Source: Takakia lepidozioides (lineage: Eukaryota; Plantae; Bryophyta). From it: a stretch of DNA of 64,000 nucleotides. The notes under the pieces are model-generated. The model did no database searches. It had not been told where the DNA came from and saw nothing but the letters and a program-made list of their open reading frames with translations. Of this stretch, positions 1 through 64,000 are shown in pieces. The stretch covers positions 32,178,001 through 32,242,000 of the forward strand of contig CM060732.1 in the NCBI GenBank assembly GCA_030704615.1, given 5' to 3'. How positions within the stretch are numbered: the stretch's first letter is position 1; each line of letters begins with the position of its first letter. Made by a program: the position numbers and the translations under genes.

Positions 1-1331
1 AGATTGCCGTATAGATAGCACCTGAAGTGTGCCACGGCCCACACTGCAGCTAAGCATTCTCCCTCATATGAGCTATACTTAGACTCTGCAGCATTGTTCG
101 AGCGGCTAGCATAAGCCACTACGAACTCTCTTCCCTCATCATCCACCTGTGTGAGCACCGCTCCAAGCCCCAGCATGCTCCAATCTGTATGCAGCTGAAA
201 AGGACGTCCCCTGATAGGTCGTCTCAAGATGGGCGCCGAGGTCAACCTCGCCTTGAGCTCTTGAAAAGCTTGTTCTTGCTCATCTTCCCATTGCCACTCC
301 TGGTCCACCTTGGTCAGCTTGGTTAGAGCCTTTGCAATGGCACTAAATCCCTTAACAAACCGTCTGTAATAGTTTGCTAACCCCATGAAAGCTCGAACTC
401 GGCTCACATCCGTGGGGCGTGGAACCTGTGCAATGGACTCTACCTTAGTCTGTTGTACCCCCAATCCTCCAGGATATATCATGTGACCCAGATACTCAAT
501 CTGGTTGTGGAAAAACTTGCACTTGCCCGGATGTAACTTCAATCCGTGCGTCCTCAAGCGCTCAAATACCCCCTGAAGGTGTCTCTCATGCTCCTCCACC
601 GTAGCACTAAAGATGATGATGTCATCTATGTAGCACCGAGCAAACTCCACCCCTGCTAGAATCATGTCCATGACTCTTTGAAACTCAGCGGGAGCGTTTT
701 TAAGCCCAAATGGTAAGAACCGCCACTGGTATAGGCAATCCTTCCCGTGCTCATTGATCCCCCAGAATGCCGTCTTTTGCTTATCCGCCTCCTTGATCGG
801 CAACTGGTGATATCCGGATCGTAAATCCAACGTGCTAAAGACCTTGGAATGCCCAATGGCATCAAAGATCTCCTCTGGTGTCGGCATGGCATATCTATCG
901 GACTTGGTCTGACGATTTACAGGCCGGTAATCACCGCACATACGTCTCTCCGTCCAATTGCCATAGACATCCTTCTTGGCTGGCATCACTGTGGCTGAAG
1001 CATACTCTCCACCAGAGAGCTCCACCAAACCTGCCTCCCAGAGATCTTGAGTCCTCATCTGAATCAAAGACCTCTCCATGTCACTGTATCTATAGGGTCT
1101 CCGAAATATTGGCGTGTCAGTGGCCAACTCAATACGGATCTCTTGACCCTTCAGTGCTCCCAAGTCCTTCAAACTGAAGGCAAAGCAATTCCTGTAAGCC
1201 CTCAGGAACCGCCGTATACGTTGTCTCTCTCCTCCGGTGACAATGGGTCCAATGTCAGGCTCCCAATTGTCCTCCGTAACTGCAACCTTAAGTCCAGTGG
1301 GCTTAGAGGTAGAGGACGCGTCCCGTGGTTG
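1..1331 (-). pseudogene. pol: reverse transcriptase and RNase H of the gypsy element
   Basis: Manual translation gives RMCGDYRPVN, LDLRSGYHQL, LPFGLKNAPAEFQR, CYIDDIIIF, YLGH, FMGLANYYRRFV, QLHTDWS, AYASR and YEGECLA. It follows an in-frame TAG at 1332-1334 and is absent from the ORF track. Confidence 0.93.
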
Positions 1332-2396
1332 CTATGCTGCAACCTCTTGAGCAGTACCCCCTTCCTGCTCAGTCAATGACAAGGCCTCATCCTGCCCCAT
1401 CATCTCATCATTGAGAACCTCCTCAACCCGAGAAGAATCCCCAACCTCATCCATCACAGCTGCCTTGGCTGCCAACTCCCTCTGAACCTCGAGCACCTCC
1501 CATGTGTGCCATGGATGTCTACACCCCGTGGTCCTCACCGGCTCGCCCCCACTCGCTGCCTGTACCGTCTCGGTAGGCAGAGAGACCATGAAGGGGAGTG
1601 CACTCCGCACTCTACGTTGCTCAGCCATAGCCAAGCTGATAATCCAGGTCAAGCAATTGAGATCCATTGGTTGCCCCAACACCTGACGCCGTGATGCCTC
1701 AGAAAGAGAAGGCACCGCCGTGGTCCCAGTGGAAAACCCCATAGCCCGCTCTCGCTCGTCGGCATTTGGCTCCACTAACTGCTGCAACTGAGCATCCCAC
1801 AGGAGGCCAGGTCCACCATCCCGAAAAGCATGGGATCCTGGGAAGCTGAGCAGTGTAGGTAATGCTGCTCGTGGTTGACCCACCCTGTTGACCACTGCCA
1901 AAGGCAAACGGTCATCGTGTCTCACACATTGAGACTGCCTCCCTGTGTCCAAAATGCCATCCACGGTGAGGTGTGCTGGCCGCTGGCACCCCATCAAATG
2001 CACGCTTGAGCAGTGCGGGTGGCATCAAGTTAGTCCACCATAGCCGTGGACGATGAGCCCGTGATCCCACTGCAGCTGCATCCAGCAGCACTGCTGACCC
2101 AAGCCATGATCGGACTTGATGCACACTGGCCATCACCCTGGCCCGAGAATCGCCCATCAGTGGCACATTCTCCAAGATGTATGCTGGCGATACAACTTGA
2201 TGAAGCTGCAAGTGGCGCAAAATCCGCACCATCTCCCAAAACAGACCCGTCCTCGAGTCTCGCAATCCATTGCCATGCCCGGCTGATGAATGCCCTTGGC
2301 AGGGCCAACCTGCCACTACCAGATCAATGGAGCCAACCGGCTCCAAATCCGGCGCCCCCAGCAACGAAATGTCTGCTGGCAAGGCTTGTTGGTATC
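1332..2396 (-). pseudogene. C-terminal part of the retrotransposon C5-cytosine methyltransferase (motifs IV-X) plus linker to RT
   Basis: IDLVVAGWPCQG (PCQ at 2296-2304), YILENV (ENV at 2164-2172), AHRPRLWWTN, ERERAMGF, RRQVLGQPM. One frameshift near 1990. Confidence 0.9.
2388..2396 (+). repeat. left target-site duplication GTTGGTATC of the outer MULE
   Basis: Identical 9-mer at 27855-27863. The identity extends to 11 bp because the element begins with CA. Confidence 0.9.
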
Positions 2397-2575
2397 CAAC
2401 GACGCAATGGCGTGAGCGTTGCACGTGAGCGCGCGAGCGTACGCTCACGCAGGAGTGACGTGGCGTGAGCGTACGCTCACGCCAGCTGACGTGGCGTGAG
2501 CGTCATGTCAGCATGCTGATGTGGCGGTAAATGATGACGTGGCACTGTCCGTCAACTGCCACGTCAGCATTAACA
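2397..2575. repeat. left terminal/subterminal repeats of the outer MULE (CGTGAGC and TGACGTGGC motifs)
   Basis: Multiple GGCGTGAGCG / CGCTCACGC and TGACGTGGC copies. The same motifs cluster at 27755-27854. Confidence 0.8.
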
Positions 2576-3019
2576 TGTGCCGCCTATAACCGTGGATGGT
2601 CCTATTACCGTGGAATTAATGCAGGGAATCTTGCCTAAATAGAATCAAGACGAGCGTTGAGGCCTACAATTGCAGCATCCAACATTGTGCAATTACAAAT
2701 GCTTGTTTCACTTTTACAATTACGAAGACGACAAAATATCCTCACAAAGTGTGCGCCATAAAGGCTGCCACGAGAAGACTTCCTCCCTCCTCAAATAACA
2801 ATGAGAGTTATGATCATCTTCAAAAGATGATTGTAGTGCATAGCGACAGCAAGACATGTAGACTTCGAACGGTGCAATGACAAATGTGCACTACCTAAAA
2901 GTTGTCACTCAGACCTCACTCCGTATAGTTGGAGGCCATATCATTGCACAGCCGACGAATTGATGTGAATTACACATTTCAAATCATGGTCATCCACATA
3001 CCACATTACATAGTTCATG

Positions 3020-6000
3020 CTACCCATGTGTTGTATCCCGCTGCAAAAGAGTATCGACCTCGTTGAAACTCATAGTGGCCTGGTGAATGAAGTTGTCACG
3101 TTTGGGATCGCAAACCATCCTCCTCAAAAATATGAAATACAAATGTTTGCAGGGTATGAATTTACCTCTCTTGCCCAAACTGGTTGATAGCATATTCACA
3201 AAATCAGGACATGTGCAATTGGGGAAATTGGAAACCGTGATGTCGTAGGTCCTGTCATGAACAGCAGATGTGGAAGTGATGATTGTGAATACCCGACCAT
3301 ATCATGGATCGGGTACTTCCGTGGTGCTTCCGACACGAGCTTGGAGCATTCTTGCGGACTCCACTTTGCCAAAGTGTTCAGCGGTTGGAGGGAAACCCCG
3401 AACGAGCTTTCCATCTCGTTTGGTTGGCCACAAGTCAGGATTTGCCGGGGGGACCCGGGAGGACGCAGGAGTAGTAGCACATGCATGGAGTTGGGGTTGT
3501 CTCGCAAGGGAAAAACCTGCCTCCTCCAGCATTTCAATCTCCTGAAAGCTGAGATGTGTTCCCATCTTCACGGCCAAACGGTTGGAGGAGATGGCTTCAT
3601 CACTACGGAAGGACGCACAGTTCCATGCACACATCTGGCACAATCATCTGCGCAGAACCAGAACTTGTGGTTCTTGGCTTCTGGTTGACCGTATGGACGC
3701 ATCAAGCCCGTGAAAGTCGGAGCAGGAGTTCGGGCACCACCTCTGGATATAGATGAAGTGCACTTCTCGAAATTAGTTGCCCTGATCGCTGTACATTTCA
3801 CACGAGACCCGACACTTGTGCGTTCTATGTGCCAAACGTGGTCGGGGCATGCGGACTCAAGCACATCAAGGGGTTGTTTCTCTCCTGCACCATTTCAGTG
3901 GCACGGTTTGATGCTGGAGCTTGCCGTCGTGTTGGAGGTTCCTCCACAATGGAGGTTCCGGACATGGAGCTGTCATGCAGGGGAACACGAGGCTTCGAGA
4001 AGTTATCACGGTCTGCCCTGTGGGAATCTGAATCCGAACCAGGTGGAGTGTTCAATTTCCTCTTACAGGAGCCGAATCTCTCCTCCCCTTCAAGATGTGG
4101 AACTCTAGAAACAAGTGGCGTTCCCTGGGCATACATGCTCACCGCCCGTGCTATCTTGATTGGATCCCCAGATCTGTTTGCAGCACGCAACATCAACTCC
4201 CATTTGTCCGGACCCTTGCCACCAACCCCACCTCGTAAGAAATCACGGTATCGGGTTTGTTGTTGCAAGGCACGTATCAAATCATCTGTTGTTGCCACAT
4301 ACAAATCCCGACCTCGTTTCCCAGACTGCTGCAACCATGCATTGTGCACAGTTTCTGCCAAATTGCAAGATGGCATGTCCGCCATTTCCTCAATGGACAT
4401 GTTCTGCAAAGAGGATAACCACACTTCAGAATAGTGCACATGAAACAACATAAAGAAAGCAATGAGTCAAAAATATGGAAAGCAAATGTATGAATAAAGC
4501 ATGAAATAGAAGCCTCGTACCATTGTCATGGCTGCTCCCCACTGTCTATACCGGAAGTGCCAAAACGCCAGCCAATCTTCCAATGCTCTCATACTCTCAA
4601 GTGATGCAGCTCCAGAAGAGAACCACCAGGCACGAATTGTCTGGAACAAAGTGTCCGCCTCCTTCATTGTTCTAGCATCTTTGTACTCTTTGCACAATTT
4701 ATGGTGCTGAGTCTGCATCTCTGGTTTGATGTCCGACTTTGTATGTTTTTCCAGAGATTGTGTCCAATGGAATAGACATGTACGCTCTCTTCCTGGCATA
4801 GGCACTTTTGGGTCGCCCGATCCGAAGACAATACGAATAGCATTGAAATTTGCTTGAGCACTATCCGCCATAAAACCTGCGAAATTTGGAGATGGCAGCC
4901 CATGGCAGCCCATGACACGTATCAGGGAATTCCACATGAGCTTCTGGGATTCCGTATCCTCGGATTGCATGTCACAAACTGCAATTGTCATAACTCGTTG
5001 GTACACTGGATCGTAGACATGACAAGCCATTGTCGTCCAATCCTTCACTCGTTTCACATGATCAAACATAAGAAAACAGTTCTGCAAGTCCCCAGTCTTC
5101 TGCATCCGCTTCACGAGGCTAACCCCACTGCCCTCCCCAACAGTCGACATTTTGAAAAGAAAAACTTTGATGGCACCTTGACCTGGGAATACATTGTCCT
5201 GGATGTAATCGTACTTGCTCAGTCGTTTCAATTCCAAAATATTGTCTATGTAGCCTCTGATCCCAGAGCCCATTCTCAATGCATTGATCTGATGCCGAAT
5301 GTTAGGTGAACTTAAAGTGGAGAAATGATCCATGACCAGGTCCAATGCTGCACCGTCAAGTTTAGTCCCCACAGAATCTCCTTCACTCAAAATATGGCTT
5401 TCCAAGAAGGACTTGCTTGCGCCAAGAGCAATTGCAGATGTTGTTGCGGATGGGTTTCTCCCGAACTCCTGTTTGATCAACCTCGATACTGTCTCAACAC
5501 TCTCCCTGTAATCCCCCTTCGAGACAGGATGGTTATGGAATCCAAAATGCACACAAGCTCTCATCATTGTATTCAAACGGTGGACAACATAGTACATTCT
5601 TGCTCCGCAGAGCGCCAAGCAGGATGGCACAAGTTTGCAGAATTTGCAGACGAAAGTGTTTGCCGGTGGAGGGGCAATCCCAAGCTGAAATGGATTCTCC
5701 GCCAGACCCTCCCATTCGCTTTGATTATGAACACCAGACTGAAGAAAGTGTCTGCAATTCAAATTATCACACCTAAGGTGTCCATTGCAAACTGTCCTCC
5801 TGAAAACAAGCTTGTCATCATTCTGAATATTGGATGTTTTTGTTCTGCACCACGGGTGCCCGTCGTGTTTCTTGTCCATTCCATGCATCATGATTGTTAC
5901 ACCTCCAACTCGCGGAGGAGGAGGCAGCTCGAATAGGATATCGCCATCAAAAGTCTCCGGCAAGAACTTCACAGGCACCTGCTTCAAAGATTCCCAATCA

Positions 6001-6533
6001 ATTCCCCGCAACTCACTTTTGAATCCAGCCATTCCTCCCAACGCCCGCAATTTTGGAATGACACTACAAATCTCTTCTTCATCAGCTTCTGCAACCACAG
6101 TAGGAAGGACTGGATTTGGAATTTCACTTATGTCATCATCGGAAGAATCCGAAAGCTCAACGATTGGAGTGGAGGAAGTCTGTTCTTTTTTCACCACCAC
6201 CTCCCTCTTGTCTTCAACGACCGAAGCAGCAGTCCCGGGCGTCACATATGACCCAAGGGACTTTCGCCGAGGCTCTCCAAGTACTCTGTATCGACCAGGA
6301 CGCACTCTCCACTGGCTGATATGAGCCGTCTCATCACGGTTTTGGAAAGAATATTTCACCAACTTCCCTTTCAGATCGTAAACCTCTTTCTCCAAAAAGA
6401 TGGAGCCATTCTGCAGCTGAAAACGGGTAGCCAAGACATGTTCCAGAACAATTGCAAATCCATTGTCAAGGACTTCCTGGGAGAACGGCACTGGTTTGTC
6501 GTCTGAGAAGAACTCCGCTTCAGAGGAAGCCAT
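3020..6533 (-). pseudogene. MULE-family DDE transposase with GCM-like Zn domain and C-terminal SWIM finger (outer element)
   Basis: HDGHPW..CNGHLRC...C..C..H..H (GCM/WRKY-like), FLMFDHVKRV, FMADSAQA, CLFHW (CxxH), NLAETVH and SWIM CTCPDF..CKH. GT-AG intron 4520..4404. The 3' part has frameshifts and a TGA at 3302. Confidence 0.85.
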
Positions 6534-8112
6534 CTTCCTTCCTCGAGTATGTTTGTACCTTGCTATCGCAGATCTAGTGTAAATCGGTTTACTGCTGTCT
6601 CCAGAACACAGTTGAAGAATGAGCAGAGCATATGGCGGAGGAAGCTCAGATAACGACTGTGCATATTCTGTTATTCATTCCAGATATGCAGCCGTCCATT
6701 TTAATTACTTTTCTTGTGGGCCCAGTGGTCAGAGAATCCCTAGGGGCAGTGTCGGCAACTGTTAAACCGTTAATCAGAACCTCATCAATAAACCCAATAA
6801 CAAAGCCGACTTCCTGGAAGCATGCCACAGGATCTGAGAATGGGATTGCAGATTAAGTAAATGTATCTATATACTACTACCAATGATCATGCGCACCTGG
6901 AAAGTTCCAAATGTGAAACGAATGTGGGGTTTGGATAACAAGGATGACCGTGTATGATATTCCAAAATTTGTCATCAAACTCTCGTTCATTTATATTTAT
7001 TTGTTTAAGACTGCGCATCAATTTCTGGGATTCGCTGTTCTTTTTAAATATTGAACCCGTTATAATAAAGAACATGCCGTTTTTTTTGGGCGGCACACGT
7101 CAGACATCCATAACTGAATACGAACAGCTGTACACCAATTGCTGGCATGTGCACTAATAAGGAAACGACTATGTGTAACGGTCACGCGGGAGGGAATCCG
7201 ATGCTTCTAGAGACACGCAAGAACACAGGCAATCCCGCAAGAAATCGGGAGTCACTGCGTTTTTCTACTTTTCGCGCTTAGAGGGAGAGTGGTAGTCAAG
7301 CTGGAGAGGGTTCCTTCTAGAATACGAAAGAGAAGAAAGTCTCTTTATTTTACTTCCCTTAGAGAGAGACGCAGAGCAAGAGAGAAAATGACGAGGCGTC
7401 GTTTGTTGGAGAACACAGGGCCAAGGCAGCAGGTGAACGCGGAGACTGATTCACAAGAGCAGACGGAGACTGAGGCAGCGGCTGCGACACAGTCGGCGAT
7501 AAGAGTGCGCCAGCCTGTGGAGGCAGAGATGAATCGTAGGGACACTGAAGAAGGTGGAAGCACGCGGAACGCCGAACCTGAAGAAGGTCAAGAAACCCTT
7601 GCGCAGACAGAAACTCTAGCAGATGTGAGAGGGAAGAGGAAAGCTGCAGAAGGGGATCAAATTTCAAAACCTAAGAAGGTGCCAGTAAGTTTTATCATAT
7701 AGTCTGTCTGATTGCCTTTCAAGGAGTCCTTCCTCTTCCATTCTTTAGCAGGAACTACTGAATCGCGAGCGTCGTTAACGCCATTCGATTCTCCTCATGA
7801 GATTTATGTACCTATGTGTTTGAAGAGAAAGTCTGCACTTACTATTCTCCCTAAACTACAATGATTGTCGTTGCCGCCAATCAGTCGCACAGGGGGCTGC
7901 TATTTCATGAGCGGCATGAGCATGAGCGGAAAAAAAAAAAGCATGAGCAGACCATTGTCAGTCCACGGAAATAGGGTTAGGAGGCACGGAAATAGGGTCA
8001 TGTGAAGTTGGAATGTGGCACCAGTGGACTTAAAATGCAACATTTTATTGCAAATTTTGTGGCAAGCCACGTCTATACAAGTGTGTTCTAACTGTCATAG
8101 CCGGAATGGGCA

Positions 8113-11100
8113 CTACTCTCCTACACCCTCCGAGGAACTTGCCCCACCTTCTTCCTCATCCCCCTCATCCCCCTCATCCTCCGAGCTCTGTGATGCATCA
8201 GTTCCACTATGCCTCTCAAAAATCCCGTCCTCTCCTTGGGGGACTGTCCACCTCACCTCCTGGGAATCTTCTGCGTCTTCTCCCCCACTTTCCTCAGCAG
8301 AATCCAACACAAATCTACGAGCCCGACGGGCTCTAATAGCTGCTGCCTCCTCCCTCATCTTCATTTTCTTGAGGCTTGCCTCGTCTAAAATCTGCTGTAC
8401 ACGACTACGTTCGGAACACCTCCTAATGGACACCGAAGCAAGCCGGGCAGCATAAGTAGGCAGGATGTACTCCCTTTCTGGACTAGGCATGAAATCTCCC
8501 CTGGCAAAAAAAGGCACGTTCCTCCTGCCCATGAACTCCGGTGTAGACGTCCCTCCGGCAGTACTTGGCATCCTACAGTAAGAACAAATCCACTTGAAGA
8601 ATGTCAATACCAGCACAACCAGAAAGGGTTTTCAATGAAATAAGAGAGCGGAGGGAGGTGCCTCACAAAATCTGGAGGCAACTTACAATGCCACCACTCA
8701 CTCGTAAACCGGGGGCTCCTCGGCCTCGATCCCAACTTCCTCCCCCTGCTCCTTCTCGGATTTTTCCTCATCCTCCGAGGATGCCTCTTCCTCTTTCAGC
8801 AGACGTTCAGCCGCTGCAAGTTCCGAGTTGTGGAGGGCAGTATCTGGCTCGAAGGCGAACACATGCCTGTCGGACAACGTCCCTGCCCACATTGAAGCAC
8901 CTGAGGAACAAAGCGGGCGGTTAATAGCTTGCGGCATGCAATTGCAATGGGGCCAGGGGACAAACTGAGCACGTGAAGGCTTACCCGTGCCGCATGTGAG
9001 GTCCAGAATCCGCCCTTGGACATCCGAGCACGTCTCCATGAGGGTTTGGATGAAAGCAGGGCTTCGGGTCCGGCTGTACCGCCACGGTTTGCCTGTCTTT
9101 GTGTCCTTCGGCATACTAGAGTGGGGCACATAGTTGTAGAGGACATCGTAGGTTACAGGGTCCACAGCGGCATCAACAAGACGACCGTCGTTGCGGAATT
9201 TGAACGTAGACCCTCTCTTCACAAAGCAATATGCCTCAAACACCAATGTCTGCACATCCAACAAAGAAGGGATCAATTCCAGGGTCTACTTAACATACAC
9301 CACAATATGAAGTGAATGCAATAGATTGATAACTTACACTTTGGCCCTCTGTTCGCAACCCCTGCGTACTGATGCAGAACCATTTTCTGAGGAGGACCGG
9401 GGTGACACTTTTCGGTGTCCACCTTGCCACCGCATTCTCTGTGGTCTTCCCTCTCGTGGCAAGGACAACCACACATCCACCGTCATCCAGAAGCATCCCC
9501 GCCAGCCCAAACCCGGCTTTCCAGTAGTCCTCAGTAAACCTGTTCCAGGTGGGCACACCATCCAGGCCCTCCAGCAGCTCCCCATCTGGAATGTCGAGGA
9601 GAATCATGTCGCAAGCTCTCTCCACCTCAACCCCCCCCCGAGTGCTCTTGCAATTCGTGCTCACAGCCGTGAAGAATTCCATCATGGCTTCAAAACCAGG
9701 GGTGTCTTTAGGCTCTGTACCGGCAGCCCTCTTCTTGGCTTTCCCCTTCTGCTCCGCCAGAGACTTGTTGTGTGCCACCTTCTTCGCCCTGGCAGCGAGA
9801 GCGTCAAGGAAGCTCTCATTGACGCATTGGATGATGGTTGGAGGTTCTAGCTTTGGCCTGTGCGTAAACGTCACCGCCGAATACCGCCGTGTAGGCTCGC
9901 CCTCAAATGCCAACTTCTTGGCAGAGCCAGTCCCACTCCGAACTGACTTGGGAACCCGGACGACCGGTGACTGGGTAGGAGCAACAGCAGTCGCAGGACC
10001 TTGAACAAAATCGGCGTCGGAGTCACTCTCTTGGGTCCCCTCCTGCGCCTCCTCCGATGCCCCGATGGTTTTCTTCTTTTTGGGTGTTACTGCAGTCACC
10101 TGTTTCCTTGTCCTTTTCCTTTGACCTTTACTCTTCTCATGCAATTTCTCCTGAATTCCTGCCTGAGCAAGCTCTGCCGCTTTCCTGGAGTTCGCAAGCG
10201 CTTTTGCCTCTTTTGCACCCAACGGAGGCAGCGGAGCCCGGTTTCGTCGGAATTCAGCATCCAGCTTCAATTGAAACTCGGATGGGTCGAGCGAGCCGGG
10301 CGGAAGGTCCACATACCAAGGGCAATCACGCAAATGTTCCAGATGCCACTCCTTCACAATATCGTCAGTGTACATGGAGTCAGCCCCAGGGTTCCTCCAT
10401 GCCAGGAAGAATGGTGGCTCGAAAGACAGATGACCTTTCTCCAAAAGCGAGAACTTACAGTACCTGCATTCATGAAAAACCCAATGAGGTCCGAAAATGG
10501 CTAACTCCCTGAACGGCAATAGGGCCTACAACTGGAATATGGCGCCGAATTTCCACTTCAGGGCCACCCAGTGTAGGGACTTAGCCCGAAAATGGCTAAG
10601 TCCCTGGACGGCAATACGGCCTGGAACTGGAAAACGGCGCCGAATTTCCACTTCCGGGCCAGCCACCCTAGGGACTTAGACCGAAAATGGCTAAGTCCCT
10701 GGACGGCAATAGGGCCTGGAACTGGAATATGGCGCCGAATTTCCACTTCAGGGCCAGCCAGTCTAGGGACTTAGCCCGAAAATGGCTAAGTCCCTGGACG
10801 GCAATAGGGCCTAGAACTGGAATACGGCGCCGAATTTCCAGTTCCGGGCCAGCCACCCTAGGGACTTAGACCGAAAATGGCTAAGTCCCTGGACGGCAAT
10901 AGGGCCTGGAACTGGAATATGGCGCCGAATTTCCACTTCAGGGCCAGCCAGTCTAGGGACTTAGCCCGAAAATGGCTAAGTCCCTGGACGGCAATAGGGC
11001 CTAGAACTGGAAAACGGCGCCGAATTTCCAGTTCCGGGCCAGCCACACTAGGGACTTAGCCCGAAAATGGCTAAGTCCCTGAACGGCAATAGGGCCTGGA

Positions 11101-14100
11101 ACTGGAAAATGGCGCCGAATTTCCAGTTCCGGGCCAGCCAGTCTAGGGACTTTGCCATTTTCGGAGCCCTGACTGGAAATTCGGCGCCATTTTCCCTAAC
11201 ACCACTTAGGCCTCTAACATCCTGAAATGCCAGGACTTGAAAGAAAGGCAGCGCGTATGTACCTGTACAGAAGGCGCATTGCTGCTTTGTCCGCGTTCGG
11301 CTGGTCGGTGAACTCGTGGCTCCGGCGAGCATCTGCTATCTCCCGAAAGAATAGGTTGGTTTTGTAGAGCAGAAAGTACCTCGTCACATAGTCACGCAGG
11401 CTCTCTGCTGCAGGAGATATCTCCATCTTGAACTGATGTGCTTGTGTGTCCAGCTGCTCTTGCGCATTCGTCGTCACCTGTGGAGATTGTCCATCAGATC
11501 GCTTTCCTCAAAAAATACAATGAATCAACCCCCTACTAGAGTACAAGCCCCAAACGAAGCGTGGGGAAGTACCTGAAACCACCATGTCATGCGGTTCATC
11601 CACATGTCGAATGTGGGGTCAGAGAGTTTGTCCGGTTTGGGGAAGCTCCACATGTCCCTGGTACTTTGGGAACCATTCCAGATTTGGAGCCACCGGGTCT
11701 GTCCAACCACCCAGCATATTCGTAAGCGCCAAACACCACAAAAAGGAGTTGTTGCCACCACAATTTGGTTAAGAATGTATCACCTTTTCTGTTGCATCCA
11801 CACAGGATGTGGCTAGACGATGGAGCTTCTCCAATGTCATCGTGGGCTTCAGAGCGCGAGAGTAGTGCTTTCCCACCTCCACCAGAAAGTCGGCACCAAG
11901 GGCGGGATCAGCTATGGCCACGTACTTTACCATCCGCGACTTGTACTTTATGCGGGCCCTCACCTCCGCAGCTTTGACATACGATTCGAGTTCCGGGAGG
12001 GTTGGATTCTTCTCCTCTGACTCCATGTAGAACCTCCGCGCATGTGCCAAATCCTGCTGTATTTTCGTCTGTCGAAAAGCAGCACATAAGATTAGAGATC
12101 CTGCTCAACACAATTTCTTCTATTGGGGGGAGAGACAAATTAGCTCAACAAAACTGCAGGAGCTTTACCCGAAATATGTAGTCCACCATGGCGTCGACGC
12201 TCAGCCTATACCAGGTTCTGTCTGCCTTTGCCTCCGACTTGCGCAGGAGGTCGGCACTGAGGGAATTGGCAAACTCTTCCACCCCCTGCCTCCCGACATC
12301 CTTCACTCGGAAGAGCATATGGGACAAGTTGGTGGCAATGAAGGCATTCTCAGTCACCCTGCAGTGCCACATTTCCATCAAACAATACTGAAATGGGAAT
12401 TTTCATCATATATGAGGATTCGCAATGAAATGACTTCCAAATTCAAAGTCCAAAAGCGAGAGGGGTTGTAGCTTACGAGTTGATGTCGGCCATTGCAGCT
12501 TTGAGAAGACTGCGATCTTTGGGCCCCGCAACCTTCAGCACAACACAATCGACGGCGAAATGCCAATCGAGATCGTTGGGGTGGGCTTGGGCAATGTGCT
12601 CCATCCATGCCAGGAGGCGATGATTGCCGTCCCACACGTAGAACATCTTACCGGACATGTGCTGGAAAAGAGGATCACTAGCAATCGATCTCTCGAACTC
12701 CTCATTTCGCGTTTGCCAATGGGGACCCCATTTGTCCACCTCATCGGAAGTGTGGGCACGGGAAGCTCCGTGGTCGTTCTCAATGGAAACGTAAAAGGCG
12801 GCAGACCCCATTCGATATCCATCCCGGAAAGAGAATTTCAGCTTGTCGATATCGCCTGGGAGGGCAGGTCTCACCACCTGCAATGACACCAAGCGGCAAA
12901 GGGGAATTCGAAGCTTGGCCGGGTACACCATGCCCCCCAGCACCCTGCCAATGTTGCTGTGGGTTGCCTCCAACATCTTGGCAGCGGCCAACTTCATATC
13001 CGCCTCAGACATGACGTCTGCTGCAGAGGGGTTTTCCGGCAGCCCACCAAGACCGCCAAATCCAGCCTGTATGCTCCGGGTTTGGGGCCTGGGGATGTCC
13101 GGGAGAATGTCATCCTGGTCAGAAACATCCATGTCGTCCTCCTCAACAGGGTCAGCCACCTGCGAAACCACCTCCAGCACTCTCGTCGTCTCTACTGCCC
13201 TCTCCCTGGCTTCACCTCGAACTTGCACAATCGGTGCTCTTTCAGGTGTTCTTTCCTCTCCTCCACTCTCCACCGTATGGGTAATTGCGGGGGCTGCACT
13301 TGCCCGCGATGGTCTAACCGGTGTGCTACTGCCTCTCTGTGGTGTCTTGTAGGGATCCACCGTCTCTGTGTGTCCCTCGCTTACATTGGCATCTGTCATT
13401 TGGGCACCCCTGGCCTCTTCAGCTGCCTTTTGTCTTTCCTCCTTGCTAGCATTCTGTCTCGTCTGTTCTTTTGCCCTCTCTTTTGCCCTCTCACGGGCTT
13501 TCTGTTTCTTACTAGGGCTAGCAACAGGGGAGCCCTCCAGGACGACCACCTTTGATTGAGGCGAACTGACACCCTCGCGCGCACTGCTCACTCCCCCCTC
13601 CGCAGCCCGTGACTGCTCTCTCGCCGGGGATTGCATGTGCTTAGCTTTCTTCTTTTTCTTTGCGTGGGCGGGCCCTACTGCATGTGCATGAACAACCTCC
13701 ATTGCCGGATCTGCTGTCCTCATGTCCTCACGCCCTTCACCTGCCATGCCGCCTGCACCAACCTCCCCAATGCCTACTCTATCGTAATCTCGTTGCAAGT
13801 CCTCCCGTCCACCAACAAAAGATTTAAGTTTGCCCTCTCGCCCCAAGTTGGGCGATTCAAACATGCGATGAGTTGGAGCTGTCGATGATACCACCAGCGT
13901 GCCGGGCTCGTCGTCACTCTGTGATTGACAAAAATCGTGAACACCAACAGTGGTGCAAAAAGCAGCAGCGCAACCACCATAGCAGCAATCATGTAGCAAA
14001 AATGAAAACATAACAAGTTTAGGAAGTATGGAGAGCCATGCAACAACAATGAAAACAAATGCAACCATTGCCTAAGAATGACATGCACAAGCAGCCTTCT

Positions 14101-14343
14101 CCAGAGCTGCCGGATTTGCACACGCATTGCAAACAATCTAAGGTTCAGTCAACTATCTAAAGTTCACTCATAAAGCAAAGCCAGGATGAAGATGCAGAAA
14201 CAAAGCGAGGTAACGAAGCGAAAGCAAAAAAAAAATCGAACAAACCGAAAGCAGAAGTGGCTTGCCTGAGAGTACTCGGCTTCAGTTGGCGCAGGTTGTG
14301 AGCAAGACACTGGAATCTCCTGCTGGAGCTTCAGTTTGGCCAT
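8113..14343 (-). CDS. inner-element ParB/Srx-like domain fused to a beta-class N4C/N6A DNA methyltransferase fold; spliced, roughly 1,400+ aa, apparently intact
   Basis: Exons ~13920-12477, 12358-12169, 12068-11784, 11698-11573, 11477-11263, 10463-9338, 9249-8985, 8900-8702, 8572-8113. All eight GT-AG junctions are phase-compatible. YVWDGNHR (12617-12631), MILLDIPDG (9581-9595), LLDDGGCVVV, RSPAFIQTLMETCS..GRILDLTCGTGAS..RHVFAFEPD. The 5' start is uncertain. Confidence 0.82.
10491..11155. repeat. 7 x 95-bp tandem repeat (190-bp dimers) inside an intron of the ParB-MTase gene
   Basis: CCGAAAATGG at 10491, 10586, 10681, 10776, 10871, 10966 and 11061. Each unit has GGCGCCGAATTTCC and an inverted CTAAGTCCCT..AGGGACTTAG pair. 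Confidence 0.95.
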
Positions 14344-14669
14344 GCGAGAGATTGGCCGTCGTCCGTAGTACAGAGCTTTCAACTTCCGCCGCGGTCTGGA
14401 TCTGAGGTCTCTCTCAGGAGAGCCACGCCCTTCAGGCGGCATAAGTCCCAGCCAAAAAGATCTCCTTTTTTGGGGTACATGCCTGGAATACCATGTTAAG
14501 CCAAGTATAGCATGAGATTTAGGGTACGTGTCCAGGAAGCCATGCGTCGCCAGCCCGAATAATAACCGACGGCCGTCGACATTTATTGCCCAACTGCGCA
14601 ATTAAATGTCGGATGAAGCCCTCCATGTCGGAAGAAAATAGACGAAAACAGTCCCGGAATTTCCCTCAT

Positions 14670-15100
14670 GCAGGTAATTCGGAAGCGCCCGGATGGAAAT
14701 CCGGCGCCGAATTTCCATCCGCGCAGGTAGGGCGGTGCGCCAAATTTCCTTCAAGCAGGTAATTCGGATGCGCCCGGATGGAAATCCGGCGCCGAATTTC
14801 CATCCGCGCAGGTAGGGCGGTGCGCCAAATTTCCTTCAAGCAGGTAATTCGGATGCGCCCGGATGGAAATCCGGCGCCGAATTTCCATCCGCGCAGGTAG
14901 GGCGGTGCGCCAAATTTCCTTCAAGCAGGTAATTCGGATGCGCGCGGATGGAAATCCGGCGCCGAATTTCCATCCGCGTAGGTAGGGCGGTGCGCCAAAT
15001 TTCCTTCAAGCAGGTAATTCGGATGCGCCCGGATGGAAATCCGGCGCCGAATTTCCATCCGCGCAGGTAGGCCGGTGCGCCAAATTTCCCTGAAGCAGGT
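14670..15100. repeat. 5 x 85-bp tandem repeat with near-perfect palindrome GGATGGAAATCCGGCGCCGAATTTCCATCC
   Basis: GGATGGAAAT at 14691, 14776, 14861, 14946 and 15031. Confidence 0.95.
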
Positions 15101-16720
15101 AATTCGGCGCCGAATTTCCATCCTGCAGGTAATTCGAATCGTGGATGAATGGAAATTCGGCGCCGAATTTCCATCCTGCATGTAAGTCGGATCGGTGCCA
15201 TATGGATATTCGGCGCCGAATTTCCATCCTGCAGGTAATTCGAATCGTGGATGAATGGAAATTCGGCGCCGAATTTCCATCCTGCAGGTAAGTCGGATCG
15301 GTGCCATATGGATATTCGGCGCCGAATTTCCATCCTGCAGGTAATTCGAATCGTGGATGAATGGAAATTCGGCGCCGAATTTCCATCCAGCAGGTAAGTC
15401 GGATCGGTGCCATATGGATATTCGGCGCCGAATTTCGATTCGCCATTTATTTCTGAGCGAGGAATTACCTTCGTGCAGGTAATTCCCAAATAAGAATTAC
15501 CTTCGTGCAGGTAATTCGCATACAAGAATTACCTTCATGCAGGTAATTTCCAGATGAGAATTACCTTTGTGCAGGTAATTCTGGACGAGGAATAAACATC
15601 GATTGGAATTACCTGCAGGAAGGTAATTGTCATCTGGAAATTACCTGCACGAAGGTAATTCTTGTATGCGAATTACCTGCACGAAGGTAATTCTTATATG
15701 GGAATTACCTGCACGAAGGTAATTCCCCGTTCAGAAATAAATGGCGAGTGGAAATCCGGCGCCGAATATCCATACGGCACGGATCCGACTTACCTGCTGG
15801 ATGGAAATTCGGCGCCGAATTTCCATTCATCCACGATTCGAATTACCTGCAGGATGGAAATTCGGCGCCGAATATCCATATGGCACCGATCCGACTTACC
15901 TGCTGGATGGAAATTCGGCGCCGAATTTCCATTCATCCACGATTCGAATTACCTGCAGGATGGAAATTCGGCGCCGAATATCCATATGGCACCGATCCGA
16001 CTTACCTGCTGGATGGAAATTCGGCGCCGAATTTCCATTCATCCACGATTCGAATTACCTGCAGGATGGAAATTCGGCGCCGAATATCCATATGGCACCG
16101 ATCCGACTTACCTGCTGGATGGAAATTCGGCGCCGAATTTCCATTCATCCACGATTCGAATTACCTGCAGGATGGAAATTCGGCGCCGAATATCCATATG
16201 GCACCGATCCGACTTACCTGCTGGATGGAAATTCGGCGCCGAATTTCCATTCATCCACGATTCGAATTACCTGCAGGATGGAAATTCGGCGCCGAATATC
16301 CATATGGCACCGATCCGACTTACCTGCTGGATGGAAATTCGGCGCCGAATTTCCATTCATCCACGATTCGAATTACCTGCAGGATGGAAATTCGGCGCCG
16401 AATATCCATATGGCACCGATCCGACTTACCTGCTGGATGGAAATTCGGCGCCGAATTTCCATTCATCCACGATTCGAATTACCTGCAGGATGGAAATTCG
16501 GCGCCGAATATCCATATGGCACCGATCCGACTTACCTGCTGGATGGAAATTCGGCGCCGAATTCCATTCATCCACGATTCGAATTACCTGCAGGATGGAA
16601 ATTCGGCGCCGAATATCCATATGGCACCGATCCGACTTACCTGCTGGATGGAAATTCGGCGCCGAATCTCCATCCATCCGAGATTCCACTTACCTGCTGG
16701 ATGGAAATTCGGCGCCGAAT
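15100..16720. repeat. large inverted-repeat array: 53-bp monomers (106-bp dimers) on both sides of a symmetric 4+4 block of 24-bp palindromes
   Basis: ATGGAAATTC at 15801, 15854, 15907 and onward (~18 monomers to 16720), with ~6 inverted monomers at 15100-15435. GAATTACCT-N6-AGGTAATTC at 15462, 15494, 15526, 15558 and 15606, 15638, 15670, 15702. Unique spacer 15582-15605. Confidence 0.95.
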
Positions 16721-16770
16721 CTCCATCCGGGGATGGTCTCTGTCGGAGAGGTGCCGCCTCTCCGCCGCTC

Positions 16771-17370
16771 TGTTGGATATTCGGTGCCGAATTTCCGTCC
16801 CGGGGGTTGAAATATGACTGCCAGGTTCCGTCCTCTCCCCCCTCCCCGACTTCATTGGAACGGCCCCGAATTGAAATTCGGCGCCGTTTTCTCATCTGTG
16901 GAGGTTTTTATGTCGGCCAGTTTTCGCTCTGACACGCCGACAACACTTCCTTTGGGGGGGCCCGGATGGAAATTCGGCGCCGAATGGCCGTCCAGGGGAT
17001 GTTCTCTGTCGCACACTGGCCGGCCTCTGTGCCCCAGGCGACTTCATCCGGGCGTCCCCTGTTCGATATTCGTTGCCGAATTTCCGTCCGGGGGTTGAAA
17101 TGTGACAGCCAACTGCAGGCCACTCCCCCCTCCCCGACTGCATCCGAATCGCCCCGGATGGAAATTCGGCGCCGTTTTTCCATCTGGGATGTTTTTATGC
17201 CGTCCAGTTTTCGGCCTGACCCCCCGACACGACTCCCTTTGGGGGACCGGATGGAAATTCGGCGCCGAATCTCCATCCAGGGGATGTTCTCTGTCGCACA
17301 CACTCCGGCCTCTGCGCCAGAGGCGACTTCATCCGGGCTTCCTCTGTTGGATGTTGGGTGCCGAATTTCC
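16771..17370. repeat. two diverged ~290-bp tandem units, each with three GGCGCC-type palindrome variants
   Basis: TGTT(G/C)GAT(A/G)TT...GCCGAATTTCC recurs at ~16771, 17060 and 17345 with collinear intervening sequence. Confidence 0.8.
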
Positions 17371-17675
17371 ATTCGGGGGTAGTAATGTGACGGCACGGTG
17401 CCGGCTTATCCCCTTCAGCCGTCATCATCCGGACGGCCCCCCACTTTCTGACTGCATACCGTTGGCAGTTATTGCGCAAAGACGAGGGGCCGCATTCCGG
17501 AGACAAGGTTCATTAACACTCTGACTGTGGATTTTTGAGATAGTTGGCTCCCTGGATTTGGATCAGGCTTCGTCGCTCGGACAAATCGGCATCGCATTCA
17601 TTCCCATCGCTGCACCCCCTTCTACCAGGGAGCTTCCCCGCACGCCATCCTGGCAGTCTTGTGTGCACATCTCCC

Positions 17676-20600
17676 ATGGCGGAAAACCCGAGCGCTACAG
17701 TGTACTGCCCTCCTCACGAGCATAGAGCTTCATTTCCGTGCAGAGGGACACCTGCCGGGTGATGGAGAAATATCTGTGCGTTCGATACCACCTGAAACCG
17801 GGGTCGGTTTTTTTTGGAGGAGGAAAGGAAGGACTCAAACGGCCTTGTTGTCGAGAGTATTGTTGTGCTCCACGATGATTTCGGCGATGGCAGGGAATGG
17901 CGAGTTCCACCATCGGACAGCGTCATATACAGGGCTGTTGGGGACTTCATTTGCCCGCCAAATGCACCGTCTATCCTGGCGCCTTCCACGAAACAATCCG
18001 CGAATCAGAGAGTGGGTACCTCAAAGAGAGAAGTCCGCAACGAAGTAAATCCAGAGCCGAACCCATCCATGAAGACGACCGAGAACCGGGTTGTTCACAA
18101 CCTGTCCGACTCAGACGAGGTCATGGAAGTTCCGAGGTCGTCCTGGAGATCAGGCAAGTCCTCAATGGACGTCAGTGGAGGAGGGAGTCATATTCCCAGC
18201 ACGAGCACCGCAGTTCGATCTATTCTAGAAATTCTGCGAGGGCTTCACCTGGAGGGACACCGGTCGGAGCTGGCCGGGCTGGACTACAGCATGTTCGCAA
18301 TTAAATCGGTTACATGCCTTCCCGCCGACGTCGACGGTAATGTCTTCTTTGAGTTCCCTCCTCGGGCGGACTACTCGAGGGCGTCCGGAATGTTGACAGA
18401 TATGGATAGAAAACATGACGGTCATCCTTGGTGCGTTACCAAAACCACCAGCATGAAGATGCTTGATGGTGTGCGGGTGCGCTACGTTGTTTGTGCGGGC
18501 ACGTTGCGGTGTTTCTCCCCAACTTGCTTCCACTTTAAATCCAGAGGTCACAGGAACGAGACCGATTGGACAGGCACAGCTCACCAACCATTTCGAGCTC
18601 AGGAAAGGTTCCGAACTCCACATTTAAGTGTGCGCATTGCAAAGAACCACCACACTGCATGTCTGTTTGTAATGCCAAGCAGTTCTATGTGTTGCACCGT
18701 TTCCCTGACCTCACCCGAGCTTGCATACACGTTGGTTCCCATTGTCACAAATTGGCGAGGGGGAACTCGCGGGAGGCTGCCCACGAAGCAGAGCAGCTCG
18801 TTCAGGAGGAGGTTAAGTTGAGACGGGGGTGCCAAAACCCAAAAAGATACAGCTCCAAGCCGCCCCATAAGATGGCATTGGCCAGATTATGTCGGAGACG
18901 GCTCGGATAGAGTTCCTCTCGACGAGAAGGAATGGAGGCATTGCTCGAGTCGGTGTCCCCCGTAGTTCATCACATCGAATGTCCGAAACCACATTGTCCT
19001 CTTGCAAACAGAAATTGGGCGTGGCCGGATATGCCACTCCATTCTGGAGGTGAAGCGACGATGTGGATATGACTACATTCGTGGAAGTAGGTTTCCAGGA
19101 CAAGGGACTGAGGCAGATCGTTGTTTCGTATTCAAAATGTCCACGTGTGGACCTGGCAGTGGCGTCGCTGGTCGACAGGATGACGAGTGGGAACTTGTCA
19201 AACTTGGGTCATGTTCGACCATATCAAGCGAATTAACAAATCACCAGTGGGTGACAATGGTGGCAGCATGTCTACGACACCCACTGCAGGATGCTAATGA
19301 CATGCTATTTGTGAGATGAAAGGAGAGGACACACAATCGGAGATGCTTCTTTGGCATGGAATAAACGACAGATGGCCAAGGCGGGATTGCCCCCTCCCAA
19401 TTTCCGTGGTTTCATGGCGGACAACGCACAAGCAATTGGGCTGCCATCCGAGGGTGTACGGGCAAGACCCCAATGTTTCCCATGGAAGGCAAGGAGAGAT
19501 CTTGTGGGTTCCACTTTCTGCAGAGCCTTTCGCATACACAACCAGGCTTCGTGGCGCCAGATTTCAGAGAGGAGCACCCGTTCCATGTGCCTTGCGTGGA
19601 AGCGCGCTCCCACCTTGGATGATGCAGAGACACAGTTTTGCATGCATACGGGCTTGGTGGACATCGTCAGGTGCTGTAAGGAAATCAGACGAAGGAGCAA
19701 TGGTCAGTTGGCTAGCATGGTGGCATTATCGTTTCCTCCAGTTCGGCGACTATATGCGGGAGGTGAGTTGCACGAATTCCTGTCCCGTTGGATATTATTC
19801 TTGCTATTTTGTAACTTGCTTTAACCTCATGTGCTTGTGCAGGAAATGTGTCTCGACTCCGACACCGACATGCCCACGACAAACATGGCCGAATCAGTGC
19901 ACTCTTCCTGGCGTGCGTCCTCTTGCGGCGCATCTGGTGGACATCCTCACTGCCACAACGGAGGACATTGTGAGGTCAATTATGCAGCAATGCAGGTCAA
20001 CATACGATTTCTTGAAAGGGAACAGTGGGGCTTGGGCCGGACAGGCAGGAAATGCTGAGGCGGACTGCCTCCAGATCGAAGAATCCTCGAGTGGGCGGCG
20101 GCCTTTGCGAGAGGCCTTCGGGACACGCCATTTCTGCGAAGAGGCCAACATTTGGAAGGAGATGTTCATACCCGTCCAGTGAGACGAAGACTTGACGAGG
20201 CACCCTGGCGGAAGAGGATTCATGGCGAGCTGACAAGAATATTCGCACGCTCCCTCGTGGTCCGGTGATGTTGTCCGAGGAGGTCTCGTCGAGCACCGGA
20301 AGTCCTGCACGTTCAAGATCGCCATCTCCTTTGAGCACAGGGCGCGTGCCCCGGCACATAAAGAGCCATCTGTAGTAAAGCAATACAACATTTCCATTGT
20401 GGAGACAAGAGTGTCGGAGTCACAGTGGAGAATTGCGAGGACATTGCGGCATTTCGAGGAAGTGTTGCGCCATCCGGGTGGATACGAGAGCACGCTGTGG
20501 TGAGATGATTCGGAGGAACCCACACGGTGCTGGTACCTGCACCTTGTTTCATCAGCGGCAGATTTTTGACTCCCACATTGCTCACGCCACAACGCAGACA

Positions 20601-21260
20601 TTTTGGTTCTGTAGGCACGACATAATGACATGTGGTATTTGGCAAGCCCAAGTACGGGATTCAGGGAATGCCGGAGCCTCCGGCGTCTGGCCTGTTGCAC
20701 CGGGTTGCAGCCCCTCTCTCAGAATGAGGCGGATGCTCTATCTGCGGCGTTTCGAATGGTGCAACGCACAGACATCCCGGCCCACGCATTTCCGGTTCCT
20801 CAGACCAAAGCCATTGCATACTGCTCGCTCCAGTAGAGACGGATTGGACAATTCTGGCACATCCCACAATGCGATTCGAAGAGTGAAGAGACGACACCCT
20901 CCCAACAAGTTGAATGAGACTCGGATTGCCAATGCTCTTGGGATGGCTTGCACTATTCAGAGCTCCGTGGACGTACCCCCCCCCACCCGGCCTTGGGCGT
21001 GTGTATCGGATGGCAACGGCCCGGCTCGGCTGTACGCGACGATGTATACACAATTACGATTGGAGTGAAGCCGACTTGCAACTGTACGGACTTCTCGTTG
21101 ATGGAAGCAAAGAAGGGTTCGAAGTATTATCCGTGCAAGCATCTGTATTACATTTACCTGAAGAGGTTGAGGATGAACTGGACTATTGATGACTTTATTC
21201 ATGCAACCCCGCGTTGAGCGTGAACGAGCTGCACAAACTCCTCCTTCTTAGGGATTCCAG
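17676..21260 (+). pseudogene. MULE transposase with GCM-like domain and SWIM finger (inner element), many small indels
   Basis: MDRKHDGHPWCVTKT, CAGTLRC, FVFKMST, FRGFMADNAQA, WLAWWHYRF, NMAESVHSSW, FWFC and PTCNCTDF..PCKHLYYIY. Collinear with the outer transposase and has the same intron position (~19763-19842). Confidence 0.85.
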
Positions 21261-21419
21261 AAATCATGATGGGGCAAACGAAATCCTCCATATGGATTTT
21301 TCAAATGCATTTTTGCTGTATCAGACTTTTTTTTTTTTTGGCAGTGTAATGAATGCACCCCAAAACTCCTGGAATGAGGCAATATTCCCATTCAATGAGA
21401 TCCAACAGAGCAGTTTTGG

Positions 21420-21665
21420 GGCCATTTCTGGAAAAATGGCGCCGAATTTCTCTTTTTGGGGCCGAAAACTCGCTAAGTCCCAACATGCACTGGTACCCTG
21501 TGTTTTGGAAAATGGCGCCGAATTTCTCTTTTTGGGGCCGAAAAATGGCTATCCCCCAACATGCACTGGTACCGTGTCTGGAAAAATGGCGCCGAATTTC
21601 TCTTTTTTGGGCCGAAAACTGGCTAAGTCCGAACATGCACTGGAAAAATGGCGCCGAATTACCTG
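21420..21665. repeat. short array (~4 copies) of GGAAAAATGGCGCCGAATTT units related to the 95-bp repeat
   Basis: Shares GGCGCCGAATTT, GGGCCGAAAA and GCTAAGTCC with the 10491-11155 unit. Further degenerate cores extend to ~21790. Confidence 0.85.
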
Positions 21666-24129
21666 TCATGAGGGGACCTATACCGCGGAAATTCGGCACC
21701 ATTTTCGCCAGAGAGACCTATTGGACCTATTGCCGCGAAATACGTCGCCGTTTTTTCAGGTTACGGACCCTATTACCGCAATTCGGCGCCATATTTGCAC
21801 ATGTCGCTAGGAATTGGCTAGCGGAAGACAAAATATCATGAGCACAACTGTCAAAGTGCAATTTTCCCTTCAAGGGCCAATAATTATTTGGTTTTTCTGA
21901 CACATTGCATAAATTTGTTTTTTTATTGTTTTTTTTTTATTGTTTTTTATGTGTTTTTATTTTCGAAATTTGTACTTCTGCTCATGAAAACCGATTGTGT
22001 TACTACTCTGCTCATGCCGCTCATGCCGCCGCCTGCCGCTCATGCTCATGAAATAGCAAACCTCGTTGCACATATATGTCATTACACAACACCGATCCGG
22101 CAGGTTGTTTCTTTGTGATTGTCGTTACAGCCGTTCCTATCGCTCTCGCTCGCTTTGTTTTGAATACGGCAGTCTCGGCTTTGCATGTGTAGATTGTGCA
22201 ATTCTTTCACACCATTCATGGTGAGTTTCCTTGATACAGAGTGATTGTCGTTACCCCCATACCGATACCGCCATTTCTATTTGCAAATCACTTAGTCAGA
22301 ACTGATGGCATCGTTCAGAAACTGTGAGGTCGAGCCTACAGGATCAGAGGGAAAGGATCTGGAGATGGGGACGAGTCCGCAAAAAGCTCAGAGAATACAG
22401 ATGAAGCAGATGAATCCGAAGTGCACTACCTTGACAAGGTGAAAGAACTCATGTCATTCCAGAAGGTAAACTCTCAGGAGGTTATCAGGAGGTGACATGC
22501 CGTATCTGGAGGGCGTCTGGAAGCCTCTGTGCCGGATGATATCAATGCCTGTTGTGCGTCACTCTTTCTCCCATGACATAACAAAATTGGAGAGTGATTT
22601 TGTGCATGGATATAGACTTGGTGCACAGTTTTTTATGTGTCACTGACGGATATAATGGGGAAAGCACATTAGTTTCTCCAGAGATCAGATGATACCTGGG
22701 ATGATGCTGGAAGATGCCAATGAGAGTTCGAGCTGGCCTCATGATGGGAAAGAACACCCAGCATTCTGGCAACCACATGTTCTAACGTCTGGGACGCAAC
22801 CAACCGATATCTGGCAATGGATGGATACATTCAGAAACACCATTCGAAAGACAAAGACAAGCATTTTGCTGTGGAGGCAATGGTTTTGGATCCGGAAACG
22901 ACATCGCTAGCTTCTTACAGCTACCCCGTGACAAGTAAGTCATCCAGGAGATTTGATTCCCTCTGTAGTGTCTTGTTAATCCTCAAAAAAAGGTGTTAGA
23001 ATGCAATGTTTCCAATGTTTTTGCAGATCAACAGAGAAGATCGCATGTGACAACAAGCTTGGTTCACACACTATTCCGAATTCAGAGGATTGGTCTGATG
23101 AGCTGGATGATTTTCGGACAGTACTACCACCCAATATCATCAAAAGTGCGAAACAGGAAGAGCTGCAGGCACTTGGTATTCTTTGACACGAGAGGCTTTT
23201 CTGGAGTACATGTATGCGGTAAGCCCGAGTCTGTAACTGTTTACTTTTCGAATACATGTTTTAGAGTCCCTTCGGAGCTAATCACTACTTGAATGAATGC
23301 AGCAAGAACTGGCAGAGGCAGCTGAGAAGGAAAATCCGAAATTTCCGCACTACACCAGAGGACTAATGACATCAAAGGTGTGGAAGCTGCAATAAAGAAG
23401 GAGTTTGAGATGCGAGAACAATTGATGTCAGCTTCGGAAAGCAGCTTAGAATAGTAGATCCTGGACTTGGTCCTGAGTTCCTTCATCAGCAGATCAAACA
23501 CACTATGACAAGCATGTGCATCCGGAGATGCAGCAGGAGAAATTGCACCGGCTGGCCATATCGATGGTCGACCCACAAACAAAAATAAGGTGGCTGGAGA
23601 TATGGAACTCAGATCAAACAGTAAAGGACTTGAATCAGTTCCCAAGAGCACCATACAGCCTGGCACACAAGGTGGAAGGAATTAGTGATTTGGTGTTTGA
23701 TAACTGGCTCCACAAGGCTACATTTTGGAGTCAGGTGTGTATTCGAACATGCTGTTTCTTCTCTCTTCAGTATGTGATGTGTATCTTTTTTTGCAATCTG
23801 ACAAATATACTATTTGCAGCTCGAAAAGCGCGTCGTCATTGTGCTGGATCAGACTTTGAAGGACCTGAACATTGCGATTGTTTCCCTCCCCAAATGTCAT
23901 TGGAGGCACCATAAGGAAGTGGAGAGGTCTCAACACCTGGAGATACTTTTTTTCCGGGAGTTCTCCAAAGATGGAGTAACATTTTACGTCGTCAACGACT
24001 TTGACAGTCAGTTGGAGGAGAGTGGGCCATGAGCGAGTTGTGTACAGGTGCAATGTCATATTTGAAACTCTACTACTGTTTTGTTGGAAAAAATGTGGCT
24101 TCATATGGATTGCAATCTTAGATCCAGAT

Positions 24130-24845
24130 TGAATGTCATTGACGACATTCACTTCTTTGTCTAAGTCATTCTTAGCGAGTATATGAATTCACCTGTTTAG
24201 GATCTAAGGGTGCAATTATATTGTCCCTGATTAGAATTGATAATGTCCTTGAATGGCGTTGACGACATTCACATACGGAGGTTGTTGAGAGGTCCTCAAG
24301 TTATTTAAATTTTTGTAATGTCCATAGAGGTTACAGTGAGGGTCCTCACTTCATTTTGCTGATGTCAGGCAGACATTCAGTTGTTCTGCATTGTTTTTTC
24401 CTCTTGCGATGAATGTGGAGGCTTGATAGCTCTGTTTTAAGAAATCCAAAGTGAAATGTCGTTGACGACATTCACAGCTGTGTCTGTATTATTCAAAAGC
24501 GACAAATTCAATTTAATGGATTGGGGAGCTAAGTAATTGGTTTCTTTTTGTATTTTTTGGGATGGCGTTGACCCATTCACATACAGTGATGTTTGTGAGG
24601 TCCTCAGTGATAGGTTCGTTATGAATGTGCATTGAGTTTTCCTGGATGGTTCCTTAATCAATTTTTTATTTCCATCCTGTGATTTTGCTTCATTAAGTAA
24701 TAATTTGGCTTCATTCTTGATGTCGTTGACGACATTCACTTCTATGTCGTGTCATTTCTAATCGATTATTTGCATTCACCTGGATTAGGATGATTTACAG
24801 TGTCATGGAATGAATGTTCTGAATGGCGTTGACGACATTCTATCT
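24130..24845. repeat. dispersed array of the outer element's palindrome GAATGTCGT-TG-ACGACATTC in an intron
   Basis: Copies at ~24131, 24251, 24454, 24561, 24719 and 24821, plus a degenerate one at ~24361. Confidence 0.85.
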
Positions 24846-27800
24846 GGAGCAGTAGTGTGGTCCTGAAAGGTCCTTGAGCAAGTTGTCAGAGCCATTTCAA
24901 TCCATGTTTTATTCTTTCTGTTCTACTTGCATCTTACTCACTGAGCGTTTTTGTGGGTTGGGATTTATCTCCTTTTTTCAGGTACACGAAATATGTGCTT
25001 ATGGAAGGAAATCACCTGAGCGGAATTCCCGACTATCTTGACATGTGGTCGGACCCTGCAAACGATCCAACCATGTATACTGCAGGGATATTGAAGGACT
25101 GGAGTCCTTCTCACTTCAGAGACTGTGGGTGGTACCTTGACTGCCCACCTGAGCACACGACCTTTCAAGAACAGCATATGAAATACTTGAACAATAACGC
25201 TGAGATGCTGGCGCCTTTGACTGACGAAGAGTATCAACGAAACATAGCAACCTTGGCTGCCAAGGAGCCTGATGCTCAGGGAACGCCGCAGAAGGGAAAG
25301 AAGGCGGGCCGCAAACCAAAAGACAAGGCTGTTGATGTCATAGCCATCTCACCAGCAAAGCCAAAGGACAAAGACAAGTCCAAAGAGAAGGAAAAGGACA
25401 AGGGGAAGGAGAATGAAAAGGAGATGGAGAGTGGGCAGGACTTTAGTGCTGGAAGATATACCCGTACTCTTCAGTTCGTGTTCGATGCCAAGCCACACCC
25501 TTCCCGTTCTGATTCAGCAGGAGAGATGAAAATTGTTTCGATGATGCAGAGTCGAAAGAGAGGATACACTGGGGTGCCATCCCCTACCTGGGACAATATA
25601 ATCTCATTCCTCAATCTGGTGAGAATTCCAGTTACTTTCCTTTTCTCTGAAAGTTTCGTTGGCAGTATTTCAGTCTCGTTCTTTGAAAACATTCTTGCCA
25701 TCGTTCTTATAAAAAACATGTCTGTTGCAGGTGAGCACAGGTCCCACCTTCGTATGCGGTGTGCAGAAAACTTATGCGGCCGACATTGTCATTCTCGACA
25801 TCCCGGATGGCCAGGCTGTGCCAGAAGTTCTTCAAGGGCAAGACGCCAGGCTGGAACAAATTCGAGGACAACTACGGGAGTTGGGTGTTCGGGTTCTGTA
25901 ACAATTTCCTCTCTGATGCAGGGACACTTCTGCTTTTTCAGTCATGTGACAATGATAGTCGTCGGGCATTGGCATCATACCTCAAGTCTTCAGGGTTTGA
26001 AGTTTTGCGCACATGGAATTGTGTGAACAGCCTCTACCTTGTGAAAGGGGGTTTCCCTGGTCAGCTGGTATGCCGTCTCCCTTCTGCTTGTGCTTTGATC
26101 ATGAGTTTCAATTTCTCTGCAGCTCCACTCTAGTAGAATGTTTTATGATCGACACCGATCATCAACGATTCATGATTTTTTGTGTGTCAGAGTTCTGAAT
26201 AGCCGATGTACACACTTCCACTTTAGATTGTGTTTACCACACTAACCTGCTATCTTTGGCAGACGAGGATGTTCGAGGCGATCTGCCTGCAGAGGATTCG
26301 CACATCAAAGACACCATCCTCCATCCGCAACTTTGAGATTTCTGACCAGGGTTGTTTCGTCAAACCCCCCTATGAGCCCCATGTCGATGACATTTTGTAC
26401 AACTTCATGCAGTCTAGTTAGACTCTGAAGAGACCAGATGGCACTCCCTGGAGAGGTGCAAAGGAAAAGTCACCAGCATTCATGCAAATACTGCTGGAGT
26501 CATGCAGCCACCGCTCTGCACGGGTGGTCGATCTTTCTGTGTCCACAGGTTCGTTTTTTCCCTTCCGAATTGGTTTCCTTTCAACAGTTTCATCTGCTTA
26601 AATCCCCCCTCCAAACTGTTCATGTTCTCCTGTCTGGTGCAGGAGCAACTTACCACGCATGCAAGGCAGGCGGAAGAAGCCTTTTTGGCATGGAGGGTGA
26701 TTCTGACCTCTACAACACCGTGCTCTTCCCCCTTTTGTCTGGCTCCACTTCAGGCACACAGACTGATCGGATTCAAATTCGAAATGATGACGATCCCGAA
26801 GATAAGCAGGTCGACAACGACTTTTCATGTGAGTAAGTGCTAAACCCTCTTTGGGAGTCATACTCAATTTCTCGATAACATCAAAGTTACAGTAATAACT
26901 TTTTCAGGCTGTCTTTCAGGAAAGCCAGCGGTGGATCTTCAGGAGATACAGTCATTTCTGGCAAGTCTGTTTTTGACAGCCCCCTTTCCAATTTTCTGCT
27001 CCCTGTTTATGCCGAAGCAATGGCACTTCACGCGGCCGAGTCCCTATCCCCTGACTTTTTAGTGGCCAGCCGTAGGTGTATCCAGCGTGGATCCGGTGTT
27101 CTAAAATACTTAGACTTAGATGCAGAGGAAGAGGGGATACATTGTACTGACTCTGAGTCAGACTGAACTGTATTCTTTTAATATTCATTTTCATATTATC
27201 TGGAAAACGTTGAATCCCCTTCCTCTACCGTAGTTGTTCCTTTAGAACAAATAATAATCACAGAATCAACTTTCGTTTAAATTGCTATTGTATGAATCCA
27301 TCTCACAAACCTTCCTGACTCTTTTCATATCCATTGTGCATTCATCTACACTGTATTCATGCGTGCTCCATTCATGAAAGCTTCCTTTGTACAACATCCA
27401 TTGTACATTCATCCTCTGTACTCTTTAATCCACCCCACAAACCTTCCACACTCATTTCATATACTTTGTGCATTCGTCAAAAGATTTGGTCATGCATCTT
27501 CCTGTCATGAATTTTTGTCATTGCTCAACATCCTTTATACATTCATCCATTTTACTCTTATCCATCCGTCATTCATCCATCTACATACATTTTCCACACT
27601 CATCCATCTGTTTATCATCCAACTGTACATTCATCCATCCTTTATTCAATGCCTTTTATTATGTCGTCCAGCTTGTTTCCGCGGTAAAGGGTGCCAATCC
27701 GCGGGAATACACTCCACTTCTTTCTGGGTGCGTGGTGACTTGGCCTTCACGTGTGATGACGTGGACTGAGCCCCGTGACGTGGCATTTGCGCAAGGTGAC

Positions 27801-27854
27801 GTGGCGTGAGCGCAGTTGCGCTCACGTGACCAGGCTCACGCCGAGGCATCCCTG

Positions 27855-27863
27855 GTTGGTATC
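27855..27863 (+). repeat. right target-site duplication GTTGGTATC of the outer MULE
   Basis: Identical to 2388-2396. Confidence 0.9.
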
Positions 27864-29127
27864 CACGAACTGCAGACACAGGCAACAAGTCAGGGTACTG
27901 CTGTACCAACTGAGCCACATGGCGCAGTGAGACGCGTCGTGCAGTCTCATCCCTCTTCACATACAGGTAACGCCTTACCCGCACACCTGCCTGTAGCACA
28001 ACAGCCAATCCGGTGCTGATCCCACCAAACAAGTCCAGAAAGCAAATGCCTTCATCCGGATACTGCCACACAATAGGTGTGGTATCCAATGGCGACAACT
28101 GAGGTGGTCCTGGTGCAATACCCGCACTCTCCTCCTCTCCTGAAGGTACAAAAGCCTCTACCCAGGCTTGTTGCACCCGTCGATCAGCAACCTGTTGCAA
28201 ATCCTTGCTCGTACCCCACAATGGAGTGTGAGCAACCATGGCAGGCAACTCCGCCATACCATGCATGTCATCCTGCTTTGCTGGAGGTGGCACATCCTCT
28301 GCATGGGCATTGCCTTCCAGCAACTCTCTAGGCCAACTAACTGCAGCTGTAAAGGCGGCTAGTGTTGGCATCTTGTCCCGCTGGGCAGCCGCTATACCCC
28401 CAATGAATGTCACAGGGAGCTGTGCACGGCGACCATCGCCTGATTGCCATCCAGGCCTGTAGGATGCTGACTCCTCCCAAAAGTCCAGGGTGAAGCCCAT
28501 GGGATATAATACTGCCCCACCAACGAGGACATCGTAAGAGATCGCGTCTGTCACAATGGCCTTGGCTCGCATCACTGAGCCATCTATAGGATGATCCGGC
28601 TGCAGTCTAATGGCCAACTGATGTCGTGTCATGCCCCGAGCCTGCTCTGATCCTCCCAGAGACGTCTGTATCTGGAAAGGACAAGGCTCCATATCCGCCG
28701 CCATGAGGCCCAAACCTGCAATAGCAGCTCTGCCCAACATCAGTGGCTGAGCTCCCGAGTCCAACAAGACCCGCAGTGGCCGGTACTTCTTGCCTGCCGG
28801 TCCACTCAAAGTGAAAATGCCTCCCTGGTTGTCTAACAAGACAACTCCAGGTGTCACCATGGCGCGCTCAAAGGCTGGCCTAGCTGGCAGCTCCGTCAAC
28901 CTGGCAGCTGCAGCTTGCCAGGGCGCAGCCGTGGCAGTCTTGACCCTCAAATCCGAGGATCCCTCTGCCACTACACCTTCCACTAACTCCGCAGAAGATG
29001 AAATGACCTCCCCACTCTCACAGAGTGTTGCTGCTAGTCTGAACACTGCAGCTGGTCTCACCCCCGACGTCGCAATCATTGTTGCCGAGAACAGTGGGGC
29101 CTGACACACAGAGGTGGCTGCCCCCAA
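27855..29127 (-). pseudogene. gypsy aspartic protease plus N-terminal part of the C5-MTase (motifs I-II)
   Basis: RVLLDSGAQ (DSG at 28753-28761), YDVLVG, then FLDLFGGISTGLAVVLQAGVRVRRYLYVKRD. This resembles DNMT3 LSLFDGIATG, with the expected motif II Glu appearing as Lys. Confidence 0.88.
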
Positions 29128-30999
29128 TACACACCGGCCGCACTAGCCTTGGCAGCAGGAGTCAATGCTGCACGTGTAGCTCTCCCCAATGGCATAGTAA
29201 CCTCCGCCTCGGTAACAGTCGGGCGAGAACTAGGTGCCATGGATGGCGTCGACACAGTCTCCGCCAATGTGAATGACTGAGGCAGCCTTGCCTGACGGCT
29301 TGCCTCCCCACGTTGTGGATCCAACGCCACCTCTGCACCTCGTGGCTCAGGAACTCGTGCTGCTCCTCGAGTCACGGCTGCAGCAGACTCCATTTGCTCT
29401 AGTGGTAGTGCTGCTCCGCACATGAATCCCATGCCTCCCATATCTCCTCCCTCAGGAGCAGGAGGTGGACCATCCCACCTGGGAGCCGTACCGCCTGAGC
29501 TATAGCCATGGCAGCGAGCCTATGCTCTAGCTGCTGAAGCCGATTGGCCATGCCTTGGTCAACACCCTGACCTCCGCGTCCTTGGCCATGTGGAGCTTGC
29601 CCTTGGCCTGCACATCGTGCCCGACCACCTCGTCCTCTTTGGGCTGGTCCACCTCGCCCCCGGCCACCATTGTTCCCTTGGAACTGGCCTGGGCGCAACT
29701 CAGGATGCAAGTCATAACACTGGGGCATCTCCATGCCCATACTTGCCACAATGCCCACATGCAACTGTGCAGGCTGTGCTTGTGCCGGCCTTTTGCCACT
29801 CTCTGGGCAATCTCTCTTGACATAGGGTCCTCCACATGTCCAACATATCACCCCTGGTTGTTGTTGGCCTGCAAAAGATGCCACGGGCCTCTGCACCTGA
29901 GGTCCCCTGTAAGCTCCATGGAACTTGGGCTGGGCAACCTTGCCCCCCTGACCACGCTGTTGGGCAGTCCCTTGTGCTTGTGGGCTGACAGCTGTGCCCC
30001 GTGCAGGCATGTCCTTGCCAAATCCAATTGTAACAACTCGCTCCTCCACCATGTTGAGCTCAATCCGCTCAGCCAGCAAAAACACATCTGCTAATGTGGG
30101 TTGGGCTGCTTGTAACAGGGTTGCATCTCACACCCTTCTCTTGAGCTCCTTGTCCAGAATTCCATACCAAAACTGGATTGCCTGAGCTTTAGTAATCCCT
30201 TGGGTCACACTTATCAAGCGCCTTATACGAGTGTACGCCTCTCGCAGGCTCTCACTGGGTTTGCGCTGGAAGTCTTGCAAACTTCGCAGCTTCTCTGTCC
30301 GTACACCTTGGTAGTTCCTCCGCAATTCCTGGAAGAACTCCACCACCGGGTTGAATCTAGGCACATGTGTTGTCGTCGTGGCAGGAGGAGTAGTAGCACC
30401 TTTTGAACTGGTACCACCTGCGGAAGTACCAGCACTACTTGCTCCACTACTATGCTGGCAGTGGGAGCTATTGGTACTGATGCAGCTACTGGTCGCGTCG
30501 TGCCTCGAGTAATGGAGACGTAGTCAGGTGACCAATACATCCTCCACTCCTCAATCTCTGCTTCATGTCCTCGCCTGAACTCGTGGTAATCGTCCATAGG
30601 CGGGCCTTCCAAATGCTGGAACAGTCCCTTCCACGCCATGAATGGGGTGAATAGCTGTGGATTGCGCATCTGCTGCAAATCACACCAGCTATCGAACTCC
30701 TGGATAAAGTCATCCAACTCAATTGTGCCCACAGCTCCAGAGTACCTACAAGGCCCCTTGGTGGCTCCATACATCTCCTCCATGTCGTCCCACAACAATG
30801 GCGAATGAAAGTGCACACCTGTTGATGAAGCCTCCGAGTCTGTGTCTGACTCTACAGTAATTGAGGGTGGCGGTGAAGGTGGTCTGAACCGACTACCTCG
30901 TCTTGTGAACCCACTCTCACTGTTACTGCCTGTAGCTGTACTCCCCTCAAAACCTTTGGGTAGCTCCGTAATGACACTCACAATGTGCACCTCCTCCAC
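29128..30999 (-). pseudogene. gypsy gag (frameshifted)
   Basis: ELDDFIQEFDSW, LQDFQRKPSESLREAYTR, QFWYGILDKELK, knuckle CWTCGGPYVKRDC and a Gly/Arg-rich stretch, spread over several frames. Confidence 0.8.
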
Positions 31000-31518
31000 G
31001 TGACACTATAAGGCTCTAGTACTAATCTAATAGTGACACGGGTGGGCACCTGTTGCAGTTTAAGGGTCATATCCCAATGGCTCAGGGCACTTGCACCTGC
31101 ATCCACCGCAAGAACTCCTATGGTTGGCTGGTCATCAACCCAGCCTCACCATAGAAGAAACACTGGTGGTCTTGCTGGTCATCACTCCAGCCTCACCACC
31201 GACAGCACACTCTAGGATTGACCGGTGATCAAATCCGGCCTAATCCCTATGAAAGCAAGCGCCCACACAAAACCAACATGGCGCACAGTCAAGCATGCAG
31301 GTGTTGGGGAGGATCCAAACACAAGAAATCAAAACATCAACACCCCCACACCAAAATCCAGCAGCAACGATGATCCTGCAGAATATCCCAGCCCAAAACC
31401 CCGAACTGACTGGCCTCCACCAAGAGAGGCTTTGGCAACTACAAGTACAAGGTAATGAAAATAGTACAGAGATGGAGGGGAAGAATAGAAGCCCGACCAA
31501 GCAAGATCTAATCCTGAT

Positions 31519-32268
31519 CTATGCTATCAACTGCCAGACTTCTCTCAAAGTGCCTCGCTCTGCATGATGGTAAGGTGTAGGAGGTATATCTATGTCCAGA
31601 AACCTACCACTAACCTTGTCCCAAGCTACAGTAGCTCGCTCTAACCAACCCTCCTCCTCTTTCTGCCAGGTAGAGACCAAGCAACACTCTGCTATCTCCC
31701 GCTCACTGAACACTAAAGAAAACAAAGGTAGGGTCTGATAGTCTCTCAACTCGAAAGCTTTGAGACGGTTGCGGGTGTCCTCATTGCGAATGACTGCATC
31801 TCCTTCACGCACAACAAACATGTCATTGCTGATGAACCCCCGCTCGTGGTTGCCCTGTGCAGAGCGTATCCGGCTGCAACCGTGTCTGATTGCAGAAACT
31901 TGTGTAGCTCCTGCTCCTCTGCTCCAGTACACCACGGCCTTGTGGCTGAACACCTTGGTCCCCGGGACTGTCTTTGGCTGTGTTCCAAGCCTAGCTTTCA
32001 CCCACTTTGGTATTTCATTTACAGCTGTAGAACTGCTGGCTCCAACAGAGTTCTGACTGTTCAAGGCGATATTGAGGCCCTCAACGCCAACTACAGCAGT
32101 CTGTTGTCTACTGCTAATGCCTGACTCCCAGTATGCAATCAACTCGTCCAACTGTTCTCCACTCAAATCAGTCTGAGTTCCTTGGGAAACATAAATCCTG
32201 TCCCCTTGTGTGCACAGGCTAAGAGAAGAGACCTGCCCTTCAATTATGTCCTCATTTCCCCTAGCCAT
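31519..32268 (-). CDS. 249-aa ORF of unknown function upstream of gag, inside the retrotransposon
   Basis: Open ORF with ATG, same strand as gag, located between the LTR region and gag. No recognised motif. Confidence 0.45.
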   Translation of the reverse strand: MARGNEDIIEGQVSSLSLCTQGDRIYVSQGTQTDLSGEQLDELIAYWESGISSRQQTAVVGVEGLNIALNSQNSVGASSSTAVNEIPKWVKARLGTQPKTVPGTKVFSHKAVVYWSRGAGATQVSAIRHGCSRIRSAQGNHERGFISNDMFVVREGDAVIRNEDTRNRLKAFELRDYQTLPLFSLVFSEREIAECCLVSTWQKEEEGWLERATVAWDKVSGRFLDIDIPPTPYHHAERGTLREVWQLIA

Positions 32269-34437
32269 ACAAGGAGTACATCCACAGATTTGTCTCTCAT
32301 ATAGACCAGCACAGGTTCTAGAAACAGAATTGTGGATCTTTCATGACACACTCACACTCTAAAAATTCCATAGATTTTTAGCAGAGTCCTAAAAACAAAA
32401 ACCAATTAGGCTCTAAATCATTCGAACTAGATCAAAAAGGTTTTTTTTTTTTTTTTTAACACCAAAACGTTCTCGCCATTAAAAACTGTTCCCATGTTAT
32501 CTACGGGTTGATCTGTCGGATAAGTGATATCCACACTTGTGCCCTCCGTTCCCTGCAGATTCCCGATTTTCCATCTGAACAGCCCGTCTCGAGTTCTCCA
32601 CACATGGGCGGGTCTTGGGGAATTACGATGAATACAGTGGCACGCTGAAGCTCAGCAGCAGGTAGACAATGTGTCCGTTAATGTAAAGAGCCTGGCAGAT
32701 CGACAGTTTGAAACGATCAATGCTTCATCTCCTGTTATGCCATTCGCATCAGCCTGCCGTAGATTGTCTGTCAGCCAATATCCGAGTTCAATTGTCCAAG
32801 CAGAAATCTACCAGAAATCTACCAACCGGCTACTGATTCCATAAATACTGGCAACTCCCATTCCGGATCTGTACTCAATGGATCAGTATAGAGTGGCTGC
32901 CCTTAGGGCGCGCTTCATCCCAACCAGGGTAATCTGCACTGAAGCCGAGATGACACTTGAAGCGGCTACTTCCACAATGCTCCCTCTTTGGTGCATTCAT
33001 CGTGCTAATCTAGCACTGCCCAAACCACGCCACAACTCTCGTTGGTGCAGGAAGTATGGCTGCCGCATTGCAGGTCTCGGGTCAGGCTCTCCATATCCTA
33101 GGCGTGCATATTGCTGCTGATATTGGGGCTGCCTTCAAATTGACTGCCAATAGGCCCGAACTTGTTTCATTAAAACCGAGACTGTCGAATTTCCGTCCAA
33201 AAAATGCTAGTGGGTATTTGCCATGACAGGCACCTGACAATGTATGAAAGCCCACCATAAAATCCGAATATCTTCAATCAGAAGTTGGAATTCGTAATGG
33301 CCTCCATTCTGGTCTGTTTCATCGCCCCTTTGGCCTGCTTCATGATCAGCTCCTACGCTAACTCAATTTTCCCACGGATTGTAATAGATCCAACTCTTTT
33401 CTTAGAGTTCAAGAGAGTTCAAAAGAGGGGCCTCTTCGGCTAGCTGACAACAGGCATGTGCCCATTGATACTCCGGTCAAGAGTAACACCTGAAAAGCTG
33501 AATTTGGCAGATCCTAAGTACTTTACATTCCAGTTTTCTCGTTAAGTAACCTGCAGTACTCATACATACTCGACTAACCGTAATAAGGAGCTTAAGGAAG
33601 TCCTGGTGGATCAGGAGGCGGGGGCGAGGGAGGTGATGGACAGCACCTTAATTACGCACTTGCTAGAAAATCTAGCCTGACCCCGTCCATCCATTTGCTT
33701 GCTTCCTCGCGATGTGCAGCCAGACAACCTCACATCAACCAGCCCACAACCACTCCTTCATGGTGGCTGGGCTATAGTCGCACACCGACTTCCCACCCAT
33801 TGCTAGTAACCATTCCACATGAAAGCCAACGACGGCACAATCTGCCTTCATGCCAGCCTGTCCCTCCTCGCTGACCAAGAAAACCAACGATAGCCAGCCA
33901 ACTTCTCAACTCGGCCTTTACTGATTGCACACCATGATATATGCCATGAACAACTTCACCAAATCGTTTGTCATCAGTACCGATATACCATTGGCACGAC
34001 GACTTGTAGACATGAGCCCATCAACCAGTCCAACACCTTGGCTGCTCACTATGTGCAGGTCTGAAACCATCAGTCTGCTCAGGAATTACCTATAGCATGG
34101 TATTTTTATCCCTGCAGCTGAAGTCGAAGACCACGGTCCACCTACTCGCGTAACCAGCTGCACCTCCGCTTCTAACCACCAAGACAATGAAGGCTTGCAT
34201 CCCAGCCTTGCGAGACAACAATAATGCTGATCGTTTCACCATGCTCGGCTCTCAATCTGCCGCTCAGCCAGTGACCGTTATAAAGGGAGAATACCCATGC
34301 ACTTTTGTGTTACCGCTTTCAACACACACAAAATCCACAAGTGCTAAAAACTAATTAAGCTCACATCTTGCACTCACAGATGCAAACTGATCTCTCTCGA
34401 GTGATAAACAAAGCTAAAAAGGACACACACTCCCAAC

Positions 34438-35608
34438 ACAAGAAATATGAAATCCATCGCTATCACTCGTTAAAACAGAAGTCGAGCCAGGGGCACCCCA
34501 AGCTATGGGGACTCCACCCCACAACAACCTGTACCCCTACATAAGCACACTCAAACCTAAACGATGCAGGAGCTCGGTCGCGCAGGCTCAACTCGAGAGA
34601 GATGAGCCACGCGACCGCCGCTCTCGTGAAGATAAGGCCGTTCAGGTGTCAAACTAAACTTGACACCTGATTTAACACTTGACCTAAATCCAAGTGTTAA
34701 ATACAAATAACTAGCTTTATTCTAGTTGTTTTCACACTGTGCTTATTTAACTTGACATGCAGTTGAGATAACATCAACTGCACCTTCTCCAATTGGGTTT
34801 ATCAGCAACCTCATTTCCATTCGGCTGTGGCTCGACCTACTGTCGACTGCGAAAGACCATCGGATGCGCTGCAACACTACATCCCGAGCTTAGTCGAAAA
34901 GACTGAAACCCATGTCATCATCAGACTCTTCCTTCGCTTCCTCCTTTTCTCCGGCAGGTGCAGCAGCAACACCTCCACCAGAGGAAGCCACCACAACCAG
35001 GGATGACGCCACCCCAAACTGTTTGCACTTCGTGATCCAGCCACTCCCGACTATTTTGGGTCCGAATCCAAAAGTTTACACGAGTCTTGTCTCCCTCCGT
35101 CCTAGTGAAAGAGAGTAGGGAAGCCAACTATCAAAGTCTTCAACCTCCACACCTCTTGGTTTTCAAACTCACGAGCAGAGACGACAACTAAATCTGCGCG
35201 CACAACCCATAGAAACAGCAGGGCCAGATGGACTCCCGCCCCAAGATATATATTATAATAATGCTAAAACAAACATTGTATCTAGCACAAGAAATATGAA
35301 ATCCATCGCTATCACTCTTTAAAATAGAAGTCGAGCCAGGGGCACCCCACGCTATGGGGACTCCACCCCACAACAACTTACACTCCCATCATAAGCACAC
35401 TCAGATCTAAACGCATGAAGGAGCTCGGTCGCGCAGGCTCAACTCGAGAGAGATGAGCTGCGCGACTGCCGCTCTCGTGAAGATAAGACGGACCAGGTGT
35501 CAAACTAAACTTGACACCTGATTTAACACTTGACCTAAATCCAAGTGTTAAATACAAATAACTAGTTTTATTCTAGCTGTTTTCACACTGTGCTTATTTA
35601 ACTTGACA
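34438..35608 (-). repeat. putative 5' LTR start region: two ~320-bp direct copies (34438-34757, 35288-35608) rich in hairpins
   Basis: Both copies end in ..TTTAACTTGACA (TGTCAAG on the minus strand). The LINE reading frame stops at the 35608 junction. LTR 3' end and PBS not located. Confidence 0.6.
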
Positions 35609-38600
35609 CTTGCATTCTCTGGTCCTCTGTCAAGTTGATACCAAATGTGTGACCTAGCAATGTAGTGGGCTCGCCTTCCTTGAGCCAAGTTAATCCCAGG
35701 TGGGCTCCCCAGGTCGGATGGCTTCCTATGGTAGACTTGGAGAGGTCACCTAAAAGAAGGGCTTTAGTCTTGCTCCAATTCACTTTGAACCCTGAAACAC
35801 TACAAAAGTTGGACAGGGTATCTGCCGCTGCTTCTAGGGAAGATTGGTTGGCTTCGAGAAGAAGGAAGGTGTAATCTACGAACATGGAGTCCTTAACCTG
35901 ACGCCAAATGCCAGTTCTGTGATTCTGCAGCTTAAGCCCTATGACTTGAGGATTGTCCTCTAGCATGTAGCCCAGAGCATCCGCTACAAAAAGGAAGAGG
36001 AAAGGGGCAAGTGGGCATCCTTGTCTTACTGACCTTTGGAGCTGGAAGGGCTTGGAAATGTGACCATTAATTGAGACCCTGCTGGTGGAACCTTGCAGCA
36101 GGATTTGCACCCATTGACAGACGCTGGGGGGAAGACCTGACTTCTTAAGAACCGCCATGAGGAAGGCCTAGTCTACTCTGTCAAAGGCTTTTTCGAAGTC
36201 TAATAACCAGAGAGCCAGTGCCTGGTCAGAGCTGGCTGCATAAGCCGAAGCCTCCTGGGGCAGAAGAACATTGTCTAGAATGAACCTGCCTTTAACATAG
36301 CCAGCTTGTCCCGTCCTGATCATTGAGGGGAGCAGGGGCTGAAGCCTCGGAGCTAAAGTCTTGGCTATAATCTTGTATGCAACGTTGAGGAGAGTGATTG
36401 GCCTGTAATTGTTGAGCGATGCCCTATCCCCTTTCTTGTAGAGCAGGGTAATGATGCCCTGGTTCATGGACTCTGGCATGAAGCCTTGGCCCTTAGTGGC
36501 GTTAGCCATGTCACAGAAATCCTTTGATATGGAGGGCCATGATGTCTTGAAGAATTCCACAGGCATACCGTCAATCCCCGGAGCCTTATTGTTGCTCATG
36601 GTTTTGAGGGCTTTCTCTATCTCTTGGGGCTCCAAGTCACTTTCGAGTTCCTCACTAGTTCATGTTGGAAGAGACTGTGGGATGGTTCGGAGGCAATCCC
36701 TAAGTCTGTCCTGGAAGAGGTGATCTTTTGGATCAGCCTGAAATAAAGAGGAAAAGTGGTTGAAAGCGGCATCACACATTTTCCTAGGAACAGTAGAAGA
36801 GGAGGTTTGGAGAGGGTCTGTGTAAAGCTCGGAGATGGCTTGGCAAGCCCTACGGAGTTTCAGCTTCTGGAAGAAGTATTTGGACAACTTTTCTCCTTTG
36901 GTTGACCAGTTTATGCCTGCTTGCATCTTCATTTTCTTTTCCTTGAGGAGATTGAATTGGTCCAGGTTGTATCTTGCCTCTAGATAGGTTTGAAATGTGT
37001 GTGCATCACAAGAGCGGGCCTCAATCTTTTTCTGGCAAATCCCCAGACATTTTTGCAGTGCTTGGGACTTTCTTTTCTGAGAGGCTGATGTCCAAGAGGA
37101 TGGGAGAGAAAGGATAGGACGGAGGCATAGGATTTTGCATTTGCTACTGAGTTTGGGATTGTCATGGAAGAACAAAATAGGAATGGACCAAGAGGGGGAT
37201 AGGGGACTCAGAGAGAGCTGGAGGGATGTTGCCGGAGGAGGTGTTGGGGAAGGTAGAAGAGTGTTGTGACCTGCAGGATCGCTATGACGCTGGGACGAAT
37301 GCGGCGCTTGCTGGGTTTGTAATTGCGAGACTTGCAGCTCCGAGGAGCTGAAGTTTGAAATTTCTCCAAAGGGGTCGAAGGAGTGATTGATGAGGCCTGC
37401 TGGGCAATGCTTCTTCCTTGCTCCCTTCTTTCCCTCTTTTCCTGCTTCGGAGATGGCATGCAGAAGTGCATTCTGTAAGGTGTCATTGGATCTGATCAGG
37501 GATTTGCTTTGAGTATATGGGCCTTGGTAGTGATCTTCCTGAGCCCAAACTCCTGGCAGAGTTATACTGGTGGAAGCCAGAAACGAGTCTTCATCCATGA
37601 TAGCCAGAATGTGAGTGTTAGGGGTGAGGTCATCACAAAGGCCTGGAAAAGCCTCGGAGTATGCTCCCCAGGTGACAGCCGACGTGGATGTGAGAGAGTA
37701 TAATGGGAGGTTAGCGTGGAAGTAGTCATTAATCTTGTTGCATAAAGTAGGAATTGGGCTGCTGTCCATAGGGCTCTTGGAGATGAAGGATTGAACATCC
37801 CGTACTGAGATCCATATGGAGTCGAAGTTCATGTTGTCTCTGCCTGTCACCCAGAATGTCGGGTGTGGATGCTTGCGAAAGATCAATGGCGTGAGGCAGG
37901 TAGCCACCGGGTTCTGGATGGCGGGATGACTTCTTAAGGCCAGCTGGGAGCAGCCTTTGAGGGACAGTAGGGGAAAGGAGCAGAGCCTTGCACAGGTGCT
38001 TGCCGTGAGCGGGTTGTGCGCTATTGGTGAGTGGCGTAACAACTGCCGAGGGACCTGCTGAGGGGCCTGTTGGCTTGGCAATCCCTGAAGAATGTTGCCC
38101 GTGGTGGCATGCTTGCCCTGTGATTCTGCCATTTCCATTTCCCAAGAGATCAGACTTGACGTTGGCCAAGGAGCAGGTGGTGGGGCCTGCTGCAAGAGGA
38201 TGTTAGAAGATGACGAGCCTGAGTTGCCTTTGGTGCATGAGTCGTCTGGAAGTTTTGTTGAAAACCCATTGGTGAATGGAAGCCTAACGCAGGGGGCAGT
38301 GTTTGCCTCAATTAGCATCGGATCCTGTAGCGCTTTCCTTCTCTTGGTAGGGGGGGAGTTAGAGATTTGCCTGACAACAAAGTCCCAAGCCTGGTAATTT
38401 GGATCTTGGCCAGTTCTAGCTTGGACATAAGTTGCTGGTAGAGGACTATTTTTAATAGGCTGTGGCACTGGTTGAGGGTGGGAGTCTGAAACTTGGTTTT
38501 GATAAAGGAGTGATTGGCCTGTTCCTTCCTGTGATTGCCTGTTGCCAATCTGATCTTTACCCAACCTTTTCCTTTTTGCTTTAGGGCAGTTTGCTCTGAG

Positions 38601-39594
38601 GTGATCAGATAACCCACAGTAATAACAAGATGAGTGAGCTGTGTCTTCAGAGACCTTGACCGAAAAGTAATTTCCTTGATCGTCCATTGGCAGCTTGATA
38701 AAATTCTGGTAGGATCTTATCCGCTGGCATCATCACTACAATCTTAGGAAAACCATTGTCATTTGGCCTTGAAGCGATAGTGGCCTTCCTCCATGCTGGG
38801 TCTCCCCTCAATGAAGCTGTGTTCATGTTTGGATCAAAAACTGCCAGACACCCCAAAAATGCTCCAAAGAAGTTTCCTATCGTTGGTAGGCAAGATAAGT
38901 ATTGATCCGGGATGTAAGGTAGAGATATAGTACGCGGGCTCCAGATCTTACCATTTATGTTACCCATGCTTTTAGACCATCGAAATATGTTGACATTGAA
39001 ACCATGCAGATTAGGATTAAATGCCAACACTTTCTCCACCGCTTCTTTAGAGTCCAAGAGAACTGAGAAGAAGCCGCGTCCTCCGGGCTGGCAAAAATGA
39101 TGCAACAGGTCTCCAGATCCCCCTAAGTGCCTTAAGGTCCATTATCGAGCATGAGATCTGCTCACTTTCTTGCCCGGGAAGTGCAGTAGGATTCCATTGT
39201 TTTCATAATGTTCGACGTTGAATTTGATCTGATTCAGCTTGACTGCCACAATGGGCTGCTCTTTGGCAAGCAAGTCTCTCAGGGTAGCTGTAGCATTTAG
39301 AGGACCATCCAGGAGCTCAGTATCTCTGGCCGTCTGTGGAGAAACGCTTGGGTTGGAACCTTCTTCGTTGCTGTCGCAGGGTGGCGCTGACTTCGATGTC
39401 GCGTGACGCCAACTCGAAATTGGAGGATGGTGGGCCTGGGGGAGCCCAGGAGGGATGAGGCCCAATGACTGGGACTGGTGAGCCATGAAGTACCCTGTGC
39501 CTGTAGAGGGGTGAAATTTCCTCGGGTCAACGTAAGAGGAGCGACCTGGCCTTGCTAGAGCGGATTTGAAGGAATTGTTGAGTTGGGGAGCCAT
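35609..39594 (-). mobile_element. decayed L1-clade LINE (ORF1 with CCHC knuckle, RT), truncated by the gypsy insertion
   Basis: GRGFFSV and CYYCGLSDHLRANC (ORF1). INWSTKGEKLSKYFF, KAPGIDG, NYRPITLLN, LDFEKAFDRVD, RQGCPLAP, degenerate MFVDY and KVNWSKT. Stops at 36660 and 36168. Confidence 0.9.
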
Positions 39595-40380
39595 AGATGA
39601 TATGTGGACTGCAGGACTTCGGAAAGACAGGGCGGGGAGGGAGCGAGAACTGATGGGGAACTTGAAGCGGCAGTAAGGAGAAAGAGCTACGAGGGCGGGC
39701 AGTAGAGCTAGATTAGGAAGCTTGGAAAGGAGCGATGGCTGTTAGCGAGAGCCTCGGAGCTGATCAGCTGAGGAGCAGTGAAAGCATTGAGTTGGGCAAC
39801 ACGGGGGAGAATTTAGTGATCGTGACGGCTGCATGGTGACTGCCTCCAGGGGTTGGCGGAGCTCTTAATTTGGTGGCAGGAGTCTGAAGGTGATTGGATG
39901 TGGATAGATTGCCGAGGATATTTGGGGGATGTATCAGAGTGAAGGCGGCTGAGCATTAAGGGGGGTTATGGAGAACCCTGCAATGCTGGCTATCTTGTCT
40001 GTTTGAAGGATGAAATGGTTAAAGTTCGTCGGGTAAGCAGCTGAAGCGAGGTTTGCAATCTTAACATTGCGAGGGGTGATGGATCATGATAGATCTTTTC
40101 GATAACTGGGGTACATGGGAGAGCCTGAAGGGTACCGATGATGATGAGAGAATGATTGGATGGCGCTGTAGGACTTAGGTTTGCAAGTTGAGCGAGAAGC
40201 TTGGAAGGCGTCGCAGGAAGGTGGTTGCGGCGCTCTCCCTCACTCCGCGAGATGCGGAGCTCCATCGTTTCTCCCTACTCACTTGTAATTTCATATTTGT
40301 GATTCGCGGAGTAATAGAAGTCACAATAAGCAGTCAGAATGCGACACGCAACCCGAACACACGGGCCGCCTGGGACTGAC

Positions 40381-40918
40381 TCCGGTTATTCTATAGTCAA
40401 TACCCGGCGGTTATTGAGTAATCCGGTTATTGGATTTATTTATTTACAAGTGTTTTATTTTGTACTAATTTATTTTCAAAAATAAAATCTATAAGTTTTT
40501 AAGGTAGCACCCTTTGCATTTCATTAAGCCAAACATGATTTCCATGCTAATGCTTTTCAATGCTACTACATTTTGCATTAATGGACAGCTCATAATGACA
40601 ACAGGTACTAATCCGGCTGTTACGATGAGAGTATAATCTGGCTTTTATGAGAGGATACGTGTTGACCAATTTAAGAGGTGTGGCCCACAAAGGTTTGCCG
40701 TATTGATAACCGGTTCCCGAAATTTTATCTCATATTGGGTCTCTATCCGGTTATCTAGGAACTTCTAACCTCCAATTATCAATAGGAGCCGGATCTTATA
40801 ATTTACATAACCGCCGGTTATGTATATCATTTTTTTTGAAAAAAAATCCAGTTTTGGTTATCAATATTTTGATAACCGGGTTTTGATACCTTGATTACTC
40901 AATACCCGCCCAACACTA
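40381..40918. mobile_element. non-autonomous hAT-like element remnant
   Basis: GGCGGTTATTGAGTAATC (40406) is inverted relative to GATTACTCAATACCCGCC-CAACACTA (to 40918). Many CCGGTTA/TAACCGG subterminal motifs. Left terminus and TSD not found. Confidence 0.45.
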
Positions 40919-42179
40919 GAATGAACCCCCTTGCATATACAGGATGAAGCACACAAGAGACACCATCCCTGGACCAACCGGCTAGGAAACCATGCCACAG
41001 AGGACAAGGTAGCAGGATTTGAGCCCCAAACCACTAGGGCAAGTATCCAACTGAGCTACCAGCTACAGTCCATTTTGTGGAATTCGGTAAATTGTATCTA
41101 TTATATTCAGTACCCGTGAGAAAAAATCTGATTTTTTTTTAATTTTTTAATTTTTTTTCCCTCAAGAATTTCTCAATGTGCCAGAGAAAAAAAATCGTCC
41201 GAAAACTGCACGTGAGAAGGCACCAAATAAGGGCACAAAATAGGAGCAGTGTCACATACAAATAATCCCAGGCTCACCTTGTTACCATAGCAAGGCCGGT
41301 ATCAACTCAACTCACAATGAACCAAGCCTTGCTGGTAAGAGCGTGTTGCCAAGTTCCAAGTCTTAGATGAATATTCACCTTTTGCAATATGCAAGAAAAA
41401 AATGAGGAAGAATGTGCAAATATCATACACTTACTCAAGCTCCCAGGAATCTAGCAGTAGCCTACATTTACATGCAGAGCTCTCACGCGCCTCAAGCTGG
41501 TTTCAATTCAGTGCGTGGGGAGGCTGACTTGTATGACACACGGGTGAAGGTGGGGAGGACAATAGCCACGGAGTTCAGTCACAGAAATTGTTGGATAGGA
41601 AGCTCTTCAGCCGAGGGTACTTGGTGATGACAGCACGTTGCTCGGCGTGGCTGTGCCTTAGGCTAGGGAATTGGTCAATAGCCAACTTGCAATTATCAAT
41701 GCTTTCTCTTAATGCCCACAACGTGTCGTAGTGCGCCATCAAATTTCTGGCCAATATGCACCTTCTTGATAGTCTCTTGTAGGCGCTGACATCGGTACCC
41801 ATCTCCATGGCGTGACAACCAACCAGGACCAGATGAGCAACAGCCAAGTTGTACAGCTGCCTACCGTCGCCGTCCACCGTCGACTTCTTGTTCACGCTCC
41901 ACTTGAGGATCTCACCTGCACAAACTATCACCCCCCGCTTTGCCATCGTCTCGAGAAGTGCCCTTGCACAGGCAAGGCGTTGACCTTGCCACAGTACTTG
42001 CGACTCCAACTATGAGAGGCACGACTCAAACTATGAGAGGCACGACTCAATCGTGGCAGCAATCGGGCTTAATGGTGGTAAATTGTGAGGATCCATCTCT
42101 CTTGATGCACTCGTGCCTGGTGTTTAAGAAATATATGGTTGCATGATCTGTTCTAGCCTTGCCCAAGCTTGTTTCGAAT

Positions 42180-42645
42180 CCCAAGCCCTCCAACACTGCA
42201 CCCCACTCCCAAAGACCTCGGATCACGAGCATTTTCCTCTCCTGCGTCGACGTTCGCTATGTCTTCTCCTCTCTCTCTCTCTCAGGACGCTCCTTCCACC
42301 ACGTCCAGAATCCCTCCTCCAAATCCAGATGATGCCTTCCGCTGCTCTGTCCTCCAACACTGCACCCCACTCCCGAAGACCTCGGATCACTAGCCTTTTC
42401 CACTCTCGCATCGACTTTCGCTATGTCTTCTCCTCTCTCTCTCACGACGCTCCTTCCACCATCCCTTCTCCAAATCCAGATGATGCCTTCCGCTGCTCTG
42501 TCCTCCCACACTGCACCCCACTCCCGAAGACCTCTATCTCATGACGCTCCTTCCACCATCCCTCCTCCAAATCCAGATGATGTCTTCCGCTGCTCTGTCC
42601 TCCCACACTGCACCCCACTCCCGAAGACCTCGGATCACTAGCCTT
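42180..42645. repeat. imperfect tandem repeat, 4 copies of CACTGCACCCCACTCCC(A/G)AAGACCTC with ~100-165 bp units
   Basis: Copies near 42194, 42358, 42508 and 42606, with shared CCAAATCCAGATGATG. Confidence 0.85.
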
Positions 42646-43249
42646 GTCCATGTTTTCATCAAACTGATCTTATTTTTCAAACAGGTCGCGTCATTTTCCA
42701 TTCACAATGTAACTTCCGTAGATGACCTCAATTGAAAGTGATGTCTAAATGAAAAACACGGGCTCCTCTACGTACATGCTCCAACAAATGGTGGATAGAT
42801 AAAATTAATTCTCTCTATGCTATAATTTTTTATCCATGCTCAGATGTACATAGTCAATTAGAGTATCAACTAAAATTTAAATACCAACATGCAAAAGTCT
42901 TGGTTTTTGCGCTTCACAACAAGAAGTAGAAAGAGAGACTTGAAACCAATTTGGCTACCAAGTACATATGAGAAAAGACTCCAGTTAGAGCTGACGTAAC
43001 TAAGAGCCACTTATTATTGCGCCTGTCAAGAGTGGGTTCTATAAATATTTTTATAAATAAAAATTAACAAACAAATTTAAATAATTTAAACATAGAGACT
43101 ACATAGATGTACATATATCTACTATATATCCTATAGTTTGTTGATGTGTATTTATAATGTACTAATAGACCAAGCAAGCCTACTCCAAGCGTTTTGGAAA
43201 GATTTGCGCAAGACTATCTTGTTAGGAGACAATGTGCTACAGCAATAGC

Positions 43250-45050
43250 TTCATTGGAATTCCCAATCTTGGAAATAGTTTCTTCGTGCAAGAGTGCTAC
43301 CATGGATTGGTGCAAAAGATGGAAGATCATTTTCAGAATGGTAGCTCCAACATGATTATCGCAGGAACCAGGTGAACAACTCGTCACAATGAACCCAAAA
43401 ATGTTTACTCTCGCTCCCATTGCATGTCTATATTTTTTCAGATTAATTTCTCAATTATGCCTAAATGCAACGCATCAATTGAAGAACCATCCTATGGTAT
43501 TGTAAGAGAACTTTGCTTGCTTGGGGTGTAGGGAATGGGAAGAGTATGTTGGATTACTATTTACTCTACCTATGGGCACATAAAGGCCGAAACGTTGTGT
43601 TGGTGACGACCTGGTCACACAAACCAATGCTCTTCAACAATAACCACGTTTTTCAACTCAATGACGAGTCAGTGGAAGATGAGTTCAAGAACAAAAATTC
43701 TAGGTTCTTGGCTGTGGATGCGTACACAAAAAGATAAAGATCTCATATTGATTGTATTGTTGCTTGGTTGCAAGTTTTTAGTTGATGCGGTAAATCCAAT
43801 GAAATATGGGTTATCCATGGTAAAGATGATGTTTGTGACCTTACCCAAAAAAGATATCTATTGGGTGAGTTTTTGTGACATTGATTATGGAATAAATAAA
43901 CGATGTTGTGAATTCTTTATTTGCATTCTATACTATTACATGTATCTGAATAAAGATTTTGTATTGTGCTGCAGGAAGTTTTCAAGCGCAATGAAGGCTA
44001 TGAAATCATGTATATGGACATGTGGAGCCTTGCGGAGCTAGAAAGTTGTCGAGCAACCATATACAAGGAGATTCAGCTTGTCATGAGACAATGCCCTACG
44101 GCTTGGTATTGACAATAACTTTCTTGGAATCCCCAATCTTAGAAACAGTCTCTTTGTGCGAGAGTGCTACCATGGATTGGTGCAAAAGGTGGAAGATCAT
44201 TTTCAGAATGGTGGCTCCAGCATGATTATCACGGGGAACCCAATGAACAACTCGTCATAGTGAACCCAAAAATGTTTATTATTGCTTCCATTACCACATA
44301 ATAACAGCAAACAAATTTAGTGGTATCTTTTTTTCAGATTAATTTCCCAAATCTACCTTAGCAACGTGCCAATTGAAGAACCACCGTATGGTATTGTAAG
44401 AGAACTTTTCTTGCTTGGGATGTAGGGATTGGGAAGAGTATGTTGGGTTATTATTTGCTCTATCTATGGACAATTGAAGGCAGAGACGTTGTGCTAGTGA
44501 TGCCCTGGTAACACAAACCAATGTTATTCAACAAATAACGATGTTTTCCAACTCAATGACGAGTCAGTACGTAGAAGAGGAGCTCATGAAGAACGAAAAT
44601 TCTAGGTTTTTGGCTATGGATGCATGATGTTGTTGTACCATATCCAAGATAGAGATCTCACATTGATTGTAATGTTGCTTGGTTGCAACATTAAAATCAA
44701 TGAAGTATGGGTCATGCATGACAAAAAGATGGTGCTTGAAATATATTGGATGAGTTTTTGTAACATGGATTATGGAATAAATATTGTTGTGAACTCTTTA
44801 TTTGCATTCTAAACTATTGCACATGTCTGAATAAAGCTTTTGTATTGTGGTGCAGGATTCAGTTCTCAAACGCAATTAAAGCTATGAAATCATGTACATG
44901 GACAAGTGGAGCCTTGCGGAGCTAGAAAGTTGTCGAACAACCATATACAAGGAGATTTTGCATCTGAGATGATAAAACGCTATGATAGGTGGGACAAATC
45001 CAAGGAAATGGTCATTTGTGATTCTTGGGAAACAGTTGAAATCTTGCTTT
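43250..45050 (+). pseudogene. two tandem ~900-bp decayed copies of a Crinkler/RHS-type P-loop NTPase fragment
   Basis: GVGNGKSMLDYYLLYLW and DVGIGKSMLGYYLLYLW..EGRDVVL (Walker A), FLA(V/M)DA (Walker B-like) and MYMD(M/K)WSLAELESCR. Collinear duplication 43290 vs 44160. Confidence 0.55.
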
Positions 45051-46439
45051 ACAACATTATTTGGTGTCTGCATCCTTTGTGGGTGTTCTCATCAGTCGGC
45101 ATCCATGAGGGGGTGACATTCTGCTCTATGTTTTGGAAAAAACTTCAGAAACTTAACATGGGTTTTTTTTAGATGACTCTTAATAGCAACACATCTTATT
45201 AGTAAAAGCCTAGGTGCTGCATACGACAATCCAGAGGTCAGCAACCGTATCCTGGACCTTGTAAGAGTAGATCCAGACTTTATCACGACTCCATACTATT
45301 AACATGAGACCTTGTCAAAGGCAAAGTGATGTTCAATGATTGGTCTGATATAAATACTGAATAGATGGTATGTCTTGTCTGCCAAGGTCCTCCAACAAAG
45401 GTCTATTGACTCAACATTCTTGCATCCTCATCACTGTTCTAAATCATAATAGCACGTCACCATCGGACATCAAGTGTGCGAGATTGGAGGTTGTTTTGAG
45501 CATGAGAACAAATATTGTCAATATATATTTTATGGTGTCATTTGAGAAATTTTTCGAATTTGGAAAACATGAAGTCTCTCAAAGGACATAGATAGCTGAT
45601 CTCGACATCTAGTCCTATAAAATTCTTTGCTAGATAGTCGGTAATACTCCTTTTGCTGGCGAATCGCTGTCATTCTACCTTCGGCCACACTCTTGGGAAG
45701 GACCAGGGATTTGTCTATCCTAAGGAAGAATGTGAGGCAATTTGCTATTGAGGTTCCAGTGTAAAAGCTTCCATGTTTGCATTTCTCAATGGTGGCTTAT
45801 GGATAGAGACAAAAGGGTGAGTTCAACTGCTATTCTGCAAGAAGGTCCAGTACCAACATCACCATACATTATAACCATGACTAGCTCCATCGTAGTCAAA
45901 GCCGTTCGCTGGTTAGTTTCTGTGGCTACAGCTACTCGACTGCTGCATCTAATATGATATTTCTCTAGATTGTCGGCCATTGTTAGGTCTAGAATTGGTC
46001 TCTAGATTCTAGCTAGTTAATTTGAGGTAGATATGTTTTTTTGCTAGGGTTCTTAATATTGTGTATTTACTATGGCTCTTATTGTATGGTACATGAGAGA
46101 TATCCAAAAAAAACCATGGCTATTGTAACAACTGGATCTTATTGCAAAGGGCTTTGGAACTGATGCTAGTACTTTGTTATTTAGTTGTCACACGAAAATC
46201 ACATAGCAAGAAGATTTCCAAAGTAGTTAAGCAGGGGAAGACAAGGGTGCGGAAGAGGCTTGGTCATTGGGACGGATATTGGGTGGGTGAACCTAGTTCT
46301 CCTAATGGTGAGGTTAAAACCATCGAGCTTGGTGAGATAATGAATAAGTACGCATACCTCTACTACAATCCTGTAACTGCCTTTGCTCCATAAAGTCCAT
46401 TCAACCCATAACAGTGTTGTGAAAAAGAAACCAACCCCA

Positions 46440-46625
46440 CCAATGTCATTGTCTGTGTTGTCGATGAAGAGAGGGATATGAGCACTAGAAAGAATGTGTG
46501 ATCGATTGTACTGTGATGTATCCCAGATATCTATGATTGAGAAGCCTTCTCCCGTTACAAGTTTTTTCGCTGCTTCCCCATCAGCATACTGTACCTCTGC
46601 TCGTGCAGACCTCGCCCCTCCAATA
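46440..46625 (-). pseudogene. fragment of a plastid rhodanese-like (STR11-type) gene
   Basis: RAEVQYADGEAAKKLVTGEGFSIIDIWDTSQYNRSHILSSAHIPLFIDNTDNDIG resembles the plant rhodanese-domain N-terminus. No intron; ends abruptly. Confidence 0.65.
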
Positions 46626-49600
46626 TACCTCTGATTTTGTCTCAGGTGAATGCCTGACAATCTCCTTCACAGGCACACAGATCTTTGTCAGAACATTGTT
46701 GATCATGTCCACAAAAATTCCATAGTGGACGTTGTTTGAGCAATTCATGTTATAACCTAATGTAGATGATGATAGTTTAGTTCATCAATGAGACAATTTG
46801 GTTGATCTTTTTTTGTTTCATAAACATGTTCTCTGAATTGAACATCTTCTAAGATTAGAGGTCGACTGTGCATCTCTATAATGTACGTGATGCATGTATG
46901 ATTGTATCAAATTGTGTCTTTTTCCTAAACATGTTTTCTGAATTGAACACTTTCTGTGATTTTGGACAATGCCTCTTGTAGGTGATGCTTCTATGATGTA
47001 TTTGTATTTCTTGTATATTCACATTGTATGGTAGAGAATTTGTCAAAGATTTGTGTGCACTCCAATCCTTTATGATGCAACATAAAGGGGCGGGGGCCTC
47101 TATGATATTAATTTCTTGTATCAAATACGTTGACAATAGCAGATAAAATTTCACCACATACTCATCATCTTCCAAATGCGGTTATTTGCATGCATGTTGC
47201 AATATCCTCTACATATACAATACTCTGCTTACTACGTCTCTGTTGAATTTCCAACAGTAAAGGATAAACTCATCCATGATATTGACTTGCACTCATGAAG
47301 CAAAGTTGATTGAAAAAATCAAGGTTTACTTCTCAAGTTGCCACATCATTCACATCATTTATTTGAAAGTTGAATATACTCTGATGCTGAAGTCAAAATG
47401 TCTGATCCTTGACAAAAAAATTGTAACGATTTTATTTTGTAATTAATTTATATATATATATATATTTTTCCACAACAAATAGAACTATACAACTGTACTA
47501 CAATCTTATAGGTTTCTTACAAGTAACTGTATCAAGAATCCTCCAATTATCATTAGGATGATGGAGTATCAAAATCCATTTTTAAATCAACCTTCAGAAC
47601 TCAAATGGTAGCAAAATAATATACAGAGACAAGACCCAAGTAAGTCCTCTTCAAGAAAAAGTCTTTTTTTTTACCATTCAAGAGCATTCATTGCAGTTAT
47701 GTTGTGTTAGGGCTACCATTTTGGTTTTAATCCTACTTATTTGGCAACATGCGTTGTGGTAATAGATAGAGTTGGTGGCTTGAGAGAGTAGTCACTTTCA
47801 AACATGGTCTATTTTGGTAAGTTATTATTATGTTTCTTAGAGGTCTTATAATGATCTTAAGATCCATGCACATGTAATTCAGTGGTATCTAATTTTTCAC
47901 ATTTAATTGGCTCCTCCCACACCCATGTCATTTGCACCTTCGAGGTTGCACTATTTCATCGAAAATTGTCGCTTTTCACTGCTCCAAGTACTACCTAGTT
48001 CTTCCCGTTCGTTATGCTCTTCCCTTAAAGTTTATGATGTCTTGTGGACGTAATCCGTGTTTCAGCTTCGGTTGCTTTCGTTCTTGTTTCGTTTGGGCTT
48101 GTCCCTTATCCATCGGGTGTGTCCTCCGCCTTGGGATTTATGAACTTTCCCGTATCCAAAAAAAATTAGGCTTCGGCCTGTTTTCTCTTACAAATTAATA
48201 AAATATTGGATACAATACAATTTACATAAATTTTAAAATTAGATTGTAAGGGTGGGCCAATATGCATTGTTCATAATATCGCATCCTAACTCCAAATTCA
48301 ATGCATTTGGTGGTAGGAAGGACCACACTCACAATAAGGAAGGATGGGAAAGATGATGGGATGGAGTAGATAGTGATTCTAGTAAGGTAAAAACCATAGA
48401 AGAGAGGTGTGTTAGCATTAGTAGCAAACCTAAGTATAAGCCTACCAAGTAAAGAGAGAATGGTATATAAGTGGTATTGAAACAACAGGCTCAAACCTTA
48501 TAGACAATAAGCAGGAGGAGGATAAGGGGCCACATACTCTTCTCCTTATAGATAAATAGCGTCTTGAAGCCAATGAGGCCCACGACTGGGCTCATGTAGG
48601 GAGGCCGGTTAGACTTGAACCTACCCGGCAAGTTGCGGGCTACCCGCCCGGCCCATGGGTTTGCTGTTGGAAGGACCCATGGGAAGAGACCATGCAGCTC
48701 CCGCAACCTATCCTGTCCAAGGCCTATCGCTTTGCTATCTGTAGACCCCTATGTAGTTTAAAGAATGAAAGTTTGAATATGAGCATATAGATGGTTGTGT
48801 GGTGGTTAGGTGGAACCCATGATATGGATGAGGCTTAGAGTTCAAATTTTGGAATATGTTGAAATACTTTTGGAGATGAAAAATTCAAAGACTTCTAAGT
48901 CCCTTCTAAGCCATGGAAGTGGGTAAGGGCCGGGATGGGTGGGTCTACTGTGGGGACAAGCCAAGTCTAGGTGCGGGCACAAAGCGGCCTACCCTTCTTG
49001 GAATGTGGGTTCACAAGGCGAGCAGCAGACCTGTGTGGGACCTTGTAGTCTTGACCAGTATTGTGTGGATCATCATCTGAAACCCGAACCCTGACTTGGG
49101 TTCACTTCTGAAACGGGCGGCTTATCCTTCTTGGAAGGTGGGTTCACAAGGGGATAAAGCCAGCAACAGACCTGTGTGGATCTGGGTAGGTCTTAACTAT
49201 TGTTTTTATTTTTGAAAGGGACCTGGACTTGGACCTGCCTTGCTAGGTCCAGAACCCGTTATACCCACGGGCCAATGTAACAGGTCTGGTCCGGGTTTTA
49301 ATCTTAATAAATATATGTACATGTAAAATCTTAAAAAAATTAAATTGTGACGCGTGCCTTGTACTTGCGCGGAGACCTTGAGAGCTGCCAGCCTCTCCTC
49401 ACTGGATCAGCTCATGGCAAGTACTACTCCTCATCCTCTCTCTTTGCATTTGATTTTTCAATTGCTTAGGGTGGGGCATGCATGATGCACCTAAGATGTG
49501 GTTTGTTTTGCAGGTTGTGTAGAGCAAGCACGACAAGCAGGTCCAGGCCGCGGCAACAGCCAGCCACCACCACCGCTGAAGGTAGGCCAGCTCCCACACA

Positions 49601-50311
49601 TCCATGTTTTGTTTTTGTTTTTTGTTTTTTGTTTTTGACTTCAATTTTATTAAAAAATATATGTGTCATCATGTGTGTAGTTTATAAAGGAGCCATATAT
49701 ATTCATGGTACATCTTGAAGGAATGTCTTAAAAATAAAATTCACCATTAGAATTTAAGTTTTTTTAAGCCAAAAATAAATTTATCTCTAATCAATCTAAT
49801 TTTCCTAATATTTTTAATCGATTAATTAGGAATCGATCCGAAACTGTGAATCTGCTAAAAATTTCCAGCAACTACCCGGACCCTGACCCGACTCCGTCTT
49901 CAAACCCGGACTCGGATTTTCCAAATTCCAAAAACCCAGATCCTGTCTGGGACTTGGTTCCAAGAAGAAACTTGAACATGGATCCAGTGGGTTCCTTAAA
50001 AAGGCACTATCCGCACAACACTGACCTGGCGACCCTTCCTCCATGGCGACTACCTACGGGGGTGATCCTTTCTCCATGGTGGGGCCCACGGCGGGGGCAG
50101 TGGTCAAATCCCCCCATGTCCACTGATCCACCTGCCACTTTCTTGCCACCATCCAAATTGTTCAGTTATTCAATAATACGGTCAAATCCCCACCATTGCC
50201 CACCAAGCTCCATGGCCGTTTTCTCACCACCAGCAAAATTGTAATATTTTACATTACAATACACAGGCAGGAGGCCGAGGCTGCCAGCCGAATAGGGGTG
50301 GGGATTTTGAT

Positions 50312-50342
<31 letters not shown>

Positions 50343-50870
50343 AAGGTCGTATCCTTTCCACACACAGCCTGGGCGACCATACTCGCAGGCTCGCAACAAC
50401 GCACATTCAACTCCCATCCTATTTGTAGTGGCTTCCGGAGTGTACATATAATCAAGAATATCGACCAAACAATGCAACAACCCAAAACATTAATAAGTCT
50501 ATATCCAATGAACGAGGAAGAGGGCAGGAACAAAAGAAAGTAGGATGAAGCTTCGTTACCCATAACTTCTGGGCACCATTGTGACACCAATTGGTGGATT
50601 GAAGGTGATATGTTGGATAGTGGACTTTGAGGGTGAAAGAGGCAAGGTGAGGCCTTCATCAATTGTCGTATTTTCTTCTCCTATCATTCAATAAGTTATC
50701 TAAGCTTATGTTATTTGTACTATGCATTAGTGTCAAAAATCGCTAAGCCCATGCTCCCCATGTGTGACCTCCTCTCTTTGCTCCAAAATAGTTTCATGAT
50801 GTACCTTCTCCAACCGCCCTTAGGTAATCTCTTAAAAAAAAAAAAAAAAATTTGTTATTGGACAACTTAA

Positions 50871-51586
50871 CCCCTAAACGACGACGTGGGTCCGGTCAGT
50901 CTTCTACTTTCTTCAGTGGATGGAAGTGATTCCTGAAGGTAAATCGAGTGGGTTAGGGAGAAGCACATGTGGGAATTTATAACGCCCTAAAAGAATAAAA
51001 GTTTTGCTCCCTAGAAATTTTGAAACTGCCAAGGGTTTGGAAATTCTGCGTTGACCTGCCCAAACGAGCAATCTTGAAAATAACATCTAGGGCTCAAAAT
51101 CTACAAATTCTCTGAACAAGGCACTATGTAATGTTAGTGTAAAAACAAATATCAATACATGGATGTACTTGGGAAAGAAGCCAAACCATGAAAATTTACC
51201 CCCCAGGTTTCACATACTAAGCAGCCTATCTCAGTTTTTGGAATTTCGGTCTGCTTTTTGGGGGAGAGAGTCCCTTAGGTGCTATATAATCAGACTGTGG
51301 AGGGCATATGCCTCAGAAAAATTCAACTGGACACTTGAATTTAGTGGTCAAACCATTTTTCCCAGCAATCTTAAAATCCATTTACAAATTGGGGTAAATT
51401 ATTTTGTTATAATCTCCCAAATGCAATGGTAAAATTGCCTACACTTTTGACAGGACCTGGATAGTATATATGCACATAAGGTTCATGATGCGGATGGATG
51501 ATTGGGGTAAAAAAGATAGACCCTTATCCATGAGGGTATGCACTATTTTTAGTGGGCCCACCAAAATAGTGCTAGTCGTTTAAGGG
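50871..51586. mobile_element. piggyBac-like MITE (716 bp)
   Basis: TTAA at 50867-50870 and 51587-51590. TIR CCCCTAAACGAC vs CCCTTAAACGAC (11/12 match). No ORF. Confidence 0.7.
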
Positions 51587-54560
51587 TTAAGGAAAAAAGG
51601 TTGAATTTTTAAGTTTATTATGGAGGTTCTACTATTCAGAAAGAGGAGCAGCCACTTGTTATTTGAGATGAAACTTCTGATAGAACCTCTACTACAGCAA
51701 TTGGAGGCCCAAAAGGGCCTATGGGACCAATGAGAGAAAGAAAGAGAGGGGAAATTTGTGTGACAGGGAGAAGCATAGCCCTAGGAGCGCAATGGTGCAA
51801 TAACATCTCTTCACCTGCCTTCTAGTGTGCCCATTTAGAGACAGCCAACTGCGTCTGCTTGAGTGAGCCTACAGCGGCCCCTGGTGGGCAAAAATCAGGG
51901 ATTGCTATGGAACTTGACATCAACACTTCTAACTTGTGCACGGCAATGTTCCGTATGCAAATAGAGAAAGCCAGGCACACATCACAAGCTCATGCGACGG
52001 AGCTGCATTATATGTGCTCCAAGTGCAGTGGCAAGGCTGCCAAGAAGCAGCCTACCTTTCCTTTTGGTCACGATTAGTGGGACATAATCTTGTACCTAGA
52101 GGGCTTGGTCGCTTTCCCATTGCCGCAGGTGCCGCCCATGTGTAACTCTATTGAACACGTTAAATGTACAATGATTCTTCCACAAGGGCCTGACAGATCA
52201 ATGTTGAATGTTCAGTCTAAGCATCTTAGAAATTGTTGAAATCTGGATGATCCATAAGTACTAGGTGGGTTAACCCCTCTAGAGACAAACAAGGGCCTGC
52301 AGATCAGTGTATGTAACCAAGGAGGGACAATTCAAAAAGATTGTGACGTTGAATGTATGCACAATATAAAAGCTTTTACCATTCTAATATGTTAAACCCC
52401 AATTCCCTGGAATGTAACTGTTTCTGGTGGGGGTTGAGCTACCGTGACAGGGAAGTACCCACATACACTGCGGCACTTCCATGCACCGTTTCAAAGATTA
52501 ATTGACCTGGAGAAACTATTTCCTTACATGAAATGTGCGTGTTTTTGGTGGCCCAATTATCCGTTGACCAGTGAACGTGATCAGTGAAACAACTAGCTGT
52601 CATAAATAACGGATGATCTCTCTCTCTAGTCCCTCTCTGTCTCTCTCTCTCTCCTCTCTATCCTCAGATTTTCATGTTGGAAACCGGGATCGACTTTTCT
52701 GTCCACCTCTTTTGTCTGTATAAGGGAGGAATAGACGAATAGACTGTAATGACGGGGACTTTCAAGGGCTTGCCCCTGGAAAGACTTAATACTTGGCAAT
52801 TGAAGGCACTAGGTAGATGTCCAAACTTGAGTGCACGCTCAAATTTTTTCTACAGGAGACCTGTTCTTTGCGCGCTCAAATGTATATCTCTTCCCACTAC
52901 CAGTTCAAGTGTACTCTTTTGAAAGAGCTGTAAGTCTGGTAATTTAAGGTTGCCCACGGTAGAGTTGAAGGAGAGCAAGTTGCCTTGTCTCCTTTAGGCC
53001 TCCCGCGACGTAGTACAGTTTTGTTTATACAGCTGGTCTCTTCTTCTCCCCCATCCCAACTTGCTCGCTGTGTACTTTAGGCGACCACTGGATCCATCAT
53101 TCGGCACCCACGAACGTTCAAGATTGAAAATTTGAATCCGACATACCCTCGCCGGGGGACAATTAACATATGTGATCTCTTTCGGGAGTTATCTTAATGC
53201 AAACCATGCCACATATTGCTAGAGTCAAGGGCTGACTCTTGAAGTACTTCCAGTGTTTCTAGTCTATCATGGCGATTTTGAACTGGGTTCGTGGGTGGCA
53301 CCCTCGATGACAATCTAGCACACTCCCCTCCCTTTACTCCCCCGGAGATGAGATTTCTCACCTGGATTACTACAAGGGACATTTTGGGTCGGCACGGTCA
53401 GTCGACTTGCCTGCAGGCAGGAAATGTAAGCATCTGGAAGTCATAAACTGCGCAGGACTTCCACTTCACTGTTGATCAGATTAGAACTATTGTCGCTACA
53501 GGTCCAAAGTTATCGAGAGGCCAGTTAGACGACAGATCCTCCAGACGACAGGTCAATATCGGGTAATGAACGGAAGGCTCAGCTCCAGTTGCGCATGCAA
53601 AATTCGAACAAATTCCTTTCTTTAGTACTTTCTTTTGAAATCTGACCGTCGCATTACAACTCCCTTGATTCTCCTGTACAACGTCAAGCTTCACACCCGA
53701 GCAATAGGTAGTCCTTCAGTCATTCTCTTCTGCACAGCTCATGACATTCTGTCTGGCTCCGTGACACCTGAAGAAGGGAATCTAGACTAGAAAAGCTCCA
53801 AAGATCGCAAGCGAGTCACACGGAGCACGCAACAACGCCCCGAGCGCCTGTCCCACCTCCTACCGTCATGCCATCAGCGCCTCCGTCTCTGCACCTACGT
53901 AGCTACCTACCGCTAGTATTTGTATTTGAATTCTAGCTACGCCGTCGCCGTATACCGTCTGCGGTTCCCTGAATCCGCGGACAGTCCGCGTATGGGGGCC
54001 GCTGCGGTTGGGTCAGTGTGACGTCAGAGCGGTCGAGCGGCGCGGGTGGGGCCTCGCGGCCGCTGCGTGGCATTAAAGAAGCTGCCGCAGATGCTAAACC
54101 CGGCGCTTCACCTGCCCCCTAACCCCACCCTCCATAACTTCGGGCCTCTATTATACTCGTGCTCGCTTCCTTGAAAATACACCAAATAACCAAATACCAT
54201 TAAACAAGCCATTAACTAATCTTTCTATGAGACATGAGTACTAACCGCGGCAGGCGTGGGGCCGCGGCCCACGGCAGGCGGTCAAACGCCCGCGGAAGAC
54301 CGCCGCGCATGCGCGGCGCAGCCGCGTGGGCGCCGACGTGACGCGAGCGTGGCAGACAGTCCGCGGCGGCTTCTGGACTGTGCGGAGAGCCGCGCGGGTT
54401 GTCGTACCGACCTCGCGGTTCAGCGAACCTGCCGTCCCGGTCTGTGTCCTGTGTCTGTGGGAGGGATCTGTCGCTGCGGTGATCGATCGTCGCTGCGATT
54501 GAGGAATTGGAAGAGCGCGCAGTGGAAATTGGTGGGACTGATTTGTGAAAGAGGGAGAAG

Positions 54561-55074
54561 ATGATGCTGTCGTGCGCGGAGGAGATGGTGCAGTGCTCGG
54601 ATGGTGCAGAGGGAGGGGGGATGGAGAGGGAGAGCAAGAAGGCGAAGAGAGACATGGACGAGATGACGAAGGAGAAATCTCAGGAATGGGCGGACTCCTC
54701 CATCGTGGCGCTACTGGACATCTATGAAGAGAAATGGAATTATTTGAAGCGGGGAAACCTAAGGAGTAGGGACTGGACTGACCTGGCTGTCCAGGTGAGT
54801 ACACGTTGCCATGGCCCCAAAGCGGCCAAGACGGCGTCCCAGTGCAAAAATAAGATCGAATCGATGAAGAAGAAGTACAGGGCGGAGAAGCAGAGTAAGG
54901 TGACGACTGGCACCGCGCCGCGATGGAAGTACTATGCACGCTTGGACAGTATGCTGTGTGGTGCTTCCCCTCCGAAGATGCTCAACGTTTCTGCTCCGCC
55001 GGATGTCAGCCGGCAGCCAGCTGTTATTGATCTGGATTCGCGCGAGGGATTGGCTCAGGTGGAAAGTGGAGATT
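54561..55074 (+). CDS. trihelix (Myb/SANT-like) DNA-binding protein, first coding exon
   Basis: EWADSSIVALLDIYEEKW..LRSRDWTDLA..KTASQCKNKIESMKKKYRAEK..WKYYARLD. Donor GTGAGT at 55075. Probable further exons ~56210-56418 and 56736-56971. Confidence 0.85.
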
Positions 55075-57899
55075 GTGAGTGCTTCTGTTTCTCTACCAAT
55101 TTCCCAACCCAAGGTTGTTTTGGATGGCTTTGGTAATTGATGGTCCACATCTATGGTCTTCTCTCCGGTTACCCTTCTTCTTCCTACGCTTATTCATTAT
55201 TATGAACTCACTCATGTTCAAGCGGCTTGCCCTGCGTATGTCTTCGTCTGGATGTAAATCCTTTACCCGTAACTCCTCACATTCATGCTGGTTCAGAGAC
55301 AAGTGTTCCATGCTTTGGTATCAAATTTTCTGCAGTCCAAAACAGAGCACCAGTAAGTCAAGTGGACAATAATAGGTGAGCGAGCACCACGGGAAAAATA
55401 ATCTGAGCAAGAGGAGATGGGATATAGATAACCCCAACGATTCCTGAAATGGAGGCACTTCAGGAACTTGTAGCAGATCTGGGGGTACTGCACAAGAGGA
55501 TGAAAGCTACGATTGGTACCTAACCTCTGCATTGAACTCATCATTAGAGGTTGGGTGGCATGTAGCTGGAGCACCAGAGCGGCCTATGCACATGTTGATG
55601 GCTCCGTGTTTGACAAATGTTACCCGGTCTACTGCTGTTCACAACGCTTCCTGCAGTCTTGTTACAGCTGCGAAATCCTCAGCTCATGGTTAGTGCCCTG
55701 TTTACCTTCATTCTTTACAAGAATGTTACACTCAGGAATAAAGGAGAACAAATCTGATAAGAGTAGTTACACCGTGTTAGAGGGAATTAGTATGCAATCC
55801 ATGCTGCAGATTTCAAGAATTCTCCTCCTTCTCCCGTGCTGGCTGTAAGGTAGGGACTGTGCATTTAGTTGTCAAGTCCCTTTCCCAATCTTGTTGTACA
55901 GAGACGATGGCACTAAGTGGAATAGGTTGTATGAAATTTTGTCACGCCACTATGCAAAAGCATTTGATAATGGGTGGAGTGTTTGATTGGGTTGTGTCAG
56001 AACACTTGCTACCAGCCCAATCTCTCAGGTATTGTCATTTTCTTATGTTGAGGTTGAGCATAACAACCTCAGGAAGATGCTCAAGTTTGGGCATGTGTGT
56101 TAGGGTCATAGAAGCCTCGTAAGAGCACCAGTGGTTCCTGATTTCATACATTCCAGACCACATTGAGCTTTTCGTGGGATTCAAACGTTTTGGACATTCG
56201 ATTTTCAGCAGAACCTGCACCGTCTTCCGTCACACTTTTGGTGTCAAGAGAGCCAGGGCTGCAGCCATTGGAGGAAGCTGTTACTTTTTGCACAGACCAT
56301 GAATTTCAAGAATTTCTAGAGAATGAAGACTCGTGCATGTTTGATGAAACCAACAAGAAAGTGGCTCGATTCACAATCTTGAGGAACAACCGGCGCTACC
56401 GACTTGAGAAAAAGCCAGGTACACTGCACTGTGTCAAATTGAATTTCAGGAGAAGATATGTGCCAGTCTGTTCACACCGTGCTGTGAGAGGGAACCAAAT
56501 TTTCCTATTTCTCTTCTCCAAAGGTGGTGGTGTAATAGAGGTCCTAGAGTAGTTATTAGCCAGGGTTTAGCAGTTGGACAAGAGCTGTCTCGACCCCTCG
56601 TCATGAACTTCAGCTAGGGGATCATAAGAAAAGGAAGGGGGGTTTAATGAATATTGGTTGCTTTCATGATTCATCTTGTAAGACAATATGGATGGCAGTT
56701 GTAGTGATCAATACTTTGTTTCAATGGTCGTCCAGGAAAGGTGATCACACTGCGGTCACCGTCAATATCACCACCAACATTTGTTAGGGTCAAGCTACGG
56801 AACACAAAGGAGTTTGATGCATTTTTACGGTCCATGGGCTTCATTGGATTGCTACGTTTTCCTTGCAACAAGGACTTCGAAAATTTGATTCTTAGATATT
56901 CAGAATTGGTGGATGGCTGTGTGTGTATTGGCTACAAGCCTGGCCGTCTGCATCCAGGGGATGACCTGCAGGTCAGTGGATTGGTTTCTCATCAGTCTTT
57001 GCGTCACATCCCCATCTGTATTCAGGATGATGATTTCAGTGGTTTGGTACCTAGGTTTCTCATAAAAGTCAAGAAAATCTTGGTATGGACATAGTTTTTA
57101 AGGAAGCATTCTTCAGGCCCACTCATGTCCATTTCTTTAATTGGAACTTGAAGGTTTAGTGGCCAAACAGAAGGGTGTCAATTTGAGGTCTGTGACTGAT
57201 GGAGTTATTTGGATGTTTGAATCAGCAGGATATTGAGGATATCAGGATATCTGAGAGAATACCACAACAATAATATTCTTCCGTCTGGTCATCTGACCGT
57301 ACGATAGGGTAGCTGTAGCGAGAACTGGGAATCCACCGAAGGCAGTCAGAGGGCTACTTTTCTGGCCCGACAAGCCTGGTCAAGATGATGACACTGGTGG
57401 TCCAAGTTGCAAGACAGTGTCATACCGGACGAACTTGTGTATTGCGTTGTTGAGAAGATTCCTTAGCAATGGCCAAGTGGCTGATTACTATTGGTCCTGG
57501 CCTTGGAGCAGAAGTGAAAGACATTTTTGTACAATATCACAGGTAGGATTGTTAATAGAGTTGATCATTACAAGGTTACTGACTGGGATCTGCTCTTAAC
57601 AGGAGAGTGGACCTCCTCCCAGTGCATCGAAATGCTCCAAATATACATGTTAGGTTTTGTAACAGTATCACTGAAATAAAATGCCACATGCCACTACTCT
57701 TAGCACATCTGTCTGTTTCTCTCTCCAGCTTTGTACTCTTAGCACCCCTTTTTGTTTGTCTTTTTAGAGAAAAGGGGAAGGAGCCTGAAGACTTTATTGA
57801 GTTTATGAGGAGGAAAAAAATAACACCTCACAAAGGTCAGCTTGTTCAGATACTTGCCATGGCTGGTAGCATAGATGCCTCACTGCCCAGTTTCTGGAT

Positions 57900-58100
57900 T
57901 GAATGCCACTTGCAATGTGCAATCCTTTGAACATTATACTGAGAAAGAGTAGAATCTTCCAGTACCTTGCCACAGTAGACCAACCACCTGTCTTTGCTAT
58001 CAAATGATATTTGGCTCATTGCGTAATGTGCTGAACACTATCATCAGAGGTCACAGTGACTTTGTATGTCCCTCTCTTCAGTCACAATTATGGTGAACTT
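57900..58100 (-). pseudogene. decayed ubiquitin-like domain paralogous to 59780-60045
   Basis: Nucleotide similarity to 59825-60030. Translates in part to WLVYCGKVLEDSTLSQYNV. Confidence 0.6.
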
Positions 58101-59779
58101 GAAGCTGCATACATTTGCAGGAGTCCAACCGCAATGTACCGCACCATTGCCCACCACTCCGCATAGTTTCATGAAGTGATCCTCCACCACCTTTGAACTG
58201 CAACATATCATCTCCTCACTGAGTATGAACAGGAAACGACAGGATGGGTACTGCTGTCGGTCGTATACCTAGAGATCGCATGGATTTCGATTCTACAAGC
58301 AACTTCTGTCTTGTCATTCATGTGACAGGAACCATTTACGCCTGATATCAAGGTTCATGTCTATGGATACCTGGTTGTTACCTTTGGCTGAAGTTCATAG
58401 CAGTGGCGACCTGCAGACAACCAGAACTATCACAATTCACCAAACCAAGAAGCTCTCACTCCCGAAATTGCGACAGTACACAAGAAAGCAACTCCATTTT
58501 CTGCCCTGATTGCATGACATCAATCTCCCAGACTACTTTTATTGCTACAAAAAAGTAGAACTGGTTTCGAATGGGGACTTGGTGACAGAGTTCTAACAAA
58601 ACAGCAAGGACTCCATTGCTTATCCCCTGACCTCAGGCTTGGATATGCGAAGCAAGAAAATACTTTGTCAAGTACTTGGAAGGTAACCTACTTGCCAGCT
58701 GTCCAGTATGGAGCTCAACTGCTAAAATGCACACATCACCTGCACTCTGCCTCAGGGGTCTCTACCAGTGTTCGATGAAAGTTTGTGACTTGTGAGAATG
58801 TGAAGCTCTACAGTGACTGTGCAGTAGGAAGTGTCACTGAGCAGAATGCTGGGCGTACTCAAAACTTTGCCACTCGCTGTTGGTGTGCAACTGATGGGAT
58901 TCCTTGCCTGATTCATGGTTTGCAAGCAGTTGTCCTGAAAAAGAGTATTAACTGTCTTTGTAACAATAGAAATGAATGTTGGCACTGATTTCCCTTTCCA
59001 CAGTTATTTAGGTTTTAACATTCGCACACATACAATTGCAATTTGTGATCCCACGAGGAGTGTGGCAAGAGATGGACCTCCAATTACTCGACAAGCATTT
59101 TCATAGCTTGGTTTACACCTTCTGCTTCAGATGGAGGCCTGATTTGGTTTACAGCAAATGTCTGCCAAACTGAAGTAAACAAATCACAATGTGCTGCCAA
59201 CCTGGTGTGGTGAAACCAGAGTGAGTCCTGTACAACAAAGTTAGATAGGGATGCTAATCTCTGAAACATAGCTTCAGGCACAACACACTTTCTAAACTGA
59301 AAGGGGACATATCATTGCAACTTCACCCCCTGGGTCCGCTCTAGACAAGAAGTAAACTTTTTGCCTCAAAAGCTGCACAAATGTACAAGTTAACATTTTG
59401 TAACAGTATCCCTGAAATATAAGTTCTTCATGTCAACTCAATCTCCTCGTCCCACCTAAGCTGCTTCTGCCCCACTTCAGTGGACATACATGCTCTAAAC
59501 ACGCTAAATACAGTGATCCCATGCACCCCAATGCTTTGTACCATAAAGGCTTCACTAACCAGTATCCACGGAAAATTTGTCACCTAATAACAAAAGAGCA
59601 CATGGGAAGCCGCAGTTTGTCTTCTAGTTGGTTACTACATGTCAGCTGTACTAGAGAAACCTTTTTGAAGCGCTCCATGCCAAGGGCACAGCAAAAAGAA
59701 AACACATGAGTGACGGGATGAAAGAGTACTGTGACCCTTTGAAGCTACAAAAGTTGTGGAGACTATTCAGAATCAACGT

Positions 59780-60045
59780 CTACAGAATCATGTCTTGCTG
59801 AGAATGGTATTTGAAGGCCACTCGCAATGTGCAGTCCTTTTCAATATTGTAGTGAGAAAGACATGCAGTATTCTCCAGTGTCTTGCCACGGTATATGAAC
59901 CACCAGTCTGCGTTATCATATGGCATCACCTCCTTCACTCTGAACAGTCCCTTAATGTGCTGAACACTATCGTCAGATCTTACAGTGAGTGTGCATGTCT
60001 TGCCTTTGAGTGATTTCACAAATATGCTGAATTGAAAGCTGTTTA
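59780..60045 (-). CDS. ubiquitin-like domain, probably a downstream exon of the BTB/NPH3-like gene
   Basis: FSIFVKSLKGKTCTLTVRSDDSVQHIKGLF..WFIYRGKTLENTACLSHYNIEKDCTLRV. No C-terminal GG. Confidence 0.8.
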
Positions 60046-60257
60046 CATTTGAAGGAATTAAACCATCACATACCATGCCATCATCCCACCTCTGCGTGCG
60101 CTGATGTGGTCTCTCATCATGAGATACCTCTCCACCTTCTTCATACTGAAACACACAACTTACAAATTAGTATGAACAGTAGGAGTGTGAGAAACATTGG
60201 TCGTTGCTGCAGGCCCCATGCCTGGAAGACTGTGCCTCTGAATGTTGATTAGGGGTC

Positions 60258-62030
60258 CTACACATACACAAAGTGAGGTGCTCTCTTGATTCCCACCCCA
60301 TACCCTGCAAATGAAGCCGGTTGTTCACCCACACAAGTGATTTGGCTTACTTGGAACAGCTCTAAGAAGTTACCAACACTGCTGATGGGTACATATGTAA
60401 GACTTGAACTAACCTGGGCCAGCTTTCTCTTGATGCCCACCATCATTTCCCGTTGCCGATGCAGGAGAGAAGTTAAGAATCCGGGATGAGGGGGCAACTT
60501 GGAGTCCAGAGCCTGCTCCACTTTGGCTTCCGATAACTTTGCAACATCAATGAGATCCCACAGCATGCTTGTCTCTTGCATGTCCACATACCCCACAGTT
60601 GACTCTGCAAAGCTGTTCACAACATCATATAGGGAGTCATGTGAACTTCTTGCACTTGGCGACAAGCAGGCCGCTAGCTCCTGAAAGGAACTCACTCCAA
60701 TGAGCTTTTTAGCCACAGCTAGTTGCAGATAGCCATCCACTAAACCTGCCGCATGCCTAGCTTCCTCCATCTCCAGGGGATTTTGGGCAGAGAACATAGG
60801 AGCTAGCAGTTGGCAAACAGTCACTGGACTCAAGCGTATGATATCTTCAGCCTGGAGATAGGGTAGCATGCGCTGGAAATAGTCTTTGAGCTTCTGACAG
60901 GAGGTAGACATAAGTCTCAACTCACATCTCTCTAAAAACATCACCACAGTCCGCGCCGCTGCGATATTAAGGATGTCATGTTCCCCGTCTGCTGGCTTCT
61001 CCAACATGGCTGGAAGAAGAAACACAAAAATAGCCTCTGCATTTAAAGCACTTTCTTCATCAAGTTCTGGCTTAGGAAACCATAACTCTGGTCTCCTCTC
61101 GAATTGGTTTCCAAAGTCCATAAAATTCACACCCACATACTCAAATTCTCGCAAAATGTCAAGGACAATTTCATGTCTCATTTTGGTAAGGGCCATCAGC
61201 AAGTCCACCACATCCACCACATCTTCATCATCACCACTTTCATGCTGTAGTTCACAGGCATGCATTGCCAGGCTAGCAATGAGCTTGCTCTTGTACGAGT
61301 TCCTAACACTTTCCAAAACTTCACCTCCCATGTGTGACAATGCATCCATGGTAGCATGCATATCTGAGAGAACATCCTGCTCTAAGAAAGCTTCAGAGAC
61401 TTCAATGAGATTGTTGGCACCATACTCCTGCGAACAACAAATTGAACTTGGACGTATTGGTAGGCTGGACCACATAGATAGATTACAGACCTAACCCTTA
61501 ACCTTTTCAACTCTGAGGTTCTCTGTGGTCACATAACTCAGACACGGGGGCTAATATGAAGATCATACAGTACGTAGCCACATTTGAAGTTTGAATCTTA
61601 CACTTCCAGCAGAGTCACGAGGATAGTTGAGTGAATGTTGCCCCCAACAGGTCTAAATACAGTCCAGCAAGAAAACCTCCAAGCACTCATTTCGGTCAGA
61701 CACCATACCTTTGAGAAGCCTAGAAACTCTGCTGCAGAGAGCACCAGGAGAGCATTGGTTGGATTTAGGTCCACGGAGCCACCATAACAGAACTGTGCAA
61801 CAAGCTCAAAGACCTCCTCTCCACCCGGGATCATGGACAGATCAACCAGAAAAGGGTAGTCTCTTACTGTGCTCAGTTTTTTCTCGAAGTATGCACTCCG
61901 CGTGAAGAATGGGAACCGATGACATCGAAATGTCCGACCCCGGACTTTTACATTCATGTCAGCAAATACAGCCCAACGGTCCATGAGCACCGAGGATACC
62001 TGATTCACCTCCTCCTTCACCTGTATGATC
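60258..62030 (-). CDS. BTB/POZ plus NPH3-like (NRL-family-like) protein
   Basis: FADMNVKVRGRTFRCHRFPFFTRSAYF..IPGGEEVFELVAQFCYG..LSAAEFL (BTB). Intron 61688..~61430. NLIEVSEAFL, AGLVDGYL and SARSSHDSLY (NPH3-like). Gene ends uncertain. Confidence 0.85.
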
Positions 62031-62408
62031 TGCCTCTCGCTGTTTACCTCTCCTGTGCAAGACATTCTGTAGGAGCGTCGAATTTGAGCTACCTGCAGTT
62101 GAGCAGTGAGTTTCGCAATATTCAAGTGGTCAATTTTCAACGCAAACTACAGAGATGGAGCAGTGACACTTAGGACCCCGGACATTTACATTCATGTCCG
62201 CAAAAACAACCCAACGGTCCATGAGCAACGACGATACCTGATTCACCTCCTCCTTCACCTGTATGATCTGTTTACCAGTGCTTGGCAAGACATGCTGTAG
62301 GAGCGTCGAATCTGAGCTACCTGCAGTTGAGCATTGAGTGTCAAACACACTTTCAAAGGGTCAATTTTCAACGCAATCTACAGAGATGGAGCAGTGACAC
62401 TTAGGGTA
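61935..62408. repeat. ~235-bp tandem duplication at the 5' part of the BTB gene
   Basis: TACATTCATGTC..CCCAACGGTCCATGAGCA..CACCTGTATGATCTG at ~61950 and ~62187. GGTCAATTTTCAACGCAA..CAGTGACACTTAGG at ~62128 and ~62359. Confidence 0.9.
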
Positions 62409-64000
62409 CCTAAATTCAGACTGGCTCATTTGCATTTCGCCATTACACGTACCAAAACAGACTCTCCCTACTGTATCTTCGAGTTCCAATGTCCCCACAC
62501 CTAGACGAAGGAATTCCAGAGCGACGGTAATGAGTGTTCCATCTATTGACAAATTTTCCAGTTCACAACAGACCTTTGAGACGCTGCTTCTGCTGCATTT
62601 GTGCGTGCAGTGGCCATTTCTTCATAAGTCCCTAAATGTACCATACCCAACTGGCATCCTCAGCTCCAAACCCGATTACATTTTATGAAGCTTCACAGTT
62701 GCACTCCTGCATAATTCAATTCCACACCTGACTGCCTAGCGAGAAACGAATACCATGGAAGCACCCAAAGCAGGCAGCCGCAGCAATGCCGTTCACACTG
62801 AACCCCCCAAAAAACCCAATTGAGGAAAATGCTGAGTGACCAGTCCGAGAAGGCGGCGGCAGCTCACTACTGAGGCCAGATTCTTTCACCGAGTCTGCGC
62901 ACAATTGAAGAGCGATTGAAGAGAAGCAGTCTCGCAGGCTCGCAGGCCTGCACGCAAGCTTGCCCTTGTATGGCCCTTGGTTTCACAGTGACCCGGGGCC
63001 CCCAATGTCGACCCGAATCGGCCCGCGCTCTATAGCGCGGGAAACTGGACCCGGTGGAAGGCCGGGTCGTGGCTTGAGGGCTGATAGCGGGAGGAGGCGT
63101 TAGAGAAAGGGGCTATGGCTTTACAGTGCTCGCTCGTGTCTCTCGCGTGTCTCGTGCCTTCCCTCTGCGTCTGATTGCCAAGCAACTCCACCGGATCCAG
63201 TTCTGGCGACAGTGAGCTTTCTGCTATCCCCTTTACGCTTTGCGAAGTGGGTTGACTGTGCTTTTCTGTTTTTCCTTGATGTTGCTGGCACGAAGGTTTG
63301 CCTTTTCGGTGAAATTTCTTTGTTCTTTTCTCCTTGATCGGTTTCCACATGCCTTCGTTTTCTTTGGATCTTGTTTCCAAATGTATCTCTTTCATGGCCC
63401 CCCCTTGCTCCTAAGAGAGTTGGGTTCTTTGTGCCCGGCCCTAGTGAAATTAATATTGTCTCAACTCAGCCAGTCGTTCTCGCGTTCGCCTGATTATGAA
63501 CTTCGTAACAGGTGTTTGCTCTCTGTCGCTTTCTTGTGGCTGTCGTCAGGTTGTTTTTCTCACAGCACGTCTCTGTAGGTCATACTGCTCTTGCTGCAAA
63601 GAAGCTTGAATAGCGTCGTTTCTTTGCCTCTGAAGCTACCTTCCTTTCTCTTGGGTGTTCTCCTTTGCTGATGGCTCTGTTCCGCTCAGTCATGAGTCAA
63701 CTTTTTAGACTCTCCATATATCTTTTACGTGTTTATCTTCTTTCTTCAATAGTGGATGTCCCTTGGTTTAAGCTTTGCTGATGTCCTCATATATCGCACT
63801 ACCTTTGGATATTGGTTCGCCATCCATCATGCCATTGGGGTTGTGCCTCTGCTTCTCGTCAGCTGTTAGAATCTAAGGCGCATTGTGTAGGTGTTGATTC
63901 TTGTTGTTACTGGAGTTACGCATCTGTTGACCTCTGTTTAGGGGTTTATGCACAGCGGGAGGAGCAAACGTGCCTGCTAGAACAGTAATGTAGTAGCAGA

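What the first reader, a model, noticed from the sequence alone, without database searches (positions are those of the whole stretch)
1332..29127. Gypsy polyprotein with an in-frame DNMT3-like C5-methyltransferase between protease and RT
Seen: after removing the MULE, the order is protease (DSG), FGG motif I, PCQ, ENV, RxR, motifs IX-X, then RT, with one frameshift and one TAG. Established: DNMT-carrying retrotransposons are known from dinoflagellates and charophyte algae, so the concept is not new. Inference: a land-plant lineage of such elements, able to methylate its own cDNA. This copy is dead (split, with motif II Glu appearing as Lys).
Basis: partly seen in the sequence, partly recalled or inferred. 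Interest (0 to 1): 0.75.

Follow-up and report, generated by a model that had tools for sequence, protein, structure and literature searches.

The report
Dead methyltransferase-carrying Gypsy retrotransposon copy
This is a broken copy of a highly repeated jumping gene whose protein carries a DNMT3-type DNA-methylating enzyme between its protease and its reverse transcriptase, a design described so far in an alga but with its closest relatives here in liverworts and a moss, and the stop signal after the enzyme is shared by the whole family and is likely a deliberately leaky one.

Summary
On the minus strand lie gag, protease (DSG), a non-rearranged C5-methyltransferase (motifs I, II, IV, VI, VIII, IX, X) and RT/RNase H. 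They are split by a 25.5-kb MULE-like DNA transposon with an 11-bp target duplication.

The methyltransferase is DNMT3-type: the best solved relatives are DNMT3A/B/C. It is not a one-off. Sister contigs from the same organism cover the domain as deeply as RT, run uninterrupted across the MULE site, and mostly lack the frameshift.

The closest named relatives are 15 Marchantia, 2 Calypogeia and 1 Sphagnum proteins (about 66-74% identity), then Klebsormidium KnitGypsy-Dnmt3 (49%). All share the PR-DNMT-RT order and one DNMT clade.

An in-frame TAG/TAA sits at that exact position in 57 of 57 related loci and at the ends of Marchantia and Calypogeia proteins. In the window it is followed by CAACCA, an exact plant-virus type-I (CARYYA) readthrough context.

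The family therefore likely makes Gag-PR-DNMT plus a readthrough RT-RNaseH-integrase-PHD fusion. Self-methylation of cDNA is untested. The window's host was not identified. I found no paper describing land-plant members.

The parts
3..1331 (-). Start of the second reading frame: linker, reverse transcriptase (YIDD 621-632) and the first part of RNase H. It is open for 443 codons and runs off the window. Integrase and the PHD finger expected from relatives are not in the window.
   Evidence: Pfam RVT_1 2.2e-32, RT_RNaseH_2 1e-32; translation. The nearest RT relatives are RT-RNaseH-integrase-PHD proteins.
1326..1334 (-). In-frame TAG (1332-1334) followed by CAACCA (1326-1331). The stop is conserved family-wide and the context is an exact type-I CARYYA readthrough motif.
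   Evidence: 57 of 57 aligned loci have TAG or TAA, then an invariant CAAC. Protein ends. Motif definition from PMC5382211.
1335..1985 (-). C-terminal half of the DNMT domain (target-recognition region, motif IX ERERAMGF, motif X LGQPMDLN) plus the linker up to the stop; frame -3.
   Evidence: Translation; tblastn with Marchantia P0008 residues 1079-1243; coordinates.
1985..1986 (-). Frame change inside the DNMT domain. Most sister contigs are one base shorter here.
   Evidence: read laying: 'left out 1' at 1985 in 34 X1 contigs (depth 215,313 of 311,933), 14 X4 contigs, 2 X6 contigs; tblastn frames.
1987..2398 (-). Middle of the DNMT domain: motif IV GWPCQG, motif VI ILENV, motif VIII RAHRPR; frame -2.
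   Evidence: Pfam PF00145 1.4e-13; translation; coordinates.
2388..2398 (.). Left copy of the 11-bp target-site duplication GTTGGTATCCA.
   Evidence: Sister contigs run on from 2398 into the sequence found at 27866 onward (loose ends).
2399..27854 (.). Inserted MULE-like DNA transposon, itself highly repeated. It has imperfect terminal inverted repeats, two paralogous transposase-like coding regions (about 6674-3023 minus and 17800-21214 plus) and an internal tandem/palindromic array at about 14.6-16.8 kb.
   Evidence: SWIM 6.7e-4 and 5.6e-4; tblastx, about 40% identity; Atlas MULE clusters, 0.93/0.91.
27855..27865 (.). Right copy of the target-site duplication.
27866..28060 (-). N-terminal part of the DNMT domain: motif I DLFGGISTG (28009-28035) and motif II (27946-27969) with Lys at 27955-27957 where relatives have Glu.
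   Evidence: Translation; alignments; 51 of 59 matched loci have Glu and 3 have Lys.
28061..29118 (-). Aspartic protease (LLDSGAQ 28747-28767) and the protease-DNMT linker; frame -2.
   Evidence: Translation; tblastn with P0008 residues 521-948. Relatives hit Pfam gag-asp_proteas/Asp_protease_2.
29232..30783 (-). gag, beginning at the Met codon 30783-30781 and read in three different frames (30783-30502, 30364-29492, 29396-29232).
   Evidence: tblastn with Marchantia P0008/P0011. Weak Retrotrans_gag hit, 0.002, below the cut-off. Sister contigs carry an extra G after 30452 (depth 51,424 of 94,313).
30784..32440 (-). Upstream repeated region, presumed 5' untranslated region and 5' LTR. The boundary is approximate and the LTR is not delimited.
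   Evidence: Summed contig depth stays at 3e5-8e5 up to about 32.3-32.5 kb and falls to about 500-1,000 beyond 32,573. No internal repeat and no match to the relatives' LTRs.

Best explanation
The stretch is a decayed minus-strand copy of a highly repeated Ty3/Gypsy LTR retrotransposon family whose polyprotein carries a non-rearranged DNMT3-type cytosine-5 methyltransferase between protease and reverse transcriptase, in the same order and the same DNMT clade as KnitGypsy-Dnmt3 of Klebsormidium; the TAG between DNMT and RT is a family-wide in-frame stop that is likely read through, and the enzyme would methylate the element's own DNA copy (untested).

Shown:
- The domain order, and the DNMT3-type sequence with all catalytic motifs present in relatives.
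- Sister copies keep the domain. They lack the MULE insertion, and most lack the frameshift.
- The closest named relatives are in Marchantia, Calypogeia and Sphagnum.
- The stop and the four bases after it are invariant in related loci.
- The nearest second-frame proteins are RT-RNase H-integrase with a C-terminal PHD finger.
- Non-synonymous change is well below synonymous change in deep DNMT comparisons.

Inferred:
- Translation of the genomic RNA mostly ends after DNMT, giving abundant Gag-PR-DNMT.
- A minority of ribosomes read through UAG/UAA in a tobamovirus-like context and make the full fusion with RT, RNase H, integrase and PHD.
- The protease releases the methyltransferase, which acts on newly made cDNA or on the new insertion.

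This copy cannot do any of that. It is split by a MULE, changes frame inside the DNMT domain and in gag, and has Lys at the cofactor-binding Glu of motif II.
For: Anatomy and domain calls.

DNMT3 type:
- phmmer of the intact relative P0009 against solved structures gives DNMT3A 6e-12, DNMT3B 1.4e-9, DNMT3C 6e-9, tobacco DRM 1.2e-8, DRM2 1.6e-4 and bacterial M.HaeIII/M.HhaI about 1e-3.
- The motifs run in the order I to X.

Family feature, not a one-off:
- 31,037 contig pieces of run X1 lie on window 1-3000.
- Summed depth over the DNMT part (1400-2400) equals that over RT.
- 32 X1 contigs continue from 2398 into the sequence that lies beyond the MULE.
- 34 X1 contigs lack the extra base at 1985.

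Relatives:
- 49 proteins with E<=1e-3, of which 15 are Marchantia, 2 Calypogeia, 1 Sphagnum, 1 K. nitens, 2 Closterium and 1 Haematococcus.
- DNMT lies ahead of RT in Marchantia P0007/P0010, K. nitens P0044, Closterium and two unnamed PR-DNMT(-RT) proteins.
- 113 of 126 pattern matches in metagenome contigs were confirmed as relatives. 80 loci were kept, nearly all colinear PR-DNMT-RT.

Trees:
- DNMT tree (158 rows): one split (SH-like 99) separates 47 rows from 111 rows.
- The 47 rows are all 11 DNMT-before-RT proteins, the 7 stop-terminated ORF1 proteins, the window, K. nitens, Closterium, Marchantia, Calypogeia and Sphagnum.
- The 111 rows hold all 63 RT-before-DNMT proteins.
- RT tree (123 rows): the window joins Marchantia (97) inside a 15-row clade (100). 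None of the 39 angiosperm/animal Gypsy rows (clade support 100) carries DNMT or PHD.

Stop codon:
- Proteins from Marchantia (P0008, P0027), Calypogeia (P0012) and unnamed sources end at the homologous residue.
- All 40 loci with the same frame on both sides have the stop there.
- 55 of 55 junctions found by a downstream anchor have it.
- 57 of 57 loci aligned by blastn have TA[G/A] (36 TAG, 21 TAA, 0 TGA, 0 sense), followed by an invariant CAAC.
- The window reads TAG CAA CCA, which is CARYYA.

Selection and motifs:
- DNMT dN/dS is 0.92 for the closest pairs (neutral decay after insertion), falling to 0.18 for the 57 deep pairs. Window against loci gives dN 0.26 with saturated dS.
- Among the decayed loci, PCQ is kept in 52 of 67 matches, ENV in 43 of 53 and the motif II Glu in 51 of 59.

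PHD finger: P0054, P0056 and P0057 are RT-RNase H-integrase-PHD.

Literature:
- An in-frame stop as a way to make Gag-Pol is established for other Ty3/Gypsy elements (PMC10085805, passages).
- The cDNA self-methylation idea and the CG activity of a retrotransposon DNMT come from PMC5890265 (passages and Discussion).
Against: - No readthrough was measured.
- No convincing conserved RNA structure follows the stop: consensus -15 kcal/mol, covariation term -0.31.
- 56 of the 57 aligned metagenome loci have CAACCC rather than CAACCA, so they match only five of the six CARYYA positions.
- Those loci also carry an ATG two codons after the stop, and predicted second-frame proteins start with Met close to that point. 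Re-initiation or separate initiation is therefore possible.
- All 80 metagenome loci are decayed. The longest open piece before the stop is 451 codons. Conservation of the stop therefore rests on inheritance from active ancestors plus the independent Marchantia and Calypogeia protein ends.
- No canonical host DNMT3 or DRM sequence could be fetched, so the DNMT tree is unrooted. It does not formally exclude separate captures from host genes.
- The 54-row RT grouping that joins the window clade with K. nitens and Closterium has support of only 92, and K. nitens P0044 sits on a long branch.
- Methyltransferase activity of this family has not been assayed.
- I could not see whether sister copies carry Glu or Lys in motif II, because the table was cut.
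Confidence: 0.7

Rival explanations
1. The architecture is the same, but the second frame (RT-RNase H-integrase-PHD) is made by termination-reinitiation or independent initiation at an AUG just after the stop (or from a spliced or subgenomic RNA), not by readthrough. RT and integrase would then not be fused to Gag.
For: 56 of the 57 aligned loci have ATG two codons after the stop, in the context CCCATGG. Predicted second-frame proteins of several lineages start with Met 12-20 residues before the conserved WEP motif. One is a transcriptome ORF labelled complete.
Against: The window and L002 have no Met there. The window's first Met is about 84 codons in. Yet both keep the stop and CAACCA. Gene callers start at the first ATG by construction. 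The synonymous third base of CAA is invariant in 57 of 57 loci, which points to a nucleotide-level signal next to the stop. By established retroelement biology, incorporation of RT and integrase into particles normally needs fusion to Gag.
Confidence: 0.2
2. Land-plant elements captured a host DNMT3 independently of the Klebsormidium elements (convergence), so they are not one lineage.
For: de Mendoza et al. 2018 document repeated independent captures and place the Klebsormidium event 'in the K. nitens lineage'. No host DNMT3 outgroup was available here. The RT link to K. nitens is only moderately supported.
Against: The insertion point is the same, between PR and RT. Identity between the window and K. 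nitens P0044 is 49%. Homology extends through the target-recognition region and an unusual motif X (LGQxMDLN). One DNMT clade (SH-like 99) holds all DNMT-before-RT elements from Closterium, K. nitens and the bryophytes.
Confidence: 0.07
3. The methyltransferase does not act on the element's cDNA. Instead it marks host chromatin at or near insertion sites, or damps the element's own transcription, possibly guided by the integrase PHD finger. The benefit would be tolerated, low-harm insertions.
For: The PHD finger lies at the integrase C-terminus in the nearest relatives. If the stop works as a stop, DNMT would be made in excess of RT and integrase, so it is not stoichiometrically tied to cDNA synthesis. 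de Mendoza et al. list such alternatives in their Discussion.
Against: Nothing here tests any target. The PHD finger and the DNMT sit at opposite ends of the fusion and would be separated by protease cleavage.
Confidence: 0.2
4. The DNMT piece is a one-off chimera: a host gene fragment or another element landed by chance in a single Gypsy copy.
For: None beyond the fact that this copy is disrupted by another transposon.
Against: Depth over the DNMT part equals depth over RT in thousands of sister contigs. 113 confirmed relatives in metagenome contigs and 49 database proteins share the arrangement.
Confidence: 0.01

Closest known systems
KnitGypsy-Dnmt3 of Klebsormidium nitens (de Mendoza et al. 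2018, PMC5890265; I read passages and the Discussion, not the supplements)
   Same: A Ty3/Gypsy element with an intronless, non-rearranged DNMT3-like domain inside the polyprotein. DNMT lies ahead of RT (P0044: DNMT 312-369, RT 770-930, integrase 1235-1401). It falls in the same DNMT clade. Purifying selection acts on the domain (their Ka/Ks <0.2; here 0.18 in deep pairs).
   Different: - The hosts of the closest relatives are bryophytes.
- A conserved in-frame TAG/TAA separates Gag-PR-DNMT from RT-integrase, whereas P0044 is continuous.
- The family is very highly repeated in the window's organism, whereas the paper says K. nitens has few copies.
- Relatives here have plain direct LTRs of about 340 bp with TG..CA ends, whereas the paper's figure legend says the repeat structure is DIRS-like.
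SymbioDIRS-Dnmt3 and SymbioLINE-DNMT of Symbiodinium (same paper)
   Same: Retrotransposons that carry a cytosine methyltransferase under purifying selection. One of them methylates CG de novo.
   Different: They belong to different retrotransposon classes (DIRS, LINE) and live in dinoflagellate hosts. The captures were independent and the position in the element differs.
EpiLTRs of Euglena gracilis and Cymbomonas (Fernandez-Moreno et al., bioRxiv 10.64898/2026.05.21.726589; I read the abstract and one passage)
   Same: LTR elements that combine a DNA methyltransferase with a chromatin-reader domain.
   Different: Their DNMT groups with DNMT4. They also carry a Dam-like adenine methyltransferase and a chromodomain. 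The text has no occurrence of Marchantia, bryophyte or land plant.
Unnamed relatives with the order RT-RNase H-DNMT-integrase-PHD (for example P0049, P0179, P0190; includes a Haematococcus protein)
   Same: The DNMT domain is homologous (profile E<=1e-54), the RT is Gypsy-type and a PHD finger follows the integrase.
   Different: DNMT sits after RNase H. They form the other side of the DNMT tree split: 63 of 63 RT-before-DNMT proteins fall there.
In-frame-stop Gag-Pol expression (Tj1, Tosmo and Tcry elements of fission yeasts, murine leukaemia virus type; PMC10085805) and tobamovirus type-I readthrough (UAG + CARYYA; PMC5382211)
   Same: An in-frame stop with conserved flanking bases lies between an upstream structural part and downstream enzymes. 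The window matches UAG-CARYYA exactly.
   Different: The stop lies after protease and DNMT, not after Gag. TAG and TAA are both used and TGA never. Readthrough is untested. The paper states that the plant cluster of Ty3/Gypsy elements usually has a single ORF.

Membership tests
C5 cytosine methyltransferase, DNMT3 type | Pfam DNA_methylase match and catalytic motifs IV (PCQ), VI (ENV) and VIII (RxR) | tested here: met
   PF00145 1.4e-13. GWPCQG, ILENV and RAHRPR are in the window and invariant in alignment A1.
C5 cytosine methyltransferase, DNMT3 type | Cofactor-binding motifs I (FxGxG-like) and II (acidic residue) | tested here: not met
   Motif I DLFGGISTG is present. Motif II has Lys in this copy, where Marchantia, Closterium and 51 of 59 matched loci have Glu. 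The family meets the feature; this copy does not.
C5 cytosine methyltransferase, DNMT3 type | Motif order I to X (not circularly permuted as in DRM) and closest solved relatives are DNMT3 | tested here: met
   The order was read from the sequence. DNMT3A 6e-12 ranks above DNMT3B, DNMT3C, DRM and bacterial enzymes.
C5 cytosine methyltransferase, DNMT3 type | Placement inside the DNMT3 clade in a rooted tree with DNMT1, DNMT3, DRM and CMT | not tested
   No canonical host sequences could be fetched. The 150 best representatives were all element-type.
C5 cytosine methyltransferase, DNMT3 type | DNA methylation activity | not testable with these tools
   This needs expression of a natural intact domain and bisulfite or enzymatic methyl-sequencing.
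Ty3/Gypsy LTR retrotransposon | Order gag, protease, RT, RNase H, integrase | tested here: met
   gag, PR, RT and RNase H are in the window. Integrase is off the window but follows RNase H in the nearest relatives.
Ty3/Gypsy LTR retrotransposon | Direct long terminal repeats with TG..CA ends | tested here: inconclusive
   The 3' end is off the window and the 5' LTR is not delimited. Relatives L019, L003, L041 and L065 have 307-342-bp direct repeats 8.5-8.7 kb apart with TG..CA ends.
Ty3/Gypsy LTR retrotransposon | RT groups with Gypsy RTs | tested here: met
   5,903 proteins with E<=1e-20 were found. Named hits are Ty3-gypsy polyproteins at 33-40% identity. Tree.
KnitGypsy-Dnmt3 lineage (streptophyte DNMT3-Gypsy) | DNMT3-like domain between protease and RT of a Gypsy polyprotein | tested here: met
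   Window. K. nitens P0044 has the same order.
KnitGypsy-Dnmt3 lineage (streptophyte DNMT3-Gypsy) | DNMT domain in one clade with the K. nitens element DNMT | tested here: met
   47-row group, SH-like 99, FastTree, unrooted.
KnitGypsy-Dnmt3 lineage (streptophyte DNMT3-Gypsy) | Single uninterrupted Pol ORF | tested here: not met
   A conserved in-frame stop lies between DNMT and RT in the window and in 57 of 57 aligned loci, and at the ends of Marchantia and Calypogeia proteins.
Mutator-like element (the insertion) | 9-11-bp target duplication, terminal inverted repeats, and a MULE/SWIM transposase (the definition is recalled) | tested here: inconclusive
   An 11-bp duplication and imperfect inverted ends are present. 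SWIM hits of 6.7e-4 and 5.6e-4 lie at the cut-off. There is no PF10551 hit. Atlas neighbours are MULE clusters at 0.93 and 0.91.
Type-I programmed stop-codon readthrough | UAG followed by CARYYA | tested here: met
   The window has TAG CAACCA. The definition is from PMC5382211. Most relatives have CAACCC.
Type-I programmed stop-codon readthrough | Measured readthrough product | not testable with these tools
   This needs a reporter assay, ribosome profiling or proteomics.

The most novel reading that the evidence does not exclude
Bryophytes, including the genetic model Marchantia polymorpha, harbour a young and in places very abundant lineage of Gypsy elements. These elements produce a DNMT3-type de novo methyltransferase as part of the abundant Gag-PR-DNMT product. 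They make RT-integrase-PHD only by tobamovirus-style UAG/UAA readthrough. The transposon would then flood the cell with its own methyltransferase, write its own epigenetic state and perhaps part of the host's, and may account for many 'DNMT3' genes annotated in bryophyte genomes.
Probability: 0.3. Interest if true: 0.75.

Novelty: new variant of a known kind. Interest (0 to 1): 0.6.

Why it matters
Retrotransposons that carry the enzyme normally used to silence them have been described only in dinoflagellates and one charophyte alga. Neither is genetically tractable.

Close relatives in Marchantia polymorpha include an apparently intact 1,278-residue Gag-PR-DNMT reading frame (P0008). That makes the long-open question of what such an enzyme does for the element directly testable in a model plant.

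The conserved in-frame stop changes the expected dosage. The methyltransferase would be made with Gag, in excess of RT and integrase.

It also warns annotators. Several 'DNA (cytosine-5)-methyltransferase' entries in bryophyte proteomes are transposon parts, which affects counts of host DNMT3 genes.

Tried and rejected
- Own-genome search: no genome is held for this window. Intact copies, copy number and LTR ages could not be obtained.
- Host identification:
  - The 410-codon NPH3-containing ORF found no protein at E<=1e-10.
  - Organism names of the sequencing runs are coded.
  - The host group stays open.
- Expression:
  - No RNA holder was listed.
  - Run X7 is only guessed to be RNA, so I draw nothing on expression from its contigs.
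- Earlier findings by place and by sequence returned nothing.
- Rooted DNMT phylogeny:
  - The profile search gave 10,745 proteins (E<=1e-3), 2,027 (<=1e-10) and 371 (<=1e-30).
  - The 150 listed were all element-type (<=2.5e-54).
- RNA structure after the stop:
  - The consensus of 12 sequences is weak (-15 kcal/mol, covariation -0.31).
  - A small GGUU...AACC hairpin around the stop overlaps conserved codons and cannot be separated from protein constraint.
- 5' LTR of the window copy:
  - There is no repeat elsewhere in the window and no match to the relatives' LTRs.
  - The 273-codon ORF at 31522-32340 has no Pfam hit and no match in the 80 loci.
- Motif II in sister copies: no row at 27955-27957 among the 40 shown, but 241 rows were hidden, so this is unresolved.
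- TAG in sister copies of the same organism: no row at 1332-1334 among the 40 shown, and 193 were hidden. This is consistent with conservation but not proof.
- The generic inverted-repeat search was swamped by an internal palindromic array. The transposon ends were compared directly instead.
- Literature:
  - Searches found no paper describing a DNMT-carrying retrotransposon in Marchantia, liverworts or other land plants.
  - PMC11982613 and PMC8616336 hold the search terms only in unrelated passages.
  - Supplements of these papers were not read and may list further species.

Full report
**What is there**

The element lies on the minus strand.
- Stop-to-stop ORFs and Pfam give RT plus RNase H at 3-1331. 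This ORF is open and runs off the window (RVT_1 2.2e-32, RT_RNaseH_2 1e-32).
- A C5 DNA-methylase match lies at 1912-2502 (PF00145, 1.4e-13, profile positions 60-155 of 324).
- A weak gag match lies at 30128-30523 (0.002, below the cut-off).
- Translations show LLDSGAQ (protease) and DLFGGISTG (motif I) in ORF 27646-29142.
- GWPCQG, ILENV and RAHRPR are in ORF 1912-2502.
- ERERAMGF and LGQPMDLN are in ORF 1332-2024, which ends in TAG at 1332-1334. The RT frame follows directly and in frame.

**The split**

- The sequence GTTGGTATCCA occurs at 2388-2398 and again at 27855-27865.
- Between the two copies lie 25,456 bases whose ends share an imperfect inverted pattern (GGCGTGAGC ... CACGTGAGCGC).
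- Removing 2399-27865 joins ...VRGYQ to QALPAD... in frame.
- The insert holds two paralogous coding regions of about 3.3 kb in inverted orientation, about 40% identical by tblastx.
- Each ends near a weak SWIM zinc-finger hit (6.7e-4 and 5.6e-4, at the curated cut-off).
- The 735-codon ORF 4470-6674 has MULE-transposase clusters as its nearest Atlas neighbours (0.93 and 0.91, lead-level evidence).
- No PF10551 hit was obtained.
- "MULE" is thus well supported but not proven.

**Is the methyltransferase part of the family?**

No genome is held, so I laid public contigs on the window.
- Run X1 placed 31,037 pieces on window 1-3000. Of these, 10,468 were at 99% identity or more.
- Summed depth over the DNMT part (1400-2400) is the same as over RT, about 1e6. 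The tool warns that this figure is not a copy number.
- 32 X1 contigs run from 2398 straight into CGAACTGCAGAC..., the sequence that lies at 27866 onward in the window. Sister copies therefore lack the MULE.
- 34 X1 contigs (depth 215,313 of 311,933), 14 X4 contigs and 2 X6 contigs lack one base at 1985. The single frame change between protease and RT is therefore not shared by most sisters.
- The refutation condition "sister copies lack the domain" is not met.

On the other side:
- Depth stays high to about 32.3-32.5 kb and then falls about a thousand-fold. This places the 5' end near 32.44 kb.

Against the Marchantia ORF1 protein P0008:
- gag starts at 30783.
- It is read in frames -2, -1, -3 and -2 again.
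- Sister contigs carry an extra G after 30452 (depth 51,424 of 94,313).
- They mostly share the window's state at the other two places.

**What kind of methyltransferase**

The intact relative P0009 was searched against all solved structures.
- DNMT3A is best (6e-12), then DNMT3B (1.4e-9), DNMT3C (6e-9), tobacco DRM (1.2e-8), Arabidopsis DRM2 (1.6e-4) and bacterial M.HaeIII/M.HhaI (about 1e-3).
- The motif order is I to X, as in DNMT3 and unlike DRM.
- The printed alignment puts the Glu of the relatives' motif II on the corresponding Glu of DNMT3A.
- The window has Lys there. Among the related loci, 51 of 59 matched copies have Glu and 3 have Lys. The Lys is therefore decay, either private or at subfamily level.

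**Relatives**

With the middle DNMT piece and the 'longer' length setting, 49 proteins scored E<=1e-3 among 4,084 candidates.

| Source named | Proteins | Identity |
|---|---|---|
| Marchantia polymorpha | 15 | 53-73% |
| Calypogeia fissa | 2 | 69-70% |
| Sphagnum troendelagicum | 1 | 66% |
| Klebsormidium nitens | 1 | 49% |
| Closterium | 2 | 40-42% |
| Haematococcus | 1 | 39% |

- Pfam on 20 of them shows DNMT ahead of RT in Marchantia P0007 and P0010, K. nitens P0044 (DNMT 312-369, RT 770-930, integrase 1235-1401), Closterium and unnamed PR-DNMT(-RT) proteins.
- One protein (P0049) has RT-RNase H-DNMT-integrase.
- A scan of JGI metagenome contigs with alignment A1 matched 126 stretches. 113 were confirmed and 80 kept. 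tblastn shows PR, DNMT and RT colinear in nearly all.
- A profile search of 1.84 billion representatives found 10,745 proteins (E<=1e-3), 2,027 (<=1e-10) and 371 (<=1e-30).

**The TAG is a family feature**

- Proteins from large Marchantia and Calypogeia scaffolds (P0008, P0027, P0012) and from unnamed sources (P0018, P0023, P0025) all end at the residue homologous to the window's ...EVAA.
- In the loci, 53 have adjacent DNMT-end and RT-start matches. 40 of these are in one frame, and all 40 have a stop at ...KVFA*QP....
- With a downstream anchor only, 55 of 55 junctions have the stop.
- With a blastn alignment that does not require any residue, 57 of 57 loci have TA[G/A] (36 TAG, 21 TAA, no TGA, no sense codon). 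Next comes CAAC, invariant in 57 of 57, including the synonymous third base of CAA.
- The window, L002 and L061 read stop-CAACCA.
- The plant-virus type-I readthrough signal is UAG followed by CARYYA (PMC5382211, passages). The window matches it exactly. Most loci have CAACCC, which matches five of six positions.
- More distant relatives are continuous from DNMT into RT (K. nitens P0044, unnamed P0038 and P0041, Closterium P0047). The stop is therefore a derived trait of the bryophyte-type group.
- In-frame stops are an established way of making Gag-Pol in other Ty3/Gypsy elements. The same paper notes that the plant cluster usually has one ORF (PMC10085805, passages).

Caveats:
- All 80 loci are decayed. 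The longest open piece before the stop is 451 codons.
- No convincing RNA structure follows the stop.
- Most loci have an ATG two codons after the stop, which keeps re-initiation alive as a rival. The window and L002 lack that ATG.

**The rest of the element**

The RT piece found 5,903 proteins at E<=1e-20 among 7,954 candidates, of which 120 were listed.
- The nearest (57-75% identity) are proteins of 1,030-1,170 residues. Pfam shows them to be RT, RNase H, integrase and a C-terminal PHD finger.
- Single-ORF relatives with PF00145 follow at 41-57% identity.
- Angiosperm and animal Gypsy polyproteins follow at 33-40%.
- Relatives L019, L003, L041 and L065 have direct repeats of 307-342 bases, 8.5-8.7 kb apart, with TG..CA ends.
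- The family plan is therefore: LTR, Gag (two CCHC knuckles in P0008), PR, DNMT3, stop, RT, RNase H, integrase, PHD, LTR. The total is about 9 kb.

**Trees**

All trees are FastTree, use SH-like support and are unrooted.

RT tree, 123 rows:
- The window joins Marchantia P0007 and P0010 (support 97) inside a 15-row clade (100).
- A 39-row clade (100) of angiosperm and animal Gypsy elements holds no DNMT- or PHD-labelled row.
- The wider 54-row group, which adds K. nitens and Closterium DNMT elements, has support 92. K. nitens P0044 sits on a long branch.

DNMT tree, 158 rows:
- Of 166 proteins scanned for architecture, 63 had RT before DNMT, 10 had DNMT before RT and 93 had DNMT only.
- One split (99) separates 111 rows from 47 rows.
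- The 111 rows hold all 63 RT-before-DNMT proteins.
- The 47 rows hold all DNMT-before-RT proteins, the stop-terminated ORF1 proteins, the window, Marchantia, Calypogeia, Sphagnum, K. nitens and Closterium.
- Within the 47 rows, the window sits in a 9-row clade (99) with the named bryophytes.
- This favours one capture ancestral to the streptophyte PR-DNMT-RT elements. Without host DNMT3 outgroups it is not proof.

**Selection**

On 135 ungapped DNMT codons of 54 copies:

| Pairs | Median dN/dS |
|---|---|
| Closest pairs (decay after insertion) | 0.92 |
| dS 0.1-0.2 | 0.64 |
| dS 0.2-0.4 | 0.51 |
| 57 deep pairs | 0.18 |

- Window against loci gives dN 0.26 with saturated dS.
- RT gives 0.36-0.49.
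- The domain was kept by selection in the active lineages, as reported for K. nitens (Ka/Ks <0.2).

**Mechanism**

Shown: the architecture, the DNMT3 type, the family-wide presence, the conserved stop and its context, the PHD-integrase and purifying selection.

Inferred:
- Most ribosomes stop after DNMT, and a minority read through.
- The protease frees the enzyme.
- The enzyme methylates the element's cDNA or the new insertion. This is the idea of de Mendoza et al., who showed CG methylation by a dinoflagellate retrotransposon DNMT.

**Novelty**

- de Mendoza et al. place the capture "in the K. nitens lineage". Their text has no occurrence of Marchantia or Physcomitrella.
- The 2026 EpiLTR preprint has none of Marchantia, bryophyte or land plant.
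- Six literature searches found no description of land-plant members.
- An earlier agent of this scan reached the same view for a Sphagnum family.
- I file the finding as a new variant of a known kind: a bryophyte-type branch of the DNMT3-Gypsy lineage with a conserved recoding-type stop between DNMT and RT.

Noticed in passing
window 35601-39741 (minus): A second, unrelated reverse-transcriptase element. RVT_1 is split over two adjacent ORFs (35601-36167 and 36171-36659). Upstream lie a 689-codon ORF (36663-38729) and two more ORFs without Pfam hits. Part of the region is also highly repeated in run X1 (35243-35500).
   Followed up: no
window 14600-16800: Inside the MULE-like insert lies a dense tandem and palindromic array. 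Its arms reach up to 480 bases at 97% complementarity, and its units are offset by about 53 and 106 bases. The array produces spurious low-complexity Pfam hits (LptD, MbtH).
   Followed up: partly
window 60261-62146 (minus): Host-type gene fragments with BTB (8.4e-8) and NPH3 (1e-9) domains. By recall this pairing is typical of streptophyte NPH3/RPT2-like proteins. It is the only clue to the host found in the window.
   Followed up: partly
window 54549-55133 (plus): An ORF with a Myb/SANT-like DNA-binding domain (Myb_DNA-bind_4, 1e-15).
   Followed up: no
window 27500-35500: At sites where at least half of the sister contigs differ from the window, 70 of 139 have A or T in the window where the sisters have G or C by transition (T>C 39, A>G 31). 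The reverse direction accounts for 26. This is the pattern expected if this copy lost methylated cytosines by deamination.
   Followed up: no
window 32440-32456: A run of 17 A (minus strand) sits exactly where the highly repeated sequence gives way to low-copy sequence. Upstream of gag, a 273-codon ORF (31522-32340, minus) has no Pfam hit and no match in the related loci. Sister contigs diverge from the window at 30802, 31246 and 31356.
   Followed up: partly
proteins P0179, P0190, P0207, P0246, P0049 (not in the window): A larger sister group of elements has the methyltransferase between RNase H and integrase: 63 of the 73 proteins that hold both domains. These also end in a PHD finger and reach 3,456 residues.
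   Followed up: partly
L001-L080, junction after the stop: 56 of the 57 aligned loci carry ATG two codons after the conserved stop, in the context CCCATGG. The window and L002 do not.
   Followed up: partly

Follow-up and report, generated by a model that had tools for sequence, protein, structure and literature searches.

Nested Mutator-like transposons of Takakia lepidozioides with private palindrome arrays and a predicted ParB/Srx-fold accessory protein

An inner Mutator-like element nested in an outer one, both with diverging gene pairs

The window that we analyzed is a 64,000-nucleotide stretch of the Takakia lepidozioides genome (GCA_030704615.1 CM060732.1:32178001-32242000), and all positions are counted from its first letter. 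It contains two nested, distantly related Mutator-like transposons, an outer and an inner element, with the following limits and genes.

2399..27854, no strand given, outer Mutator-like element, limited by a flanking 11-bp direct repeat and end repeats
7873..22115, no strand given, inner Mutator-like element, limited by a candidate target duplication and inverted terminal motifs
4467..6674, minus strand, outer transposase-like gene T (P0002), open over 735 codons, from homologues and Atlas features
22470..26850, plus strand, outer ParB-like/methyltransferase-like accessory gene, decayed, from sequence reading
17802..21214, plus strand, inner transposase-like gene T', a decayed copy interrupted by in-frame stops and changes of frame
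8698..14071, minus strand, inner accessory gene, whose worked-out exons are all open, with GT-AG introns

An NPH3-domain gene, also present in the window, points to a streptophyte host.

The outer element is flanked by a perfect 11-bp direct repeat, GTTGGTATCCA, at 2388-2398 and 27855-27865, and palindromic repeats of the GGCGTGAGCG type are found at both of its ends. The inner element has inverted terminal motifs (TGCTATTTCATGAGC) at 7898 and 22058 and a candidate 11-bp target duplication, TGATTGTCGTT, at 7862-7872 and 22116-22126, a motif of which a third copy lies nearby, at 22242. Target-site duplications of Mutator elements (MULEs) are 9-11 bp long, a length matched by the perfect 11-bp repeat of the outer element and by the 11-bp candidate of the inner one. 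The termini of the two elements share related motifs (CATGAGCGG and GGCGTGAGCG, plus CGG[AT]AATAGGG), and the inner element lies, in inverted orientation, in the 5' portion of the accessory gene of the outer one.

Each element consists of a transposase-like gene and an accessory gene pointing away from each other. One gene is broken in each element, the accessory gene in the outer and the transposase gene in the inner, so that neither copy is a complete working system. P0002 has 9 homologues, as well as 340 relatives in metagenome contigs, and contains Cys/His-rich stretches. Neither P0002 nor any of the 9 homologues gave a Pfam match; MULE clusters came first among its Atlas features (0.93, 160 shared features), which we treat as a lead. 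The limits given for the inner accessory gene are provisional at both ends; its 3' end may be at 8698, or at 8113 if a possible further exon is included. In the outer accessory gene the reading frame is lost ahead of the donor at 24047, by a frameshift or a stop, and shifts at least once in the exon that follows the intron, downstream of DIPDG near 25800; its first exon may lie at 7389-7683.

The accessory protein has a predicted ParB/Srx-fold domain and a methyltransferase-like region

Two regions of the inner accessory gene were analyzed.

12477..12949, minus strand, ParB/Srx-fold domain, from HMMER, alignment A3, AF2, Foldseek and VIA
8701..9700, minus strand, PF01555-like methyltransferase-like region, from motif order by sequence reading

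The ParB-like exon has 502 relatives by HMMER. The AF2 model of the domain had a pLDDT of 90.8, and its top Foldseek matches were all PadC, Srx, Noc, ParB or KorB (best E 0.014, probability 1.00). VIA aligned 14 chains to the model at Z of at least 8, among them Caulobacter ParB (7bm8_A; Z 9.3, rmsd 2.0 over 93 residues). These comparisons show that the accessory protein, as modelled, contains a ParB/Srx-fold domain. The residues G126-N127-H128-R129 are at least 90% conserved in the 54 sequences of alignment A3, and this G-N-H-R may be equivalent to box II of ParB, the P-motif GxxR. At E up to 10, no Pfam family was matched by the ParB-fold exon or by 12 longer relatives, and the accessory exons gave no Pfam match and no PDB sequence match.

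The preliminary description of this locus had called the product a ParB-methyltransferase and had likened it to ParB as a DNA binder. The likeness holds for the fold of the nucleotide-binding N-domain of ParB. It does not extend to the helix-turn-helix of ParB, which lies outside the match, and exon-wise Pfam and PDB sequence searches found no helix-turn-helix or other DNA-binding domain in the accessory protein.

The methyltransferase half of that claim depends on motif order and one look-up. The order in the inner region is LLDIPDG, then ..DYW..GG.VVVL, then LDLTCGTG|GAS, then RHVFAFEPD. In the Atlas language-model feature search, again a lead, 28 of the 30 named matches were PF01555 (top score 0.91, 158 shared features). 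No single exon gave a Pfam match, the methyltransferase-like domain being split over 3 exons, and the AF2 model of the C-terminal part had a pLDDT of 50.5, too low to use. The consensus of PF01555 catalytic motif IV is [DNS]PP[YFW]; both accessory copies depart from it, the inner with LLDIPDG and the outer with ILDIPDG. Where motif I, the glycine loop that binds SAM (FxGxG), would be expected, LDLTCGTG|GAS stands in the inner copy and LSVSTG in the outer; the loop is not kept in decayed relatives (LFAST, FTSST, INVS). Taken together, the C-terminal part of the accessory protein looks like a PF01555 methyltransferase, judging by its motif order and a single language-model match.

Each element carries arrays of its own palindrome

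Tandem arrays were found at four places in the two elements.

10464..11262, minus strand, inner intron, with splice sites read from the sequence, holding an array of 7 x 95 bp
14658..17391, no strand given, central arrays between the diverging inner genes, with periods of 85, 53/106, 32 and 285 bp
21427..21700, plus strand, 3' array of 74-bp units containing the inner motif, some 360 bp away from the right terminal motif
24048..24981, plus strand, outer intron, an old degenerate array of 6 units, each with the palindrome GAATGTCGTTGACGACATTC

The inner intron starts at 11262 (donor CTG TAC AG|GTACAT, minus strand), has its last base at 10464 (acceptor ...TGCAG|G TAC TGT AAG TTC) and splits an Arg codon after the second base (..LLYR|YCKF). 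TRF placed the array at 10491..11156, with a period of 95, 7.0 copies and 91% matches. The motif GGCGCCGAATTTCC is exact in all seven 95-bp units, with one inverted copy at 11175-11188, and is half of GGAAATTCGGCGCCGAATTTCC, a 22-bp perfect palindrome. The 95-bp unit contains a second palindrome, AGGGACTTAGCC-N7-GGCTAAGTCCCT, and the intron array as a whole is 71-76% self-complementary.

The 22-bp palindrome also fills the central arrays (68 matches, 14695-17370) and recurs in the 3' array (5 matches, 21438-21700), whereas a motif scan found none at the left end of the inner element. The central arrays form a large palindrome at 14992-16186, centred at about 15590, with arms of about 0.6 kb that are 91% alike, and their CpG observed/expected ratio is 1.31, compared with about 0.5 in the surrounding genome. 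The inner arrays are 97-99% homogeneous, although the inner transposase gene is dead.

The outer intron lies at the same codon position and in the same phase as the inner one, starting at 24048 (donor GTG TAC AG|GTGCAA) and ending at 24981 (acceptor TTTTCAG|G TAC ACG AAA TAT). At up to 2 mismatches, five copies of its 20-mer were found, at 24131, 24251, 24454, 24718 and 24821, all in one orientation; one further degenerate copy lies in unit u4 of alignment A2, and a copy with 5 mismatches lies at 23984, in the exon upstream of the intron. These account for the six to seven copies counted in the preliminary description, and our splice sites and TRF result agree with its inner intron of seven 95-bp units, as does our splice reading with its outer intron. 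The 12-mer core GTCGTTGACGAC gave 8 matches at up to 1 mismatch, against 0.09 expected by chance. The flanks in the outer array have drifted to a mean column identity of 46%, while the 20-bp motif is nearly invariant and contains most of the 18 invariant columns of the alignment. The only 10-mers present at least 4 times in the outer element belong to the terminal GGCGTGAGCG repeats (including the GAGCGTACGC spacer) and to the intron palindrome.

Each motif is confined to its own element. The inner 14-mer gave 81 matches at up to 1 mismatch, against 0.03 expected by chance, and all of these 81 lie in the inner element, in 10541..21700. For the outer motif there was no match at up to 4 mismatches within 7898..22058, and neither motif core is present in 80 related loci (689 kb in total). 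The earlier observation that neither motif clusters in the other element is thus borne out, with no match crossing over in either direction.

One motif is carried by five inner unit designs (95, 85, 106, 285 and 74 bp) in three non-coding compartments. In every pairwise comparison of the unit designs, the best shared stretch was 13-28 nt around CGGCGCCGAATTTC, and nothing else was common to them. It is the motif, rather than the surrounding repeat unit, that is kept. Because the inner motif recurs in five unit designs and the outer motif is kept in the decayed outer array, we suggest that the motifs have been selected as binding sites. The privacy and conservation of the motifs, together with the predicted ParB/Srx fold, fit element-specific predicted binding sites.

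Arrays in related loci

The homologous intron, about 135-465 bp long, is array-free in four relatives (L040, L034, L043 and L046). The suggestion that each element fills this same intron with its own palindrome therefore stands for the two elements in the window but fails in these four. We also looked for arrays upstream of the transposase-like gene in the 18 distinct relatives that have 4 kb or more of sequence there. Of the 10 in which a ParB-like gene was detected, 4 had such arrays, as did 6 of the 8 in which none was; detection of this gene is incomplete in decayed copies. In this sample the arrays are therefore not tied to the ParB-like gene.

The diverging pair is kept in 13 loci, where the ParB-like exon is opposite in strand to the transposase-like gene. 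Three relatives have arrays with their own inverted repeats, central in L040 and L054 and within the accessory gene in L043. Tandem arrays of various types, not all of them with inverted repeats, are scattered across the related loci.

What the arrays may do

Our tentative reading, to which we give somewhat less than an even chance, is that a protein encoded by the element, most probably the accessory protein with the ParB fold, binds the arrays, which would be clusters of sites private to each element. The seats that such sites would occupy (the accessory-gene intron, the region between the diverging genes and the 3' stretch) are all non-coding. The accessory protein might recognize the palindromes as a dimer, through a putative DNA-binding part, and could gather on its own element, much as ParB does at parS and VANC at the VANDAL repeats. 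Chromatin or DNA modification would then be altered locally, as anti-silencing or self-marking, and only cognate copies would respond.

A more elaborate form of this proposal, which we consider distinctly unlikely, is a nuclear ParB/parS-type addressing: the protein would load at subfamily-private palindromes of about 20 bp and spread along the copy that encodes it, its methyltransferase-like domain would write or block a mark, and its own intron would serve as a feedback sensor. If this were true, nested or co-resident subfamilies would be told apart purely by palindrome. The resemblance of the cores GGCGCC and GTYRAC to restriction-modification sites, which had been remarked upon, is uninformative, since most palindromes this short serve some enzyme as its site.

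There may be no dedicated binder at all, the arrays being satellite-like expansions, of a kind that readily arises in the non-coding parts of large transposons, or enhancer/promoter repeats for host factors, with palindromes arising because hairpin-prone units expand easily. The varied arrays of related loci, including those that lack inverted repeats, and the array-free introns of four relatives speak for this. Expansion would moreover be tolerated only in introns and intergenic DNA, and the shared intron could be a chance event among 7 or 8. However, an expansion of this kind does not lead one to expect a single 13-28 nt motif in five unrelated unit designs and three compartments, a motif kept in the outer array while its flanks drift, or two independent intron arrays that each have a palindrome of about 20 bp at their core. 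We regard it as somewhat unlikely.

The arrays could instead bind the Mutator-like transposase, through an N-terminal zinc-finger part, either enhancing transposition or letting the transposase activate cognate copies. The Cys/His-rich stretches of P0002, the position of the 21427-21700 array near the right end of the inner element and the upstream arrays in 6 of 8 relatives without a detected ParB-like gene are in keeping with such a role, and the AtMu1 transposase is said to activate cognate copies in a sequence-specific way (10.64898/2026.08.24.746577). Against it, a transposase needs sites at both ends, but the palindromes are absent from the inner left end. Terminal and subterminal motifs are related between the two elements and differ from the palindromes, which are unrelated to each other, and the inner arrays are homogeneous even though the inner transposase gene is dead. 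Since the palindromes are missing from one end and the termini carry other motifs, these data argue that the palindromes are not the end sites of the transposase and argue for a second binder; we hold binding by the transposase to be unlikely.

That the arrays are silencing substrates, a host or competitor device in which transcribed palindromes or inverted units give hairpin RNA and then small RNAs, seems very unlikely: the large palindrome between the diverging genes and the self-complementary intron array would suit it, but it leaves the conservation of a short motif in the outer array unexplained, and the central CpG ratio is unlike that of long-term 5mC silencing, although a young age explains this ratio equally well.

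Comparison with known systems

ParB-like/methyltransferase accessory genes, and neighbouring inverted-repeat arrays as their proposed binding partners, have already been published for algal transposons. In red-algal transposons, inverted-repeat tandem arrays adjoin an accessory gene of ParB-like type, and the authors propose self-binding (10.1101/2025.02.11.637652); Sola1-1 of Ectocarpus is described as encoding a ParB-like and DNA-methyltransferase protein transcribed opposite to the transposase (PMC12477816). We compared our elements with the published descriptions of these systems (Sola1-1_Ec32, and red-algal PAG2 and PAG3 of Plavaka, Mutator and Zisupton). They share a large DNA transposon, an accessory gene that runs opposite to the transposase and combines or links a ParB-like domain with one of a DNA-modifying enzyme (here methyltransferase-like, by its motifs), and inverted-repeat tandem arrays beside or within the accessory gene, as seen in the window and in L040, L054 and L043. 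Unlike in the algae, the host here is a streptophyte and the carrier a Mutator-like family, arrays also lie within a conserved intron of the accessory gene, and the methyltransferase-like catalytic motif is DIPD.

In VANDAL elements, short family-specific motifs are amplified as non-coding tandem repeats, and the motif changes between close relatives. Binding of VANC to non-coding VANDAL regions has been reported (PMC5735166, PMC10398659). Our elements resemble this system in their Mutator-like carrier and in family-specific motifs repeated in tandem in non-coding parts, a likeness of sequence layout, but the motifs here are palindromes of about 20 bp. The accessory protein has a predicted ParB/Srx fold and a methyltransferase-like part, and is no VANC relative as far as the absent Pfam matches show.

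Fusions of a ParB fold with a PF01555-type domain are described as frequent in prophages (PMC12704722), and a phage ParB-like protein is reported to activate a DNA-modifying enzyme (PMC13229309). The predicted ParB N-domain fold and the clustered palindromic sites recall bacterial and phage ParB-parS systems, and the apparent combination of this fold with a PF01555-like part recalls phage ParB-N6/N4-methyltransferase fusions. In contrast to bacterial and phage ParB, the protein here has no Pfam ParB match and is encoded by a nuclear, intron-bearing eukaryotic gene; among the ORFs inspected, no ParA-like partner was noticed.

TnpA of En/Spm, a non-catalytic protein, binds its own subterminal 12-bp repeats, often arranged as inverted pairs, and affects the methylation state of its element. 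The sites considered here are similar in being short repeated motifs in non-coding parts with a predicted element-encoded binder other than the transposase. En/Spm sites lie at both ends and are used in transposition, whereas the arrays in our elements are internal and asymmetric.

Two probable Mutator-like elements, one nested within the other

Protein-level self-comparison of the window revealed two gene pairs that are homologous and arranged as mirror images, and within each pair the transposase-like gene and the accessory gene diverge:

3023..6674, minus strand: transposase-like gene T of the outer element, with an open 735-codon frame at 4467..6674
8698..14071, minus strand: accessory gene of the inner element
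17796..21214, plus strand: transposase-like gene T' of the inner element, a relative of T
22470..about 26850, plus strand: accessory gene of the outer element, a relative of the inner accessory gene

Because the inner pair is flanked by both genes of the outer pair, one element must lie within the other, and the nesting proposed in the preliminary description was thus borne out. A perfect 11-bp duplication, GTTGGTATCCA, flanks the outer element (2388-2398 and 27855-27865), and GGCGTGAGCG-type repeats lie at its ends. For the inner element, the end motifs TGCTATTTCATGAGC lie inverted at 7898 and 22058, and TGATTGTCGTT (7862-7872 and 22116-22126) is a candidate 11-bp duplication; the exact ends of this element are uncertain because a third copy of TGATTGTCGTT occurs at 22242.

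T (P0002) had no match in Pfam and no PDB sequence match, and a PDB search with the transposase profile (A1) also returned none. Nine homologues of T were found in the protein collection, and relatives are encoded by 340 stretches of metagenome contigs. In a language-model feature search, MULE transposase clusters ranked first (0.93), which, together with the 11-bp duplication, makes it likely that the outer element is Mutator-like. T is open, and T' carries in-frame stops and several frame changes.

Each element carries its own palindrome

The preliminary description placed a palindrome array in the same intron of each accessory gene (11262..10464 in the inner, 24048..24981 in the outer), the two palindromes being unrelated. 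When splice sites and arrays were read in the sequence, the two introns agreed with it in phase and content. The 14-mer of the inner array forms half of GGAAATTCGGCGCCGAATTTCC, a perfect palindrome of 22 bp. With at most one mismatch allowed, this 14-mer has 81 matches in the window against 0.03 expected, distributed as follows:

Intron of the inner accessory gene: 8 of 81 matches
Central arrays, 14695-17370: 68 of 81 matches
3' array, 21438-21700: 5 of 81 matches

The array observation holds up, and chance falls far short of explaining it. Together the central arrays make up one large palindrome (14992-16186, centre near 15590) whose arms are 91% alike; it lies between the diverging genes of the inner element and is composed of palindromic units of two nested kinds. 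Another palindrome, GAATTACCT-N6-AGGTAATTC, occurs eight times in these arrays. Their CpG observed/expected ratio is 1.31, compared with about 0.5 around them, a value that fits either a young age or a lack of cytosine methylation.

The array in the outer intron is old: its six aligned units have a mean column identity of 46%, and the 20-bp motif GAATGTCGTTGACGACATTC is almost invariant. A 10-mer count showed that the only words present at least four times in the outer element derive from the terminal repeats and this intron palindrome. The outer accessory gene has a related copy of the palindrome towards its 5' end (7767-7786). The five inner unit designs have nothing in common beyond 13-28 nt around their motif, and the decayed outer array retains its motif alone. 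The strongest argument for function is this restriction of conservation to the motif. A reading of the cores GGCGCC and GTYRAC as restriction sites was uninformative and was set aside.

The accessory gene encodes a ParB-like fold

We derived the exons of the inner accessory gene from sequence reading; every predicted exon is open, with GT-AG introns throughout. The outer gene is broken: the frame with exon-5 homology hits a stop a few codons upstream of the donor, ..ERVVYR| lies in a different frame from that homology, and DIPDG and KTPGWNKF do not share a frame. The two proteins are about 33% identical. The decay is complementary, the inner element combining a dead T' (stops, frameshifts) with an open eight-exon accessory gene and the outer an open T with a frameshifted accessory gene. 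Selection on the inner accessory gene, for example through action in trans or domestication, may be the reason why it is open next to a dead T'. This gene may also have an additional 3' exon or an alternative end (8113-8631, minus strand), because its stop codon at 8698-8700 is overlapped by a strong GTGAGT donor and an acceptor precedes ATG CCA AGT.

No accessory exon matched Pfam, even at E values up to 10, and a search for homologous proteins found none for exon 6, nor for its C-terminal part among longer proteins. The inner ParB-like exon (12477..12949, minus strand) had 502 relatives in the representative library (E ≤0.001), mostly exon-sized fragments, and 12 longer relatives had no Pfam match. 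When single exons and the profile of this exon (A3) were compared with PDB sequences, all matches were at chance level (actinin, selenoprotein S, eL24). An AlphaFold model built from a 54-row alignment was confident (pLDDT 90.8), and its best Foldseek matches were all ParB, Noc, KorB, PadC or sulfiredoxin, with weak E-values (best 0.014) and probabilities of 0.99-1.00. The predicted model aligned to Caulobacter ParB with a Z of 9.3 and an rmsd of 2.0 over 93 residues (VIA-align), a match limited to the nucleotide-binding N-domain of ParB. The ParB fold is familiar from chromosome segregation in bacteria. For the present gene a role in parS-like partition was set aside, since the element is nuclear and chromosomal and, in the ORFs inspected, no ParA-like gene was apparent.

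The C-terminal part shows the motif order LLDIPDG ... DYW..GG.VVVL ... LDLTCGTG|GAS ... RHVFAFEPD, which we take to be the permuted order of PF01555 enzymes. In an Atlas search with this part, PF01555 clusters made up 28 of the 30 named matches (top 0.91). The AF2 model of exon 7, the retained intron and exon 8 was unusable (pLDDT 50.5, 6-row alignment), the catalytic motif is DIPD in both the inner and the outer copy, and the glycine loop is not conserved in relatives. Because of these results and the lack of a Pfam match, we label this part methyltransferase-like, with doubtful activity.

Arrays in related loci

Relatives were examined in 80 metagenome loci. Local profile searches detected the ParB-like exon in 13 of them, in all 13 on the strand opposite the transposase-like gene, and it lies upstream of that gene in those loci checked. 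The intron ahead of the Y..F/WY.D.P exon occurs at the same place in four relatives, L040, L034, L043 and L046, where it measures about 190, 135, 135 and 465 bp, respectively, and TRF found no array in it in any of the four. Intron location, which the preliminary description had implied for each element, is thus not a rule of the family. Arrays elsewhere in relatives were as follows:

L040: central, 64 bp x 8, 13-nt arms GAGCTTGAAAACC
L054: central, 169 bp x 6, GGGGAGCT-N3-AGCTCCCC
L043: in the accessory gene, at a different place from the homologous intron, 51 bp x 5.5, CAACTTTT-N6-AAAAGTTG

Each of these loci has inverted repeats of its own, and neither the inner nor the outer motif of the window was present in any of the 80 loci. 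An exact-palindrome count found little in relatives because their copies are decayed. In 18 distinct relatives whose loci extend 4 kb or more beyond the upstream side of the transposase-like gene, arrays (period of at least 20, at least 3 copies) were present in 4 of 10 with the ParB-like gene versus 6 of 8 in which none was detected; this association does not favour the ParB-like gene.

What may bind the palindromes

If the palindromes were end-recognition sites of the transposase, they would be expected at the element ends. The terminal and subterminal motifs are different sequences, of which the inner and outer elements have related versions, and the inner left end is without the palindromes; such a role is therefore unlikely, which leaves the accessory protein as the likeliest element-encoded binder. 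Judged from sequence, this protein may bind the palindromes. A DNA-binding domain was not found in it. The idea that each element thereby owns a private address is reasonable and partly supported: the privacy of the motifs and the conservation of the motif alone speak for it, and the failure to find a DNA-binding domain and arrays untied to the ParB-like gene speak against it.

CGG[AT]AATAGGG-like subterminal motifs are common to both elements (7964-8000, 21700-21790, 2590-2615 and 27680-27700) and adjoin the end motifs CATGAGCGG and GGCGTGAGCG, which are related to each other. The subterminal motifs differ from the private palindromes and are candidates for recognition by the transposase.

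Should the accessory protein bind the palindromes, two diverged proteins and two unrelated palindromes at a single locus would form a natural specificity pair for transposon discrimination of self from non-self. Eukaryotic nuclei might then have co-opted the ParB fold to direct the modification of DNA or chromatin, and an accessory-gene class described in brown, red and green algae would gain members among streptophytes and on Mutator-like carriers. The private-address idea is already in print for algal transposons: in red algae, tandem inverted-repeat arrays adjoin PAG3 (ParB-like plus 2OG oxygenase) across Plavaka families, with an explicit parallel to VANDAL (10.1101/2025.02.11.637652). Related combinations are a Dam family with an N-terminal ParB-type HTH in chlorophytes and chytrids (PMC4738411), prophages enriched for ParB-fold fusions to PF01555 (PMC12704722), and a phage thymine dioxygenase activated on double-stranded DNA by a ParB-like protein (PMC13229309). 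For this gene type in bryophytes or streptophyte algae, none of the papers listed in one literature search contained 'ParB', and none of those listed in another concerned streptophytes, which is weak evidence that the streptophyte, Mutator-like case is absent from print. At present the locus is a well-documented instance rather than a new principle.

Surroundings of the elements

Immediately outside the outer element, a 498-codon ORF (27646-29142, minus strand) without a Pfam match contains a retropepsin-like LLDSGA stretch and FLDLFGGISTG, a stretch similar to motif I of cytosine-5 methyltransferases; the ORF may belong to a retrotransposon with a methyltransferase-like domain. A 689-codon ORF (36660-38729, minus strand) likewise had no Pfam match. 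On the minus strand at 60258..61490, a host ORF has a match to the plant NPH3 family (E 1e-09), by which the window can be assigned to the streptophyte lineage; the GT-AG introns of its genes also mark it as eukaryotic. Local duplications as well as tandem repeats outside both elements lie at 43243-44957, 34437-35608, 42187-42690 and 61936-62405, and include a unit of approximately 870 bp present twice at 79% identity.

Follow-up and report, generated by a model that had tools for sequence, protein, structure and literature searches.

Two diverged methyltransferase-like (MTase-like) genes in a 64,000-nucleotide stretch of the Takakia lepidozioides genome (GCA_030704615.1, CM060732.1:32178001-32242000; hereafter the window) read DIPDG at the place where DNA amino-MTases are expected to carry a motif IV ending in a base-stacking aromatic residue. 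The locus raises the question whether DIPDG is truly motif IV and, if so, whether such a domain still methylates DNA or serves another end. The genes are referred to as inner and outer; the transposon carrying the first appears to sit in the 5' part of the second.

Two MTase-like genes with DIPDG at motif IV

The original prediction of DIPDG in both genes was confirmed, on the minus strand for the inner gene, a strand that it had not given, and on the plus strand for the outer one (Table 1). The motif I readings that it had reported, DLTCGTG and DLSVSTG respectively, are also present, and in both genes motif I lies downstream of DIPDG, in later exons. Across all six reading frames of the window chance would yield 0.019 occurrences of DIPDG; two were seen. 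The two sites are homologous, their host genes have intron positions in common, and silent differences separate the copies at three of the six LDIPDG codons. The MTase domains share 36% identity (79/219 aligned residues). Since an identical run of six residues anywhere has a probability of about 0.26 at this identity, the shared pentamer is in itself unremarkable.

Table 1 Positions of the features described, counted from the first letter of the window
Feature	Position	Strand	Remarks
Inner motif IV, DIPDG	9581-9595	minus	aa 1094 of the gene model; in register with DLPYG of phage beta-class MTases
Inner DIPD codons	9584-9595	minus	G codon 9581-9583
Inner WNRF	9536-9547	minus	loop 3' of motif IV; W in 36/37 family rows
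Inner motif I, DLTCGTG	9003-8985	minus	finished across intron
Outer motif IV, DIPDG	25797-25811	plus	DIPD 25797-25808; spliced contig of a sibling copy spans the site
Outer motif I, DLSVST(G)	26530-26548	plus	
Inner gene (ParB-like, helical, beta-class MTase-like)	8113-14071	minus	nine GT-AG exons, model
Inner exons 1-5	14071-12477, 12358-12169, 12068-11784, 11698-11573, 11477-11263	minus	
Inner exons 6-9	10463-9338, 9249-8985, 8900-8687, 8572-8113	minus	
Inner exon 7	8985-9249	minus	motif VIII-like FEA, R-SPAF (K of HPTQKP), motif X, motif I DLTCGT(G)
Inner exon 8	8687-8900	minus	motif II (FAFEPD), acidic tail, TGA 8698-8700
Inner DGNHR	12617-12631	minus	in N-terminal domain of the protein
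Inner element	7892-22064		14.2 kb; inverted termini, 8-bp target duplication
Left target duplication and terminal inverted repeat	7884-7911		duplication 7884-7891, repeat starts 7892
Right terminal inverted repeat and target duplication	22045-22072		repeat ends 22064, duplication 22065-22072, 7/8 match
Mutator-like transposase, broken	17796-21214	plus	C-terminal SWIM finger
Seven 95-bp repeats, GGCGCC-centred palindrome	10491-11156		inside inner intron 5
Central arrays (85, 53/106, 32, 285 bp), palindrome GAAATTCGGCGCCGAATTTC	14658-17391		between divergent genes
74-bp repeats with inner GGCGCC-centred palindrome	21427-21643		
Five copies of the other palindrome, AATGTCGTNNACGACATT	24132-24839		in outer intron 24050-24981
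Outer gene (ParB-like, MTase-like), pseudogene	22300-27166	plus	homologous to inner protein along its length
Outer gene, probable first exon	~7389-7690		placed by inference
Outer frameshift	25839-25843	plus	between DIPDG and WNKF
Outer in-frame TAG	26419-26421	plus	inside MTase domain

Four junctions of the inner gene model are backed by RNA-like contigs and the upstream four follow from splice signals and homology; its 5' end is not defined. The contigs belong to a run guessed to be RNA, no listed source being recorded as RNA. They skip the introns 9250-9337, 8901-8984 and 8573-8686, so both introns that flank exon 7 are spliced out, and they continue from 10466 into the exon at 11263. One contig of 770 bases links the motif IV exon to the exons of motifs I and II. 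The reading frame is open until the TGA of exon 8, 12 bases before the last splice donor and behind the MTase domain, which is unaffected; an open last exon of 150 codons is cut off. This TGA is likely premature, because the last exon is open and matches that of the outer gene.

The fusion proteins of the window measure about 1300-1490 aa. DGNHR in the inner N-terminal domain is a motif that we take to be ParB/Srx-like. Atlas features of this domain gave DUF3723 (0.90) and ParB_N (0.86), with recognition below threshold, and Pfam and PDB sequence searches with the domain returned no match. A ParB-type, DNA-binding domain is likely on these grounds, which amount to a lead and not to proof.

The outer gene is homologous to the inner one across its ParB-like, helical and MTase regions. 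A frameshift about 30 bases after DIPDG and stops make it a pseudogene. Spliced contigs of sibling copies cover the outer-type DIPDG. The ends of the element that carries the outer gene were searched for and not found.

Motif IV in the plant family

A profile built from 67 phage beta-class MTases scored the spliced inner domain at 12.2 bits, against 2.1 for the best of 500 shuffles, and aligned the inner DIPDG to DLPYG. In the reverse test 60/60 phage proteins were matched (median 8.2 bits, best 21.3; best of 600 shuffles 3.3). Profile-profile comparison of the plant family with phage MTases by hhalign was colinear at 96-98% probability; it set FE against HE of motif VIII and R/K-SP against the HPTQKP lysine, and also matched motif I and motif II. 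Motif IV precedes motif I, in the colinear order IV-VIII, X, I, II of beta-class N6A/N4C MTases (PF01555). The Pfam model PF01555 (gathering score 26.7) had no match in the window exons, and two homologues reached 13-14 bits, below the cutoff. Atlas features of the bare motif IV exon gave PF01555 at 0.91, independent of the fold model. Neither [DNSH]PP[YFW] nor a terminal aromatic of the DLPY type was found at motif IV of the two window genes. By profile register DIPDG is the motif IV of a beta-class amino-MTase domain, in exact register and with the stacking aromatic absent. The expectation of a non-canonical motif IV in an amino-MTase fold was thereby upheld, and the family rows point the same way.

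Among 1.84 billion representatives, the family search gave 17 matches; two of these, P0006 and P0020, are unrelated repeat proteins and were dropped, which left 15 true homologues, and cluster look-ups and a profile search added more. P0029, P0030, P0040 and P0043, with the motif I half only, were dropped from the 37 family rows, which include the two window proteins and near-duplicates. Named members belong to the fern Adiantum nelumboides and the moss Ceratodon purpureus.

The consensus of motif IV over the 37 rows is D-h-P-x-G; at x, 31 rows have D/N/T/S/E, five have F/Y and one has I (T 11, D 10, N 7, F 4, S 2, E 1, I 1, Y 1). Position 1 is D in 33 rows and N in two; Pro is found in 29 and Gly in 35. 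The aromatic is missing in 32/37 rows, which represent 13 of about 14 lineages and both moss and fern proteins. The canonical motif, found in five rows only, is not the majority form. DIPDG itself, which had been put forward as the conserved feature, did not hold as a family motif, being exact in 3/37 rows; D at position 4 is if anything overcounted, because the search query held DIPDG.

The five F/Y rows (P0012, P0017, P0021, P0044 and P0045) read DLP[FY]G, followed by WD and not WN. They form one clade (99/98), nested among T/S rows in the best tree, and joining them to the phage outgroup was rejected (p-AU 0.004). The tree was built on 22 of the 37 family rows and on five of the ten outgroup sequences, the other five being unaligned at motif IV, and its alignment omitted the aromatic column and the column after W. 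It is to be read with a short alignment, a long outgroup branch and a tested group that was named after an earlier tree had been viewed. Since the F/Y rows nest inside T/S rows and the phage grouping was rejected, loss of the aromatic is likely old and family-wide, dating to the ancestor of the family. Loss in the ancestor and possible regain of the canonical motif in one subclade would be the simplest reading; several independent losses are possible too.

Outside motif IV, K/R stands at the HPTQKP lysine in 7/7 rows covering the site, the motif I Thr in 8/8 and the acidic motif II residue in 6/7. The motif VIII Glu is present in both window genes. DLTCGTG and FAFEPD of the inner gene fit motifs I and II, and in other rows the two motif I glycines have drifted, to S, N or to S, L depending on the lineage. 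In the plant family other residues stand in place of the His-Pro of HPTQKP. The loop before W is longer than in prokaryotic and phage beta-class MTases, and the register of this W with the phage WD is ambiguous, being paired by HMMER and left unpaired by hhalign and MAFFT. The close relative P0022 (NIPDG) was called through an in-frame intron, at the position of the inner intron between the motif IV and motif I exons.

These data bear on whether the MTase domain is a relic without a present role, decaying while the ParB-like domain ahead of it remains useful. As would be expected of a relic, lesions occur in both window copies, and many of the database rows are fragmentary, probably from dead copies, with motif erosion in some. 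Against it, the domain has kept its colinearity, both between moss-type and fern proteins and between the two families of the window, whose domains are 36% identical; 50 of the 76 identical residues in these domains use different codons, and D, P, G, W and SP(A/T)F are conserved. This reading is considered very improbable.

Searches for relatives elsewhere gave little. When exons of the window served as queries, word-based protein searches had no match; two metagenome scans revealed no relatives, and neither did a prokaryote genome scan with P0022. No match was obtained by tblastn on phages or in the PDB by sequence, and the PDB searched by profile gave weak SAM-MTase matches only. These negative results are weak evidence. 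The pattern D-h-P-D-G occurred at 18 loci of viral contigs, and the phage profile recognised none of them as a beta-class MTase (best 3.9 bits). On a 720-kb viral contig (L132:3-1910, minus strand), a type I HsdM/HsdS-like protein (Methylase_S, E 5.8e-4) has DIPDG at the expected site of an NPPF-type motif IV. No further relatives of this protein were found, and its DIPDG is likely convergent.

Active site, palindromes and candidate function

The fold was modelled on the fern homologue P0016 (DFPTG; pLDDT 75.7). Its first matches were M.BceJIV, M1.MboII, CcrM, M1.HpyAVI, N4CMT and M.PvuII (Z 17.8-15.3), and its predicted fold matches the circularly permuted Rossmann fold of beta-class MTases. 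The model is not fully independent of these enzymes, since 29 of the 60 alignment rows are canonical phage enzymes that pull it to the beta-class fold; two of the 60 rows are faulty (an outer-gene row in the wrong frame, the exon 7 row misplaced). The window's own motif IV exon gave a poor single-sequence fold (pLDDT 49.9). In the P0016 model a strand ends on the motif IV Asp, which puts the motif at the end of the catalytic strand and not away from the active site, in keeping with the original prediction.

In CcrM, Tyr34 stacks the target adenine, which is bonded by Asp31, the Pro32 carbonyl and Lys193 (PMC6787082), and in N4CMT the target base is stacked by Tyr110 (PMC10406627). Changing Tyr to Ala or Gly lowers the activity of M.TaqI and type III MTases (PMC3036652), and the double change of SPPY to APPA abolishes that of N4CMT (PMC8885841). 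The N4CMT cofactor is bound by Ser283, Thr285, Asp301 and His253, and aromatics of the loop after motif IV (Tyr127, Tyr130 and Trp142) line its site (PMC10406627).

The downstream WN(R/K)F had been suggested as a source of a compensating aromatic. This was not borne out: W occurs in 36/37 rows, including all five F/Y rows, F stands at W+3 in 12/37, and the full motif is found in two. As a compensating novelty the motif was rejected, W being common to the rows that keep the aromatic. It is more likely that the invariant W lines the SAM site than that it replaces the stacking residue, since loop aromatics do so in N4CMT and the family keeps Asp, Lys/Arg, Thr and mostly the acid.

This pattern could also mean altered chemistry, the SAM pocket serving an acceptor for which base stacking is not required, such as RNA, a small amine or the side chain of a protein, or the transfer of another group from SAM. 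The base-stacking residue is selectively lost with the SAM side kept, and an acidic residue at position 4 would suit a cationic acceptor. D at that position is confined to 10/37 rows, however, the domain is fused to a likely DNA-binding domain and its closest folds are all DNA MTases. The inner element also contains no partner or substrate gene, and a changed acceptor seems improbable.

The element itself is bounded by inverted termini, and its empty-site junction was found in seven DNA contigs. The transposase lies head to head with the MTase cargo gene, on the plus strand against the minus strand, and carries indels relative to sibling copies. Its SWIM finger scored just above the cutoff (19.8 bits against 19.6; E 5.6e-4); its broken pieces had no MULE match in Pfam, and motifs that we take to be MULE-like were read by eye. 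Target duplications of Mutator/MULE elements are typically 9-11 bp; that of the inner element, a single insertion, is 8 bp with one mismatch.

The two genes carry different palindrome families in corresponding introns, outer intron 24050-24981 being the counterpart of inner intron 5 (10464-11262). The 20-bp GGCGCC-centred palindrome has 44 matches, all within the inner element, where 0 are expected; the outer palindrome has five close copies in the outer intron, against 0.15 expected in the window at three mismatches. Different palindromes in the same intron of two related genes suggest element-specific binding sites, and the ParB-like part is the putative binder, its ParB assignment being a lead only. 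The central 106-bp array, within 15102-16726, forms a large inverted repeat with 480-base arms (97%) and a centre near 15594.

The reading that we prefer, with a probability of about 45%, is a pseudo-methylase that retains its SAM pocket and binds its own element. With the base-stacking aromatic gone, the MTase domain would be weak or inactive, its motif IV loop presumably rebuilt as a P-[DNTSE]-G turn. The ParB-like part and the helical region behind it would recognise the palindromes of their own element. The MTase-like part, probably as a dimer, would grip the DNA and may still bind SAM, holding a flipped base too poorly for normal N6A/N4C methylation. The protein would thus coat the element's palindromic repeats. 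Its benefit would be self-recognition and not methyl marking, either as an aid to transposition or by maintaining an open state over the arrays and the divergent promoter region. The family-wide loss of the aromatic, the lost His-Pro of HPTQKP, the drifting motif I glycines and the palindrome family in each intron all argue for this reading. It is weakened by the motif IV Asp in 33/37 rows, the W in 36/37 and the retained SAM-pocket residues, since polar residues of this kind are expected of an enzyme; the DLP[FY]G/WD subclade further shows that a canonical site is one step away.

The same residues support an active DNA amino-MTase with a rebuilt catalytic loop, writing 4mC or 6mA on its own palindromes. 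In such an enzyme Asp and the backbone carbonyl would orient the amino group, another residue would replace the aromatic, and ParB targeting would offset a low rate. The catalytic Asp, Glu and Lys/Arg and the SAM-binding Thr and acidic residue are kept from moss to fern; position 4 is confined to D/N/T/S/E in 31 of the 32 non-aromatic rows, showing no free drift; spliced transcripts span motifs IV to I. Activity has also been proposed in print for algal relatives (PMC12477816). A compensating aromatic specific to the non-canonical rows was not found, however, and in the enzyme literature cited above the aromatic is regarded as required.

Composition of the repeats was also considered. The CpG observed/expected ratio is 1.31 in the central arrays and 0.85 in the transposase, against 0.64-0.68 in the inner gene, 0.58 in the outer gene, 0.64 in the neighbouring retroelement and 0.38-0.75 elsewhere. 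CpG is kept in the palindrome core in 44/47 and 30/32 half-site matches. Transitions are few in the 95-bp array (10 against 21 transversions) and in the 285-bp pair (12 against 28). A duplicated pair at 43-45 kb has the opposite bias (70 against 43), and a pair at 62 kb also has few transitions (2 against 13). Protection confined to the arrays would agree with these data; protection of the element as a whole would not. Element-wide shielding from 5mC, a broad form of the role that had been suggested for a binder, was rejected, as the inner gene body (0.64) is depleted like the neighbouring retroelement. CpG retention in the arrays and the low number of CpG transitions there speak for an active enzyme, but in young, homogenised arrays the retention fits selection for a binding site as well. 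On balance an active enzyme is judged somewhat unlikely.

A broader proposal joins these elements. From moss to fern, transposon MTases without the near-universal aromatic would be guided by ParB to their own palindromes and write there 4mC, 6mA or another SAM-derived anti-silencing mark, the fern-type subclade having regained DLP[FY]G/WD. Taken as a whole it is rather unlikely. The family pairs natural forms of a single domain without the aromatic (DIPDG, DLPTG) and with it (DLPFG, DLPYG), and one locus with two elements and different palindromes in the same intron supplies defined candidate substrates. If the protein is active, it would be an amino-MTase that departs from the textbook motif, and land plants would have a 4mC/6mA mark written by a transposon. 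An inactive protein would correct the assumption that ParB and MTase cargo genes methylate DNA.

Related systems and neighbouring genes

ParB and MTase domains as transposon cargo have already been published from algae; the motif IV variant appears to be new. Sola1-1_Ec32 of Ectocarpus has a ParB-like and N4C/N6A MTase accessory gene opposite its transposase, with similar proteins in green and red algae (PMC12477816). As described there, its product is also a large fusion (1104 aa) encoded on the strand opposite the transposase of a large DNA transposon, and is proposed to bind and modify its own element. By description, the present case differs in being in a land plant, in a Mutator-like element and with a motif IV without the aromatic; the available text of PMC12477816 says nothing on motif IV of the Ectocarpus protein.

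In red algal Plavaka elements, PAG2 and PAG3 likewise bring a beta-class methylase and a ParB domain as cargo (bioRxiv 10.1101/2025.02.11.637652). PAG2 combines a PF01555 methylase with SET and PAG3 a ParB domain with a 2OG oxygenase; tandem inverted-repeat arrays beside the ParB gene are proposed there as its binding sites. There ParB and methylase are separate genes, whereas here they form one protein, in which no SET or oxygenase domain was found.

M.BceJIV, M1.MboII, CcrM, M1.HpyAVI, M.PvuII and the phage DLPYG family share the fold, motif order and colinear profile of the plant family. Unlike these prokaryotic and phage enzymes, the plant proteins have no motif IV aromatic, a longer loop before W, a replaced His-Pro of HPTQKP and scores below the PF01555 cutoff. 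Bacterial-type beta-class domains also occur in eukaryotes as rotifer N4CMT, which is fused to a chromatin-targeting domain (PMC8885841, PMC10406627), and as Marchantia MpDN4MT1 (bioRxiv 2021.02.12.428880). Both are described as host genes with intact SPPY and demonstrated activity, whereas the plant family is transposon cargo with D-h-P-x-G, read from sequence.

METTL14 and the DIRS1 retrotransposon MTase, the latter also transposon-borne, are precedents for inactive amino-MTase domains, with a broken catalytic motif and the domain kept (PMC4738411). They belong to other clades; the plant family differs in largely keeping the catalytic Asp and SAM-pocket residues, and no active partner of it is known. 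A search of mainly open-access literature returned nothing on the land-plant family or its motif.

Other genes of the window were also noted. A C5 cytosine MTase domain (PF00145, E 1.4e-13) at 1915-2502 on the minus strand lies just upstream of a gypsy-type RT, the RT/RNase H region being at 3-1331 on the same strand. This seems to be a retrotransposon carrying a DNMT in a land plant. Captures of DNMT by retrotransposons are known from algae. Further open reading frames (30131-30523, 35601-36659, 54549-55133 and 59783-62146) include gag, a second RT, a Myb/SANT-like and a ubiquitin-like sequence and an NPH3/BTB gene, whose NPH3 and BTB matches at 60-62 kb give the window a eukaryotic, land-plant-like character. 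The Myb/SANT-like frame is presumably of Harbinger type.

Follow-up and report, generated by a model that had tools for sequence, protein, structure and literature searches.

A palindromic repeat block between the divergent genes of a Mutator-superfamily transposon in Takakia lepidozioides, with predicted sites for a putative ParB-like accessory protein

The window analysed here, a 64,000-nt stretch of the Takakia lepidozioides genome, contains a DNA transposon of ~14.2 kb (element A), which inserted into an older related element (element B). Element A carries two divergent genes, a multi-exon accessory gene on the left, in which a ParB-like domain and a methylase-like tail are predicted, and a transposase gene on the right, and between them lies a ~2.7-kb block of tandem repeats. 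The elements and their genes are laid out as follows (a strand is given where one was assigned):

4467-6533, reverse strand: intact transposase ORF of element B, paralogous to that of element A
7884-7890 (GTCGCAC) and 22065-22071 (GTTGCAC): likely target-site duplication of element A with one mismatch, for which we infer a length of 7 bp
~7891-22064: element A, ~14.2-kb DNA transposon containing the block, delimited by empty-site contigs and a terminal inverted 15-mer
7891-7960, forward strand: left terminal inverted repeat, with three GCATGAGC motifs
8701-14068, reverse strand: multi-exon accessory gene, with a putative ParB-like domain (12476-12955), then colinear exons and a candidate methylase-like last exon (8701-9285)
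17686-21217, forward strand: transposase gene of the Mutator superfamily, frameshifted, with a SWIM finger at its C terminus (20918-21214)
22000-22064, reverse strand: right terminal inverted repeat, with three GCATGAGC motifs
22332-23169, forward strand: remnant of the putative ParB-like accessory gene of element B, found by tblastn with P0006 and P0007, divergent from the B transposase

The boundaries of element A are marked both by reads and by sequence. In public reads, other copies give contigs that run from 7883 straight into 22072, corresponding to an empty site with a single copy of the 7-bp target sequence, and a loose contig end at 22065 is preceded by letters of the left flank, again as at an empty site. 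One 15-mer, TGCTATTTCATGAGC, is found in exact form at 7898 (forward) and 22058 (reverse) and nowhere else, inside imperfect repeats of ~50 nt. Target-site duplications of Mutator-like elements (MULEs) measure ~8-11 bp. The motif GCRTGAGC has 15 matches in the window against 4.33 expected, 13 of which lie at element ends, as 3 + 3 inverted copies in element A and 5 + 2 copies at the presumed ends of element B, with none in the block. Because this motif is common to the ends of both elements and missing from the block, the conserved transposase appears to pair with the terminal motif, while the motif of the block is specific to element A. The very high summed contig depth and the many variant joints indicate that the element A family is multi-copy. 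A reading of the locus as a head-to-head pair of two elements was rejected, the inner ends being unlike the real termini. The original prediction, which concerned the block, had not recognised a transposon around it.

The transposase gene of element A, whose likely start codon lies at 17686, matches the intact paralogue at 4467-6533 with a tblastn E-value of 1e-61, and its SWIM finger (PF04434) scores 19.8 bits against a cut-off of 19.6. It carries single-base indels relative to other copies and, given the frameshifted transposase, the copy in the window may be inactive. A structural model of the paralogue (pLDDT 76) placed chains of ISCth4, of the IS256 family, at ranks 1-4 and 9 of a Foldseek search of the PDB (best E 4.1e-4), and also matched the DNA-bound GCM domain 1odh (E 7e-3); the paralogue also has conserved Cys/His columns. 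At the sequence level support was weak: PF00872 matched 2 of 28 members, with a best E of 0.034, and nothing relevant came from NCBIfam on 28 relatives, from Pfam on 32 or from a profile search of the PDB. A profile search of 1.84 billion representatives returned 3263 relatives, and the 150 matches listed comprised close fragments and no named family, while a word search for the N-terminal ORF of the A transposase among longer proteins found none. On the IS256-type transposase fold, the terminal inverted repeats and the SWIM and GCM domains, the locus is a DNA transposon of the Mutator superfamily.

The accessory gene starts at 14068 on the reverse strand, so that, as originally predicted, divergent genes flank the block. 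Its exons are supported by colinear tblastn segments, and its homologues come from Riccia sorocarpa and unnamed records, among which one domain contains an invariant WDGNHRL. Identification of this domain as ParB-like is weakly supported and follows from profile matches, namely a weak one to phrog_1033, “ParB-like partition protein” (E 0.012, 2 of 7 members), one to Pfam DndB in 1 of 7 members (E 0.26), and, as a lead, an Atlas cluster in which 11% of members carry ParB_N. For the last exon (8701-9285), the clusters reached by 13 of 30 Atlas hits contain PF01555 N6_N4_Mtase, again a lead; the exon contains ILDLTCGTG, which we take to resemble a methylase motif, and its possible catalytic motif is IPDG, not DPPY. 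The Atlas lead and the motif resemblance point to a methylase-like tail as a working assignment. Pfam gave no ParB-like or methylase match at threshold in the accessory-gene ORFs, a profile search of solved structures (PDB) with the accessory protein gave no relevant match, and no helix-turn-helix was identified in it; the putative ParB-like domain, modelled with AlphaFold from seven sequences, reached a pLDDT of 45, unusable for a fold search. The nearest named homologues of the accessory gene are from liverwort, and the host genome has NPH3-domain genes.

Across the large ORFs of element A, Pfam returned nothing except a chance-level GF_recep_IV, and no ORF of the element matched the DUF1985 or DUF287 domains of VANC-type proteins. 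Pfam scans of 72 window ORFs plus extra pieces found neither a ParA-type ATPase nor a replication gene. With no such partner in the ORFs scanned, and with the block lying centrally inside a transposon of the nuclear genome, we do not read it as a replicon's centromere or iteron platform; the original prediction had included a centromere/parS-like or iteron-like loading platform.

The block itself (14658-17391), which begins 590 bp upstream of where the left ORF starts, consists of seven adjoining tandem arrays, all built on a 10-bp half-site, GGAAATTCGG, which recurs in two further arrays of element A:

10490-11165: 95-bp intron array in the accessory gene, seven copies, each unit containing GGCGCCGAATTTCC and a second palindrome, AGGGACTTAGCC-N7-GGCTAAGTCCCT
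14658-15107: 85-bp array, 5.3 copies, four half-sites per unit (Tandem Repeats Finder)
15101-15436: left 53/106-bp array, 6.3 copies of 53 bp or 3.2 of 106 bp, with 22-bp palindromes (Tandem Repeats Finder)
15102-16085: inverted repeat of 480 + 24 + 480 nt, 97% complementary (arm comparison and folding)
15462-15581: four left 24-bp palindromes, GAATTACCT-N6-AGGTAATTC, at 32-bp spacing (pattern search; Tandem Repeats Finder, 32 bp in 3.8 copies)
15582-15605: unique 24-nt spacer, the dyad centre (inverted-repeat search; covered by an independent 141-nt contig)
15606-15725: four right 24-bp palindromes at 32-bp spacing (pattern search; Tandem Repeats Finder, 32 bp in 3.8 copies)
15749-16726: right 106-bp array, 9.2 copies, with a 22-bp palindrome every 53 bp (Tandem Repeats Finder)
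16770-17391: 285-bp derivative units, 2.2 copies, several half-sites each (Tandem Repeats Finder)
21417-21800: array of 74-76 bp, 2.9 copies, plus three more half-sites, 3' of the transposase stop codon

Units and copy numbers in the block are those given by Tandem Repeats Finder on the assembled sequence, and for the long arrays the number of copies stands as assembled, the contigs being too short to check it. All listed elements of the predicted architecture were recovered. The spacer occurs once in the window, and all eight central palindromes were located with 0-1 mismatch, starting at 15462, 15494, 15526 and 15558 on the left and at 15606, 15638, 15670 and 15702 on the right. The arms (15102-15581 and 15606-16085), expected at ~480 bp, are 480 nt each and differ at 15 of 480 positions, and the outer 85-bp and ~290-bp derivative units correspond to the arrays of 85 and 285 bp. 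The mirror-image 53-bp arrays are present, with a true period of 106 bp made of two alternating subtypes. Of the claimed 2.7-kb symmetric palindrome, the repeat block is real, while mirror symmetry is limited to the inner 984 nt, the outer parts being unlike in unit type and copy number. The pattern GAATTACCT-N6-AGGTAATTC with up to 2 mismatches matches 24 times against 0 expected. For the 22-bp palindrome GGAAATTCGGCGCCGAATTTCC with up to 3 mismatches, 36 matches stand against an expectation of 0.00, and 35 of these matches fall in the block. The observed/expected ratio of CpG is 1.31 in the block and 1.48 in the inner repeat, compared with 0.64 in the window. Searches of Rfam and for tRNAs gave 0 matches each.

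A palindrome of this size could be a fold-back artefact of the assembly, a possibility raised from the start. The many single-base indels relative to other copies, which may be residual long-read assembly errors, would fit it, as would the lack of contig cover over the interior of the 106-bp array; cover is absent at 16005-16445 in all four of four runs, probably through repeat collapse. Against it, a run of a different study yielded a 141-nt contig that crosses the spacer and matches 15490-15628 with one difference, reaching only 23 nt to the right of the spacer, below the 31-nt bridging rule, and the arms are only 480 nt long, 3% diverged and flanked by different arrays and genes. We therefore consider an artefact extremely improbable. 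The symmetric centre had also been expected in sister copies; it is missing from the distant element B, which speaks against that expectation, while the contigs suggest that copies of the same family carry it. In element B, despite the same divergent gene pair, the reconstructed intergenic region contains no palindrome of at least 9 nt and no tandem array.

Folded as one strand, the inverted repeat forms a near-perfect 480-bp hairpin of -613 kcal/mol, compared with -147 +/- 4.7 kcal/mol for 20 shuffles, and by the same calculation a cruciform would be possible on energetic grounds. Mu killer silences MuDR through a hairpin RNA and small RNAs, and by analogy the inverted repeat, which lies between two promoters, might be transcribed into a long hairpin RNA whose small RNAs would silence the family or set its copy number in trans. 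Such a hairpin would leave the asymmetric outer arrays, the intron and 3' arrays and the phased palindromes unexplained, and a self-silencing trigger carried by copy after copy would come at a cost to the element; we regard this role of the repeat as improbable. No RNA run is among the 14 runs listed for the stretch. We give still less credence, as a very improbable case, to a nested non-autonomous element of the foldback type inserted by chance between the genes. Foldback elements are described as having arms of tandem subrepeats and as linked to Mutator-type transposases (PMC3169594), and the adjoining transposase belongs to the Mutator superfamily; nevertheless, the arms here are unequal past 480 nt, neither a target-site duplication nor distinct ends were seen around the block, its motif is shared by two other arrays within element A, and the real termini of the element lie elsewhere and look different.

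The distribution of the half-site extends the pattern beyond the block. With up to 1 mismatch, GGAAATTCGG has 99 matches in the 64 kb, of which 95 lie in element A and 81 in the block, where they make up palindromes of 22-24 bp, and GGCGCCGAATTT has 84 matches against 0.20 expected, all but one (83 of 84) within 10541-21790. The half-site thus forms three separate arrays with unit lengths of 95, 32-285 and 74-76 bp, and almost none lie outside element A. The array at 10490-11165 is read as intronic because colinear protein matches flank it, at 11288-11259 (weak) and 10432-10307. The block's periods (32, 53, 85, 106 and 285 bp) each lie near a whole number of helical turns; divided by 10.5-10.6, the array periods give 3.0, 5.0, 8.0-8.1, 9.0, 10.0-10.1 and 26.9-27.1, figures that use a helical repeat picked after seeing the data and among which 85, as 53 + 32, is not independent. 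A metagenome scan with AAATTCGGCGCCGAATTT gave 79 loci with one palindromic site each, no array and no sister copy, and these loci are taken as chance matches. The units contain CAGGTAAGT, for which a link to U1 snRNA or splice sites was considered and dropped and is mentioned in passing only; a heat-shock-element or NF-kB-like reading of the half-site, a resemblance only, was likewise dropped.

These patterns could in principle have arisen with no sequence-specific function, the block being a minisatellite-like expansion with an inverted duplication, carried as a neutral passenger in a non-coding part of the transposon. Tandem repeats are common in such regions, element B manages without a block of this kind, and the many alternative joints in the block (two sets, with 15 listed in each and 48 and 75 more) reflect frequent gain and loss of units. 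What makes neutral expansion quite unlikely, in our judgement, is that the same half-site recurs in three arrays of unlike unit length and is scarce elsewhere, that all periods lie near whole helical turns, and that CpG has been kept in the block.

If the sites are bound, the transposase might be the binder, by means of the zinc-finger or GCM-like domain at its N terminus. It would then use them to autoregulate the bidirectional promoter or as an internal transposition enhancer, comparable to the TnpA sites of En/Spm or to the activation of cognate Mutator copies by their transposase. The match of the paralogue model to 1odh and the conserved Cys/His columns are in keeping with this, and related behaviour is described in other systems: the AtMu1 transposase activates cognate copies in a sequence-specific manner, according to a 2026 preprint (10.64898/2026.08.24.746577), and Galileo elements are reported to have long, internally repetitive repeats with multiple transposase-binding sites (PMC3688188). 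The termini, where a transposase must bind, instead carry the GCRTGAGC shared with element B, and the half-site of the block is found in neither terminal repeat of element A, so that we consider binding of the block by the transposase unlikely.

The explanation that we favour, with middling confidence and by analogy with the systems compared below, is that the block is a self-addressed array of predicted sites for the element's own accessory protein, putatively ParB-like and methylase-like, placed at a bidirectional promoter. The sites would be filled cooperatively, along a single face of the helix, by an element-encoded dimer that binds DNA. Once bound, this protein would control the bidirectional promoter, or else would mark or shield the chromatin of the element, either by way of its methylase-like part or by keeping silencing out. 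Inverted duplication would account for the mirror symmetry and would give both genes the same upstream array. The parS-like platform of the original prediction is thereby kept in modified form, with phased palindromes next to a weakly ParB-like gene, half-sites elsewhere in the element and parallels from 2025. Counter to the accessory-protein reading, the ParB-like match is weak, with no Pfam hit, element B has the same gene pair without a palindrome array, and the zinc-finger and GCM-like parts of the transposase could be the binder. A wider proposal, which we find somewhat unlikely, is that a ParB/parS module of bacterial style was taken up by a Mutator-like transposon in the land-plant lineage. 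The ParB-like, methylase-like protein of this module would load on a sopC-like phased palindrome array in the element's bidirectional promoter and mark or shield all copies of the family, a self-addressed epigenetic anti-silencing device that would have arisen independently of VANC.

The locus may add a case to the recently noticed transposon-borne ParB-like accessory systems with arrays. To our knowledge, recognition of its own element by an accessory protein has been shown experimentally for VANDAL-VANC only, and we know of no experimental test of the ParB-like accessory genes of algal transposons, which were noticed in 2025. Element A offers a clean test case outside the algae, with a 10-bp half-site present about 95 times in this one element, a distinct terminal motif and an array-free relative in the same window, where it can be tested directly which protein of the element reads which motif, and with what effect on chromatin. 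For annotation, the locus is a caution that when an assembly shows a long palindrome at the centre of a multi-copy transposon, the palindrome may genuinely belong there.

Among known systems, the sopC array of the F plasmid and parS arrays are bound by SopB or ParB and, beside a ParB-like gene, consist of tandem direct repeats, each with a short palindrome. The block shares this arrangement of palindrome-bearing direct repeats near a ParB-like gene (a weak assignment here), but it lies in a nuclear transposon, no ParA-type partner or replicon was found, and its site is unrelated to parS. The foldback (FB) and Galileo elements are described as having, like the block, inverted arms made up of tandem subrepeats and a link to Mutator-type transposases (FB, Tm1); the arms are terminal in those elements, whereas the inverted repeat here is central (15102-16085) and the termini are short and different.

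In Arabidopsis, VANC21 is described as binding arrays of its motif in intronic, intergenic and terminal parts of the Mutator-like VANDAL21 (Hosaka et al. 2017, PMC5735166), and VANC proteins as having DUF1985/DUF287 domains and a 9-bp, non-palindromic, family-specific motif, with hypomethylation shown (PMC5735166). VANDAL21-VANC21 and element A are alike in pairing a Mutator-like element with an accessory gene and in using a family-specific motif, element B being without that of A, and here the motif is amplified in intron, intergenic and 3' non-coding arrays. Unlike in VANC, the sites here are palindromic, the accessory protein has no Pfam match to DUF1985/DUF287, and any anti-silencing role would rest on analogy.

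Further parallels come from algae. In the giant Plavaka transposons of the red alga Bostrychia, tandem inverted-repeat arrays are reported to adjoin the gene for the ParB-like PAG3 (Petroll et al. 2025, 10.1101/2025.02.11.637652), a protein that the authors propose binds and modifies its own transposon (10.1101/2025.02.11.637652), and in Ectocarpus, Sola1-1_Ec32 is described with an accessory gene combining ParB-like and DNA-methylase parts opposite the transposase (Dinatale et al. 2025, PMC12477816). Element A shares with both the general plan of a giant cut-and-paste element with an accessory gene running in the direction opposite to the transposase, here inside 14.2 kb, and may share the fusion of a ParB-like domain to a putative DNA-modifying part, read here from a weak match and a methylase lead; with Plavaka it also shares tandem inverted-repeat arrays beside the gene taken as ParB-like. 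The transposase is of the Mutator superfamily here and of the EnSpm/Plavaka or Sola type in the algal elements, the hosts are of the streptophyte lineage and red or brown algae, respectively, and the partner domain, methylase-like here as a lead, is a 2OG oxygenase in PAG3. Compared with the algal arrays as described in the text of those reports, the block in element A forms an inverted repeat with arms of 480 nt that contains 4 + 4 palindromes around its centre, and its motif extends into the intron and 3' arrays of the same transposon.

For the 2.7-kb palindromic block lying between the two divergent genes of element A, a DNA transposon of about 14.2 kb (about 7891-22064), the best reading is an array of cis-acting address sites belonging to a giant Mutator-like transposon with a ParB-like accessory gene. 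The original prediction had described 14670-17370 correctly: the structure is real, and the sequence reads as stated. Tandem Repeats Finder divides the block into seven adjoining arrays, the 53-bp array being equivalent to 106 bp × 3.2.

14658-15107, 85 bp × 5.3 array
15101-15436, 53 bp × 6.3 array (= 106 bp × 3.2)
15462-15581, left 32 bp × 3.8 array
15605-15725, right 32 bp × 3.8 array
15749-16726, 106 bp × 9.2 array
16770-17391, 285 bp × 2.2 array

Between the two 32-bp arrays lies a 24-nt spacer (15582-15605) that occurs once in the window, and the claim of four palindromes on either side of it is borne out by eight sites of GAATTACCT-N6-AGGTAATTC with 0-1 mismatch, four per side. Sixteen hybrids with two mismatches in the outer units bring this palindrome to a total of 24 matches (expected 0). 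For the 22-bp perfect palindrome GGAAATTCGGCGCCGAATTTCC there are 36 matches (up to 3 mismatches; expected 0.00), 35 of them inside the block. With up to 1 mismatch, CAGGTAATTC occurs 48 times (expected 3.83), including 43 times in the block; outside the 32-bp palindromes these copies are on the + strand to the left of the centre and on the - strand to its right. The symmetry claimed for the full 2.7 kb holds for the inner 984 nt (15102-16085) and fails farther out, where unit types differ by side, with 85-bp units on the left and extra 106-bp units followed by 285-bp units on the right. The arms of this longest inverted repeat (15102-15581 and 15606-16085, 480 nt each) are 97% complementary, with 15 mismatches. 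A Foldback element was rejected because the inverted repeat is not at the termini, and a nested foldback-type insertion is highly improbable. Folded as single-stranded DNA, 15102-16085 forms a single hairpin (-613 kcal/mol; 20 shuffles give -147 ± 4.7). That the block serves as a source of hairpin RNA is very unlikely in our judgement. A gap of 590 bp separates the block from the left ORF, and one of about 295 bp separates it from the likely transposase start codon; the CpG observed/expected ratio of the block is 1.31 (1.48 in the inner repeat, 0.64 in the whole window). In every second 53-bp unit, between 15285 and 16643, we also observed CAGGTAAGTC, which we take to be a perfect 5' splice-site consensus, on the + strand to the left and the - strand to the right of the centre, so that transcripts heading for the centre and crossing it, from either side, would carry splice donors; the arrangement may be coincidental.

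Public reads bear on whether the block could have arisen by misassembly. Parts of 12000-20000 are present in nine public runs from five studies, and contigs were mapped for four runs, including 22016 contigs from run X1. A 141-nt contig from a separate study, at depth 45.6 compared with 56-237 for flanking contigs of that run, covers 15490-15628 with one difference and crosses the spacer, extending just 23 letters to its right. This cover speaks against an assembly artefact, a reading with next to no credibility. In runs from the same organism, summed contig depth reaches thousands to hundreds of thousands, single contigs having depths of 5-17, and mapped contigs show dozens of alternative joints, which together suggest a high-copy, structurally variable repeat family.

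The borders of element A emerge from contigs of sequencing run X3, in which 7883 is joined straight to 22072, or to 22069 via four other letters, and from contigs running rightwards from 22065 that carry ahead of it the letters found left of 7884; these joints are those of an empty site. Precisely at the borders of A stands TGCTATTTCATGAGC (7898, +; 22058, -), and no other exact inverted 15-mer pair of its kind exists in the window. The pair is embedded in terminal repeats, imperfect and some 50 nt long, and the GTCGCAC / GTTGCAC bordering these repeats is likely a 7-bp target-site duplication.

A single 10-bp half-site, GG(A/T)AATTCGG, underlies both palindromes of the block, which are variants of it. 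Allowing up to 1 mismatch, GGAAATTCGG has 99 matches in the 64-kb window, 81 in the block and 95 within element A, and the longer form GGCGCCGAATTT has 84 against 0.20 expected, 83 of these 84 between 10541 and 21790. Two further half-site arrays lie outside the block.

10490-11165, 95 bp × 7 half-site array
21417-21643, 74-76 bp × 2.9 half-site array, with three further half-sites up to 21790

Divided by 10.5-10.6, a helical repeat picked after the data were seen, the periods 32, 53, 85, 95, 106, 285 and 74 bp give 3.0, 5.0, 8.0-8.1, 9.0, 10.0-10.1, 26.9-27.1 and 7.0; of these periods 85, being 53 + 32, does not count as independent. With such near-integral periods, successive sites would share one helix face. 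That the block is a neutral repeat expansion is quite unlikely. The 95-bp array also holds, within 10575-11080, four perfect copies of a second palindrome, AGGGACTTAGCC-N7-GGCTAAGTCCCT, whose half-site GCTAAGTCC is found again in the 74-76-bp array and is missing from the central block.

Element A is inserted within an older relative, element B, tentatively spanning ~2389-27870, which has the same divergent gene pair and holds A in its intergenic region.

4467-6533, -, intact transposase of element B (688 aa), left of A
22332-23169, +, decayed ParB-like gene remnant of element B, right of A

Once rejoined (6534-7883 plus 22072-22400), this intergenic region has no palindrome stem of at least 8 nt and no tandem array, which argues against such a block being indispensable for elements of this kind. 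Palindromes based on GCGTGAGC mark the presumed ends of B (near 2410-2501 and 27804-27841), and the ends of A carry GCATGAGC; at one presumed B end the GCGTGAGC palindromes form a 32 bp × 3.1 array (2431-2526). The pattern GCRTGAGC is matched 15 times (expected 4.33), 13 times at the two A ends and the two presumed B ends and never in the block, so this terminal motif goes together with the conserved transposase, and the block motif belongs to element A alone. This pairing of a terminal motif common to A and B with a block motif confined to A is our main argument that whatever reads the block differs from the end-binding function of the transposase, and it makes binding of the array by the transposase itself unlikely.

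The right-hand reading frames of A (17686-21217, +) are interrupted by frameshifts and are homologous to the 688-aa ORF of B (24-39% identity, E 1e-61). A word search found 65 relatives of that ORF and a full HMMER search 3263 representatives at E ≤0.001, with no recorded Pfam domain in either set. A Foldseek search of the PDB with an AlphaFold model (28 sequences, pLDDT 76) gave the IS256-family ISCth4 transposase as hits 1-4 and 9 (best E 4.1e-4) and ranked a DNA-bound GCM domain fifth (E 7e-3). The C-terminal exon of A matches Pfam SWIM at 19.8 bits (cut-off 19.6), and PF00872 (Transposase_mut) matches 2 of 28 relatives weakly. The transposase is therefore placed in the Mutator superfamily, a placement that the predicted fold and domains suggest and that sequence supports weakly. 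Its family (proteins P0012-P0225) lacks a Pfam or NCBIfam model, yet has an IS256/Mutator-like predicted fold. Relative to other read copies, the copy in the window differs by single-base indels at 17744, 17808, 19235, 19433, 19476, 20033, 20532, 20577, 20877 and 21020, reflecting either decay or residual assembly indel errors; in runs X5 and X6 such differences often appear in all contigs covering a given place.

The first exon of the left gene (14068-12476, -) ends in a conserved domain in which WDGNHRL is invariant. Of 644 candidates, six proved to be relatives: four from the liverwort Riccia sorocarpa (31-35% identity) and two others (43-50%). Colinear protein matches continue at 12360-12160, 11990-11874, 11288-11259 (weak) and 10432-10307, placing the 95-bp array in an intron; the 74-76-bp array lies in the 3' region. 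The "ParB-MTase" label of the original prediction has weak support: its ParB half draws on weak matches to phrog_1033 "ParB-like partition protein" (E 0.012, 2 of 7 members), Pfam DndB (E 0.26, 1 of 7) and an Atlas cluster 11% of whose members carry ParB_N, while Pfam at threshold, a PDB profile search and a structure model of pLDDT 45 returned no ParB-like fold. Its methylase half draws on the last exon (8701-9285), 13 of whose 30 Atlas hits fall in clusters with PF01555 N6_N4_Mtase; the exon has no Pfam match and contains ILDLTCGTG, which we take to resemble a SAM-binding motif.

The window is eukaryotic, and no tRNA or Rfam match was found in it. At 6-2502 (-), a Ty3-like reverse transcriptase and RNase H adjoin an ORF in which part of a C-5 cytosine DNA methylase is recognised (PF00145, E 1.4e-13); a retroelement with its own DNA methyltransferase is a possible reading. 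More reverse-transcriptase pieces lie at 35.6-36.7 kb. Two tandem duplications (43243-44982 and 34437-35608; periods about 850-915 bp, 81-95% identity) and a 97-bp repeat (42140-42650) were also noted. Within 54549-55133 (+) and 59783-62146 (-) lie a Myb/SANT-like (Myb_DNA-bind_4) ORF, a ubiquitin-like ORF and, at 60-62 kb, an NPH3/BTB gene with an internal 228-238-bp duplication (61936-62342), all with the look of normal genes of the host.

For the block we propose, at about an even chance, that an element-encoded dimeric protein, the ParB-like accessory protein being the best candidate, would occupy the half-site palindromes cooperatively. Occupancy could control the bidirectional promoter, or could guide a chromatin mark onto the element or keep one off it, and an inverted duplication would have produced the dyad, giving both genes the same upstream array.

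The earlier reading of the block as a partition centromere was abandoned because no ParA turned up among the ORFs scanned and no replicon is present. In the portions of the literature searched, no comparable system was reported from a bryophyte or other streptophyte. According to two 2025 papers, giant Plavaka transposons of the red alga Bostrychia carry PAG3, a ParB-like domain plus 2OG-oxygenase (10.1101/2025.02.11.637652), and a 21.5-kb Sola1 element of Ectocarpus has a ParB-like and DNA-methylase gene opposite its transposase (PMC12477816); both resemble the present locus in architecture. The functionally closest tested system in these sources is VANDAL21-VANC21, a Mutator-like element whose accessory protein recognises a short sequence and removes DNA methylation, this motif being amplified as fast-evolving tandem repeats in introns, intergenic and terminal regions (PMC5735166), a distribution like that seen here. 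On these comparisons, the array may be classed with the recently noticed transposon-borne ParB-like kind.
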